Shown here one piece after another: positions 1 through 64,000 of a DNA stretch of 64,000 nucleotides. The first letter of the stretch is position 1; every line of letters starts with the position of its first letter. Source of the DNA: Malacoraja senta (lineage: Eukaryota); the NCBI GenBank assembly GCA_038087875.1, contig CM075988.1:8930001-8994000 (forward strand), given 5' to 3'. Made by a program: the position numbers and the translations under genes. Under the pieces are notes generated by a model. It ran no database searches, was not told where the DNA came from, and worked only from the letters and a program-made list of their open reading frames with translations.

Positions 1-54
1 AGATTCTGTGCATTTACCTGATCTATTCCTCTCATGATTTTATACACCTCTATG

Positions 55-378
55 TTTAGTTTAGTTTAGTTTAGTTTAATTTAGGGATACAGCACAGAAA
101 CAGGCCCTTCAGCCCACCCTGTTCGTGCCGACCAGCGATCCCCACTTATTAACACTATCCTACACCCACTAGGGACAATTTTTACATTTACCAAGCCAAT
201 TAACCTACATACCTGTACACCTTTGGAGTATGGGAGGAAACCGAAGATCTCGAAGAAAACCCACGCAGGTCACGGGGAGAACTCCATACAGACAAGCACC
301 TGTAGTCGGGATCGAACCCAGGTCTCTGGCGCTGCATTCACTGTAAGGAAGCAACACTATCACTGCGCCACTGTGCAG
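55..378 (-). mobile_element. HE1-like tRNA-derived SINE inserted in a CR1 fragment
   Basis: tRNA-like head on minus strand (gtggcgcagtg...ggttcgatcc), conserved central domain, (ctaaa)n tail. Confidence 0.85.
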
Positions 379-379
379 A

Positions 380-720
380 TCCTTCATCCTCCTGCACTCC
401 AAGGAATAAAGCCCTAGGTTGTTCAATCTCTCCCTATAGCTCAGTCCCTCGAGTCCTCGCAACATCCTGGTAAATCTTTTCTGAACCCTTTCAAGCTTGT
501 GAATATCGTTCTTATAGCATGGTGACCAAAACTGAACACAATACTTTACTTGTGGCCTCACCAAAGTCTTGTATAACTGTAATATAACCTCCCAACGTCT
601 GTACTCAGTATTCTGACTGATGAAGGCCAATGTGCCAAAAACATACTTGACCACCCTATCCACCTGTGACGCCACTTTCAAAGAACTTTGCATCTGTACT
701 GCTAGGTCCCTCTGTTCCAC
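380..720 (-). mobile_element. CR1/HER1 LINE RT 3' fragment
   Basis: ORF 205-828 contains LYKTLVRPQVKYCVQFWSP...LERVQKRFTRML, a CR1 RT C-terminal signature. Confidence 0.85.
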
Positions 721-1393
721 AGGGTGGCAGACTGAAGAAGAACAACAGTGAATGATAGAGTTTTTGAATGATAATCTATAAAATTCATGTTTGTCATTCC
801 TAATACTAAATTGTTTTATTCCAGACATATCAGATCAAACCTATACAGTCACAGTTGTGAATGGTGGTTCTTAACTGGATGAGCTGCTTATGTATGGATG
901 AGGTAGCACACCTCTGCTCTGGTGCTGAAGGAGGAGGTTCCAAAAAATATCCTTCTCTTCATCACGATAGGACCAGACAACCTCCTGACTATAATTCCAG
1001 AGATGTACTGGAGAATTAACAGCACCTCTAGTTAATCTGTTACAGCAGTGTTACAACACTGGCATCTAACCAACAATGTGCAGCGTTTAGTCACATTGTT
1101 CAACTTGCATAATGCAACCACATGATACACATTTATTTATATATACATTGAAGTTAAGCAAAATATTAATCTTCCTGCACTTGCACTTGCATGCCTTGCT
1201 GCACTAAATCTTGTAGGATGAAAAGCCGTACGATTAAAAGATTAAGTATTTTGTAAGCACAGAAAATAATGAAAGAATAAAAGTTTGTTGCACTATTTTC
1301 AACTGAATGCACTCCTCATACTTATTTCCATATTAATCTTCAGAATGTAATTCTCTTTTCTCTCCTCTCCCTACCACCTGCTATTCAATGCAG

Positions 1394-1464
1394 CCATTGG
1401 TCTAGACCCTGCAGATTGGGCAGCACAATTAGAGGATCGATTCTACAACAACCATATATTCAAG
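1394..1464 (+). CDS. SPA17: SPA17 coding exon (end of RIIa/DD region); upstream exons lie before the window
   Basis: tgcag acceptor and AAG/gtaagt donor; 71 nt, phase 1 to 0; encodes IGLDPADWAAQLEDRFYNNHIFK, matching recalled human Sp17 FDPAEWGSKVEDRFYNNHAFE. Confidence 0.92.
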
Positions 1465-3550
1465 GTAAGTGCTTGCACGTTTTGACACTTTGGGAGATTG
1501 TGTTATATTTTTAAGTTCCCAAATAAGTGAAACACAATTTAAGACATACAGTATTGGAAAACCATTTATGGCACATTTACCCCTATAGTGGTGTAGAATC
1601 TCATTTTGCATCTTCTATTGCCAGAAGGGTGAAGCCTTTGGAGAAATTGATATACAATATTACAATACAAAGCCTTAATCATTGTCTTAAAAATTAGTGG
1701 GGGTTTGATCAGGTAGGCAGAGAAAATAGCTTTATTGCAGGAGAATCAATGACCAAAGGTTTTAGGCCTTTCTACTTTTTGTCTGAAGGTTTACTCAAAG
1801 CCATCTGCAAGTTGAATTAATCCTCTAACAGTTTAAATTCTGCAAGCATCATATTTATACAATCATATAAATTGGGCTACTTGTTTGCTTGGATTATGTG
1901 AGAGTCAGATGGGAGTGGGTGAACAGTCCGGATGCGGATGTGGTCAAGACGCAAAGGCCTTGCGGTATCCTATGGATAGCCGTTCCTTTAGCTGTTCCTT
2001 GATATCACGTGGAATTAAACAAATTGGCATCTTTTGTGCTGGGGACTTCTGGAGGAGATGTGTTTCCAACACCAATTCCACATTGCAAATGAGCATTTTG
2101 GACTCAAAATCAATGCACGGATGCTGAATGTGCTAATGTGATGATGCTGTAAATTATATATATTTTTTGATTCACCCGTCTATTGAAAATAAATGTACTA
2201 ATAGCTGACAAAAGGATAAAGAATTTGAGTTAAAATTAGCTTGTGGCAATAAAGGTATTTGTGTCTGAGAATGTTATTAAGATCTTAGTGTTGCTATTCC
2301 ATCCCCAGTAGATACAGTAATTGAATTTACTTTCTTGTCAGTCATGTTTGTTCAATTTTATGTAATTCATTGCTGATACCTCAAAAATCTAAAACTATAT
2401 TTGTTTATTCTTTCATTTTGCTGTTGTTTACCTCACATTTGTGTTTCATAATCCTTAATTTTGCAAAATTCTATGCAAAAATACTTGCCATCTTTAGGAT
2501 GCATCAACAAGGATTGGATGCATCAACAAGGATTAGTACCTCACTGACGTTTTGCCCAAATTGATGGGTTTACATTGATGCCTGTATAGCACAGGAAATT
2601 TCAACATTTGACATAAACAGGAGTTGTGAAGATTCTCTTTCTGTCTCATGGAAGGGATCCAGCTAGCACATGGGAACATGTATGGATTGTATGCATTGAG
2701 ACAAAAAAGACATTCAGGAGGATTCCACCCCCGACCTCCTCCAAGGGAAGAGTCATCTATAGCGTCTGTTTTGTGCAACACTAAAAGACCTCGATCCAAA
2801 TGTGGATAGAAATAGAAGATCTGAGATAATGGGATGAATCAATGCCTTCCTGTGTTTTCCCACAGGCTTTCATCCAAACATACACACCAAAAGTATATTC
2901 AAAGCTTTTGAAATGCTCGCATTTGCACTGCTTTATGGCAACCAGGCATAATGTAGCTTTAGGTCAGAGGGAGAAAGTTCAAAGGAGATATGTGGGGCAA
3001 AGATTTTTACACAGAGAGTGGTGGATGCCTGGAACAACTGCTCAGGGTGATGGTGGAACAGGTAATAGTGGCGTATAAGAGGCTTTTAGATTGGCACATA
3101 GATATACAGGGGATGGAGGGATTTGGATCATGCAGAGGAAATGAGTTTAAACTGGGACATTACAGTATGTTCAGCACAGACATTGTGGGCTAAAGGTCCT
3201 GTTCCTGTGTTCTGTATGTTCTAAGTAAGTCATCATCACACCATTCTCATACTCACCACTGATACAATGTGTGCACAATTCGGAGTGGCACTGAAGACTG
3301 ATTTACAGTTCTCAGAGAAGGACAAGCAAATGGTAGTACCAGAGGAAGAACAGCAATTTGCAGTCTGAAAGTTTAATTGAGAATGATCAATGACTAATCT
3401 GACATTTTTAACAGTGGTGAAATAGGATAGCCATAATTTGTCACTGCAATTCGACAGAGAAGTGGATGAAAATTTCCAACAAGTACATCAGTGAATTGGG
3501 CAGCACATTTCTTGGTATTATAGATTATCATTGTCTTATTCTGGATAGAG

Positions 3551-4580
3551 TAGGTATGTTACAAAACTTACCTTCAGTCGCGCTGTAATTCTGCCACTGG
3601 CCGTTTGCGCGATTTTGGCAACTTTAAGGGGGGGCGGGGTTAAAACCTCCCTTGTCCTGGTTAATATTTTGTTGGAGTACAAGCCTTGGCAGACAAATCG
3701 TTCCTAGTGGCGATTTGTGTATTTTTTATTTTTATTAAATCGTCAATGTCAGCGCTAGAGTAATTTTAAAATCAGCTCCTGAAGCGTCAACGCCGATAAC
3801 GGGGACGGATTTCACACACAGGACAGGTAAACGAAAGTGGTTTCTTTAAATGTATAAAAGTGCTTCTTAAGAAGCCTTTAATTCACATTTTTGCATGCGA
3901 CACGGTGATTTTATTCCCCGAATTAACGGCAGTATTTTTCATGCCAATACGGGGTTAAATTCACCGCAAATGAACGTTCCAAAAGATCGCGTTCCAGAAA
4001 TCCTCACTCACAAGATGATTTAAATCCCCATTAATTTACAGGTATTAAACATTCAATTCCTTCCATTTGGCCTGTAAATTCATGAAAATGAGATTTTAAA
4101 ATTATGTTATATTGTGAATTATTGTGTGAATGTTATTTGGACACTTAGGCTATTTAAGAATGTTAATCTATTCTTAAGAAATTGATAGATGTTTAGATCT
4201 AGTAATTGAATTTTGTAATTAGCTACAATTAGGTAACTAACTAATTATTTGCTTTACTTTCATGTCTTCGAAGTAAGATTGTTTCATATTTGTTTCAGAA
4301 TGCTTCAATCTATAATAACTGAAAATTTCTTTCAGTTATCATAATTTTTAAGAAAGTTATGGGCTTTTAACTGTCCTCGATCACAGCTTTTGTGTTAAGT
4401 CAATGGAAAAGCAATAGGGAACTAGATGCCAATTTCTGAGTATGATAATGGCCATAACTTTTTTAATACTGAAGATATGAAAGTGAATTAAGTGTCAAAT
4501 TAAACTTCTTTTTATGCTTTATCTGATGGGATAAATTGCAGACTTTATTTTAAAAATCTCAAAATTTTGTAACATTGCTA
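3551..4580. mobile_element. Non-autonomous TIR DNA transposon with 7-bp TSD
   Basis: Termini taggtatgttacaaaa ... ttttgtaacattgcta are imperfect inverted repeats; gatagag flanks both sides (3544-3550, 4581-4587). Confidence 0.8.
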
Positions 4581-4904
4581 GATAGAGATGAATGTGTGCA
4601 AGTTGTGGGTGGTAATGACCTGCCATTAACAATGCCAAAACCATTGCAGGGTTTAGCCAAATCTCCTTGCAGTTTCCTGGGTCTGTAAAGGCAATGCTCT
4701 ATTTCTAGCTAGCTGTATCAAGACCTATGATAGTCAGTGACTTTACAAAAGGTAGAGGTACCCACGCTGATTCCTTCTATCAATGAGAGAGAAGATGCAG
4801 GCCAGAGTATATATATATATATATATACAAAAGAAAAAAAGCTGAGCCAAAATGAGGGCAGGTAAAAATGGCCAATAATTCAAACCAAAATAAAGAGTTA
4901 TTTA

Positions 4905-5260
4905 TCTAAAGATGAAGAATGTAATATTGAGGGCTGCAGGCTGCACTGTGCCCAGATCCAAAACGAGGTGTTCTTCCTCAGGTTTGTGTTGAGCCTCATT
5001 GTAACAGTGTATGAGGCCACAGGCAAAAAGGTCAGGGTCTTGAGCAAAACACAAAATGTTGGAGGAACTAAGCAGGTCAGGAAGCATCTGTGGAGGGAAT
5101 GGACAGGTGACGTTTCGCAGGTCAGGACCCTTCTGGAGTCCCAATAAGGATCTCAACCTGAAATGTCACTATCCAATCCTTCCACAGATGCCTGACCAGC
5201 GGAGTTCCTCCAGCACTTTGTGTTTTGCAAAATATTCCAGCATCTGCAGTTCCTTGTATC
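4905..5260 (-). mobile_element. Penelope-like element remnant (GIY-YIG C-terminus and inverted terminal repeat)
   Basis: ORF 4902-5156 has GLIHCYNEAQHKPEEEHLVLDLG, homologous to 45870-46193; inverted pLTR-type sequence at 5040-5260. Confidence 0.7.
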
Positions 5261-5495
5261 TCCATGTTTGGGGTCTTTCCAGGCGATGCATTAATTCACT
5301 TGCACATCTTCCAATATAGTGTGCTGCATTCAGAATTCACAGTGGCTTCCTTTAGAATGGAGAAACCAAAGACTGATTGGTACCAGTGGTCAGTTTGCAG
5401 GAGTGACCCCGACCGACCTTCTGCATCTTTAATTCACCACTCCATTCACACTCATACTTGCTGCACATATCTCACAGCCTAGCTATTATATCATG

Positions 5496-6880
5496 CTAGA
5501 CCAAGTGCAGACCCCTTGGATCTGCTCCCCCAACGCAATATTCCATCACTCACCTGTTCCTCCCAATGCAACCCATTCCCCCAACACAATATACCACCAC
5601 TTTCTCTCCCCTCTCCTCTCCCCCCCTCTCCTCTTCCCACCCCCTCCGATCCTCGGCACAGTGAAAGAATGCGGCGGTCGGGGTCTGGGTCTGGGGGTGG
5701 GCTGAATCACCCTGTGTGGGGGTCGGGGGTGAATCACCCCATGTGGGGGTCGAGGGGGTGAATTACCCCATGTGTGGGTCAGGGTCGGGGTGGGGTGAAT
5801 TACTCCGTGTGGGGGTGGGGATCGGGGGGGGGTGAATCACCCGTGTGGGGGTCGGGGTCGGGAGGGTGAATTACCCCGTATGGGGGTGGGGGTGCGGGTT
5901 GGGGGGGATGAATCACCCCGTGTGGGGGTCGGGGTAGGGAGGGTGAATCACCCCGTGTGTGGGTCGGGGCCCGGTGTGGGGGGGTCAGGGTCCAGGGGGG
6001 TGAATCACCCCAGTGTGGGGGTCGGGGTCGGGGTCCGGTTCCGGTGCAGCGTGGTCAGTGATTCTGGGTGGGCGGAGGGACCAGACTGTCCGCAACTCTG
6101 CTGCAGCTGACGTATACGTTTCCGGGTTTTGTGTCGCCGTGTGTCCGCTGCCTGGAGCCGCGGCCCCGCTCCATCCGGCCCTGTGTGTGGGCGCTGCCAA
6201 CCCACAGCCCATCACAGTGCGGCCGCACGGGGAGACGGGGCGGAAGACGGAAGGCGGCAGTGGCTGGAGAGTGCTGACTCCGGGGGGAGAGTGAGGCTGT
6301 CCTGAGGGATCCGCTCCTTCCGCCACTTACACCGGTTGACTGAGTGCCCCTTGGTGCTCGGGTTCAGAGCACTCAGTCACCCTCCAGCCTTGGGCGGTCG
6401 TGGGCTGGGACTTGCCCTCAATCCACCGGCACCCTGCTCTTTCGCAAGTCAATGAAGAAAACCATCTGTATCTTCTCTCTGTCCGTGAGCAGCAGTGATG
6501 TTTCATTGCTGTTGCGGTTTTTACAAGGTGCACCCTTTGACCTTATAATCTTCCGTGCAACCCCCCTATTCGAATTCGGCCCTCCCCCTGACGGCACTCG
6601 AAGCTGGTGCCCGCCCACATTGCGGGCCATTGCGACGTCACTTTGGAAGCAGGTTGAAAGATTTTCCGTTTAAAAACCTGGTTTTCGGTATTTTTAAAAT
6701 GCTGTAACTTGGGAAATATATGTGGAAATGTGACGGAAAGATGTTTATCACCACCACGGGAAAAATGTGAGTATGATGTGTGAAAATGGGAAGTCTATGG
6801 CCTAGCGTTTGGAAGAAGATAGGAAAACCAGATTGACACATCGTGGGCACAAACAAGATGAAGACTTGCTTATATTGAGA
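5496..6880 (-). mobile_element. Non-autonomous Helitron containing a G-rich minisatellite
   Basis: Minus-strand 3' end: imperfect hairpin 5509-5523 followed by CTAG (5496-5499), same terminus as 20928 and 27218; candidate 5' TC end at 6880. Confidence 0.6.
5695..6035. repeat. Minisatellite of about 30-bp units, each with palindrome ggggtgaatcacccc
   Basis: About ten visible units gggtgaat(c/t)acccc(g/a)tgtgggggtcgg. Confidence 0.9.
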
Positions 6881-6931
6881 TTACAGACTTGGAAGCTGAA
6901 TTTGATCTTAACTGCCCCTTAATGACCACAT

Positions 6932-8994
6932 CTCGAACCCAGTCAGTTCTCTCCCTGTGATTATGAATATTTTAGAACGCTTTGGTGCATATTCTGGTTA
7001 TAAACTCAACTACCAAAAGAGTGAGCTATTACCGATTAACTTACCGGCTAAGCAGCTCCCTCGCTCTTTAACCTCATTCAAATGGGCAGAAGATGGGTTC
7101 CGCTATCTCGGCGTTTTTATCACAATACCCTTATCTGATATGTTCCGCACAAACTTTTTGCCTCTGGTTGAGAAAGCCGAAAAAGATTTTGACCGCTGGT
7201 CAGTTTTACCGCTATCCCTCGTGGGCCGGATAAATCTGGTTAAGATGGTTGTTCTACCCAAATTCCTGTATCTTTTCCAGCATGTCCCCATACTTATCAC
7301 TAAATCTTTTTTTGATAAATTAGATAGGACAGTATCTAAATTTTTATGGGGTAGCAAACCGGTCAGAATCCGAAAGGCGATACTGCAGTTGCCTAAGAGT
7401 GATGGCGGTTTGGCCCTCCCAGATTTTAGGCGATACTATTGGGCAGCTAACTTGCAAAAACTCCTGTATTGGATGAATGATGATTGCGAGCACCCACCGA
7501 TCTGGGTATATATGGAAAAGGCGAGTTCACGTCTCCCGTTGCGGTCTGTCCTATGCACCCAACTCCCCCTTTCTATAACATCTGTGGGTGCAGGCCCAAT
7601 TGTGTCCCTTTCGCTCAAGATATGGAGTCAATTTAGGAAAAACCTCGGTTTACAGGGTCCTTCCATCTTGACCCCACTGCTTAAAAATCACATCTTTAAA
7701 CCTTCAAGTATACACCACGCATTTAAAACCTGGCATAGCAATGGCATCAGTAGTATCAAAAACCTATACAAGGATGGCATCTTCTCATCTTTCGCGGAGC
7801 TCTCGTCTAACTACAACCTCCCAAACTCCCACCTTTTTCGGTTTTTCCAGATTAGGGATTTTGTGAAGAAGACATTTCCCTACTTCCCAAATCGCCCTCC
7901 TGAAACCCTGACTGATATCATCTTAGCTTTAGACCCCAACCGGAAGAAATGCATCTCTATTTTGTATAATTTGCTAGGGTCGGTTTTATTGAAACCTCAT
8001 ACCTCATTAAAAGCTGCGTGGGAGGGAGAGCTGAATACGAAATTAACAGACCAGCAATGGGACTCTGCCTTGGATTTGATCCATTCTTCTTCCATACGTG
8101 CTCGTCATGGCCTAATCCAATGCAAATTCCTTTACAAAGTCCACTACACAAATGCAAGATTAGCTAGAATGTACCCAGCTGTTAATGACACCTGCAACAG
8201 ATGTAATCAATCTCCCGCCAACCATAGCCATATTTTTTGGTCTTGCCCTAAGCTAACAGCCTTTTGGAGGAGTGTTTTCGAATTGATAAGCAGAGCTTAC
8301 GACCAGACTATTCTTCCAAATCCAATGTCAGCCATTTTCGGTACCCCTCCCAGTACCAACCTCTCTGTTGCGGTGAAACGTGTCCTAGCTTTTACAACCT
8401 TGCCAGCCCGGAGACTGATTTTGCTTAGTTGGAGGCTTACCTGTCCCCCGACACACGCCCGTTGGATTAAGGAGGTGCTTTACAATCTGAAACTTGAAAA
8501 ACTCAGGTTCTCTCTCAAAGGTTCCAAGACATTCCTAGATACATGGAACCCTTTCTTTGAACTGGTTAACTCTCTTAACTTGTCCCCGGACTCGGAAGAG
8601 GACTGAGTGTTCTCCATCATCGTTTTGTTCTACAGCAGCTGCTTTCCCCTTAATCCCCCCCTCCCCACAATTATTTATTTAAATATATATGTGTGTGTGT
8701 ATATATATTAAAAAAAAATCTTTTTCTTTTTTACTTTTTTTTTTTCCCCTTTATTTTTATATAGCACATTTTGTTTCGTTTATTCTACCATTTGTGTGTG
8801 GATGTGTATGTATGTGAGTGTTGTTTGTCCCCGTTTGGCTCCGACCTGACTTGGGTGGGTTGAAGGTGGGTAAGGGTAAGGGTTTTGAGGATCGCTTACA
8901 TACTGTTGTACAATTATGCCTTGACTGTTACTGTCTGTTATCATTGTATGTATGCAAATTGCTGTGAAATTCAAATAAAAAGATTTAAATCATC
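6932..8994 (+). mobile_element. 5'-truncated L1 LINE (ORF2 end of RT to CCHC region, intact 549-aa frame)
   Basis: SGYKLNYQKS, FRYLGV, GRINLVKM, GGLALPDF and CNRC...HIFWSC motifs; AATAAA near 8974; 10-bp TSD atgaccacat at 6922-6931 and 8995-9004. Confidence 0.92.
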
Positions 8995-10456
8995 ATGACC
9001 ACATTAGGCCACCTGGTCTCCCCCTATCAGAGATATTTGGTGTGTTCTACCGTCCACCTCCCTCTTTCTCTGTCTAAAACTAATGATATCTCTCTTTACC
9101 AGTTCAGGTATAGGACCTTGGACCTGAAACATCAACAGTTTCTCTTCCACAGAGGCTGCATGTTCTGCAAAGAGTTTTCCACATGTCCTGTTTATATTTC
9201 AGATTTCCAGCATCTGTAGGGTTTTTTGCTGAATTTCATTTAGATTAACTTCTGCATTTGAGGTTATTTTAACTGGAGTTTCTCACTTGATAACATCAAG
9301 CCTGTGATCTATCATTTCTAATCTTTTCACCTGTTTGAGAGCCAAATCTTGGCATACAAATTCACTGGTAGCACAAAGGTGATGCATGCTTACATGTCAG
9401 TGGGTGTTATCTCTCATGTTAATTAGACCTCATACATGATTCCCAAGACAGGTTTGACTATCAAATTTTCCTCACCACTTACCTTTAAGCAATCTTACAC
9501 CATTAACAGGAAGACTTGGTACTTTTAATGCCCACTATATTTGAACAACATTTAACAGGAATGCAATGTTAAAAGCAAAAAGCACAGAATTATGTCCTTA
9601 TTCGCCTTAAATTTCGATTGAAACATTACAATCAGGAAGAATTTCTGCAGTGTAAAGTCTTAGGCCTGAAAAGTCATTAATTAACATTGGGATCACAGCC
9701 TCTGACGGGACGAATGTGTAGAGCACCGTGTCTCTCACTCTACATTTTCTCCCTATAACATGGAATATTAAAATGCAGTTCTAGTCAAGCAGTGCACTGG
9801 CATTCTGTTGTTTGTATCATATTTATTTTGACTGCAATTATTTTTAATTATACTTTCATTCTCCACAAATTATAGGAATTTCCTCATTATGTTTTCAATT
9901 TGATTATAAGATTTGGACATAGAACGCCACTTATGAACAGGAAATCTGCTTAATGTAAATCAGATTCGTAATACTGTCAGATTTGAAACCCCACTTATTT
10001 TTCCCATCTGATCTCCCCAATCACAATGCTTGTGCACAGACTGAGCAGCAGAAATGTCTCAATATAAAAGATTTCTGAAATGGAAATGAAAGGAATGTCT
10101 CGACTTCTCTCTGCAATGTGGATCTCCGTGTGCAGAATCATTGGCGTAAATTGCATCCTAACACTCTGTGTGCCGACATATGGTGTGCTGGGAAATATTA
10201 CCAGCCTCATCCATACACACCTGATGCAGCACTAAAGAACAGAAAATATAACAGAATACATTATCATTGTCAATGAGTTTAAGGAGGAACTGCAGATGCT
10301 GGAAAAATCGGAGGTAGACACAAATGCTGGAGAAACTCAGCGGGTGAGGCAGCAGCTCTACCAGCTGAGTAAGAATAATCAACATACATTTCACAGCAAA
10401 GTAATATAATCTAATGATCTGATGGTACAGCAAATGCAATAAAAATAAGAAATTGG

Positions 10457-10730
10457 GGGCAATTCTCTGGCACAGCTGGTAGAGCTGCTGCCTCACAATG
10501 CCAGAGACTCGGGTTCAATCCTGACCTCGGGTGCTGACTTGTTTGGTGTTTGCAAGTTCTGCTGGTGAGCCTCTGGGTTTCCTCCGGGTGCTCCTGTTTC
10601 CACCCATATCCCAAAGACGTGCAGGGTTGTAGGTTAATTGACTACTGTAAATTGCTGTTAGAATGTAGGATGTGGATGTGAAAGTGGGATAACATAGAAC
10701 TAATGTGAAATGGTGATCAATGGTCGGAGG
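10457..10730 (+). mobile_element. HE1-like SINE
   Basis: tggcacagctggtagagctgctgcc...gggttcaatcctgacc head plus central domain. Confidence 0.8.
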
Positions 10731-10849
10731 TTTACCAATGACTGTATTGTTGTAGCTGAAACCTTAAATATAACCAAAAAAGGGTAACACATCTATTACC
10801 CAGCTGATTAAGTTCAAGGCCCTTTCCTTAAGAACATAATACAATTCGA

Positions 10850-11150
10850 GGAGCAGCACATTGGTGCAGGTAATAGAGCTGCTTCCGAGCAGCGCCAGAG
10901 ACCTAGGTTCAATCCTGATTTCTGTGTGGAGTTTGCAATTTCTCCCTGTGACCGCATTGGTTTCCTCCGGGCGCTCCTAAATACATACGAGTTTGTAGGT
11001 TAATTGGCTGCTGTAAAGTGCTCCGAATGTGTATGGCGGGGATGCGTAAGTGGGATAACGTAGATCTAGTGTGCATGGGTGATTAATGGTAGCCATGGAA
11101 TTGGTAGGTCGAAGGGCCTTTTTTTCATGCTACATCTTTCAATCAAACTA
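10850..11150 (+). mobile_element. HE1-like SINE
   Basis: Same family sequence, with LINE-derived 3' tail. Confidence 0.8.
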
Positions 11151-11495
11151 TCTCCACAGGGAAGGTCTCTGCATTGTTAAAGGTATCATCCTTTGGATAA
11201 ATTACATAGATTGCTGTCTGATAACTCAAATGTATCCACAGATTTTCATGCCATGATTTGGAGATAAGAAAGGGTTTCAACAATTCTTGAGGCCACCTAA
11301 ATGTCTGAATGTGTTCTGAAATGTCTTTAAACAATGTGATAAGCCAGCGTGTGAACCCAATATATTCTTTATTTGCTTAAACACTAATTTAAGCTCAAAG
11401 GCAAATTATAGTGAATTGTTCTTCACAAAATGCAGCTAATTTGATTGTTGGCCTGCCCTGTATAATTAGAATAATTATCCATTTTCATTTTGCAG

Positions 11496-11585
11496 GAAAA
11501 ACGATCAATTATACCTGAACATGAACCAAAAGCTGCTCCTGTGACGATTGATACAGCATTCCAGGATAAAGATAAAGGTTCAGAT
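11496..11585 (+). CDS. SPA17: SPA17 coding exon (linker)
   Basis: ttttcattttgcag acceptor, gtaagt donor; 90 nt, phase 0-0, open: EKRSIIPEHEPKAAPVTIDTAFQDKDKGSD. Confidence 0.75.
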
Positions 11586-13021
11586 GTAAGTGTCCTAGTT
11601 TCAATTAATGTATTCATAATAGAGTACTTTCTTTCTAACATTTGCTTTTGCATTTTAGAGGCAAGGTAAATAAAACCCACTGGAAAGAAAAAAAAACCTA
11701 CAGAGGATGGAATTGTAAATAAAAATCAGAAAATGCTGGAAATGCTCAGCAGCTCAGGCAGCATCTGTCAAAAGAAAAACAACAATTTAAATAATTTCTT
11801 CAGAAAGATTCTGGCCTGTTGAGTACATCCAGCACTTCTGCCTAAGAAAAAAATTACTGTTAAGTGTTCCAACTAAATTGGTTGGTACATATTGACAAAA
11901 TCTAAAATTCAGTTCACAATACCAAAGGAACATAAGTGAAAGGCTGACACATACATCGTGGGCTGCTAGCAGAGTTGGAAAGAGTAGAAGGAGACAATAA
12001 AGAGGTAGTCTTTTGAAAATGGCAAATTTTGGGATACACAGATTAAAGATGAAATACGTGTAATATATTGGGCAATGGAGTTTGAGATATTGGTTAAAAG
12101 AACGTGAAATCTACCTTGATTTTGAATAATAATTATGCAGGGACATAAGAATGGTACAACAGGAGGTTCAGAGGTGAGGCATTCAGAAAATAAATTGATA
12201 AAATAGCGAGACAAAATGATAATGATAGAACTGAGGTTCAGAATATGACAGTGGGCTCATTAATAATGTGAGCCGTTGTGTAAAGTGAATGTTAATAAAT
12301 TGATTTTCCATTATATGTCTCATTTGATTCTTAGTTTTTTTCAACTTTTATTGGCTAAAAATATTTACACCAACAGTGACAGGTTAGAGGCTAGACATGA
12401 AAGGAGATTTTGATTGTTCATCTCTCATTATATGTCCATCGACTTGTAATTTTGAATCACTGTGGATGTAATTTTGTTTTTAATTGGTTATTGTGTCCCA
12501 CCCTATTATACTCAGATATGAAAACAACACCGTATCTCAGTACCAGGGAAAGTGTGTATCCAAGACAGCATCTTCTGGACTAACTAATTTAAGCATGATG
12601 AGCTTATCATATTGAGCTCACAAGAGTGCTGCATGGAGTATTGTATTGGATAGATGTGGAAAGGCAGAAAATTGCAAGCTCGAGCCTATAGTTAGTCAAC
12701 AGGACAATCCATCAGATTTTATTATTCACTGTGAGATCATTTTCCTTACCACATGTAAACAGGGATCTTCTGCAATTATATTCTGTTTACTTTGTGTGTG
12801 GAGTAATATGAATAGACTAATACAGGTAACCAACCTTTACTCAACTTTGATGTTGAATGCCAGTTTTGTAGAACATTTGAAAATGTTGACAGTATTAAGT
12901 GTTATTACTATTCGCAGGTGAATGTGCTTTCACATTAGGGTTATTATAATGTTAAAATATACTAGTTTGTGTGTTTTTTTTTACATGCTTGATACTTATA
13001 CAAACACATCCTTGCTAATTG

Positions 13022-13850
13022 TGTTGATTACGGATCTAATACTCTCTCCCTAGTCTGGTTCAGTAAAACTACTGAGTCGAACACTGGAGTCCAAACCCTT
13101 CTTTATTTATATACAGCACCACTGGCTGGCCTCGGATCTACTCACTCGAGCCCTCAGCAGCCTCGCATAAACAGAACAGAAGGAAAGACAACCAACACGC
13201 CTCAACGAATTACCCACCCTTTTATACCGCTATACAGTGGCGGGAAAGTTAACGGTGCAAAAGTACAGAGGGGAGGCAACACCTACAAATCAATCACGGC
13301 ACCTATTCGGTACACAGAATACAAAGTAAATACATATAAGGTGAGGTAACCTCTCTTAGACCAATCACAAATGCCGGCGAAACAAAGTAGAAATATAAAG
13401 CTTCCCCAACAAATCACAAAAATGCATTAAGCGTCAGTGTACTGAAACACAACAAAAAACACTTTAGGAACCCAGACTTGGTGGCGACAGGTGGGTCACA
13501 CGGGCAGAAGCTTCACGGGGCTTCTTCATAGGTCTTCAGAGGTCCAGACTTACTGGAGCCAACTAGTTCACATGGGTCTCCAGCAATGTCTTGTCACTAT
13601 CAGTGAAGCCCAGTTTTTCACAGAGACCTGCCATTTCCAAAGTACCCAAATCCCTGCATATTAACAATTGCACACAGAAAACCTTTGCTGTCCAATCTGC
13701 TCATGACTCTATCATTGGCTCACACTCAAAACAATTACTAACACACAATGAAGTATGCTAACTTGTGGAAAACCATGGCTTCATTGGACAGGCACAGAAA
13801 CAAACAGAAACCAATCACCGTATAACATAGAACTCTCAGAGACAATAACA
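13022..13850 (-). mobile_element. Probable solo LTR
   Basis: TGTT...AACA termini; minus-strand TATAAAA (13220-13226) upstream of AATAAA (13102-13107); no clear TSD. Confidence 0.5.
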
Positions 13851-14260
13851 TCTAGCATGTAGTCCATCATATTGTGCGTAATATGGAGAAGACCATTCCT
13901 CTGCCTGACATACATGGCATACATCACTTGCCTATGTTTAATCATCTTCCCAATAAAGTTTAAGATTTTAGTTTACCAGTACCTTTCCATTCCTAAGTAT
14001 CGCACCAATGACTTTAAAGTCATCTCTATGATGTCTACTTTACACACACTATCATGATTTTTGTCATCACATAATATAATCAAAACGCTCTGGTTTAAAA
14101 ACCTTTATTCTCATTTTCAAATCCATTATATTCCTATTTTTCTTATCTTTGTAATCTCTTCAAACCAGTGACTTTGCTAATTTTAAGTTCTGGCATCTCG
14201 CATGTTGCTGATTGTTACAACTTGTATTTGGAGGCCATATGCATGGTTGCCTTAGCCCTT

Positions 14261-14526
14261 TGTTAAAGTCCGATTCGCTTCAAACAGATAACAACACAAA
14301 AGTCAGTAATACAGTAACGTCTTTATTTTGCCAGGCGGGTGTGGGAGGACAGGCTCTGAGTATGACAATAGCTCCTCATGTTCCACACAAAGATGTAATG
14401 TTCATTCACATGTACTTATATCCCAATAATCATATGTTTATATTATCCCATGATATTCTTCCGATTTAAATCGGAATTCGGATTTTGTTTTCCTGGAAAT
14501 GAATCAGATTTTCCTCCTCGACTACA
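14261..14526 (-). mobile_element. LTR related to the 16957 LTR (shared R/U5, different U3)
   Basis: 14261-14432 aligns with 16957-17139; TG...CA ends; flanks gccctt / cccctt. Confidence 0.7.
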
Positions 14527-14699
14527 CCCCTTGATTCAATTAAACCTCGCCTCAACTAAACCTCACACCTCACTACGAAACCTCGCCTCGACTAAACTTC
14601 ACCTCACACTTAAACCTCAACTCACCAAACCTCGCCTTGACTAAACCTCCCACCTCACGACTAAACTCTGCCTCACACCTAATCCTGCCTCGACTAATC

Positions 14700-14935
14700 G
14701 GCGCCTCTCTCCCGATCCCGCAGGGGGGGATGCGACCGCCGTGGGCCGGGCGGGGCTCGACGTCAACGCCAGTGCGAGTGCACCCCTCCCCTCCCACCGG
14801 CTCTCTCGGGCAGTGCGCCTGCCCCGCTCTCCGTGCTCAGTCCCGCCCCCCTGATTGGAGCCGCTCCTCTCACGTGAGGTGCCACCAACGGCTGGAGAGT
14901 GGTGCTATAAATAGCGGGAGCAGGTGAGAGGTGGT
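14700..14935 (+). promoter_or_regulatory. Compact CpG-rich Pol II promoter-like module in the loop of an inverted repeat
   Basis: GC boxes (14748-14755, 14841-14850), CRE-like gacgtca (14759-14765), reverse CCAAT (14851-14860), E-box cacgtg (14871-14876), TATAAATA (14906-14913). Confidence 0.5.
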
Positions 14936-15419
14936 GATTAGTCGAGGCGCAGATTAGGTGTGAGGTGGAGTTTGGTCGTGAGGTGGGAGGTTTAGTTAAG
15001 TTTAGGTGAGATGGAGTGAGGTGGGGTTAAGATGTGAGGTGTGAGGTGAAGTTTAGTGAGGTGTGAGCTTTATTTGAGGGGCGAGGTTTAGTGAGGTACA
15101 GTTTAGTCGAGGATAGGTTTAGGTATGAGGAGGTTTGGTAGTGACATGTCGTCGAGGCGAGGGGTTTGGTGAGGCGAGGAGATTAGTCGAGGTATAGGTG
15201 TGTAGGTGAGGAGAAGTGAGGGTAGGTGAGGTGAGGAGGTGGGTATCTGAGCTCAGGAACGGAGACCGAGGTGCTGCTGAAGGAGATGAGACCACTGCCT
15301 TCTATGGCAGAGAATTCCACAAATTTACAACTCTCTGGGTGAAAAAGTTTTTTCTCAACTCAGTGCTAGGCAAAGAGACATTTCAGGTAACATTTTTTGT
15401 AAAGAATTTTTAGCTGTAT

Positions 15420-15755
15420 GAAGTCATTTATTGAAACATATAAGATTATTAAGGGATTGGACACGTTGGAGGCAGGAAACATGTTCCCAATGCTGGGGGA
15501 GTCCAGAAACAGGGGTCATAGTTTAAGAATAAGGGGTAGGCCCAGAGAGTTGAGAATCTGTGGAATTCTTTGCCTCACAAGGCAGTGGAGGCCAATTCTT
15601 TGGAGGTTTTCAAGAGAGAGATAGCTAGAGCTCTTAAAGATAGCGGAGTCAAGGGATATGGGGAGAAGGCAGGAATGGGGTACTGCAGGGTGAATAGTGG
15701 TGCTGGCTCGAAGGGCCGAATTGCATACTCCTGCACCTATTGTCTATTGTCTATT
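15420..15755 (+). mobile_element. CR1/HER1 LINE 3' end
   Basis: IETYKIIKGLDTLEAGNMFPMLGESRNRGHSLRIRG plus the 3' UTR and short-repeat tail. Confidence 0.85.
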
Positions 15756-16179
15756 TCATGAAATACAGATCTTTGGGGGTTATTTTACTGGTTATGTGTT
15801 TGAAAAATTCTAAGTTTCTGTTATGCAAACTACCAGCAATAGGATCCACCCGGGTGGGTGTCAATGCTCGTTCTGTAGTACTGACCAATATACCAAAATT
15901 TTACTTGCGTAAAAAGAGGTGATTGGTCCGATTCCCTGTAAGTCAGGATCCTGGGCGCTGTGATTGGACGGTGATCTAGATTGTGATTGGTCAGACTCTC
16001 TGTCAGTCAGCAACGCACTTCTGTGCTTCAGATGCTGTTCAGGGTCTTGCCGTTGACTGTAGACTTTCCCCTTACATTCGACCTGCCAAAGTGCAACACA
16101 TCACACTTGCCCTGTTCCTCACAAACTCTCCCCGTGACCTCTCCCTCTCTCCCCATCAGGGAGAGGAGCCCTGTGCCAA

Positions 16180-17548
16180 AAGTTATTTAAAGTTCGCTGA
16201 TAATTTGCACAGCGGGCAGACTCTTATCACCGGCAAACCAGGTCTCAAAGCGTTCATCCGAATCATTTTCTATCTCTCCTCATGGAGAGCTATCGCCATT
16301 GCTACTGCCCCCTGAACTACCTTCCATTTGGGTAGAATGAAACCCCAGCAATGAAAGGCATTTAGTAGGTCATCGGTGTCTTCAGCATTCTCCGTATCTC
16401 CGTCAGCACTTCTTTATCACCGCTGAGCCTTGGGGAAGCCTTAGTTGTTTCAAGATTGTTTTAACCTGTGCAGACTGTTAGTTAAAATTCTCGTCTCCAG
16501 CATAAGTGCGATATGCTGTCGTAATTCTTTCCCAGAAATCACCGCTGATTCCCTGGGTGTAAGGGTCTGCATTCAATGACTTTGCCCATATCAATAGGTT
16601 GTTTCGGGCATTGAGTCAGGGCAGGGTCATCAGGGTAAAGTGCCTCGAACGGCATCATGCTGTTTTCCCTTTTCAGTCTTCTTTGATTTATATCCTGTCC
16701 CTCTGGTGCTCTGCGTTGTTTAACTCTATCACTGCTGGATTAAATTACTGCTCTTCCTTCCTCTTCTGCCTAACCCTTTCCCTTCTTCTTTCTCATCTTC
16801 CTTTTCAGTTTCCGAGTTGTTATCAGTATCATCTTCTTCTGGGGGTGCTCTTTCCTGGAGGTGCCACTTTCTACTCCCTTCAAGGCCCCGGCCAAACCGT
16901 AGCCTCTTACTCAGTCTTCAGAGATAGTTTCCTGCAAATCCTGCCGACTACGCCAATGTTAAAGTCCGATTCGCTTCAAACAGATAGCAACACAAAAGTT
17001 AGTAACACAGTAGCGTCTTTATTTCACCAGGTGGATGTGGGAGGACAGGGTCCGAGTATGACAATACAGACTACAAAGCTCCTCGTGTTCCACACTAGGA
17101 TGTAATGTTCAATCACATGTACTTATACCCCAATAATCAGCATATCAGCAATTCTTTGTCTTACAGAGAATTGTACAGCCTTTTGCCTTGTCTATATAGG
17201 GTAATATCAAAGAATGGCAGTTTCTTCCGATAGAGGAAAGGTTGTGCCCATATATGGTTTTGCTTGAAAAAGCTATTTCTTATTTTTGCAGATACAAGCG
17301 GCCTTGTTTTTTGACCTTGTTGATTCACGTCTGTACATTACAATCTCTAGAGTAAAGAGTAAAGACCAAGTGTTCTGAACATCTTTCTGAATGTTTATAT
17401 CAGAAGGGTAAAACATCTAGTGTTTTTATATTGTAATCTTGCTAGTGTTTATATTATAGGACAAGACATCTGGTATGTTTGTACTTTAATCTTGCTGAGT
17501 GTTGAGAGGAAAGGTTAAGCATTCATTTTGTATACTTCCAAATCTACA
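16180..17548 (-). mobile_element. Endogenous retrovirus 5' remnant: LTR, PBS(tRNA-Ser), degenerate gag
   Basis: LTR 16957 to about 17548 (right end tentative) with minus-strand TATA and AATAAA; PBS TGGCGTAGTCGGCAGGAT at 16938-16955; frameshifted DMGKVIECRP...DFWERITTAYRTY at about 16497-16600. Confidence 0.75.
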
Positions 17549-17645
17549 GCAGAATCAATTTTGTAACCTATTTCATTGAACTCTTTCACTTTGGAAGTTG
17601 TCTCGAAAGTAATTGGCTTCTTACTTCCTTTCAGATACTCTGAAA

Positions 17646-18040
17646 AATCATAAGATCATAAGTGATAGGAGCAGAATTAGGACATTTGTCCCATCAAGTC
17701 TACTCCGCCATTATTACATCAGGGTGATCTATCTCTCCCTCCTAACCCCATTCTCCTGCCTTCTCCCCATAACCTCTGACACCCATACTAATCAAGAATC
17801 TATCTATCTCTGCCTTAAATATATCCATTGACTATACCTCCACAGCCTCTGTGGCAATGAATTCCACAGACTCACCACCCTCTGACTAAAGAAATTCCTC
17901 ATCTCCTTCTCAAAAGAATGTCTTTTAATTTTGAGGCTCTGACCTCTAGTCCTAGACTCTCCCACAAGTGGAAACATCCTTTCTATATCCACTTTATCCA
18001 AGCCTTTCACTATTCTGTACATTTCAGTGAGGTCCCCCTA
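17646..18040 (-). mobile_element. CR1/HER1 LINE 3' fragment
   Basis: ORF 17804-18022 YRIVKGLDKVDIERMFPLVGESRTRG...FFSQRVVSLWNSLPQ. Confidence 0.85.
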
Positions 18041-18197
18041 TCAAATCCAACCCCTTTCACCACTGGGTCTGATATCCCTTGCGGTGGCTTAGAAGCAAAA
18101 TGTTTATTATGACTACTCGTGAGCTGTTATACTATATTGCTGATCGATTTATGAAAGTCGTGGTTACTATTTAATTACTATATTTTAATTTTTACAG

Positions 18198-18296
18198 GAC
18201 CTGGCAGAGCCTTTGGAGGGACTGCAAAAAATATGCATAAAGAAGCCAGCCCATTTCACATCAATTTCTCAAGACACTATTTCTATGATGCTACAG
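18198..18296 (+). CDS. SPA17: Probable additional SPA17 coding exon
   Basis: tttttacag acceptor, CAG/gtaaag donor; 99 nt, phase 0-0, open: DLAEPLEGLQKICIKKPAHFTSISQDTISMMLQ; no recognisable homology. Confidence 0.55.
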
Positions 18297-19734
18297 GTAA
18301 AGCACAAAGTTTACACAGCAGGAAGAACATCTATAGCAGCAAAACAACTTAAAAATGTGTGGTGGACTTGACCATTAGCATGGGGGCAATCATTTATATA
18401 CAAATCTACATCAGCGATGTCCTTAACTGGGCTATTACTGAGCGGAGACTGTAGTGCAACTCTTTATCAATGAGGTACTGCACTGGTGGAGTCCATTGAA
18501 TACAACAGGGCAAAGCAAACTTCCATAAGCTCTCAGGCTGATATCTCTGCTATTGAACCTCTGTCTATTTAACCTGGTTATAACAGAATTGGAGGAATCA
18601 GCAACTGGGTGAAAGTTGTGTATTTACTCTTTGATTTATTTGTTTAAATACGTGTGTGTGTGTGTGAGTGTGTGTGTGCGTGCGTGCGTGCGTGCGTGTG
18701 TTATAAAGGGTTTAATAATTTAGACTTTTTTTTTAGCATTTCCATTATTTTTTTAACAACTCCTCAATGACACTGAACGTTTGTAAATGTTAAAGGTTGA
18801 TATCAGTGATAGTGTTGTCAACATGGAGCTTGGAGGTAGGACCTCACCTGCAGTCAACGATGCTCGGTTATGCTAACATGGCCAGCCAATTGCACTGTTA
18901 AAGGACATGGGCTGCCGTGTGCCATTTGTTAAGAGCAGGAACCAAAGAGAAATAAGGGGAGTTGGGAAACCAAGTACATAAATCCATTGAAGGGTTTTTG
19001 ACTGAAACATTGACTAGTTTTTCTTTTCACATATGCTGCATGATTGGCAGAGTTCTTCAGCATTTCAGTTTTTGTTATCTAAGTCATCTTCTCGTAGACG
19101 GGTAGTAAAAACAATCATAAAGCTAAAATAATGTTGACTTTTATCTCACAAAGAATAAAAGGGAAGATGTGCTTCAGTTATGCAGAGTCTCTATTGAGCC
19201 CTAGCCAGAATGATATTTTAAGTTTTAGTCGCAGCACCTCAGACCTTCGAAGTGGCTAAAGAGGCAAGGGGAGTTGAAGTGCAGACCATAATCTAACTGA
19301 ATGGTGGAGTGCACTATCTTTTTTTCTCTTTACTGTCTCGCAGAACTTGTGTAATTTATGTTTTTGTGTGTTTGGCTGAGTTCATGTGCTTGTGATGCTG
19401 TTGCAGGCAAGATTTTCAGTGTACCTGTACCTCACTGTACTTGCGTATATGACAATAAATTAAACCTGATTTGAGTTGGCATGAGCAGGAGAAAGGGAAC
19501 TTCCTTTTCCTGTGCTAACAAACAAAATGTTTGGGGTAATTTTCGTGATCAAATGAGTGAGATGAATTATGAATTATTTATTAAGAACTGATTTATAATA
19601 TTATTTCATATTATAAACAAGCAATTTCTTTTCCCCAAAAAGTTTTATAGGAGTAAGTTGAGACACAAAAAAACAATTCTGGATGAGTGTCATTTTGTTG
19701 ATTAAGAGGTGGAGTTAATCTGAAGATTAGGAAA

Positions 19735-20927
19735 ATTGGGTCCCGTCCCCTCAACGCACGGTTGCGCGGGTGGGGGGGGGGGGGGGCGGCCTGTGCGTCA
19801 CACACACACTAACCCTCCCCTTGATGTTATAATAATATTATTAATTTTCTCCTTTTCCCCCATTCCCCACCCTATCCACTCACACATAACCCCCAACTGC
19901 ACAGNNNNNNNNNNNNNNNNNNNNNNNNNNNNNNNNNNNNNNNNNNNNNNNNNNNNNNNNNNNNNNNNNNNNNNNNNNNNNNNNNNNNNNNNNNNNNNNN
20001 NNNNNNNNNNNNNNNNNNNNNNNNNNNNNNNNNNNNNNNNNNNNNNNNNNNNNNNNNNNNNNNNNNNNNNNNNNNNNNNNNNNNNNNNNNNNNNNNNNNN
20101 NNNNGAGACTTGCTAAGGTAAGCGCACACACCAGCGTGACAGAGCCGGGCCGGGCCGGGGGGGGGGGGGAACAGACGATCGGGCCTCCCCGGAGAGGAGG
20201 TCGTCCCCTGTGACGGGTAGAGAGGAGAGAGGGAGGGAGGGGAGGGGAGGAGTTGAGAAGAGGAGGGGGCGGGGGTGGAGGGAAGCCGGGCGCGTGAGCG
20301 GGCTGCGAAATGCGGAGAGACAGAAGCGGCTTCTGACTCTCTGGAAACCCACCGCTGGTATGAGCGCGCAGGTAGGGGAGGGGTGGGGCTTCACGAGCTG
20401 CACAGGCAGCGCGGAGAACTTTCAGGGCATGAGGCGCTGCTGACCCCGAGATCTGCAGAACAAAGATCCTATAGCTGAGCTGTAGGATCTTTGTTCTGCA
20501 GAACTTTCTCGATCTTTCTGCGACTTTTGAAGAACTGGGGGGTGGGGGGGGGGGGGGGCGAACGTACCTCGTGGAAAACTGTGCATGCGCGTTGACAGCA
20601 GCTGCATTAATCCACAGCGGCGGGGGATGGGGCCAGTGGGGCAGGTGGGCCTCTATTGGTGGGCGTGGGCATTGTGACGTCAGCAGCTGGCAAGCTGCGA
20701 TTAATTTTTTTAAGTGAGTTTTGTGAACAACTTTATTCAAAATCTGGGGAAATAATTGAGCAAATTTAGAGAGGAGAGGATTTTTTGAAATCATAAGTTA
20801 AATCCCTACCGAAATATGTAAAAATCTCCGCGTTTTGCATCTGGTTTTCGAGGAGATACGTTTCCAAGGCAAAATGATAGATGCCCACACACACACACAC
20901 ACACACACACAGAGTTTTAAAAGTATA
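19735..20927 (-). mobile_element. Non-autonomous Helitron copy (contains the assembly gap)
   Basis: Strong visible similarity to 27218-28692 on both sides of the gap. Confidence 0.7.
19905..20104. other. Assembly gap (200 N)
   Basis: Run of N. Confidence 1.
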
Positions 20928-21935
20928 CTAGACCAAGTGCAGACCCGTTGGGTCTGTACACCCAACATATGGTTGCGGGGGAGGGGGGGCGGCATGCGGC
21001 ATCACATACACTAACTACCCCCCCGCACACAGGCTAACTACCCCCCTTGATATTATATTAATATTAATTTGCTCCTTTTACCCCATAACCGCCCTATCCA
21101 CTGACGCATAGCCCCCAACTAGCAAGCGCATCTAGAGAGGGAGGGGGGGGGGGGTAGACAGTGATGGCAGAGAGTGAATGGGGAGAGACAGAGAGAAAGG
21201 TGAAGAGACAGAAGGGCAAGAGACAGAGGGAGAGAGGGATGGAGAAGAGGAGGAGAGGGAGGGTGGGTGAGTGGGGGTTGAGAGTTGAGAGATGGGAGAG
21301 GAGAGAGAGGGAGAGGGGGGTAAGAGAAAGAGGGGGGGAGAGAGAAGGGGGGTGTGAGGGGGAGAGAGAGAGATGGGGAGAGGGAGAGATTGGGGAGAGA
21401 GAGAGGGGGAGAGACAGTGAGAGCGAAATGCAACCGTGCGTTCAGAATGTTCTGGAAATGAAGCGTGCGCGTCTCATGCACGAAAGCTGTCGGCAGCTCT
21501 ATGGAATGCAGAGGAGGAGCCTGCCGCGTCACACACATACTAACCACCCACCCTCTCCACACACACACACACACACAGCGGGTCCGATCTAAGATGTCAA
21601 TGAAGACAGCAAATTTTTTTTTTTTTAACTGTCTTTGAAATTAAAAGTTAATGTTAAGAATTAGTGATGTTAAGTGAGAAATAATTCAATTCAATTCAAT
21701 GAAAAACAATGGAATCAACAACCTGGCAGGCTGGGGGGGTGGGCGGGCGGGGCCAGGAGGCAGGTGGAGGGGCGGGGCCAGGAGGCAGGTGGGGGGGCGG
21801 GGCGGTACGGGCGGGGCCAGGATGCAGTTGGGCCAGGTGCAAAGTCATTGTGAGGTCAGCAGCAGGGCAACCTTAATATTAAAAAAAAATGTCACTTTAG
21901 TTATAAATTTTAGTAAATATCTCGGGAAATATCTC
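20928..21935 (-). mobile_element. Non-autonomous Helitron, 3' part
   Basis: CTAG 20928-20931 with perfect hairpin agaccc-gtt-gggtct at 20941-20955. Confidence 0.75.
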
Positions 21936-22727
21936 TAGGGAGAGGGTTGGGGAGGGAGAGGGGTGGGGGAAGGGGGGTAGAAGTGGAAGAGTGGGGAGGG
22001 AGGGGGAGAGGGGTAGGGGGAGTGGTGGAAGAGGGAGAGGGGGGTAGGGGGATGGGAGGTGGGGGAGAGAGGGAAGGGGGTGAGGGAGAGAGGGGTGGGG
22101 ATGGGGGGGAGAGGGATGGGGGGAGAGTGGTGGGGGGTGGGGGTGAGAGAGAGGGTGGGAGGAGGAGGGGGAGGAGAGGGGTGAGGAGAGGGAGATGGAG
22201 AGGGGTGAGGAGAGAAAGATGGAGAGGGGGAGTAGAGAGGGGTGGGGGAGGGGTGAGAGAGGGATGTGTGTGGGGGAGTCCATCTATTCCCCACTCCCTA
22301 TCACCCCCCCACTCCTCTATTCCCACAATCTCCCTCCTCACCTCCCCCATTCCCCACTCTCCCTCCCTACTCCCTCCTCTCCCTCAAACCTCCCACTCCC
22401 CCTCTTCACCTCCCCAGGATCTTGCCTGTCCCCGGTGACCTCCGGAACTGCAGAACTTGCTCGTTCACAGAGATGGACACAGAACAGGAACGCAGATGGA
22501 CAGCGGGAGGAAGAAGGAGTCAGAGAGCCAAATGCCAGCGCGCGTCGGGGCTGGGGGGGGGGTGTTGACGTAACTTGTCCACTCGCCGCCCGCATCCGTC
22601 GCAAGAGGCGCCGCGCGCGGGAGAGCTGACAGCAGCCGCTACGGCCAGACACGTTCGGATCTCGGGTGAGCATACAGTGTAAATGCAGCAGCAGCTTGAC
22701 TGCTTTAAATTAATGGTTCACGGGACA

Positions 22728-25620
22728 GACTTCCGGTGGCACTATGGAGTAGGAGAGACTCGTGCCGACTAGCTCCGTGAAAAACCCGCTGAAAACGGGG
22801 GAAAAAGACGGGACCTACCTGCAGTAAACGACACCGGCAGCATGTCGATTCAACATACCCCCTCCAAGGCGAGAAAAACAGGCAAAGGAAAAGAGGTAGG
22901 CCCAACTGAAGCCTCAGCCTCAGTTTTAACAGCATCCCAAGAAGATATCTCAAAGAAGAAAAAGACAGATGTGGAAGAATTAAAAATCTTCATTACACAG
23001 GAAATCTCTAATATAATGAAAGAAATTAAAAATCTTAACAAGGATCTGATTTCTTTTAAAGAGGAAATTAAAGAACAAATTAAAGAAGAAGTTACAGCTT
23101 CTATACATGAAGTTCTGGAAGATTGGAAGTTAGACATGGAAGAAAATTGAAACAAAATATTGAAGAAGTAAATGATAAACTGAATTCGATGGAATCTAAA
23201 TTTGATTCTAATTTGGAGCCTATCCTCCAGACATTAAATCAACACCAACAGGTTGTGACGGAATTAGAGGAAATTGCTGGACGAGCACCGAAACTACAAA
23301 TAAACTTATTGCCGAGAATAAACGCCTATCAAAGTTATTACATCAAACAACCGAAAAATGTATTGACTTGGAGGGACGACAGAGACGCCAGAATTTAAGA
23401 ATCGTGGGCATCAAGGAAGGCAGAGAGGGGAATCGTGACCCCCGTGAATTTGCTGCAGATCTACTGAAAAAAGTCTTGAATTTGGATCAAGCACCACTAC
23501 TTGCCCGAGCGCACAGAGTATCGAGACGTCGCCCAAGGGAGGGCGCCCACCCTAGACAACTGATAGTGAAGGTGCAATATGACCATGTTTTGGATAATAT
23601 GATGAAGATAATTGTTCAAAGCAGAAACCTCGTATTTGAAGGAGACAAGATCAGTATATTTAGAGATTATCCTGTGGAAGTCGCCAAGAAGAGAGCGCTG
23701 TTTACAGAAACAAGAAGAATACTTAAGAATATAAACAATTTGAGATATGGACTGTTATACCCTGCAACATTAAGAGTAACCTACGAGCGGAAGGAACATT
23801 TCTTCATCAAGCACACAGAAGCACTTGAATTCGCCCAGAGCATCGTGAATAAGTCCGAAGATTGAATAATACCCTACACCCAACATTCACCTGAAGATAT
23901 CGGACATTGTTACCCTGCAGAGAAGAAATGGAACTTTAAACTATTATACTTAAGAACTGTCCAAAATCTGCAATAAGAATTGGGCAATTAGATTACTACT
24001 GATATATAATATTTACATTTTAGTACTAATTTCTAACATCTATTACTAATTATGAATACTAATCAATACTAATTATTGTTAACTGGATCAACTCTGAATT
24101 AATTAATAGTATGAAATATAAGTATAGTGTGATTCAGGTAATTTATTAATAAAAATTTAGGAAGTTTTTCTTTGATATTTGTGATTTTACTCTTTAACAA
24201 TGTTTTTAAAAAAAATTTGCAACTAACATTTCAATTGGAGACTAATAATTATTTCAATTATGGAATATAACTATTGTTTCCCTCCCCCCCATAAATTGTT
24301 TTCATTGTAATTGAAACTTTCCTTTTAAGGAAAGTACGGAGCTAGTAATATTTTTTTTTAACCAAAATCTACGGAAGTCCTTAGATGCTTAGCCACACTA
24401 GGGTGGCTATCACTAACTGCACTAACCATAGTTGTAGTTTTCTTCTTTTTCTACTCTTTACATGATATTAATGCAACTTCTTTTTATCTTTTTTATCTTA
24501 TGTTATATTATATTTTGTATTTGGAATGGAATTATATATTTTATTTAGGGAGATATGTCTGGATGGAAAACCGACAGGACCTAAAATTCATCTACCTGAT
24601 GTTTGGGTATAAGGTGGCGTTTAGTGTGCTGAGCCATCTGCTCTAACATAGACCACTTTAATCACAAGATGCAAGACGTTAATAAGAAAATTGGGGGTGA
24701 AGGAATTAAATTCTGTAGTTGGAATGTTAAGGGAATTAATAAACCAATCAAGAGAGGTAAAGTATTAGCTCATTTAAAATCACTTAAAGCAGATATAATA
24801 TTTCTCCAGGAAACACATCTTAAAAAGGAAGCACAACATAGATTGAAAGCAAAATGGATTGCTAAAGCGTATCATTCTTCATTTTCGCATAAATCTAGAA
24901 GGGTTGCAATATTAATTTGTAAAGGTATACCCTTTAAACATATATCAACGATAGAAGATATCGAAGGCAGATATATTGTATTAGTAGGGGAGTTATACTA
25001 AAAAAAAGTGACTCTCCTTAATGTATATGGACCAAATTTTGATAGCCCCCTGTTTTTTAAGAGAATACTTAACATTATTCCGGAATGCACACAACATAAC
25101 TTAATTATCGGTGGAGACTTAAATTGTACACTGGATGCTTACTTGGATAGATCATCAACTCAAAGAAAATTAAAATCTCAGTCAAGTGAATTTCTAAATT
25201 CATATATTAATACTACCAACATTAAGGATGTTTGGAGAATTGAAAATCCATCTGGTCGAGAATACTCATTTTAATCACCAGTGCATAAAACTTACTCAAG
25301 GATAGACTACTTCTTAGTAGACTCTAAACTTATCCCATTTACCTATAACTCTCAATATCATAATATTATAATATCAGACCATGCTCCACTAACATTTATG
25401 ATTAAACTAAATGGAATGACCGAGACACAGTCACAATGGAGACTTAACCCCCAAATCTTAAAAGAAAAACTATGTAATGAATATCTCGTAAAACAGATTA
25501 ATATGTTTTTTGAGGCTAATGATAGCCCTGGAATCTCTGCCTCCCTTCTTTGGGAAACATTTAAAGCATTTGTGCGAGGAGCACTAATCTCTTCGCAATC
25601 ATTTCTTAACAAAAATATAT
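22728..25620 (+). mobile_element. L1 LINE 5' half: 5' UTR, frameshifted ORF1, AT-rich spacer, ORF2 endonuclease with stops
   Basis: ORF1 motifs LEGRQRRQNLRIVGIKEG, RAHRV, ISIFRDY, LLYPATLRV; APE motifs SWNVKGIN, FLQETHL, NVYGPN, GGDLN, YSRIDYFL, SDHAPL. Confidence 0.92.
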
Positions 25621-26670
25621 ATTTTTAATTTTTTTATTTATTAGAAGTACATTACATTACAACCACATACATTAGTACTCGTCACTTATGTCTTCTTACA
25701 ATTAATGTACTCCATTTGTTTTTTACACTAGTAAAAGGAAAAGATAAGATTGAAAGAAAGAAGAAAGTGAAGGAAAAAGTGAGAGTGTAGAAAATGTGAC
25801 AACAAAAAAGGACGAAGACCCTATAAGAACAAAATTAAAAACAAAAGAAAAAGAGTTAAGAAATAGACCCTAGAAAAGAAGGAGAAAGAGAAAGAGGAAA
25901 AAGAGAGAAACAAATATTTTTTATGAGCATTACGCAAATGGGACATACCAACTCTTCAACTATCATCCCCCCTTACCTGACCTCAAATTTTTTTTTAAGG
26001 TACCTTTGCACCCTATATTTGTAATAATTCTATAAATGCAGACCACGTCAGGTGGAAGTGATCTGGTTTACCTGCTAGGAGGAGTCTTATCTCTTCTAGG
26101 TGTAATGTTTCGAACATATTTGAAATCCACATGTTTATAGTTGGTATTGGAGCCTTCTTCCAAAATTTTAGAATTAGCTTTTTCCAGTTATTAACCCATA
26201 GTCTATTAGTTTCTTTTGAAACACATTTAGTTCTGGACCATCTTCCGTTATTCCGAAGATAATCCATTCTGCTTTGGGTATCAGTCTTATTTTAAATAAT
26301 TTTGTAAAGATTTCGAAAATTTAATTCAACATTTTTTGAAATTTTGTACAGAAAACGAATGAGTGCGCTATAGTAGCTTCTTTGGATTGACATTTATCAC
26401 AAATAGATGATACATTTGGGAAAATTTTATGAATTTTAGTTTTGGAATAATATAATCTATGTAAAATTTTAAATTGTATTAAAGTGTGTCTTACATTAAT
26501 CGAACATTTATGCACGTTTAATAAGTGTTCATTCCAACTTTCCTTTGAAATTTTAATAGCTAACTCTTGTTCCCAGTCTCTTCTGATACCCTCCGTAGAT
26601 GGTATTTGTACATTTAAGATAATATTATACAAATATGATATTAAGTTTGCTGATTCAGCTTTTATCTGCA
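25620..26670 (-). mobile_element. L1 LINE 3' end in opposite orientation
   Basis: QFKILHRLY, CDKC...HSFVFC, WKKLILKFWK motifs; T-rich 3' UTR and AATAAA on minus strand; same 3' UTR as 62115-62530. Confidence 0.88.
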
Positions 26671-27217
26671 TGACGGCGAAAAGCAGAGGGGGAAGAGGCG
26701 ATGTTTGGCTTGAGCCAGCGTGAGAGAGACGGCCCGGGGGGGGGGGGGGTGTGTGTAGTGGAGGAGAGGCCGGGCGGCAGCAGCGAAAATCGCCAGCGAA
26801 ATAATTAAAATGTCGCCGTTTGTGGAGCAGAGCCGGGCGGCAGCAGCCGTTATGGCGGCTGGTCAGCAGGAGGCGACAAAATGAATGAGTGGAGGGGGGG
26901 GAGGGGATGAATTTTATTTAAAAATGTGTCCATAAAATTGTCTAAATTTAATAAGGAGTGTATTAGGGGATGTAAAAGTGTAATGTCTAGCGAAATGGAA
27001 AGAATCTCGGAGTTTTCGCGTGTGGTTTTGGCGGACCAAGGAATCAAAGGCCAAAACTGACACACACACACAACACACAACACACAACACACAACACACC
27101 ACACACCACACACCACACACCACACACCACACACCACACACCACACACACCACACACACCACACACACACACATACACACACACACACACACACTTAAAA
27201 GTATATAGATAGATAGA
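26670..27217 (-). mobile_element. Helitron 5' part
   Basis: Minus strand starts TCTATCTATCTATATACTTTTAA at 27217; subterminal region resembles 28450-28692. Confidence 0.65.
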
Positions 27218-28692
<1,475 letters not shown>

Positions 28693-28738
28693 TTTAAACG
28701 ATACAAAAATGGAAATAATAATAACATTGTTTTTGTAG

Positions 28739-29245
28739 GATAAGGTAATGCGCGCAAAACAATTTCGAGAAGATGCCACCACAGATGTCAAGACAGTTCC
28801 AGTGGAAGAAATATCCCAAGAGTTAGTTGGGTCCGCACCAGAAAAAGGCGCTTCAGACACCACAGACTCGAAGTTGACTGATGAGACATCTGTGGAAGTT
28901 CCAATAGAAGCCACCACATCTCCGATAACGGCAGCAGGTCCAGAAGAAAGATCATTGGAAGCCACCACTTCTCAGGCGGTTGCAGTAGCCCCAGAAGGAA
29001 GTCCTGGTGAAATAACTGAGACTCAACCAATCACAGAAGCATCAGTACCAGGAGAAATTGAAGCCACTGCATCTGAATTCATCACAGATGCATCGAATCG
29101 AGGTTCTTTGGAAGAAACAACCTCACAGGTGATTGCAGCACCATTAGAAGGAGAGTCAAAGGAAGATGAATCTACTCAAATGATGGCAACAACATCAGCA
29201 CAAGACCAAGATGAAAAAATTCCATCCTCTGAGAAACCAAGTGCA
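28739..29245 (+). CDS. SPA17: SPA17 large acidic T/S/E-rich exon
   Basis: tttttgtag acceptor, GCA/gtaagt donor; 507 nt (169 codons), phase 0-0, in frame with ORF 28748-29323; non-TE protein-like composition. Confidence 0.8.
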
Positions 29246-29464
29246 GTAAGTAACGCTTTAGCTTATCAATCTAACAATGAGTACATTGTCTTTATTTTTT
29301 ATTCATTATTCAAGCATTCTTAATTTTTAAAGGTTCTGGCCTAGAAATGTATCGAGGCAGCACTAAAAAGTAGTGCTGCACAATTGAAATTTGCATTATC
29401 TTGGAACAGAACAATTTTGTCCACATTTCTGGGAGCATTATCAATCCATGGGAAATTTCCCTCT

Positions 29465-31745
29465 TAGAAACATAGAAAATAGGTGCAGGAGGAGGCCATT
29501 CGGCCCTTCGAGCAGCACTGCCATTCATTGTGATCATGGCTGATCGTCCCCAATCAATAACCCATGCCTGCCTTCTCCCCATATCCCTTGATTCCACTAG
29601 CCCCAAGAGCTCTATCTAACTCTCTCTTAAATCCATCCAGTGATTTGGCCCTCCACTGCCCTCAGTGGCAGGGTTTCAACAAATTCACAACTCTCTGGGT
29701 GAAAACGTTTTTTCTCACCTCAGTCTTAAATGGCCTCCTCTTTTTTCTAAGAGTGTGGCCCCCTGGCTCAGGACTCGCCCAACATTGGGAACATTTTTCC
29801 TGCATCTAGCTTGTCCAGTCCTTTTGTAATTTTATATGTTTCCATAAGATACCCCCTCATCCTTCTAAACACCAGTGAATATAGCCTAGTCTTTTCAATC
29901 TTTCCTCATAAGAGAGTCACGCCATCCCAGGGATCAATCTCGTGAACCTACGCTGCACTGCTTCAATCACAAGGATGTCCTTCCTCAAATTAGGAGACGA
30001 AAACTGTACACAATACTTCAGATGTGGTCTTACCAGAGCCCTATACAGTACAACTGCAGAAGAACCTCTTTACTCCTATACTGAAATCCTCTTGTTATGA
30101 AGGCCAACATTCCATTAGCTTTCTTCACTGCCTGCTGTACCTGCACGCCAACTTTCCAGTGACTGGTGTACAAGGACACCCAGGTCTCGCTGCACCTCCC
30201 CTTACCTAACCTACCCCCATTGAGATAATAATCTGCCCCCTTGTTTTTTGCCGCTAAAGTGGATAACCTCACATTTATCTATATTATACTGCAACTGCCA
30301 CGCATCTGCCCACTCACTCAACCTGTCCAGGTCACCCTGCAACCTCCTAACATCCTCTTCACAGTTCACACTGCCACCCAGCTTTGTATCATCCGCAAAC
30401 TTGCTAGTGTTGCTCCTAATTCCCTCTTCCAAATCATTAATATATATGGTAAACAGTTGCGGCCCCAACATCGAGCCTTGCGGCACCCTACTCGCCACTG
30501 CCTGCCATTCTGAAAAGGACCCGTTCACTCCTACTCTTTGCTTCATGTCTGCCAATCAATTTTCTATCCATGTCAACACCCTACTATGTGCTCCAATTTT
30601 AGTCACCAGTCTCCCGTGCGGGACATTATCAAAGGCTTTCTGAAAGTCTAGATACACTACATCCACTGGCTCCCCTTCATCCATTTTACTTGTCACATCC
30701 TCAAAAAATTCCAGAAGATTAGTCAAGCATTAATCCATGTTGACTTGGACTAATCCTTTTACTGCCATCCAAATGCCCCATTATTACCTCTTTAATAATT
30801 GACTCCAGCATCTTTCCCACCACCAAAGTCAGGCTAACTGGTCTGTAATTTCCCGTTTTTTCTCTCAATTCCTCTACCCCCTTAGATCCTCTGTCCTCCA
30901 GTACATCTGGGAGATTGTTTGTGTCTTCCTTAGTGAAGACAGATCCGAAGTACCTGTTCAACTCTTCTGCCATTTCCTGTTACCCATAATAATTTCACCC
31001 ATGTCTGCCTTCAAGGGACCACATGTGACTTTGCTAACTCTTTTTCCTTTAACATATCTAAAGCAACTTTATTGTCCTTCCTTATATTCCTGGCCAGCTT
31101 CCCCTCGTACTTCATCTTTTCAGCCCATATTGCCCATTTTGTTTCCTTCTATTGTCCTATGAAAGTTTCCCAATCCTCTGGCTTCCGGCTACTCTTTGCT
31201 GTGTTATACATATTTTCTTTTAGTTTTATTCTATCCTAACTTCTCTTGTCAGCCACGGTTGCCTCCTACTCCCCTTAGAATCTTTCTTCCTTTTTGGAAT
31301 GAAATGATCCTGCGTCTCCCGGATTATGCCCAGAAATTCCTGCCATTGCTGTTCCACCGTCATTCCTGCTAGGATCCTTTTCAGGCTACTTTGGCCAGCT
31401 CCCCTCTCATGCCTTCATAGTCCCCTTTGTTCAACTGCATCACTGCCACTTCCGATTTAACGTTCTCCTTCTCAAATTGCAGGTTAAAACTAATCATATT
31501 ATGATCACTACCTCCAAGCGGTTCCTTTACCTCGAGTTCTCTTATCATATCTGGTTCATTGGACAACACTAAATCCAGAGTTGCCTTTTCTCTGGTCGGC
31601 TCCATTACAAGCTGCTCTAAAGAATCCATTTCGGAGGCATTCTACAAACTCTCTTTCATGGGTCCTGAACCAACCTGATTTTCCCAGTCTACCTGCATAT
31701 TGAAATCCCCCATCACCACAGTGGCATTACCTTTGTTACATGCCA
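29465..31745 (-). mobile_element. CR1/HER1 LINE ORF2, decayed and internally deleted
   Basis: VPQGSMLGPQLF, SKFADDTKLGG, NYRPVSLT, LDLVLSN...LGGSDH motifs; tagaaaca tail at 29465. Confidence 0.92.
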
Positions 31746-31779
31746 CGGTTGCCTCCTGACAGGCGAGAGGATCTCAAGG

Positions 31780-31957
31780 TTTTTAAACACTCATAACTTT
31801 TTTACTTTTCATTGATGGGAAAAATCCTCGGGGCCTGCTCAGCGGAGGACTGTGAGTAAATGGCCAAAAATCATAACGATATATGGTAGCGTTTTTTTCT
31901 AAAATCAATATACAGCGCAGACAGGATGTCAAGATGAGACTTTTAATTATATAGATA
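31780..31957 (-). mobile_element. Possible Helitron 5' fragment
   Basis: Minus strand begins atctatataattaaaagtc, resembling the other Helitron 5' ends. Confidence 0.4.
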
Positions 31958-32477
31958 TCTCCAGCGTATTTGAACAAATTGTAAAAAACTTTAAATTAGC
32001 CTTGAGATAGGGGTTGGCACAAAATTATATACTTTTATTTGTATGATTTCTCATATATGCTTTGTAGTATTTCTCCTCCAAACCAGGAATAGTCATTATG
32101 TTTTTTTGGAGCGGGTCAATTTGTGAAACTCTTTATTCTTTGGCAGAGGACATTTTGTCTGATCCTCGTCAGACCTGTGTTAAGCGATATGCCCGATAGA
32201 TAGACGTGAAGAAAATAAATTAGTTTCGACATGGATTAAATTCAACCTCCACCTTTTATAGCATGTTAAATTATAACCCCCAAAAAAAGGCAGTGAATTA
32301 AAATGGTCCAAAATTGAGAATATTATTCTGAAACATGAAAATTCTGTTCTGTAAATCTCACATTTGAACTTCTCACACTTGATATGTCTTTCGCAAACAA
32401 TGTTAGAAGTGTTCAGTAACACTATTTGAACACAAAAAAACCTACATGGAACAATTTTTACTTTTTTTAAATTACAG

Positions 32478-32584
32478 GACCCAAATTTAAATGAAGATGA
32501 GGCTGCAGTGATCATACAGTCAGCATATAGAGGTTACTCTACAAGGAAGTCAATGAAAGAAACTGCAACCCCTCCACCTGATGA
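32478..32584 (+). CDS. SPA17: SPA17 IQ calmodulin-binding motif exon
   Basis: ttttttaaattacag acceptor; DPNLNEDEAAVIIQSAYRGYSTRKSMKETATPPPD fits IQxxxRGxxxR (human AAVKIQAAFRGHIAR); phase-2 donor GA/gtgagt. Confidence 0.9.
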
Positions 32585-33300
32585 GTGAGTTCTGTAATAC
32601 AGTGCCTCAGCTGACAAACAAAAGTGTCCATATCTTCCTATATTTCAATTGCTGGATCTTACAGTATTTTGACTTCACTGCCATTATTGGAAAAGTACTG
32701 CTTGCTTTGTGTTGTGCAGACATTTCAAACACAGGATCAGAGTTATTTAAAAAACATCTATTTCATCAAGGATTTTTCTTTTATACAGAGAACAATAGTC
32801 GTGTTAATTTTTCAAGTACCTCGACTTTCACATGTACACCAATTTAAGAAATAAAAGAAAGCTCTTTGCATTCTTTCAACAAATATTCTTCTGACAAAAT
32901 ATTCTGTTTAAATTGAATAAACCAAACATAGCGAAAGAGCCTTTGAAATTTAATGAATTAATTTTAAAAATGTAGGTATGGAGCTACCAGGATAATAACC
33001 AGATGTGCTAATGCCTCAGAAATTAGAGGGCCTTTTTATAATTCTCTGCATGATCTTGCTGGTGGGGCAAACCACATGAGCGGTAAAATATTCAATTTTG
33101 CCATGTAAGTAGATCTGTTATAGTTCAAATTAGGAAGTTCAATCCCTGAGACTATGTCTTTGTATCTCTTCATTTCATTGACGTTCTAATGTACTGAAAA
33201 TAAAAATATTTCATATGTTCTATAAATGTTAAAAGTCCTCAGCAAAATAAGCAGTCCATACCTGCATGCAACAAGGCCTGGACAACATTTGGGCATGGGC

Positions 33301-33530
33301 TTTAGTTTAATTTAGTTTAGTTTAGAGATACAGCGTGGGAAATAGGCCCATCGGCCCACCGAGTCCATGCCGACCAATGATTGCCCGTACACTAGTTCTA
33401 TCCTTCAGACTAGGGACATTTTACAGAAGCCAATTACCTTACAAAACTTCATGGTCACAAGGAGAACGTGCAAAGTCCGTATAGACAGCACCTGTAGCAA
33501 CTCTACCGTTACACAATGTGCTGCAGTATT
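33301..33530 (-). mobile_element. HE1-like SINE (internally deleted)
   Basis: (tttag)n tail followed by family sequence. Confidence 0.75.
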
Positions 33531-35859
33531 CAGGATCAAGTAGCATTTGCATCACAAACGTATCAGACAATGACCATCCAACAGGAGTGTTCTTAGCACC
33601 TTACCCTTGACATTCAAAGGTAATAATATTTACCAAATCCTCATCTTTAATATCAACATCGACCCTATCATCAATGTCTTGGGGTACAGTTAATTATAAA
33701 CTCAAATGAATCAGCCACCCAAAAATGGTGACCACTAAATACTGGGTATGCTAACTCACATTTGATTGTAAAACCTAACCTTGATTAGTTAGAGCCCATA
33801 ATATTAATAAGAAGCCGACATGCTTCAAAATTGTTTAATTGAGTGTTTTCAATGTAGAATGGTTATGCTTCATTCAATTGCAATTAACTAAATACAAGTT
33901 TTAAATAACTGGCTGTAAACAACTTTATGTATTACAATTAATGATTCTGAATCACTTGAAAACATTTAATCAATTGTAAAACTTATGCTGGTGCATGAAT
34001 CATGCTGCCAGGGTGGTGGAGGTAGATATAATAGTGACATTTAAGAGGCTTTCAGATAGCACATGAATATGCAGAGGCATACAGATCATGTGCAGGCAGA
34101 TGAAATTAGTTTATCTTGGTGTCACATTTGCCCATTGTGGGTCAAAGGACTATTCCAATGTTGTTCCTGTTCTATGTTCCACATGGCCTGCAACTGACCC
34201 TTGTGTCCACCAATTCAGATCAAGGCCTAGACATTGAAAGGAAAAGTGGAGGAAGGAACTACCCTGAATGATTCAATGTACACTGTTGCCAGGCTTGTGG
34301 AAAAGGGCTACTTATGTGTCATTGTCTTAGAAACCAATGTTACAGAGCTGGCCTCTCTGGAGGATTGAGATGGCCACTACAAGGTTAACTATGTTAACGC
34401 TGAAATCCCAAGTGTATGAAAAAGCTCAGTATATTTTTTGTATCTGGTGTCCAGACGGATGGGAACATCCAGTTCTCATGTTGCACAAGATTTTATGCAA
34501 GGCCTGAAACCCATAATTTCTAAAATTGAGGATATGCCCAGCTCCACATTAAGAATTGTGAAACCAACCATGATGCAATCGATAAAGGGGTAGATCTCGG
34601 CTTCCATGAAGCACAGGTTGAAACAACCCAACAATAAAAGTTGCCCTGGGAAGTTCTGATCCCTACCAGCATACCATTGCATCTATGGTTGTCAAGGTCC
34701 TTAATGGTGCCACGTCACTCAGTGATCTGCTCTCTTCCTGGTTCTATGCTAATTGAGGCCCCATCCTGGGATCCATTCAATGTACCTGAAATCATGCTTC
34801 ATGCCTCTGTCTTCAGTGCCATTGCAATAGCCCATAACCCAGCCAGAACAGTTTGCTGCTGCTCATACAAAGAGTACATTTTGATGTTAGTCCATGTGTT
34901 CATCCTTCAAGGCCGTATGAATTTCTAGCTAATCATCCACATGTACCGCAGCAATGCTGGGGAGGGGGGAGCATGGCACAGAAATAGTAGGGCATGCAAA
35001 ATCACATAGAACATTTAGCACTCGGTGTTTATGCTTAGGTTTTATGTCTAGTTTATTATTATCAAGTGTACCGAGACACAGTGAAAAGTGTTGTTATCCA
35101 GGCAGATCGCTCAATACGTGAGTGCAGTCTTACCATACATTACACGACTAGTGCAAAAAGAGAAATAAAACAGAGTGCAGAATATAGTATCACAGCATCC
35201 ACTGCACAGAGCACATCAGTGCACTGCAGTGAAAGGTTTGGTCGGCAGGTAGTAGTGCAGTGGAATATTTGTGCTGAATGGGCTTTTGTAGATGTACTTT
35301 GGAGATCTACTCAGCAGTTTTGGTTTTAAATATAAAAAGATTCTTCAATTCTTTGGTTCAGATTTGCATGATTTGTACAGAAAGAGGTCTGATTTCTGGA
35401 ATGATTACTAACTAGAGAACTGCATCACTCAGTTAATTTGAGTTTCTTTATAAGAATTGGGAATTGTCAGATCAGGTCATTATTCATTCCATATTCCTGA
35501 TCCACTTCAATACTTGTGGTGAGAGGAACTGACACTGGTGTTTTAGGAATAGCTTTGGCATAGCAAGCAGCCGGGAAAGGAAAAGTATATTTCCATGCAG
35601 GAGTGAGTGGAGGGAACTTTCCATTTTGTAGCTGCTAAGAACCCAAATGATAGCTTCTGTTGATGTAAGATTGAGGGTTTTACCTGCAGTGGGAGGAAGC
35701 TTTTCATAGCTTGCTGCCCTCCATTTGAAAAACAGCATACACTGCGCAGATTGCACAAGAGTCGGACTGCATGGGAATCTTTGTGCTGAATGGGCTAGAA
35801 TATTTTTGGAGTGGTACTCAGTGAAGCAAGTTGAGAATATTCTTCTTAGAACTATGGAG

Positions 35860-36570
35860 AATTTATAAGCTGCCCAGCGAAATATGAGATGCTTTCCTCC
35901 AATTTGCGTTAGCCTCACTCTGACAATGCGGGAGACCCAGGGACAGAAAGGTCAGTGTGGAATGGGAAGGAGAATGAATGTGTGTAGCAACTGGGAGATC
36001 AGGTTGGTCCAGGTGGACTGAGCGAAGGTGTTCAGTGAAACGATCGCCCAGTCTACCTTTGGTCTTGCCGATGTATAAGAGTCCACATCTTGAACAACGG
36101 TACAGTAGATAAGGTTGGAGGAGGTGCAAGTAAACCTCTACCTAACCTGAAAGGACTGTCAGGTTAGTGTCAAGTATACCGAGACACAGTGGACAGAGTC
36201 GAGGGAGGGGTAATAGGGACAGGTGTGGTATCTCCTACGGTTGCAGGGGAACTGGGATGGGGGTGGTTTGGCGTGGGAAGGGATGAGTTAAGCAGGGAGT
36301 TGCAGAGGGAACAGTCTCTGCAGAAGGCGGAAAGGGGGTGGAGTTGGGAAAATGTGACTAGTGGGTAGGATCCTGTTGGAGGAGGCGAAAATGTCGGAGG
36401 ATTATATGTTGTATGCGACGGTTGAGGACTGGGGGGGTTTCTGTCCCTGTTGCGACTACGGGGAGGGGGAACAAAGGCGGAGCTGCAATGGATACAGTTG
36501 ATGAGGTTGGAGGAGGTTGCAAGTGAACCTCTGCCAACCTGAAAGGACTGTCGAGGTCCCTGGACAGAGT
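35860..36570 (-). mobile_element. Penelope-like retroelement GIY-YIG endonuclease remnant
   Basis: CSRCGLLYIGKTKGRLGDRFTEHLRSV...LPVATH motif; partial internal duplication (about 36111-36160 and 36503-36550). Confidence 0.85.
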
Positions 36571-38811
36571 CTATATGCAGATTTGATAATTAAAGAGCTC
36601 GTTCAGGTAACTTTGTCATCACTGGTGATCCTTAGGGGCAATGGGAAAGCTTTAATGCCATTTAGCATTTAAGAGGTAATAACAAGACTAACAATATTAA
36701 TAACAATAATTGATAGAGATGGTCATTACAAGGCACTAGTTTGGTATACGTAGCTAGCCAGTTAGTATTTACAAGAGTCAAGAGAGTTTATTGTCATATG
36801 TCCCGAAACGGAACATAAAATTCATATTTGCAGCAGCACAACAGATATGTAAACTAACATTTTATGAACAGCATAATAAACAACAAAAAGTTCAATATAT
36901 GTTTAAAAAAACAACAAAAATAATAGTGTAAAACAATTCAGTTGAATTGAAATCTACAATCTCAGTTGAAATTATGCCAAAGTCTTGTTTTGTTAAGGAA
37001 TGAACCGCAAATCCATGTTCTCACCTGGTAGAGAGATGTTCTCAAGTCAATGGTGGGCACTAACGGCACACCCTGGTCCAGAAAGCTGAATCACAACTTG
37101 AGGACTTCAATGGCATGTGTTGTTAAGGAGAGAAGTGGTAGTTTTTGACCTTCAGAGCCATCCCTGTATCTAGTGTGGTGACTTCATGTAGCCCAGATCA
37201 AGACATTGTCTCAGGAGAAAGGTGCCAGGTGAGCTTCCGAATTCATGATGTTGGCCATAATGATTTTTAATTGGTGGTCACCTGGAATCTGAATGATTCA
37301 GGAAGCACATCCTTGTCTTTGATAATTACAATTTCCTACATGTTTTCTTTCTCTTGTGGGACTTTTGACTCTTTTGTCAATCACCTCACATTTATGACCC
37401 TGTGCCACAGTAATCAAGTTCTTATTTACAGAGGTTTTTATTTCTTCTTTAGATTTTGAAATGTTGGCAATAATACCCAGGTCCCAACCATTGACATTGT
37501 TACACGGAACAGTGATTCTAACATTCTCCTGGAAATCATTGCCACTCTTTTACAGGATTTAAAAAAAAACATTCACTACTATTATATTTCCTTTGACCTA
37601 GCTTATATCTTTGCCACTTTGCATGAGGTCTAGTTTTGCTATATAGGCCAAACATGGGCAGGTGGGACTTGCGTAGATGGGGCATCTTGATCGGCATGAG
37701 TAAGATGGACCTTATGGCCTCTTTCTTTGCTGTATGGCTTTATGACACTGACTTAGTCTATTGTGTAGTATTTTATGTTAGCCTTTTGATGATCCACTTC
37801 AACTACATTGTGCTCATTTACTTTATCCTGTGATTCAATAAACAATTAAATCAGGACTCCTGGATGCAGTCTTATATGAGGTTAATTGATAACAATCATC
37901 CATGCCCTCGTTATAGCTTATTGCATAAGCAACATTTCCATGCAATTCTTTATAATTAAAATGAGTGGTATAGACAAAAGAGCAAACTCAACTTGGTGCA
38001 ATCACACAATAGATTCTAGTCAGCATGAGAAATATTGGTATTGTATGCTCAGGAAAAAAATAATGCTTGTAAAATAAAAAAGTGAGTATGATGACCAGTA
38101 GTTTCTTGCAGCGGTTATTTGCGCGGCACACTGATGAAAATATGCATAGTAGTCAATGAGGAATTGAACTACAATGCTATGCAAATAAGCATGCATTAAC
38201 AATTGGATTTAAAATTTCATGCAGAAAAGTAATGTAGGACCAAAATTAAGGTTTCTTTGTTCTATTGAATCTATTTCTCAAATGTCATTATATTCTGTTG
38301 TGCAGCAGCAAGAATTGCATTCAGATAGTGACTTTCTCAAATTCAGGATGTTATGAGTCTTTTACAGGTTCCAGTGAAGTAATTTTGAAAGGTAATTAAA
38401 GGCATTACTTGGTTTCCCAAAAGTTGCATTCCTATCTTTAGATAGAGGTTTATGGTAAGTTCCAAAGCATTCTGCATTTTAGTTAATTTACCACAAAATA
38501 ATGAAATGAATAGGCTTTTGAATGATAAATTCCAAGAAAACAAATGTTCCTTGCCAACAGTCCATTTCCATTTACAGATGCTGCCTGACCCAGCAAGTTC
38601 CTCCAGGTGCACTCTTTTTTTAAACAAGGCATTGGTTTGAATCAACAATCGTTTTCAATGTAAAATAAACCACACATTCCGATAATGAACCATATATTGC
38701 CAACTTTTTTGTATAAGAAACCATCCATTTTTAATGAAAGATAAAATATTGCAATTCGAGGAACTTGTGAAATTGCATAAAGTCCATGATTTCATTTTGG
38801 TCATCAGTAGT

Positions 38812-39092
38812 TTTGTTTAGAGATACAGTGTGGAAACAGGCCCTTCGGCCTACTGAGTCTGCTTCGACCAATGATCACCCGTATACTAATTACAACCTAC
38901 ACATAAGGGAAATTTACAGTAGCCAAAAACCACGTCTTCGGAATGTAGGAGGAATCTGGAGCACCCGGAGAAAACCCACATGGTCACAGGGAAAACCTAC
39001 AAAATCCATACAAACAGCACCCATAGTCAGGATTGAACCCGGGTCACTAGCTCTGTAATACAGCAGCTCTACCAGGGTGCCACTGTGCCACA
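38812..39092 (-). mobile_element. HE1-like SINE
   Basis: Full family sequence; another partial copy at about 39336-39452. Confidence 0.8.
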
Positions 39093-41063
39093 CTACACAT
39101 TTGATGCACTATCTCATGGAGAACACTGGACATATGCATTGCCCCCCATTGCATGTACCATGTGCCTAAATGACATTTATGTAGTTGTCAATTGCCTATG
39201 TGCATCCTGTGCTTTATAAATTACACATTGTAGAACATAGTGCCATGGTTAGCTCTCTTCTTCTGGCTCCCCATCCTTCTAGCTCCTTCACAAAGAATGA
39301 CGTCTACAAGTTTCTGATCCCTGTCAACCCATAGCCCCACGCAGTCACAGAGAGAACGTACAAACTCCGTCCAGACAGCACCTGTAGTCAGGATTGAACC
39401 CGGGTCTTTGGCACTGTAAGGCAGCAACTCTACCATTGCGCCACTTTGCCGCCCACTCCCCAGCTTAATCACATGTTCTGCAGTACTAGGACACAGGTCT
39501 ACAAGCAAATGTCTGGATGCATATTATACTGTATGTGGTGGGGGTTCTGCCTCCACCATCCTTTCCAGCAGTGAGAAGCTGAATTTTAGACAACTTCCCC
39601 CAACATGTTGGTTGAAAAGCAAAAGCCGTTCCAATCCAACTTTTGTTAATCTTTATTGAAAATATATTAAAAATGTTAGTCCTCAGACAGGAGAGTAACA
39701 ATCTGATTGCATCGCAGACCATTTTACTTTTCGCATAGTTTACCATGAGGATAAATCTCTGAAGTAGCAGCTCAGATCGCATATTTGATTTGTTATTTGT
39801 GCCTGAGCGGATCTTGTATTTATGCTAATCCATCAATCATTCCTTAAATATGTGTGGGCTGAATAGTAGGAACTTCAGGAATATATGAGCCCTATTGACT
39901 TCAATATTGTTGTCATCACTTGACATTATTGCAAAGGATGCTGCAATTTTAGGTGGTTGAATGATGCACAAAACCAATGAAGAAAGATTGTGTAATCATT
40001 TTCACCTACAAAATTTAAAACATATCTTCCCTACCCAATATTATTGAAAACCACAATTTATGAACTTAATAATATTAAAAAATAATGATTTTTGTTGGGC
40101 AGTTCATCAGATTATTCCACATTTCTGTGTTCCTGACATGATGATAAATAAATATAAATAAAATAAATATTTCTGTTTATTTCTTAAGCACAATTCCATA
40201 TATTTTCTTCCACTTATTATACAGATCCCCAATAAAGAGCACGTTAGAGGGCTATGACTGTCAGATTGCATCTGTAAGCCTCGGTTTCGTCCGTAAATGA
40301 TCCAAAACACAAAAAATCAAAGAAAATGGGTAGATATAGAAATGTCACTATTAACGTGGAAGGTTTTTGCCAATTAACTATATTCTCTTTTGTTAAAACC
40401 TGCCAATTGTAACGTGCTGATTTTTTCTTTATTATACCATGCTGCAGTCTAGATGACATGTTTAGACATCTCATTTAGGTCCTTGATAGGACAAGCAAGA
40501 GACATTTGACAGCTATGCCTTCACGTTATTCAAGACAGTGAGAGCTGAACTCCTGTAGTGTATATTTTCTAAAAATAGGATGGACAGTGGAATTGCCGCT
40601 CGATGCAGAGACTTATTCACAGCATAGACCAGGAAGCGAATACAATTGGGCTGTCCATGAAGGATGATCTAAAAGACAGTGAAAGATGAGAGCCCAAGAA
40701 TCAGACAGAAAGATGTTACTCCATTCCTCTATTATTGATGTTTGCAATGAGAATAGGTAAGGTTCTATCACAAATAATAGCATCAAGCTTAGTAATTGTT
40801 CGCTAGTCTAAATCTTTGTCTAGCTGAAATTTGCTATCTTACAGAATGATAAAATTTGTATTAGAAACTTCCAGTTCCTGATTTTTAGCTTCATATTGAA
40901 GAAGTCGAATGAGGATAAAAGAGACTTCAAAAGTCACTTAATGAAGATAAAGCAGGTCAACCAGAGGAAATATTGAAGGCTCATCAAAACAACCAATGGA
41001 AATTAAAAAAACACAGAAAGCCAATGATTGAGGATGAAGTAGACCTAACATCACAAAAGTGAT

Positions 41064-41277
41064 GTGTAGGAAGGAACTGCAGATGCTGGTTTAAACCGCA
41101 GATAGACACAAAAAGCTGGAGTAACTCAGCAGGTCAGACATCATCTTCAGAGAAAAGGAATAGGTAATGTTTCGGGTCGAGATCTGAAGTAGGGTCTCGA
41201 CCCGAAACATCACCTATTCCTTTCTCCAGATTTGCTGTTTGACCAGCTGAGTTACTTCAGCTTTTTGTGTCTATTAT
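41064..41277. mobile_element. Penelope terminal-repeat foldback insertion
   Basis: Near-palindromic arms centred near 41180; 9-bp TSD aaaagtgat (41055-41063, 41278-41286). Confidence 0.8.
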
Positions 41278-41370
41278 AAAAGTGATAATATTTCTGGGAA
41301 AGGCCTGGAAGAAGGAAGTTTGTCTGAACAACCTATTGCACATCAGTAGCTGACATAAATAGAAAGGTTA

Positions 41371-41539
41371 GGTAGTCACAAAATGCTGGAGTAACTCAGC
41401 GGGACAGGCAGCATCTCTGGAGAGAAGGAATGGGTGACATTTCGGTTCGAGACCCTTCTTCAGACCTCTGCATTGATATTAAGACATGATATTAAGATAT
41501 GAAGGACCAGTATCTGCAGTTCTTTCCTACACTTTCTAC
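41371..41539 (-). mobile_element. Penelope terminal-repeat insertion
   Basis: pLTR-type sequence flanked by 18-bp direct repeat acataaatagaaaggtta (41353-41370, 41540-41557). Confidence 0.8.
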
Positions 41540-43796
41540 ACATAAATAGAAAGGTTAAATGGGAGAGGCAGCTATTACACTCAGAGCTTTTGTTCCCAAA
41601 GCGTTATTCCTTTTCATTGGTGGGGAATCACAATGTTGTTCCCACACTGTCTTCAACCATTCAATGCATTGTATATTTAATACATGTACAAGTGTTGCAT
41701 GCATCAACGTACCTGAATTTGATATAGTAAATGTACATCCAGTCAGTGGCATGTGGAGTCCCCCAATCGCTGACATTGTCCTGACTGAACTGGTGAAAGC
41801 ATGAAGGCTACTCTGAAACATTAGTTTGTACTTTTTGTGTCACACTCAGCTTTGCAGTTAATATCTAGTAAAGGCAAAGATGACTGGCTGAAATTGGGCG
41901 TGACTGATGAATAGTGCATCATAAACACAGATGCATCTGCCCATGAATCCCCAATAGTTTGGGGGTACAATGCACACCAGTCACTGTCCAATTGCAATCC
42001 AACCTCATTCCACTCATTGTTCATTAGGCTGGGGAGGTTGTGTGACCAACTCTCACACACATTATTTATAGTTGATATGTCAATATGGCTTCCTTCCCAC
42101 TGGAAATAAAGGCAAATGCTGGCTATTCCTCCCTCTTGCTGCTCACTACAGTGAAGCAGTCCAATCTGGGGACTCGCAACTTTGATCATTATAGTTTCAT
42201 ATCTCACAAACTGATGAATGAATGAATTAAGAAATATTTTAAACCATCACATAATATGTTAATCAATAACAACAGTTTACCAATAACTTGTCAAATTGGC
42301 CACATTAGTTGGTGGTTATGTCTTAATATCAGAGGACTGATATGTATGAAGATGTCTTTTACTAGTTTGATTTGATTTAACTAACAGGAACTTAATATCG
42401 TAAAATGTTTCTTTATACAAAAACTGGAAAAAAAACAAGTAAATAACTGACAGGGATCTTTCCATTGCAGCTCTTAACATTGGCTCCCGACTGCTGTTCT
42501 GCCTCAATCTGATATTGCAGCCTAAACAATGGAATAAAATTCCTTGGAGTAAATAATCTCACTCTGCTTTCTTTCTGAGTCATATGGGCTGTTGACGCCC
42601 AAAGTACAACCCTAAATAGGTTGCTCTCATTATTAATATTTAATCTATAAAGAACATATCCTTCACTATTGAAATAATTAAGATGTAAGAATTTTCATGC
42701 ACTTTGATTTTTTTTTCAAAATTATTTATTTTTATAATTGATGATAGATTAAACAATCTTTCAACAAGCTCCACTATGAATTTTGCAAATCAATATCATT
42801 AATCTTTACAGTAAACTGTTTACCAGACAATTCTATTGTCTTTTCTTTAATGTGCTTTTCTTTTTTTCAATACAATTAATAAATCGTTCAGAATTGACAA
42901 TTCTGAATGTTAGAAAAATCAGGTTATTGATGTTAAGTTTTTCATTTAATCTCTAATCTTTGATATATTTTAGTTGATTTAGAAAGGCATTTTCCTGTCT
43001 TAGTCTTTCTCTTTCCCCACTGTTATTAAGCAGAATGAATCTTAAGCCAAATTGCTTTTTGATTCGCCTTGTTGAATTGTACTTTCTTCATTGGGCTTGG
43101 GATTTAGAAACATAGAAACATAAAAGGTAGGTGCAGGAGTAGGCCATTCAGCCCTACGAGCCAGCACCACCATTCAATATGATCATAGCTGATCACCTAG
43201 AATCGGTACCTTGTTCCTGCTTTTTCCCCATATCCCTTGATTCCGTTAGCCTGTATGTTACAGGCTCACCTGTTTTGATTATTATGTGATATTTTAAATG
43301 TACATCTGATAAAGTTTATTTTGTTAATACAATAGTTTTCTATTTCAAAATGTTATTTTGTCAAGATGAAGAATATTTGTAATGATAGAGGAAATGTTCC
43401 ATTTGATGGTTTAGTATCCAGGTACAAGTTTAACTCAGTTTGCTTTAAACTTCAATTCTTCCATCACTGTTACATAACTTCAAGCTCAAGTGCTAGATTT
43501 TTTAATGTACACTTTTACCATGTTGTGGTCTGTCTGAGTAAGATCAATGAATGATTACTTTATTATCCATCTCAATGAAGAACTGGACAATATATCTGAG
43601 TAAGATCAGTTAGGGGCTATTTTACTATCCAGTTCAATGAAGAACTAGACTGTGCAAAAGAGCCTCTACAGATGAGCAAAATGTGACTTCTAATGGAACT
43701 AATCTGGGATGATTTTGTTTGCAAAGACATATTCTGATGTGAAAATAGATATAACTGAATGTTGTTCAGTTAAAGAAGATGTATTTCTTTTTTCAG

Positions 43797-44484
43797 AGCT
43801 GATGGTGACTTATTTACAGAAGCATATCCAGGTACAGATGGAATTGATTACAGCTCGGGAGAAGAGCTGGCATTTACTGAAGAAGAAAATACCAATGTTG
43901 AAGAACGTGTGGAGATAACCCATGAGGAAACTCAAAGCAGAATGGGAACCAGTAGCCTCCATTCAACAGTGAAGGATGGCACTACAGAGACTAACATTTG
44001 CGCTGCAGAGCTTGGCTCCCCAATAGGGGTAGAAAACATTACTGCAGATGCAGACATCTGTAGATCAGAACTCCAGTCAGTCATGAAAGAAGACAATAAA
44101 TGGGAGCCAGACATGGCCACTGAGATGGCTGGACATGATATCTGTGGGACTGAGTTGGATCAGAAAGATGTCTTTGAGGCTACATCTGGTAGCACTGCGA
44201 ATGTTGATACTGAACCGGGCTTTGTAGAGAGAAAGGATACTAGCCACGAAGATAACAAAAGCAATGAGATTGAGATTAAACCTCAGGATGAACCTGCAGA
44301 TAACACAGTAGAAGAGGCAGCACACCAGCATGAGGTTAGTGGAGTGCTGACTGATAGCCAAGATCAGGAAAATGTAGATCAGAAACACACTGAAGTTATT
44401 ACAGAGGCTGATCTCGAAGGTAATGAAAATCCATCCACAGAGGAGAGCCGGAGTGCTGAGGAAGGCAGCAATATAGTGGAATAA
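43797..44484 (+). CDS. SPA17: SPA17 terminal acidic exon
   Basis: tttcttttttcag acceptor in phase 2, matching the IQ-exon donor; 228 open codons (ADGDLFTEAYPG...EEGSNIVE*), in frame with ORF 43909-44484; AATAAA at 44480-44485 overlaps the stop. Confidence 0.75.
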
Positions 44485-45911
44485 ATATTCACGTTCCATA
44501 GTCCATTAGTAGAGGCAAGTATAACTTTGAAATATCTGGGCTATCATTGATGAAAAGACAAAATATTTAATAAGTATAATCAAAATCTGTAGATGGCAGA
44601 TCTGAATTTGCTGGTGAGGTGTTTGCATGTTCACTGTATGACTGCCTGTGTTACCAAAGATGCTGCTGGTAAATGAATTGGCTGTTGCAAATTACTCTGA
44701 GTGTAGATGAAAGGCAGTAGGATCAGTCGGGAGTTGGACTTGTGAATGAGAATAGATTATAGGGAATTAAAGTTCCTGGATTGACCAAGACATCCTTATA
44801 GCACCTCCCTGTGTATGGAATTCTGATATATTGTGATGAGCCATGGTGTCTAAACCATCGAGTGCCTGAGTTACCTATCCTAACCATTATGTTAATGGTG
44901 CCTGTCTGATATTGTACCTGCTTTCCAATAGTCATCTTTATCTCTCATTAAATAGCCCTGCCTTTACTCCACTCTTTTCAAAAAGTACGAACACATCTCC
45001 ACCCTAACCTTTCCATCCAGTGTTGTAAAACATACTTCCCAGATTCATGCCTATGTCTTTTTTTTTCCATTTCCTCTATTCGTTATCTGGCATTGCCAAT
45101 GTACTGAAAATCTCCGCATACCTCTGATCTGAATTACCTTCATTATCAAGAGTCAAGAGTGTTTAATTGTCACATGTATCAGGAAACAATGACATTCTTA
45201 CTTGCTGCAGCTTTACTGGTGCATTAAATGCAACAACACAACAAACAAATATACAATAAAGTATTAATTCATTCATCATTTATTTTAGGTAAACTGGACC
45301 AAGCTAAATGTGCGAGGCCACAGATAGTCAGAGATGTGTCAATTTTGCTTGATGTTAGGTCTATGTTCTGAAATGTCATTGCAAACATGTGGTCTACCTG
45401 ATCTATCACACAGGTGTACCACTTAAGCATGCTGGTGATTTAATTTCAATTAAACTGATAAGGAAAGTTGGACATCTACTACAGGGGTCATGGATCCATG
45501 CTTTCCTTCCAGTTCCTTGGAGCTTCAGTCCATTGATGGTGAGATACATTTGGACATGCACAGTATCTCTAATAGCATACAGTTAATTGTTACATGTCAC
45601 TTCCGTGATTTTGGTCCATGCTTGCATGGATTTTGAAGCACATTGACCACCTATGCAAGTTAGGTATTCTATGATGTGATTTAAAGAGAACCTAGCAAAT
45701 CATGTGACAGTGTAAGTGAATCGTTAAGTAAGATGCCTAGCCCTTGTGAAGATTTCCAAAGGTCTCGCATCTCACTTCCCTGGTTGTAACCTCAAGCTGT
45801 ACCTTCACATCCCTCAACTGACTGCGACCTCCCTTAATCCCTACCCATCCCTCAAGATCCCGATCCTCCTTGACTAATACTTCCTACTCTAATCTCCAAC
45901 CACCAAGCACT

Positions 45912-46350
45912 TCATGCTCAGTCCGTCTTAACCTAACTGAACTCCCGGTTGCTCAGCACTTCAACTCCCCCTCCTATTCCCAATCTGACCTTTCTGTCCT
46001 GGGCCTCCTCCATTGTCAGAATGAGGCCCAGCGCAAATTGGAGGAACAGCACCTCATATTTCGCTTGGGTAGTTTACACCCCAGCGGTATAAACATTGAC
46101 TTCTCTAACTTCAGATTGCCCTTGCTTTCTCTCTCCATTCCCTTCCCCTTCCCAGTTCTCCCACTAGTCTTACTGTCTCCGACTACATTCTAACTTAGTC
46201 CCGCCCCCTCCCCTGACATCAGTCTGAAGAAGGGTCTCAACCTGAAACGTCGCCCATTCCTTCTCTCCAGAGATGTTGCCTCACCCACTGAGTTACTCCA
46301 GCATTTTGTGTCTACTTCGATTTAAACCAGCATCTGCAGTTCTTTCTTAC
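45912..46350 (+). mobile_element. Penelope-like element 3' end: GIY-YIG C-terminus followed by terminal repeat
   Basis: LPVAQHFNSPS...LGLLHCQNEAQRKLEEQHLIFRLGSLHPSGINIDF, then ctgaagaagggtctcaacctgaaacgtc. Confidence 0.88.
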
Positions 46351-46354
46351 ACCT

Positions 46355-47350
46355 TTATGCCTTGTTGTTCCTCGATTCATTTCTCTGCAACCGGATCCTC
46401 AACTTCCTTATCGGCAGACCTCAATCAGTATGAATTGGCAACAACACCTCTTCTTCTTTGACCATCAGCACAGGTGTAATTCGGGGCTTTGTGCTTAGTA
46501 CCCTGCTATATCTTCTCTATATCTGTGCTGTAAGACACAGCTCCAATGTCAAATTTAAATTCGTCAATGACACCACCATCATTGGATGAATAACAGGCAA
46601 TGAAGAGTCAAAGTACAAGAGTGAAATCGACAATGAAGTTGAGTGGTGGCAGAACAGCAGCCTTGCAATCAACTAGCAAGACCCCGTAGCTGATTGTTGA
46701 CTATGGGAATGAAAAACTGATGGTGCATGCACAAGTCCTCATTGACGGGATGGTGGGATAGTTTCAAGTTCCTGGACGTGCAAATCCCTGCTGATTTGAC
46801 CTGGGCCCAGCACATTGATGCAATCACAAAGAAAGCTCCCCAATGCCTCTACTTCATCAGAATATTTAAAGAGATTTGGCAAATCATCAAATACTCAATC
46901 AAACTTCTACAGGGTGTATTGTGGAGGCTATACTGACAATTTGCATCATGGCCTGGTTAGGAACTATGAACATGCAAGAACAAAGGAAGTGATGGACATT
47001 GCTTGGACCATCTCGGGTACTGACCTCCCCATCATCAAATGGATCTGCAAGAAATGCTGCCTCAAGAAGGTAGTAAATATCATCAAAAACCCACACAACC
47101 CACTTTTTGATGCTACCAGCAGGAAGAAGATATAGGAACCTGAGAAGTATTATATCCAGCTTCAAAAACAGATTCTTTCCATCAAGCATCAGGTTCTTGG
47201 ACCACCCTGCTCAACTCTATCCACAACCCTAGCTCAGCCACCTCAATATACTTTGTTTTTGTGCACTACTTTGAATCACTAATCATTTATTGCATATATA
47301 TTGTTGTTGTGACTACAAAGCTGCTGCATTGTGCCTGTGTGCCTGTTCAT
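46355..47350 (+). mobile_element. Decayed Rex1/Babar-type LINE RT
   Basis: KFVNDTTIIG (degenerate KFADDT), SFKFLDVQIPADLTWAQHIDAITKKAPQCLYFIR, SFKNRFFP motifs across frameshifts. Confidence 0.75.
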
Positions 47351-47593
47351 ATCTAGTGCATAAACACTCTTGAGCAAAGTCTCTTGACTTCTCTTCCAAC
47401 CAAGACGTACAGACACATCTAACTGCCCACTTTTATTTTCCTTCACAAGCCCTACTATGATGCATAATCAAAGCAATGTTGGATTGGAGCTGGCTATTAG
47501 TACATACACTAATTAAAAACTGATCAAGGCCACAAACACTTGTGTAATACAAAATATGCTGGACATGTTCCTTTCTTGTTTTTCCTTTTGTGT

Positions 47594-47767
47594 GCAGGAA
47601 GGAACTGCAGATAGACACAAAATGCTGGAGACAGGCAGCATCTCTGGAGAGAAGGAATGGGCCATTTTTGGGGTCGAGACCCTTCTTCAGGTCGGAAACG
47701 TCACCCATTCCTTCTCTCCAGAGATGCTGCCTGTCTTGCTGAGTTACTCCAGCATCTTGTATTTCTC
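47594..47767. mobile_element. Penelope terminal-repeat foldback insertion
   Basis: Inverted arms; 11-bp TSD tccttttgtgt (47583-47593, 47768-47778). Confidence 0.8.
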
Positions 47768-49804
47768 TCCTTTTGTGTAATTTGTTGGTGTGGCAACGGT
47801 GTGAATTGACAGCACTTGAGATCTATCTACCTCATCAATTATTTGACCAGTGACAGTTAAATGCATGCAATGTTGCAAATTTTGAGACGATGCAGAATAA
47901 GGATGCGACACGTCCACACGTTGTTACGCTGACTTTACAGTATTTCCTAAATTTGCTTTGCAGCTCTGATTTTGGAGTCAGTCAGTCATTCTATTTAGGT
48001 GAAAGATGGACATGAAAATCATTATTGGTGCAGAGTAAACTGCAGATGAGTGCACATATTTTGTGAGGATTCAGAGCTTGATGTGGTGGGGTTGCATACT
48101 AAGAATTTAATATAACCCCAATGTCCTCCACCACTACCTTTTTTCAGAATACCTTTGTGTAAGATTGCTGAAGGTGAAAATTTTCTCTGCAGTTATCGTG
48201 GCGTAAAGCATGAAATCAGACTTTCCGGTCCACCGTCTGTGCTGGTCATCAAGCACTTATGTACTATAAAATCTTGCACTAATCCCATATTCTTTTCCCC
48301 ACATTCTCATCAACCCCACCCCGATTCCTCTACTCACATACATACAAGGGCCAATTAAACCACTGTGGCCAATTAAACCACTGTGGCCAATTAACTGTGC
48401 ATCTTTGAGATATAGGAGAAAAACAGAGCACCCAGAGGAAACTCATGCAATCACAGGGATAACATGCAAACTCCACACAAGCAGCACCAGAGCTAAAGAT
48501 CAAAAGCCGGTCGCTATAGGTGGGAGTTATCTGCGCTTGGTGTTATCCTAGTTTAGTCATTAAGTTAATCTTACCATGATAAATTGTGTGTGCATAACAC
48601 TAAATTTGTAGGAAGTAGAAGGAAAGAGATATATTTCTCGGGCACGTTGTGTGATATCATGAACTAGTTAGAATCCCAAGGTGACATTTTTCTTCTTTAG
48701 GTGACAACAACTCACCTTGCACCAAATGTGCTCGAAAGTAGTAAGAACTTTTAATCTGCCTCTCAATGTAGCAGAATTAGAAATGTTTTCTTTTAATACA
48801 ACTGTTTTGTTTACTTCATCGTGTGAATCTTGTATGTATCAGTAGAATTGACAGGCTGTTCACTTTGAAAATTCCCACAATTAAGTAGCTAATCATCAAA
48901 GTCCTTGGGAAATGTTATCCTTTATTTTGAGACAAATTCTTCAAACTATCAGTTTCATAGTCCAATAATGTAAGCAAATAAACAACTATAAAAGATTTTA
49001 AGTATATACTGGATTTCGGATTTATAATAAGTAAAGGTGATATTTGATTTCATTTTGAACTCTATCTGAATATAAGATAAATTATTTAAAGCTTTTGAAA
49101 TATAATAATTAACCACCAATTACAGCAAATCTTCTTTATTCTTTCAAATTTTCTATTGAATTTGCCTTTAAACTGAAAAAGAAACAATGAGGACAGTGTC
49201 CTAGTTGCAATTAGGTGTTACACAATTGCTATCTTAGCAGGTCATGCTGTTATTTTCAGGAGCTCCTTACATAGGAGTCCTTCCAGTTTGGTTAATTAGT
49301 GTAATTAAACCATCTGTTATTTTTTTGTATAGTCTCATCTCTGTTTCTTCCAATTAAGACATTAGAAATATAATTGACAAGAAAGACGTTCAATATGACT
49401 ACTTGACAAAGTAGTTGTTGGAGGATGCTGTACCTTTGAATTAACTATGCTACAAAGATTTCTCCCACATTTTCATAACAAAGCATTCAATTATAGATGG
49501 CAGTTGAATGCATACCGTGAATGAAGAGGGCAGATTCTATTGTAGGTGGCTGGATATTTAATTAACCATATTAGCTGGGGTTTGGAGAGTCCAGAGATTA
49601 GAGTTACCCTGGTTCAGAAGGGCAGAGGCACTGAGCTTTGAAAAAATTACGAATGATTTATGTAAAATTGATATATTTTTGTTCCAAATTATTTGCTGAT
49701 AATATGGTGAGTTTATTTACTGTGTTTCTTACTGAATATGTAATAAAGTATTCAATATCTTGATTACAAATTGAATGTTGGTGTAAGTATTTTCATTTTC
49801 TCCA

Positions 49805-50165
49805 GAAACAAGAACTGCAGATGCTGATTAATACACAAAGGGACACAAAGTTGCTGGTCAGGCATCTGTGGAACACAAATCCATGTTCCCGTCTGATGAA
49901 GAGTCTTGACCCGAAACATCACCTGTTCCTTTTCTGAGTTACTCCAGGATTTTGTGTCTACCTATCCATTTTCGCGCAGATGCTGTCCAACCTGCTGAGG
50001 TACTTCAGTCTGAAGAAGGGTTTCGGCCTGAAACGTTACCTATTTCCTTTGCTCCATAGATGCTGCTGCACCCGCTGAGTTTCTCCAGCATTTTTGTGTA
50101 CCTTCGATTTTTCAGCATCTGCAGTTCCTTCTTTAACACGAGGTACTTCAGCATGTTGTGTCCTT
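49805..50165. mobile_element. Nested Penelope terminal repeats
   Basis: Copy 50009-50139 with 12-bp TSD gaggtacttcag (49997-50008, 50140-50151) inserted in an older copy. Confidence 0.8.
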
Positions 50166-50206
50166 TTACATGTTCTCTATATTGCTTTCCTCTGTGTGTC
50201 TCAACT

Positions 50207-50740
50207 TTACTTTAGACTTGAGAGATACAGCGTGGAAGCAGGCTCTAGGGCTCACCAAGTCTGCACCGACCAGCAATTATCCTCGTACTATCCTACACAC
50301 TAGGAACAATTTACAATTTTTACCAAAGCCAATTAACGTACAAACCTATAGGTCTTTGGAGTGTAGGAAGAAACCGGAGCACCGAGAGAAAAACCACACG
50401 GTCATTGGGAGAACGTACAAACTTCATACACCCATAAGGGCCTGTCCCACTTTCACGTCCTATTGACGACCTTTTTTACTCGGGGACATTTTTCATCATG
50501 CTAGAAAAACGCCCCGACCTGTTTCATGCCACGAGTACCTACGACTAGCATCACGACCTCCTACGACCTACCTACGACCTCCTACGACCTCGTGACGACC
50601 ATGCTGCGAGTATGAGTCAAGGGCAAACTCAGCAGAGGTCGTGAATTAGGTCGTGAAAGTGGGACATGCCCTATAGTCAGGATGGAACTCGGGTCTCTGG
50701 CGCTGTAAGGCAGTAGCTCTACTGCTGCGCCACTGTGCCA
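50207..50740 (-). mobile_element. HE1-like SINE interrupted by a MITE
   Basis: SINE sequence is continuous once 50437-50672 is removed. Confidence 0.8.
50437..50672. mobile_element. MITE, PIF/Harbinger-like (236 bp)
   Basis: TIRs agggcctgtcccactttcacg / cgtgaaagtgggacatgccct; 3-bp TSD ata; internal cctacgacct repeats. Confidence 0.8.
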
Positions 50741-52837
50741 CCTTATACCTTAGATGTAATGGGGCTGATGAGGAGAACTGGTTAGTCTCTACTGCTGCGC
50801 TACTGTGCCCCATGTTTGTGCACCTGTTTGCAGAGTGAGAATTTTTTAAATAGTTGAGCCCTATTTTAATTTGTGTCATAAGGCCAGCTGTGAACAAAAT
50901 CTAATTCAAATTCAAAACTTCACAGGATAGAATTGCCTTGGCTGAGTTTTGCAAAGTGACACCATAAACAAAACTTCACAAAACTGAGACAGGAAGCCAT
51001 GTGGAGTGATGAGCCATCCAAACACTCCTTTCATGCAAAGAAGGTACGTGCAAGAATCAAAAGCATCTTTAAAAAAGAGAAGACTGATGCTGTCATGGGT
51101 GATTGAATATTTCACAGGCTAGAATGGTACTGCAATGAGCTTTTTCAGGTGATTCATTTTGTGTATGATCCAGTGGAACTGATGAATAAGGACAAGGCAG
51201 TTTGCATGATAATACTGGGTTTGTGGACAGGTACATGGATAGCAAAGGTTTGGAGGGTTATGGACCAAAAGCAGGCAAACGGGACTGATTTAGATGGCAA
51301 CTTGATTGACATGGATGAGTTGGCCTGAAGGGCTTGCTGAAGGGCGTGCTGTATGACTCTATAACATCGGGTATGCAGAGGTTGATGACTTCACATGGTG
51401 AATAAAAGAGACGGTGTTTTTGGCTCAGTGCCATGGGCTGGTGAAGGAAATTCAGGCATGTATATAAATTACAGTGCACAGCCTCCAGTGTGCTAGAATG
51501 GCACAGATGTCCTGGACCACAAACTGTTATAGTTTTATGAAACCAACTGCAAATGACTCCTTGGTTGCTTAACTGATTCACCTGGTATTTAGGCTAATAT
51601 ATGAGAGGGAGGATAGGTTGAGATCAGGCACAGGAAGCAGTGAATTGGGATTGGGAGTGGGCATGAGCAAGTTCTTGTGGGTTTGGCTTTGCAAGCAAGG
51701 TATGGAAACCTATTGTGTTTGAGAGGGGTGGAAAGGTGAGATTTGGGGGAGTCATAAATAAGCAACAGGTAGAGGGATCATCAAGTGGGTATTGGGAGGA
51801 TTGATTTGTTTAAATGATCCTGGGCTCAAGGAAGCATTAAAATTATTAGTCATGGTACACAATTCCTTGCTTAGTGCTATGGTTTTAAGATCATGTTCGA
51901 AAATAGAACTTTGAACAGGACCGCACAAGAACAGGCCTTTCAGCCCACAATACCTGTACCAAACATGGTGCCATCCATCACCTATCTACCTGCAGATAAT
52001 CCATATTCCTCCATACCCATGTGCCTATCCAAAAGTCCTGTAAATGCCACTAACATGTTTGTCTCAACCATCAACCCCGCAACGAGTTCCAGGCATTCAC
52101 CACCTCTGTGTAAAAAAAACTGGCCCCACACATCTCCTTTAAATTTTCCCCCCTCACCTTAAAACCATATTATTTGATTTTTCAAACCTGGGAAAATGAT
52201 TCTGTCTACCTAATCTAAGCCTCTCATAATTTTAAATCAGGTGTATGTAAAATACTTCAAGAGTTTTATATACTTCTACGCCGCAATCTCCAACCTTCCA
52301 GAGAAAACATTCCTAGTCTTCCCAACCTCTCCCTGTGGTTAATACTCACGAATAGTAAGATTAAACGAGAACTTACCAGTTCGAAGTTTGATCATTATTT
52401 TATGAGGAGTACGTTGAGGGAATACGTGAAGAACCCCGCCAGGACGCATGCGTGTCATTCTTCAAAGCAGCGGTGTGAAATCACAGATAACTGTAATGAC
52501 TGAACATAGTAAGATTAGAAAAGATGATACCAGTTGAGTATATGATCAAGGGTGGGAGCGGAGGGCACGTATTCCCTCAACGTACTCCTCATAAAATAAT
52601 GATCAAACTTCGAACTGGTAAGTTCTCGTTTAATCTTACTATTTTACTTCGGAGTCACGTGAGTGACTACGTGAAGATTTCAAAGCTCTGTGATTTCATG
52701 CCGTGGAAACGAGTCCATGCATCACATCTGCCTTAATGACTATGGGAGGAATTGTGTTAACATGTTTAGACATGAATATGACATTGAAATCCATGATCCA
52801 TTAACACCAAATTATAGCCCCTATTTATGGGGTGAAA

Positions 52838-53768
52838 TTATATTACAGAACTTAAAATTGTTTCTGCAAACGTTCCAGATTTAATTACTGGTTTATGATA
52901 AAATAGTTGGAAAGGTTTCTCCGTTGACCATCCTGCTGTCTTGAGGATTTGGTCCATCAGAACATCCAACTGCATAGCTGCCGATGTAGCTGCAGCCCTG
53001 GTGGAATGAGATTTGAAAATGTTAGTATCCACCCCAGCCTTTAATAGAACCTGTTTCAGCCATCTTGAGATGGTCTGGACCGTCACTTTTTTGTGAGGTT
53101 GCTTGTGGCTGATTAATAGTGCCATCTCTTGCCTCTGATGATTTTCGTGTTCTCCATATATAGCAGTAAATGTCTTACTATACAGAGACGATCATCTGTC
53201 GGGTAAGCCCTAAATTCTATATTGAGGCCTGCTGACCCCTGTCTGTTCTGCTTGACTAATTCATAAATATGACACGTTATATTTACAGATGAAGAAGTCA
53301 TGTTGTCCAGTCTTAACTTATGTAATGACTGTACCCTTTGTGCCGTGACCAATGCCATCAGCATGACTGTTTTCAGTGTCAGTCTTTGTAGGGACAGAGT
53401 TTTGCTGGAGACCAATTCCTTAGCATCATCAGGACAATACTCACATCCCATATTTGGGAGTACCTGGTTCTTGGGGGATTGATATTAAAAATTCCCCTCA
53501 TAAGTTTTGTTACCAGGGGGTGAGTTCCAACAGAATGACGCTCTGTTCCTTGGTATAGATATGTTGACAGGGCACTTCTGGCGCAGTTGATGGCACTATA
53601 ACTGAGCCCATCATCGTAATGGAGGCCTGCCAGGAATTCCAGAACAGACAGGATGTTCATGGATGTGTAGGTGATGTTGTTTCTGTGACAGTACATCTCC
53701 CATTTCCTGATGTATACCAGGTACTGTTTTTTGGTGGACTGTCTGTGGGCCGCTGAAATAATGTTCAC
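52838..53768 (-). pseudogene. DIRS tyrosine recombinase, frameshifted
   Basis: LTLKTVMLMALVTAQRVQSL, TISRW, HSTRAAATS, AGWS, FY motifs. Confidence 0.92.
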
Positions 53769-53806
53769 TGTTCGGTCCGTCAGTCCCAGTTGCAGTAGAG
53801 GTACTT

Positions 53807-55961
53807 TTAGACTCTACAAATTAATAAGTTCATATGGTTATGACATGGGTGGCTTTCCCTTGTTACGGGATGAACCAGTAAATCTGGTCTATGCCAGATG
53901 GTGATGCATGGTTCTAATACCATGTCGAATATCACAGGGAACCATGGTTGAGCAGGCCAATCGGGTACTACCAAAATACCAGACGCAGAGTCTTGCTGTA
54001 TTTTCCTTAATACCCGACTGATGAGGCAGAAAGGAGGGAATGCATAAATAAACAATTTCCCCCCAATGCAGCGAAAATGCATCTGTCGCCGCTGCCCCAG
54101 GATCTGGTTCCCATGAAACATAGTTTGATAACTGGTGATTAAGCCTGGATGCGAATAGATCGATATCTGGTGTTCCATACCATGCTGTAATATCAGCAAA
54201 TACTTTTTTATCCAACATCCATTCGGTATTTTCATTAAATTTGCGTGACCTGGTGTCTGCCACTGAATTTAGTTTACTTGGTAGGTAAGTGGCTGATATC
54301 CAAATATTTTTCTGGATACACCATTGCCAAATTGTGTTGGCCTGCTTGTCACATGATATCGATTTGTTTCCACCCATGTGGTTGATATATGCTACCACCG
54401 TGGTATTGTCAATCTGTAGTCTAACATGCTGGTGACATAACCCAGAACAATATGACTTTAGGCCCTACAGCTGGAGATGGAATTGGTAGCACCCCAACCA
54501 AGTGCACTGGCATCCGTTTGTAGCACCATAGAAGGGTTGCTGATAACGATTGGATTGGAACAATGCTGACTGTTATCTGTCCACCATTTTAGTTCCATTA
54601 TGGCTTCGATTGGTAGCTTCATTAGTCTGTCAAAATGACCAGCATTAACTTTGAGTGCTCGTATTTTTGCCCTCTGTAAATTTTGATAATGTAAAGGTCC
54701 AAATTGTGTGGCTGGAAAGGCAGCCACTATTTTGCCAATTATTCTTGCTACCAATCTGATGGATGGTTTACTGATGAGGGTATTGCAAGCCTCTATTAAG
54801 GCTATAGCCTTTTCCTTAGGCAAAGTCACCAACATGTGAACTGAGTTAATGGTGAACCCCAAATAATCCATTGTGGTGGAAGGGTTTAATTTAGATTTAA
54901 CTGGATGGATGATAAACCCATTTTTTAAATAATTGTTTTGTGGCTGTTACCGTTTCTTTGGCCAATTCCAAAGTTTTGCCCACAATGAGGATGTCATCTA
55001 GTTATGCCATCACCATGTGTTTTTGTTTCCGCAGAAACGATAGAGCTGGTTTCAAAATTTTAGTGAACAGCCTAGGGGCTGAGGTTAGCCCATTTGGTAG
55101 TACTCTGTACTGCCAGAGCTGTCCCATCCAGTTGAATTTTAAATAACATCCGTGGTCACCTCGTATAGGGACTGAATAGTAAGCATCTTTTAAATCGATG
55201 CTAGCCATGAAGTAACCTTTGGAAATCAATTGTTTAGCAGTAACAAAGGTTTCCATTGTGAAATGAATATATTGTACAAAAGTATTCAAATTTGTCAAAT
55301 CTATGATGATGCGACAACACCATCTTTTTTGTTTTTTGGTAAAGATATTGGACACAAATTCCAGCGATTCGTGTTGGGTTTTTTCAATTAGCCGTTTTGC
55401 GTAAAGCCGCTCCAGTTCAGCATGTGCTTCTGATTTTTCTTTACCTGAAAGTACGAACATTCGGTTCGGTACATGCTGAACTGGAGGGCTATGTTTGTGT
55501 ATAAATTCTATGGTATATCCCTGGATACTGCTTAAAATATAAGTGTCTGTAGTTAACATACTCGATTCATCCAGAAAGAAGTGTAATCTCCCACCAACCT
55601 CCATACTCCCTGCAATTCGTAAGGAACCAGACCCACCTACCTCCATAGTTACCAGTGGCTGGTTTACTTCCTTTTGTGAATCCTTCATGGAGGTTGAGGC
55701 GCTGGCGTCTGGGTTTGTGGTTGGGTTGGCGTTGGGGGTTTGCGCATCTTCCACGAAGGCCGGTCTGGGCCATGGCCTAAAAAGACCCATGTGCAGTGTA
55801 CCTGGCCTTTGAGCTTTCACCAGTTTGTCTTGTTCTACTGGTGGGTGCATAAGGGTGCTGTTTATGACCATAGTAGGGTTTTGATGATGTCGCTTTGATG
55901 AGCCCCAGGGTTTTTGCCTCCTCATCGAGCTCTTTGACTTGTTTGGATAGGTTACCTCCAA
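53807..55961 (-). pseudogene. DIRS RT, RNase H and Dam-like methyltransferase domain, frameshifted
   Basis: VGGRL, RIIIDL, SIDLKDAY, LPNGLTSAPRLFTK, YLGF, TDASALGWGA, NSVADTRSR, DIDLFASRLNHQL, YAFPPF, PDWPAQPWFP. Confidence 0.92.
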
Positions 55962-56898
55962 ATAGTAAAATTGGTGGTTTTATGTTGCCAGGTTTGCACA
56001 GACCTGCAAATTTTGGGTTTAAAGCAGGTCGAATGGCACTCTTCCTGATGACGTTAATTTCGTATTGTGTATTACAGAGCAGTGCCAGTGCATCCTGTTG
56101 ATCCTGCGACATCTCCTTTTCATCTACTGTCCGGGCGAAAGCTGTTGTTCCCGTTGTTAGGAGCTTTAGTACTTTTTGGAGTTTGACATCCATGCCTCTA
56201 ACTCCTGCTCCGACGTGTTTCCATATGCAATTATTTACAATGGGAACATTCAGGGATGTACAGTTCCCAGGTGGCAAATGTCTTGCCGTGGTGTCCAATA
56301 TAGCCTGTTCCTGTAGCTGCTTAAATTACATATAGTCAATACTGGCAGCTAGTTTCGGTTCCAGGTTTCAGCCAGTTTGGTCTGGCTGTACGAATTGGGA
56401 CACCATGTCCAGTAGATTTTGGTCTTCCTGCACCCCATCGCACACTTGATGTTTGTTCTGGAAACCCCTCTTCAGGGTCAGCCCAGAATTGTCCCCCAGT
56501 ACTCCCCTCTGACGAGGGAGATGCACTGTGCAGACCTACAAGAGGTGCTGCTGTGGGTGTATTAAATTCCCACAGTGACTAGACTCCATCTCCCGGAGCC
56601 TGTCACGTTGGAGCATTTGCTCCATATGCCGCTCCATCCGGCTCCAGCGTTCAAGGTCGCTGGCCGCTCGCGGCTGCTCAAAGTCGGACTCATCCGAGTC
56701 AACGACTCTATTAGACTTTTGTATTGCCTTCCCGCCCGGCCGCGGTGTAGATCTGGCCGGTGCGGGGCCGAAGTCGGGCACAGCTGTTCCCATTACGGGT
56801 GATTCATGTGCCGCTGGCCGCTGCTGACTGCCCGCAACTCCGCGGTCCTCCCTCGCCAGCTTTGGAGCAGCCTTCTTGGTTTTCCTCGTTTTGTCCAT
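55777..56898 (-). pseudogene. DIRS ORF1 (gag-like), frameshifted
   Basis: ORFs 56536-56898 and 55777-56298; first ORF position downstream of the left ITR. Confidence 0.7.
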
Positions 56899-57754
56899 TG
56901 GAGTCTACACCTGTAAAACAGTATGTAGAACAAAAAAAGAACGCAGAGTATCACTTACCTGCAGTTCCTGGCTTTTGAATTTTGCCGCTGAGGGGAAACG
57001 TCGTTCCACCCGTGTGACTGTTTCGCAATGCGTGTAGCGATATGACACGCATGCGTCCTGGCGGGGTTCTTCACGTAGTCACTCACGTGACTCCGAAGTA
57101 AAATCCAGACATCATTCTGGTAACATGTTGTCTCGGGAGAGTTAACTGCAAGCCTACTGAAGATAAAGTAATCCAAGCACCTCTCCAAAAGGAGGAATGA
57201 CTTCACAATGTGGGGCCCTGGCATAGCATTCATCTCCGGACCACAGGGATGAATCAAGGCAGGAAATGCCCTGATCACATTTTCTGCATGACACAAAATG
57301 GCAGGATAAATGTATTTGTTCTGTTTCACTCCAGACACGCCACTTACATCAAACTGTGGAAAAAGAAGCCATGCAATCATATTTTCAGACAAAGGTTGCT
57401 CATTGCTGATCCCCAGTAGGTAGTTACACCTCACTGGATTAGAAACAACAATAGGATTCCTGTCTTATTTTAAACAACCATCAACATTGATTACATTTTT
57501 TTAATAGGCAGTTACATAACTGGTTGAAAACAAGTTATTAAACATCAAGGGGAAAAAGCAAGAGACTGTCTTGTAGAAAAAACTTGCTTAGGCTTGCTGG
57601 ACTACATAGCTAATTTGTCTTTTGATTTGGTACAATTTTATGTTGGATAGTGGAGGATGTTCTTAATGAGCAGGCACTACAAGCTCACCAGTCAGCAAAA
57701 AATCATTTTGGGGGAATTTTATTGATATTTTGCAAGCTGTATTTATAATACAAG

Positions 57755-58370
57755 GGCAGCACAGTGACACAGCTGGTAGAGGCTGCTGCCTCACAGTGCC
57801 AGCGACATGGGTTCCTTCCTGACTTTGGGCCTTGTCTATGTGGAGCTTGCACGTTCTCCCTGTGACCATGCGGGTACCGCCCCATGCTCCAGTTTGTTCC
57901 CTCATTCCAAAATCCTGCAGGTTTGTAGGTTAATGGCCTCTGTAAAAAAAATTGGCCCCAGCATGTAGGGAGTGGATACATTATCATCATCATCGTTGAA
58001 AACATCAACGGGCACGGTGCCTTACAATGCTGTGTACGACAATGTTCGCAACTTCTACTGAAGTGAGGATGGCTGTTGGTTTGCACGGAGCTCGTCCGCC
58101 CTTTGATAGGTTTTGGTTTTGGTCCTGCTGGGGGTCCACAGCCCCCTCCTCACCTGGCAAACCAGGTGGGGGAGATGGTATAGTGGCCGACTATCCGACT
58201 ATGTAGCAGGTAACACGGGATTACATGGTACACGTGGCAGTGGGAACTTCCCCCCGACCTCACCTTAGTGGATACGGAAGCGGGCAAACATTGAATTAGT
58301 GTGATTGGGTGATCGATGGTCAGCATGGACTCAGTGGGCCAAAGCACCTGTTTACATGTTGTATCTCTAA
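57755..58370 (+). mobile_element. HE1-like SINE split by an unidentified insertion (about 57983-58290)
   Basis: Head at 57755-57980, tail at 58290-58370. Confidence 0.65.
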
Positions 58371-58669
58371 AAAAAATAGTTCTGTTTACCTCAATGTTTC
58401 TGCTGTCTTGACCAAACCCTGATGATGCACTCAGCTATGGTGGCCACCTGTGCTGAATACTCTAATGTGCCATAGTCTAGACATGCATGGTGAAATTCCA
58501 AAGGTGCGGCTTCTCATTCCTATTGAAGTTGACCAAGTCATTGCCATCAGGAGAAAAATGAGAAATATAGATGTATTTATTATGTTGTATATGAATGCTA
58601 ATTATTCCGCGTCCTTTGTATGGTACCCCAGGTTGTATGAACATAGCTGAGTGATAGATAATCAATAGA

Positions 58670-60875
58670 TACATAGATACATAGAAAATAGGTGCAGGAG
58701 TAGGCCATTCGGCCCTTCGAGCCTGCACCGCCATTCAATACGATCATGGCTGATCATCCAACTCAGTATCCCGTACCTGCCTTCTCTCCATACCCCCTGA
58801 TCCCTTTAGCCACAAGGGCCACATCTAATTCCCTCTTAAATATAGCCAATGAACTGGCCTCAACTACCCTCTGTGGCAGAGAGTTCCAGAGATTCACCAC
58901 TCTCTGTGTGAAAAAGTTTTTCCTCATCTCGGTCTTAAAGGATTTCCCCCTTATCCTTAAGCTGTGACCCCTTGTCCTGGACTTCCCCAACATCGGGAAC
59001 AATCTTCCTGCATCTAGCCTGTCCAACCCCATAAGAATCTTGTACGTTTCTATAAGATCCCCTCTCAATCTCCTAAATTCTAGCGAGTATAAGCCAAGTC
59101 TATCCAGTCTTTCTTCATATGAAAGTCCTGACATCCCAGGAATCAGTCTGGTGAACCTTCTCTGCACTCCCTCTATGGCTATAATGTCCTTCCTCAGATT
59201 TGGAGACCAAAACTGTACGCAATACTCCAGGTGTGGTCTCACCAAGACCCTGTACAACTGCAGTAGAACCTCGCTGCTCCTATACTCAAATCCTCTTGCT
59301 ATGAAGGCCAACATACCATTCGCTTTCTTCACTGCCTGCTGCACCTGCATGCCTACTTTCAATGACTGGTGTACCATGACACCCAGGTCTCGCTGCATCT
59401 CCCCATTTCCTAATCCGCCACCATTTAGATAATAGTCTGCCTTCCCGTTTTTGCTACCAAAGTGGATAACCTCACATTTATCCACATTATACTGCATCTG
59501 CCAAACATTTGCCCACTCACCCAGCCTATCCAAGTCACCTTGCAGTCTCCTAGCATCCTCCTCACAGCTAACACTGCCCCCCAGCTTAGTGTCATCCGCA
59601 AACTTGGAGATGTTGCTTTCAATTCCCTCGTCCAGATCATTAATATAAATTGTAAATAGCTGGGGTCCCAGCACTGAGCCTTGCGGTACCCCACTAGTCA
59701 CTGCCTGCCATTGTGAAAAGGACCCGTTTACTCCTACTCTTTGCTTCCTGTTTGCCAGCCAGTTCTCTATCCACATCAATACTGAACCCCCAATACCGTG
59801 TGATTTAAGTTTGTATCCTAATCTCTTATGTGGTACCTTGTCGAAAGCCTTCTGAAAGTCCAGATACAACACATCCACTGGTTCTCCCCTATCCACTCTA
59901 CTAGTTACATCCTCGAAAAATTCTATAAAATTCGTCAGACACGATTTACCTTTCGTAAATCCATGCTGACTTTGTCCAATGATTTTACCACTTACCAAAT
60001 GTGCTGCTAATACCATCTTTAATAACTGACTCTAGCAGTTTCCCCACTACCGATGTTAGACTAACTGGTCTGTAATTCCCCGTTTTCTCTCTCCCTCCCT
60101 TCTTAAAAAGTGGGGTTACGTTTGCTACCCTCCAATCCTCAGGAACTACTCCAGAATCTAAAGAGTTTTGAAAAATTATCACTAATGCATCCACTATTTC
60201 TGGAGCTACTTCCTTAAGTACTCTGGGATGCAGCCTATCTGGCCCTGGTGATTTATCGGCCTTTAATCCATTCAATTTACCCAACACCACTTCCGGATAA
60301 CCTGGATTTCACTCAGTTCCTCCATCTCCTTTGACCCGCGGCCCCCTGCTATTTCCGGCAGATTATTTATGTCTTCCTTAGTGAAGACGGAACCAAAGTA
60401 GTTATTCAATTGGTCTGCCATATCCTTGTTCCCCATGATCAATTCACCTGTTTCTGACTGCAAGGGACCTACATTTGATTTAACTAATCTCTTTCTCTTC
60501 ACATATCTATAAAAACTTTTGCAGTCAGTTTTTATGTTCCCTGCCAGTTTCCTTTCATAATCTATTTTCCCTTTCCTAATTAAGCCCTTTGTCCTCCTCT
60601 GCTGGTCTCTGAATTTCTCCCAGTCCTCTGGTATGCTGCTTTTTCTGGCTAATTTGTACGCATCATCTTTTGCTTTGATACTATCCCTGATTTCCCTTGT
60701 TATCCACGGATGCACTACCTTCCTTGATTTATTCTTTTGCCAAACTGGGATGAACAATTTTTGTAGTTCATCCATGCAGTCTTTAAATGCCTTCCATTGC
60801 ATATCCACCGTCAACCCTTTTAGAACTAATTGCCAGTCAATCTTGGCCAATTCACGTCTCATACCCTCAAAGTTG
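58670..60875 (-). mobile_element. Relatively young 5'-truncated CR1/HER1 LINE
   Basis: Long RT frame 58763-60016 (QHGF, LDFQKAFDKVPH, GVPQGSVLGP, KFADD), two upstream frameshifts, tatctatg-type tail, possible TSD caataga (58663-58669, 60876-60882). Confidence 0.95.
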
Positions 60876-61989
60876 CAATAGAAGCAGGCTCAGAAAAAAT
60901 CCTGTAAAACCCCAGTAAATGCAGCGGTATTATAAACGATTAGAAGATAGCTAATTCTGAATTTCATCATTACATTGATTTCTAAACTGTGACAAATTTA
61001 GCCTGTAGTTCTTGAGTCACTGTGCTGAAATGGGGTTAGAAAATCAAGACACCTAATCTAAGCTGTCCAAAGGCTTCCTCTGAGAATGAGAAAAAAAAGC
61101 ACAGCATCTTTCCTGAGTCGCACTCTATAGGAACACTAATCACACATATGACTGATTTTGTCTCCTGAACAGACAAACCAGTGATGTGCCCATTTTATGG
61201 AAAATCATTTTTGATCAATATCCAACCAATATTCCAATATGCAGATCATGGGTTGCAGCTACACTGTAAAGAAGGGAATGAAATGTTATATGTTGAGCCC
61301 ATCCTCTCTGGACCTATGTCTATACTGTGAGTATCTTGATCACCCTCCCTTCTTCTCCCCAGAGCAAGGAGCCAGTGAGAAAGCACATTGAAGCAGATCT
61401 AAGTCACTTCCAAAGCAGGAGTTTGATTGATTGATTGAAAGTTACAGCCTGGAAACAGGCCCTTCAGCCCACCAAGTCCATGCAGACAATCGATCACGCA
61501 GTGAGGGAGAGCATGCAGACTCCACACAGGAAGCACCTGAAGTCAGGATTGAACCCAGGTCTCTGACACTGTGAGGCAGCAGCTTTACCAGATGCACTAG
61601 TTGATTTATGTCATAATCAACCTCTTGACGCATTTCATTATGGATCATGCCACCAGGGGCAACATGTCTCGCATCTCCTACACTGGCCATCACCTGGAGC
61701 TGGCAAGATTTGATACAACCATTAGGCTTACAGTACAGAGTGCCCCAGCCTGGCAAAGGCAACATAATTGCATCTTGGCGAGACTAGCAGCATTCTCTAC
61801 TATCATTGTCTTCCTTGTCCAGCTCTGGTATCTCCACTCGTCTGGTGTGGTGAGAGCAAAAACTGATGTGAGCAGCTGTGAAGCGGAGGGTGAACCTTGT
61901 GCCCCAGGTACTATCTATTGGGGTAATACTGGCCGATAAAAACATCCAGCAGCCCAGACTCCCTCAGGTAAAAGAATCTTGAGAACTGT

Positions 61990-62115
61990 TTTAGACTTTA
62001 GAGTTACAGCGTGGAAACAGACCTTTCAGCCCTCCAAGTTTGCACTGACCAGTGATCACCCCATACACTAGCACTATCCTACACACTAGGGTCAATTTGC
62101 AATTTTACCAACGTA

Positions 62116-62147
<32 letters not shown>

Positions 62148-62710
62148 TTATTTATTAGAAGTGCATTACATTACAACCACATACATTAATACTCGTCATT
62201 TGTATCTTCTTACAATTAATGTACTCCCTTTATTTATTTTTTTACACTAGAAAAGGAAAAGATTGAAAGAAAGAAGAAAGTGAAGGAAAAAGTGAAAGTG
62301 TAGAAAAGTGTAGAAAATGTAACAACAAAAAAGGACGAAGACCCTATAAGAGCGAAATTAAAAACAAAAGAAAAAGAGTTAAGAAATAGGCCCTAGGAAA
62401 AAAAAGAGAAAGAGAGAGAGGAAAAAAGAAAAGAAAAAACAAATATTTTTTTGAGCATTACGTAAATAGGACATACCAATTCTTCAACTATCATCCCCCC
62501 TTACCTGACCTCAATTTTTTTATTTTTTTTTAAGCTAATTAACCTACAAACCTGTACGTCTTTGGAGTGTGGGAGGAAACCGGAGCACCCGGGGAAAATC
62601 TACGCAGTCAAGGGAGAAAGCACAATCTGTACTGACACCACCGGTAATCAGGATCGAACCTGGGTCTCTGGTGCTGTAAGGCAGCAACCCTACTGCAGCG
62701 CCACTGTGCC
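61990..62710 (-). mobile_element. HE1-like SINE containing an L1 3'-UTR insertion (62115-62530)
   Basis: SINE halves flank a poly(T)-led segment closely matching 25620-26000. Confidence 0.85.
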
Positions 62711-62768
62711 GTTGAAAAGCATGGCATTCACCAATAGGAAATTCTCCTCCAGATCCACAACCAGCTGG

Positions 62769-62954
62769 TCACATAGTGCTGGAGTAACTCAGCAGGTCAG
62801 GCAGCATCTCTGGAGAACATGGATGAGTGACGTTTTGGCTCAGTACCGCTTCTCCAGACTCACGTGTTCTCCAGCGGTGCTGCCTGACCCACTGAGTTAT
62901 TCCAGCACTTTGTCTTCTTTTATGTAAACCATCATCTCCAGTTCCTTGTTTCTG
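62769..62954. mobile_element. Penelope terminal-repeat foldback insertion
   Basis: Inverted arms; 11-bp TSD caaccagctgg (62758-62768, 62955-62965). Confidence 0.8.
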
Positions 62955-63093
62955 CAACCAGCTGGATTTTGAGCAAAGGGAAATCTTTGCTGGTTATAAA
63001 AATAATCCCACAGAACCATAGGATCATGATGCACAGAAAGGTGCTATTTTAGCCCACCTTGTCCATGCTGACTGTGGTGACCCTCTAAACTAG

Positions 63094-64000
63094 AATAGTA
63101 AGATTAAACGAGAACTTACCTAAGTTTGAAGTTTGATCTTTATTTTATGAGGAGTTACGTAGGTGATTACGTGAAGAAGCCCGTCAGTGCGCCTGCGCGT
63201 CAATCTTCAAAGCAGCGGTGTGAAATCACAAAAAACAAGAACCGAAGTAATATAGTCTCATACTAAAACGAGTAATACAAGAACTTCCATCTGACCTTTA
63301 TGATAGAGGGTAGGGTCGTGGCGGGCATGTAATCACCTACGTAACTCCTCATAAAATAAAGATCAAACTTCAAACTTGGGTAAGTTCTCGTTTAATCTTA
63401 CTATTTTACTTCGGAGTCACGTGAGTGACTACGTGAAGATTTTAAAGCTTTGTGATTTCATGCCGTGGATCAATCCCGGCTTCTCACTGCATAGATTGAC
63501 TCGGAACGAGAATAATCAATCATGCATTCATAATAACATTTGTACCACAAATGCAGTAATTCATTTCACGAATGAAATGAATCAGATCCCCTTTAAACCA
63601 GAGGAATTTACACAGAACTTAAAATAGTTTCTGCAAACAACCCCGCATTAACAATAGGCCGATGGTAAAAATGTTGAAACATCAACTCATTGGACCACCC
63701 GGCGGCTGCGAGGATATGGTCGACGGGGTCGTCTTTTGCCCTGGCCGCCGACATTTCTGCTGCCCTAGTCCAGTGAGACGTAAAAACATAAGTGTTAATA
63801 CCAGCAGCTGTTAAGACTTCTTTTATCCATCTGGAAATAGTCTGTATTGAAACTCTCTTGTGTGGTTTCTTGTGTGTGATCAAAAACCCAGTTTCCGTAT
63901 TCTCAAATTCTTTGTGACCTCAATGTATTGTAATAAATATGTCTTAATACAAAGACATGGATCATTTGGATATGCTGCCAGCATAATTTTAAATCCTGTC
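63094..64000 (-). mobile_element. Second DIRS1 element (3' terminus, ICR, YR C-terminus), continues beyond the window
   Basis: Same terminus aatagtaagattaaacgagaacttacc; ICR about 63327-63440; ORF 63608-63883 TISRW...HWTRAA...AGWS. Confidence 0.92.

Follow-up and report, generated by a model that had tools for sequence, protein, structure and literature searches.

The short non-coding inserts found in a 64,000-nucleotide stretch of skate (Malacoraja senta) DNA, hereafter the window, are best read, with a probability of roughly 70%, as ordinary retrotransposition products of a Penelope-like element (PLE) cut down to its terminal repeat (pLTR), that is, as run-off cDNA from a capped RNA. That they are retrotransposition stubs of an endonuclease-bearing PLE is very probable. 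An earlier note on this DNA had offered two readings, and the second—extreme truncation and inversion products with non-random breakpoints—is the one borne out, with the inner ends of the inserts favoring positions −4..+4 of the repeat (numbered with +1 at 46221).

Parent Element and Insert Inventory

The Penelope origin proposed in the earlier note holds, as the ~132-nt repeat follows the end of a GIY-YIG endonuclease at 45916–46115. The reference copy, a 5′-truncated PLE 3′ end on the plus strand (45916–46352), comprises the GIY-YIG C-terminus (45916–46115), a pyrimidine-rich 3′ UTR, and the pLTR with its tail (46221–46352); a target-site duplication (TSD) was looked for at this copy and none was found. 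The 45916–46115 segment matches skate proteins (E 9.5e-25) and is 82% identical to one of them. Its homologues match PF01541 (GIY-YIG) weakly, below the curated cut-off (E 0.0008–0.008), and the fragment itself gave no Pfam match. Neither a PLE reverse transcriptase nor a complete element turned up in the 64-kb window, and collection scans gave one distant locus.

The five inserts already described, A to E, are all pieces of this same repeat, 131–214 bp long and without an ORF, and each has its own TSD: exact flanking direct repeats were found in 5/5, at the lengths claimed (9, 18, 11, 12, and 11 bp for A to E). When 3000 intervals were drawn at random and either end was allowed to shift by 6 nt, only 0.43% reached a repeat of 9 bp and 0.07% one of 11 bp. 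The family proved larger than these five, with 12 loci occupying 1934 bp, or 3.0% of the window; a TSD search around the extra, older copies gave none or only 7-bp candidates. Pairwise identity between arms is 62–90%, indicating different sequence variants among them.

Arm Architecture and the Origin of the Inversions

The two-armed copies are arranged head-to-head, and their two arms stop at different places, +132 and about +94. The difference is a 38-nt tail (46315–46352, plus strand) lying between two 3′ termini, 46314 and 46352, and carried by one arm only in two-armed inserts—by exactly one arm in each of the six best kept. Thus, an inverted 5′-truncated copy is found together with a 30–40 bp tail at one end. 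Genome-wide contigs have joints and loose ends at both termini, 46312–46314 and 46351–46352. Each two-armed insert has its own junction.

Insert A (41064–41277; 9-bp TSD 41055–41063/41278–41286) is a head-to-head foldback of a minus-strand arm with tail (41064–41182, +15..+132) and a plus-strand arm without it (41183–41273, +3..+94). In foldback C (47594–47767; 11-bp TSD 47583–47593/47768–47778), a minus-strand tail arm (47592–47690, +4..+132, with two internal deletions) is followed by a 4-nt filler and a plus-strand arm (47695–47767, +24..~+92), and foldback E (62769–62954; 11-bp TSD 62758–62768/62955–62965) joins a minus-strand arm (62769–62860, from −4 or +1 to +90) to a plus-strand tail arm (62861–62954, ~+41..+128). 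The earlier description of the inserts as inverted, foldback pairs is correct for these three of the five, which form hairpins with folding z-scores of −17.4 (A), −9.0 (C), and −11.1 (E); B and D are not foldbacks. Insert B (41371–41539; 18-bp TSD 41353–41370/41540–41557) is two-armed and forms no long hairpin (z = +0.47), its arms being non-overlapping: an inverted one (41371–41465, minus strand, +2..~+95), a 40-nt filler (41466–41505) for which no source was found within the 64-kb window, and a direct plus-strand tail piece (41506–41532, +106..+132), followed by 7 nt repeating the tail end. Insert D (50009–50139, plus strand; 12-bp TSD 49997–50008/50140–50151) consists of one arm only, running to +132 from a start between −4 and +3 whose exact base is masked by target microhomology. 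It is nested inside an older copy of the same repeat, F2 (49959–50170, plus strand), which starts near +32, stands head-to-tail after foldback F, and is split by D. The suggested potential for double-stranded RNA accordingly extends, as judged from folding, to A, C, and E, and not to B (no long hairpin) or D (single arm).

Of the extra copies, foldback F (49804–49961) has a minus-strand tail arm (49804–49880) and a plus-strand arm from +2 (49891–49961). A further foldback at 5044–5261, outside the range of the earlier note and with only a 7-bp candidate TSD, combines a minus arm (+4/+8..+91) with a plus tail arm (+1..+125). Copy G (10277–10376, minus strand) retains a tail arm from about +36/+48 and a very short inverted piece, and in the old two-armed copy H (11689–11844) the arms start from +41 and +44.

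For Anolis Poseidon, the PLE protein is described as nicking both target strands and extending both, and as starting reverse transcription from a pair of sites inside the RNA that are separated by the length of the tail; hammerhead cleavage is not needed (PMC11167929). In the skate, the element RNA would be a capped Pol II transcript beginning at about A46221, three bases 5′ of the hammerhead core, with putative priming sites 94 and 132 nt from its start. As these sites would lie so close to the start, priming in the 5′ pLTR would give a "strong-stop-like" cDNA by run-off at the end of the RNA. A single priming event would then produce single arms of the D type, and priming on both target strands, followed by joining of the cDNA ends, would produce A, B, C, E, and F; the joining, by template jump or end-joining, would often trim one arm or add filler. 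Each mirror image would be made anew at insertion, with the copies decaying afterwards.

Two-strand priming is the probable source of the inversions. A competing explanation, in which one cDNA folds back and primes itself or an antisense transcript is copied, is unlikely, even though self-priming has been proposed from junction palindromes for rotifer Penelope copies (PMC3846280). It would suit insert C, with its complete tail arm and second arm from +24, and A, E, and the 5044 copy each have arms that share variants and rank among one another's closest matches (87, 80, and 80%). However, A, B, E, and F each combine a complete tail-less arm with a shortened tail arm, and a folded cDNA of the sense template cannot supply a tail that it lacks, which excludes one self-primed cDNA as their source; moreover, the arms of B do not overlap, and those of F are only 62% alike. 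An antisense template may still be a route to inversions. Genome-wide, the commonest opposite-strand joint among the best 15 of 546 joints is the tail-to-tail one between 46314 and 46346 (35, 29, 36, and 3 contigs), which two-strand priming leaves unexplained.

Start Site of the Short Copies

Breakpoints had been claimed to fall at the hammerhead motif. The inner ends do favor its 5′ edge (−4..+4), and not the hammerhead cut site (+31/+32): in the window, 7/21 arms start at −4..+4 versus 1/21 at the cut site, where 0.75–1.2 of 21 would be expected by chance, and six of the eight two-armed inserts have at least one arm starting in this interval. A clustering scan gave P = 0.005–0.11 with automatic starts (0.07–0.11 under a narrower null) and P = 1.7e-4 with hand-called starts; at the fixed −4..+4 interval, P was 0.003–0.0002. 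Among arms that the earlier note had not named, 2/12 fall within the interval (P = 0.18–0.34). Taken alone, the in-window statistics are weak, and contigs from across the genome provide better support.

These contigs came from four runs in three studies, with subfamilies pooled and some differences uncounted. Among the best 24 of 2670 loose-end rows, 5′ loose ends at 46221 or 46222 occur in every run, with long mixed flanks (agreement 0.31–0.34); 3′ loose ends occur at 46312–46314 in every run and at 46352 in 2/4 runs; and none was seen at the cut site (46250–46254). Among the best 15 of 546 joints, all five head-to-tail joints land at 46217–46223, and 4/6 opposite-strand joints have one end at 46219–46221. 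Loose ends at 46219 and 46264 are subfamily variants, and the peak at 46313/46314 is partly due to an indel. The pLTR is very abundant in the skate genome by contig depth, and copies of the endonuclease end are abundant too (X1 depth 14.3M at 46040–46057 versus 24.9M at 46292–46309). Divergence of the 3′ UTR confounds the ~10-fold step in depth at 46220.

The start place of the short copies, +1..+3 (46221–46223, plus strand), is the 5′ strand of hammerhead stem I. A46221 supplies the A both in an initiator-like TCAGT and in an acceptor-like CAG. In 3/3 runs listing that row, the base most often preceding 46221 is G, although G makes up 21% of the window, and in L1 insertions copies made from capped RNA bear an additional G (PMC11702581). 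For the G before +1, unaligned inverted arms may be an alternative source, and in insert E it may be a substitution. That the −4..+4 clustering reflects a capped transcription start is somewhat favored.

It is doubtful that the +1..+3 position is instead a 3′ splice site, with the copies made from spliced or splicing-intermediate RNA. A pyrimidine tract, CTGAC, and CAG do stand at 46200–46222, directly 5′ of the core, and in Drosophila virilis Penelope an intron has its 3′ end at the 5′ end of helix I (PMC4209133) and lies 46 bp after the start site (PMC2377424). Against this, GT..AG ends into 46223 occur in 0/4 skip-type joints (among the best 15 of 546), and the loose letters before 46221 contain no common exon (agreement 0.32–0.34), within a scope set by the reference copy, which spans 305 nt upstream, such that a donor lying beyond it, or a first exon of very small size, would escape.

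The Hammerhead Motif

The minimal hammerhead motif reported earlier is present, with two descriptor matches in the window versus 0.01 per shuffle. This type I motif (46224–46254, plus strand; predicted cut between 46251 and 46252, +31/+32) consists of the core CTGAAGA (46224–46230), an extra A, stem II (46232–46236/46239–46243), GAAA (46244–46247), and a palindromic CG. Stem I of the reference copy is only 2–3 bp long. In the descriptor matches, stem II has 3/4 and 2/5 Watson–Crick pairs, neither stem being complete; majority letters from the genome-wide contigs give a 5-bp Watson–Crick stem II. An Rfam search returned no match. The distant homologue L001 has a 5-bp stem I with two-sided, apparently compensatory changes at two pairs, and stem I covariation is 0.34 (reached in 1/500 shuffles) in an alignment of nine rows with one outgroup, in which some changes are junction letters; no two-sided change was found in stem II in the same alignment.

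Ribozyme cleavage does not account for the inner ends, which lie upstream of the cut site by ~30 nt. It is thus very improbable that the inserts are a retrozyme-like family in which paired hammerheads cut short RNAs and the resulting circles serve the PLE protein as templates in trans, a family of the kind that the first reading in the earlier note had proposed. Two hammerhead motifs in tandem define animal retrozymes (PMC7229834; bioRxiv 10.64898/2026.07.22.740005), and a tandem of at least two head-to-tail hammerhead units is found in 0/5 named inserts; the absence of a master copy or tandem array, together with a separate junction in each two-armed insert and arms of different sequence variants, sets them apart. 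The presence of a motif, the start of F2 at about +32, and head-to-tail dimers of short units genome-wide (46352 to 46221; a minority, with 14, 12, 15, and 1 contigs), which would put two motifs 132 nt apart, favor such a family. However, starts at the cut site are at chance level, and the ribozymes are not intact by sequence: A, B, C, E, and F, like the 5044 copy, have a broken core or stem II, and in D and the reference copy the hammerhead is rescued by wobble pairs only. The monomer hammerhead fold of the majority letters lies 4.4 kcal/mol above the lowest fold (stem II pair probability ~0.02), and in a foldback transcript the long helix buries the motif. In addition, hammerhead mutants left Poseidon insertion in vitro unaffected, as described in PMC11167929. 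A minority of copies may come from cleaved RNA, as F2 and a joint from 46220 to 46253 (3, 1, and 10 contigs; among the best 15 of 546) begin at or next to the cut site.

A MITE-like foldback element, moved as DNA from one master, would account for short palindromes with TSDs and z-scores of −9 to −17, but is negligibly probable given that no two of six inserts have the same junction, that the TSDs vary from 9 to 18 bp, that the ends are asymmetric (tailed), that the sequence is continuous with a retroelement endonuclease end, and that opposite-strand joints across the genome are of many kinds, each found in few contigs.

Position Relative to SPA17

The inserts had been placed in and near SPA17 transcripts. 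The last coding exon of the gene is at 43798–44484 (plus strand), with other exons at 1393–1464, 11487–11585, 18198–18302, 28721–29245, and 32478–32585. The last intron contains A and B; C and D lie 3.1 and 5.5 kb beyond the stop codon, and E 18 kb beyond it. Among the hairpins A, C, and E, only A falls within the SPA17 coding span, in an intron. Foldback F also occurs in another skate genus, in which it serves as the last SPA17 exon of a gene model. A repeat making up 3% of the window can thus seed intronic hairpins and new exons, with one candidate at SPA17.

Comparison with Known Systems

The skate motif has all three sequence hallmarks of the minimal hammerheads of metazoan PLEs, namely a base between 9 and 10.1, G10.1–C11.1, and palindromic 15.2–16.2, and those motifs are mostly single and dispersed, as in skate (PMC4209133). 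Opposite-strand motif pairs are 100–700 bp apart there and abutting in skate; both stems are shorter in skate, stem I with 2–3 bp versus 4–5 bp (Schistosoma) and stem II with 5 bp versus 7–8 bp (PMC4209133). The animal non-LTR retrozymes, as described in PMC7229834 and bioRxiv 10.64898/2026.07.22.740005, are likewise short, non-coding, kin of PLE pLTRs, and equipped with a type I hammerhead. They are, however, head-to-tail tandems of at least two motif-bearing units—those reported in 2020 having circular RNA and canonical ribozymes that cleave efficiently (PMC7229834)—whereas the skate inserts are single or head-to-head, minimal-motif, and decayed.

Poseidon PAc of Anolis carolinensis has its motif laid out as in skate, the core being followed by a single extra base, stem II, GAAACGUC, and a short stem I; it too has two 3′ termini separated by the length of a tail, and ACAC closes the far terminus (PMC11167929). 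Its far start lies 82–89 nt after the cut site (hand count on the printed template) versus 101 nt in skate, and its ORF starts in the motif, whereas no full-length element was seen in skate; the main text of PMC11167929 reports no 5′-end clustering. The clade name Penelope/Poseidon may serve as a lead, given by just this likeness in motif layout.

Endonuclease-positive PLE insertions, as described in PMC3846280 and PMC8557442, share with the skate inserts strong 5′ truncation, an inverted 5′-truncated copy at the 5′ end, and a 30–40 bp tail at one end (38 nt in skate), as well as a C-terminal GIY-YIG ahead of the repeat; their TSDs are 8–10 bp versus 9–18 bp in skate. The relevant passages of both sources mention solo pLTRs and not 5′-end clustering. 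How PLE inverted repeats and tails form is called undefined in PMC8557442 and has been partly solved in vitro (PMC11167929). The skate inserts differ from published PLE insertions in that both arms are reduced to the pLTR, that ~12 loci occur in 64 kb, and that the inner ends favor one place.

The two segments of an L1 inversion are usually copies of separate regions of a single RNA, whereas each skate arm starts from a fixed internal site and both cover the same ~90 nt. Twin priming in L1 otherwise shares with the skate a second strand that primes a second cDNA, an inverted 5′ segment, a TSD, and an end-joined junction, and L1 5′ inversions similarly show an extra G at cap-reaching ends, as described in PMC11702581.

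If the run-off from a capped start is true, thousands of skate junctions directly test two-strand priming, and hammerhead cleavage does not set insertion ends in vivo. A bolder and rather speculative proposal is that Penelope in skates and other cartilaginous fishes mass-produces "strong-stop" mini-insertions, with copies that retain or recover a promoter acting as self-sustaining non-autonomous mini-elements and head-to-tail dimers seeding animal retrozymes; if the mini-insertion reading is true, the very numerous junctions would record naturally, at base resolution, the making of PLE inverted repeats and tails. Overall, the structures are of a known kind, and the clustering of start sites is a modest addition to what has been described in these systems.

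Structure of the inserts

The five short inserts named in the earlier note—A (41064-41277), B (41371-41539), C (47594-47767), D (50009-50139), and E (62769-62954)—are each flanked by an exact TSD of the length claimed for it; among 3000 random intervals, 0.43% reach 9 bp and 0.07% reach 11 bp. All five match the repeat at 46221-46352, the terminal repeat (pLTR, about 132 nt) that closes the 3′ end of a Penelope-like element (PLE) at 45916-46352 (+), used here as the reference copy, with 46221 numbered +1. The 67 codons upstream of the repeat encode a match to a GIY-YIG endonuclease C-terminus, and Pfam GIY-YIG matches were obtained, below cut-off, on homologues of this stretch. Further copies were recovered by profile search, for a total of 12 loci and 1934 bp, or 3.0% of the window. 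By the features compared, the inserts are 5′-truncated insertions of an endonuclease-positive PLE.

The description of the inserts as foldbacks holds for A, C, and E, which form long hairpins (z of −17.4, −9.0, and −11.1, scores that measure arm inversion and not function), but not for B (z of +0.47) or the one-armed D. In B, an inverted arm running from +2 to about +95 is separated by a 40-nt filler from a direct arm comprising only +106 to +132; the best match to the filler elsewhere in the window is 14 nt, too short to be accepted as its source. D is a single arm inserted within an older copy, F2 (49959-50170), the two forming a nested stack with foldback F (49804-49961) at 49959-50170. Microhomology is seen at the D joint, where the target resembles the element's own upstream letters, and F2 is the sole arm of 21 that begins at about the predicted hammerhead cut site.

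Among the two-armed inserts, the six best preserved (A, B, C, E, F, and a copy at 5044-5261) have arms lying head-to-head, one ending at +124 to +132 and the other at about +89 to +95; the ends in B and F were read by eye, the automatic alignment extending into the flank. The junctions differ in all six and arm-to-arm identity ranges from 62 to 90%, with several variant types; therefore, no master foldback is indicated. On either side of the 5044-5261 foldback lie two pieces of an older GIY-YIG endonuclease gene that point apart, at 5033-4905 (−) and about 5275-5457 (+), with no pLTR detected after either; the locus is rearranged.

The hammerhead motif

The hammerhead-like core that had been claimed was borne out: the skate motif carries the hallmarks of minimal PLE hammerheads as described in PMC4209133—core, extra base, G10.1-C11.1 stem II, GAAA, palindromic CG, and UH—and a hammerhead descriptor matched two sites in the window (46224 and 50010) versus 0.01 per shuffle. 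The descriptor also matched once in L001, a metagenome contig carrying a distant PLE end; the stem I found there has 5 bp and differs from that of the skate by both partners being swapped at two pairs. The covariation score of 0.34 was equalled in 1 of 500 shuffles, for 9 aligned rows with a single outgroup and with some of the changes being junction letters. Judged from sequence, the motif is real in the repeat family. Stem I in the skate has no more than 2-3 bp, folding prediction disfavours the monomer hammerhead, and A, B, C, E, F, and the 5044 copy each have a broken core or stem II; nothing in these letters suggests that the short copies are kept active.

Rfam gave no match at gathering score over the whole 64 kb, and at E≤10 over 40900-50300 it gave 11 weak matches, mainly to miRNA hairpin models and none to a hammerhead. 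DNA pattern scans of viral, metagenome, and prokaryote collections, phage blastn, and a protein scan of viral contigs were all without matches, and the protein scan of metagenomes yielded 1 locus among 263 candidate stretches. In L001, the PLE end with its minimal hammerhead spans 1918-2300, and an initiator-like TCAC lies immediately 5′ of the core.

Clustering of 5′ ends

The hammerhead cut is predicted between +31 and +32. Among 21 automatically called arm starts, 7 lie at −4 to +4 and 1 at +30 to +34, and a start at −4 to +4 is present in one or both arms of 6 of the 8 two-armed inserts. An in-window scan of the automatic starts gave P of 0.07-0.11 with a null of −20 to +70 and 0.005-0.025 with a null of −40 to +100; with hand-called starts, P was 1.7e-4. 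The fixed-window test of −4 to +4 starts gave P of 0.003-0.0002, and held-out arms gave 2 of 12 (P of 0.18-0.34). The clustering evidence from the window alone is weak.

A genome-wide view was obtained from the contigs of four sequencing runs, out of 24 listed, aligned to 45860-46399 at 80% likeness (173,050, 106,417, 212,845, and 15,810 contigs per run); runs X1 and X2 may share a sample with the assembly. Among the best 24 of 2670 loose-end rows, 5′ ends were found at 46221 or 46222 in every run (517, 401, 718, and 92), with long and mixed flanks, and none at 46250-46254. Among the best 15 of 546 joints, the five head-to-tail joints all fall within 46217-46223, and four of the six opposite-strand joints reach 46219-46221 at one end; a further joint has its end at 46253, adjoining the cut site, a place where reference-specific mismatches also pile up alignments.

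Several further features were set aside. Positions 46219 and 46264 are subfamily edges and were not accepted as genuine ends, since the loose letters there are element variants. Nor was the depth step at 46220 taken as clean evidence, since depth climbs again over the endonuclease end. The edge at 46313/46314 is partly due to an indel. As a gauge of editing, A>G places were counted, and their number, 25 in run X22 (another organism, RNA by guess, with the family pooled) versus 15-28 in the other runs, carries no information on it.

Origin of the ends

The ends lie 30 nt upstream of the cut, across the motif from it, and this position suggests a physical RNA end and not cleavage or a structure stall. 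Position 46221 is the A of TCAGT, a word that we take to be initiator-like. G is the commonest letter preceding 46221 in all three runs listing that row, in a window composed of 29% A, 29% T, and 21% G. An extra G at full-length L1 junctions is described as a mark of cap copying (PMC11702581), a rotifer pLTR is given as carrying TCACT (PMC3846280), and an internal TATA-less promoter within the pLTR is reported for D. virilis Penelope (PMC2377424). Thus, on the grounds of the initiator-like word, the pLTR promoter precedent, and the preceding G, capped transcription probably starts at +1, with a probability of roughly 0.55. An RNA starting 94 and 132 nt from the priming sites would, by run-off copying, yield stubs of the D type, and priming on both target strands followed by joining would yield two-armed inserts.

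For the inversion itself, the antisense route described in PMC3846280 is a possible alternative. That the clustering marks a splice acceptor, as has precedent in the text of PMC4209133 on D. virilis Penelope, is unlikely, the best-supported rows containing neither a GT..AG joint nor a shared exon. For A, B, E, and F, a single self-primed cDNA on a sense template cannot account for the inversion, since their complete arm is tail-less and the shorter arm bears the tail (+95 to +132).

The best-supported opposite-strand joint among those listed is tail-to-tail, 46314-46346 (35, 29, 36, and 3 contigs), in which an arm ending at +94 meets another arm near its tail end. It is unexplained by the model of a capped start with two-strand priming; a new copy inserting where an older one ends, or foldbacks joined in a chain, may have produced it.

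Setting in and near SPA17

Protein matches place SPA17 coding exons on the + strand at 1393-1464, 11487-11585, 18198-18302, 28721-29245, 32478-32585, and 43798-44484, the last being 94% identical to Leucoraja erinacea Sp17 in the protein comparison, which assigns the window to a skate. The inserts had been placed in SPA17 transcripts, which is retained for A and B only, as part of the last intron; C, D, and E lie 3.1, 5.5, and 18 kb past the stop codon, and a candidate AATAAA at 45255 precedes C and D. Around A and B, a candidate exon of acidic composition has no counterpart in the four SPA17 proteins compared. Two long acidic exons (28721-29245 and 43798-44484) on either side of the IQ exon bring skate SPA17 to about 510-550 residues, an extension present in rays and sharks too.

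Copy F is old: the window shares it with Rhinoraja longicauda, in which the final exon of a predicted protein, P0016, matches F. The two share an identical deletion, and their junction residues agree after a one-base shift. The P0016 model splices the last SPA17 exon into F and has the TGA within the hammerhead core as its stop, which may be a case of exonisation or may be an error of automatic gene calling; the F of the window carries a one-base frame shift relative to this model.

Other elements in the window

An older, broken PLE endonuclease fragment lies at 35866-36580 (−), and no pLTR was found after it. An element at 53113-56325 (−), presumably DIRS-type-retrotransposon-like, combines a reverse transcriptase (PF00078) with a weak tyrosine-recombinase N-terminal match (PF13495). 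LINE copies with reverse transcriptase (PF00078), which we take to be CR1/L2-like, occupy 58666-60889, 29465-31262, and 55-630, and L1-like pieces occur at 6912-8606 (zf-RVT) and 22773-26917. A GC-rich, unclassified repeat with long (GA)n tracts is present twice, at 19778-21426 and 27144-28693, the copies being about 80% alike; an assembly gap of 200 N lies at 19905-20104.

Comparison with known systems

Retrozymes are described as head-to-tail tandems (PMC7229834; bioRxiv 10.64898/2026.07.22.740005), and since none of the five named inserts is one, the suggestion of a retrozyme family was abandoned. Contig joints reveal head-to-tail dimers of the short unit elsewhere in the genome, as a minority, and these could serve as retrozyme seeds. 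Single motifs scattered through genomes, and pairs on opposite strands, have been on record since 2014 (PMC4209133). No literature was found on 5′-end clustering before a hammerhead or on PLE mini-insertions in skates or sharks, with subscription papers and Repbase/Dfam lying outside the scope of the search. The two-armed skate inserts show the PLE insertion signature presented in PMC8557442 and PMC3846280, namely an inverted 5′-truncated copy with a 30-40 bp tail at one end. In the account of Anolis Poseidon in PMC11167929, the purified protein acts on both target strands, cutting and extending each, two internal RNA start sites bound the tail, and hammerhead cleavage is dispensable.
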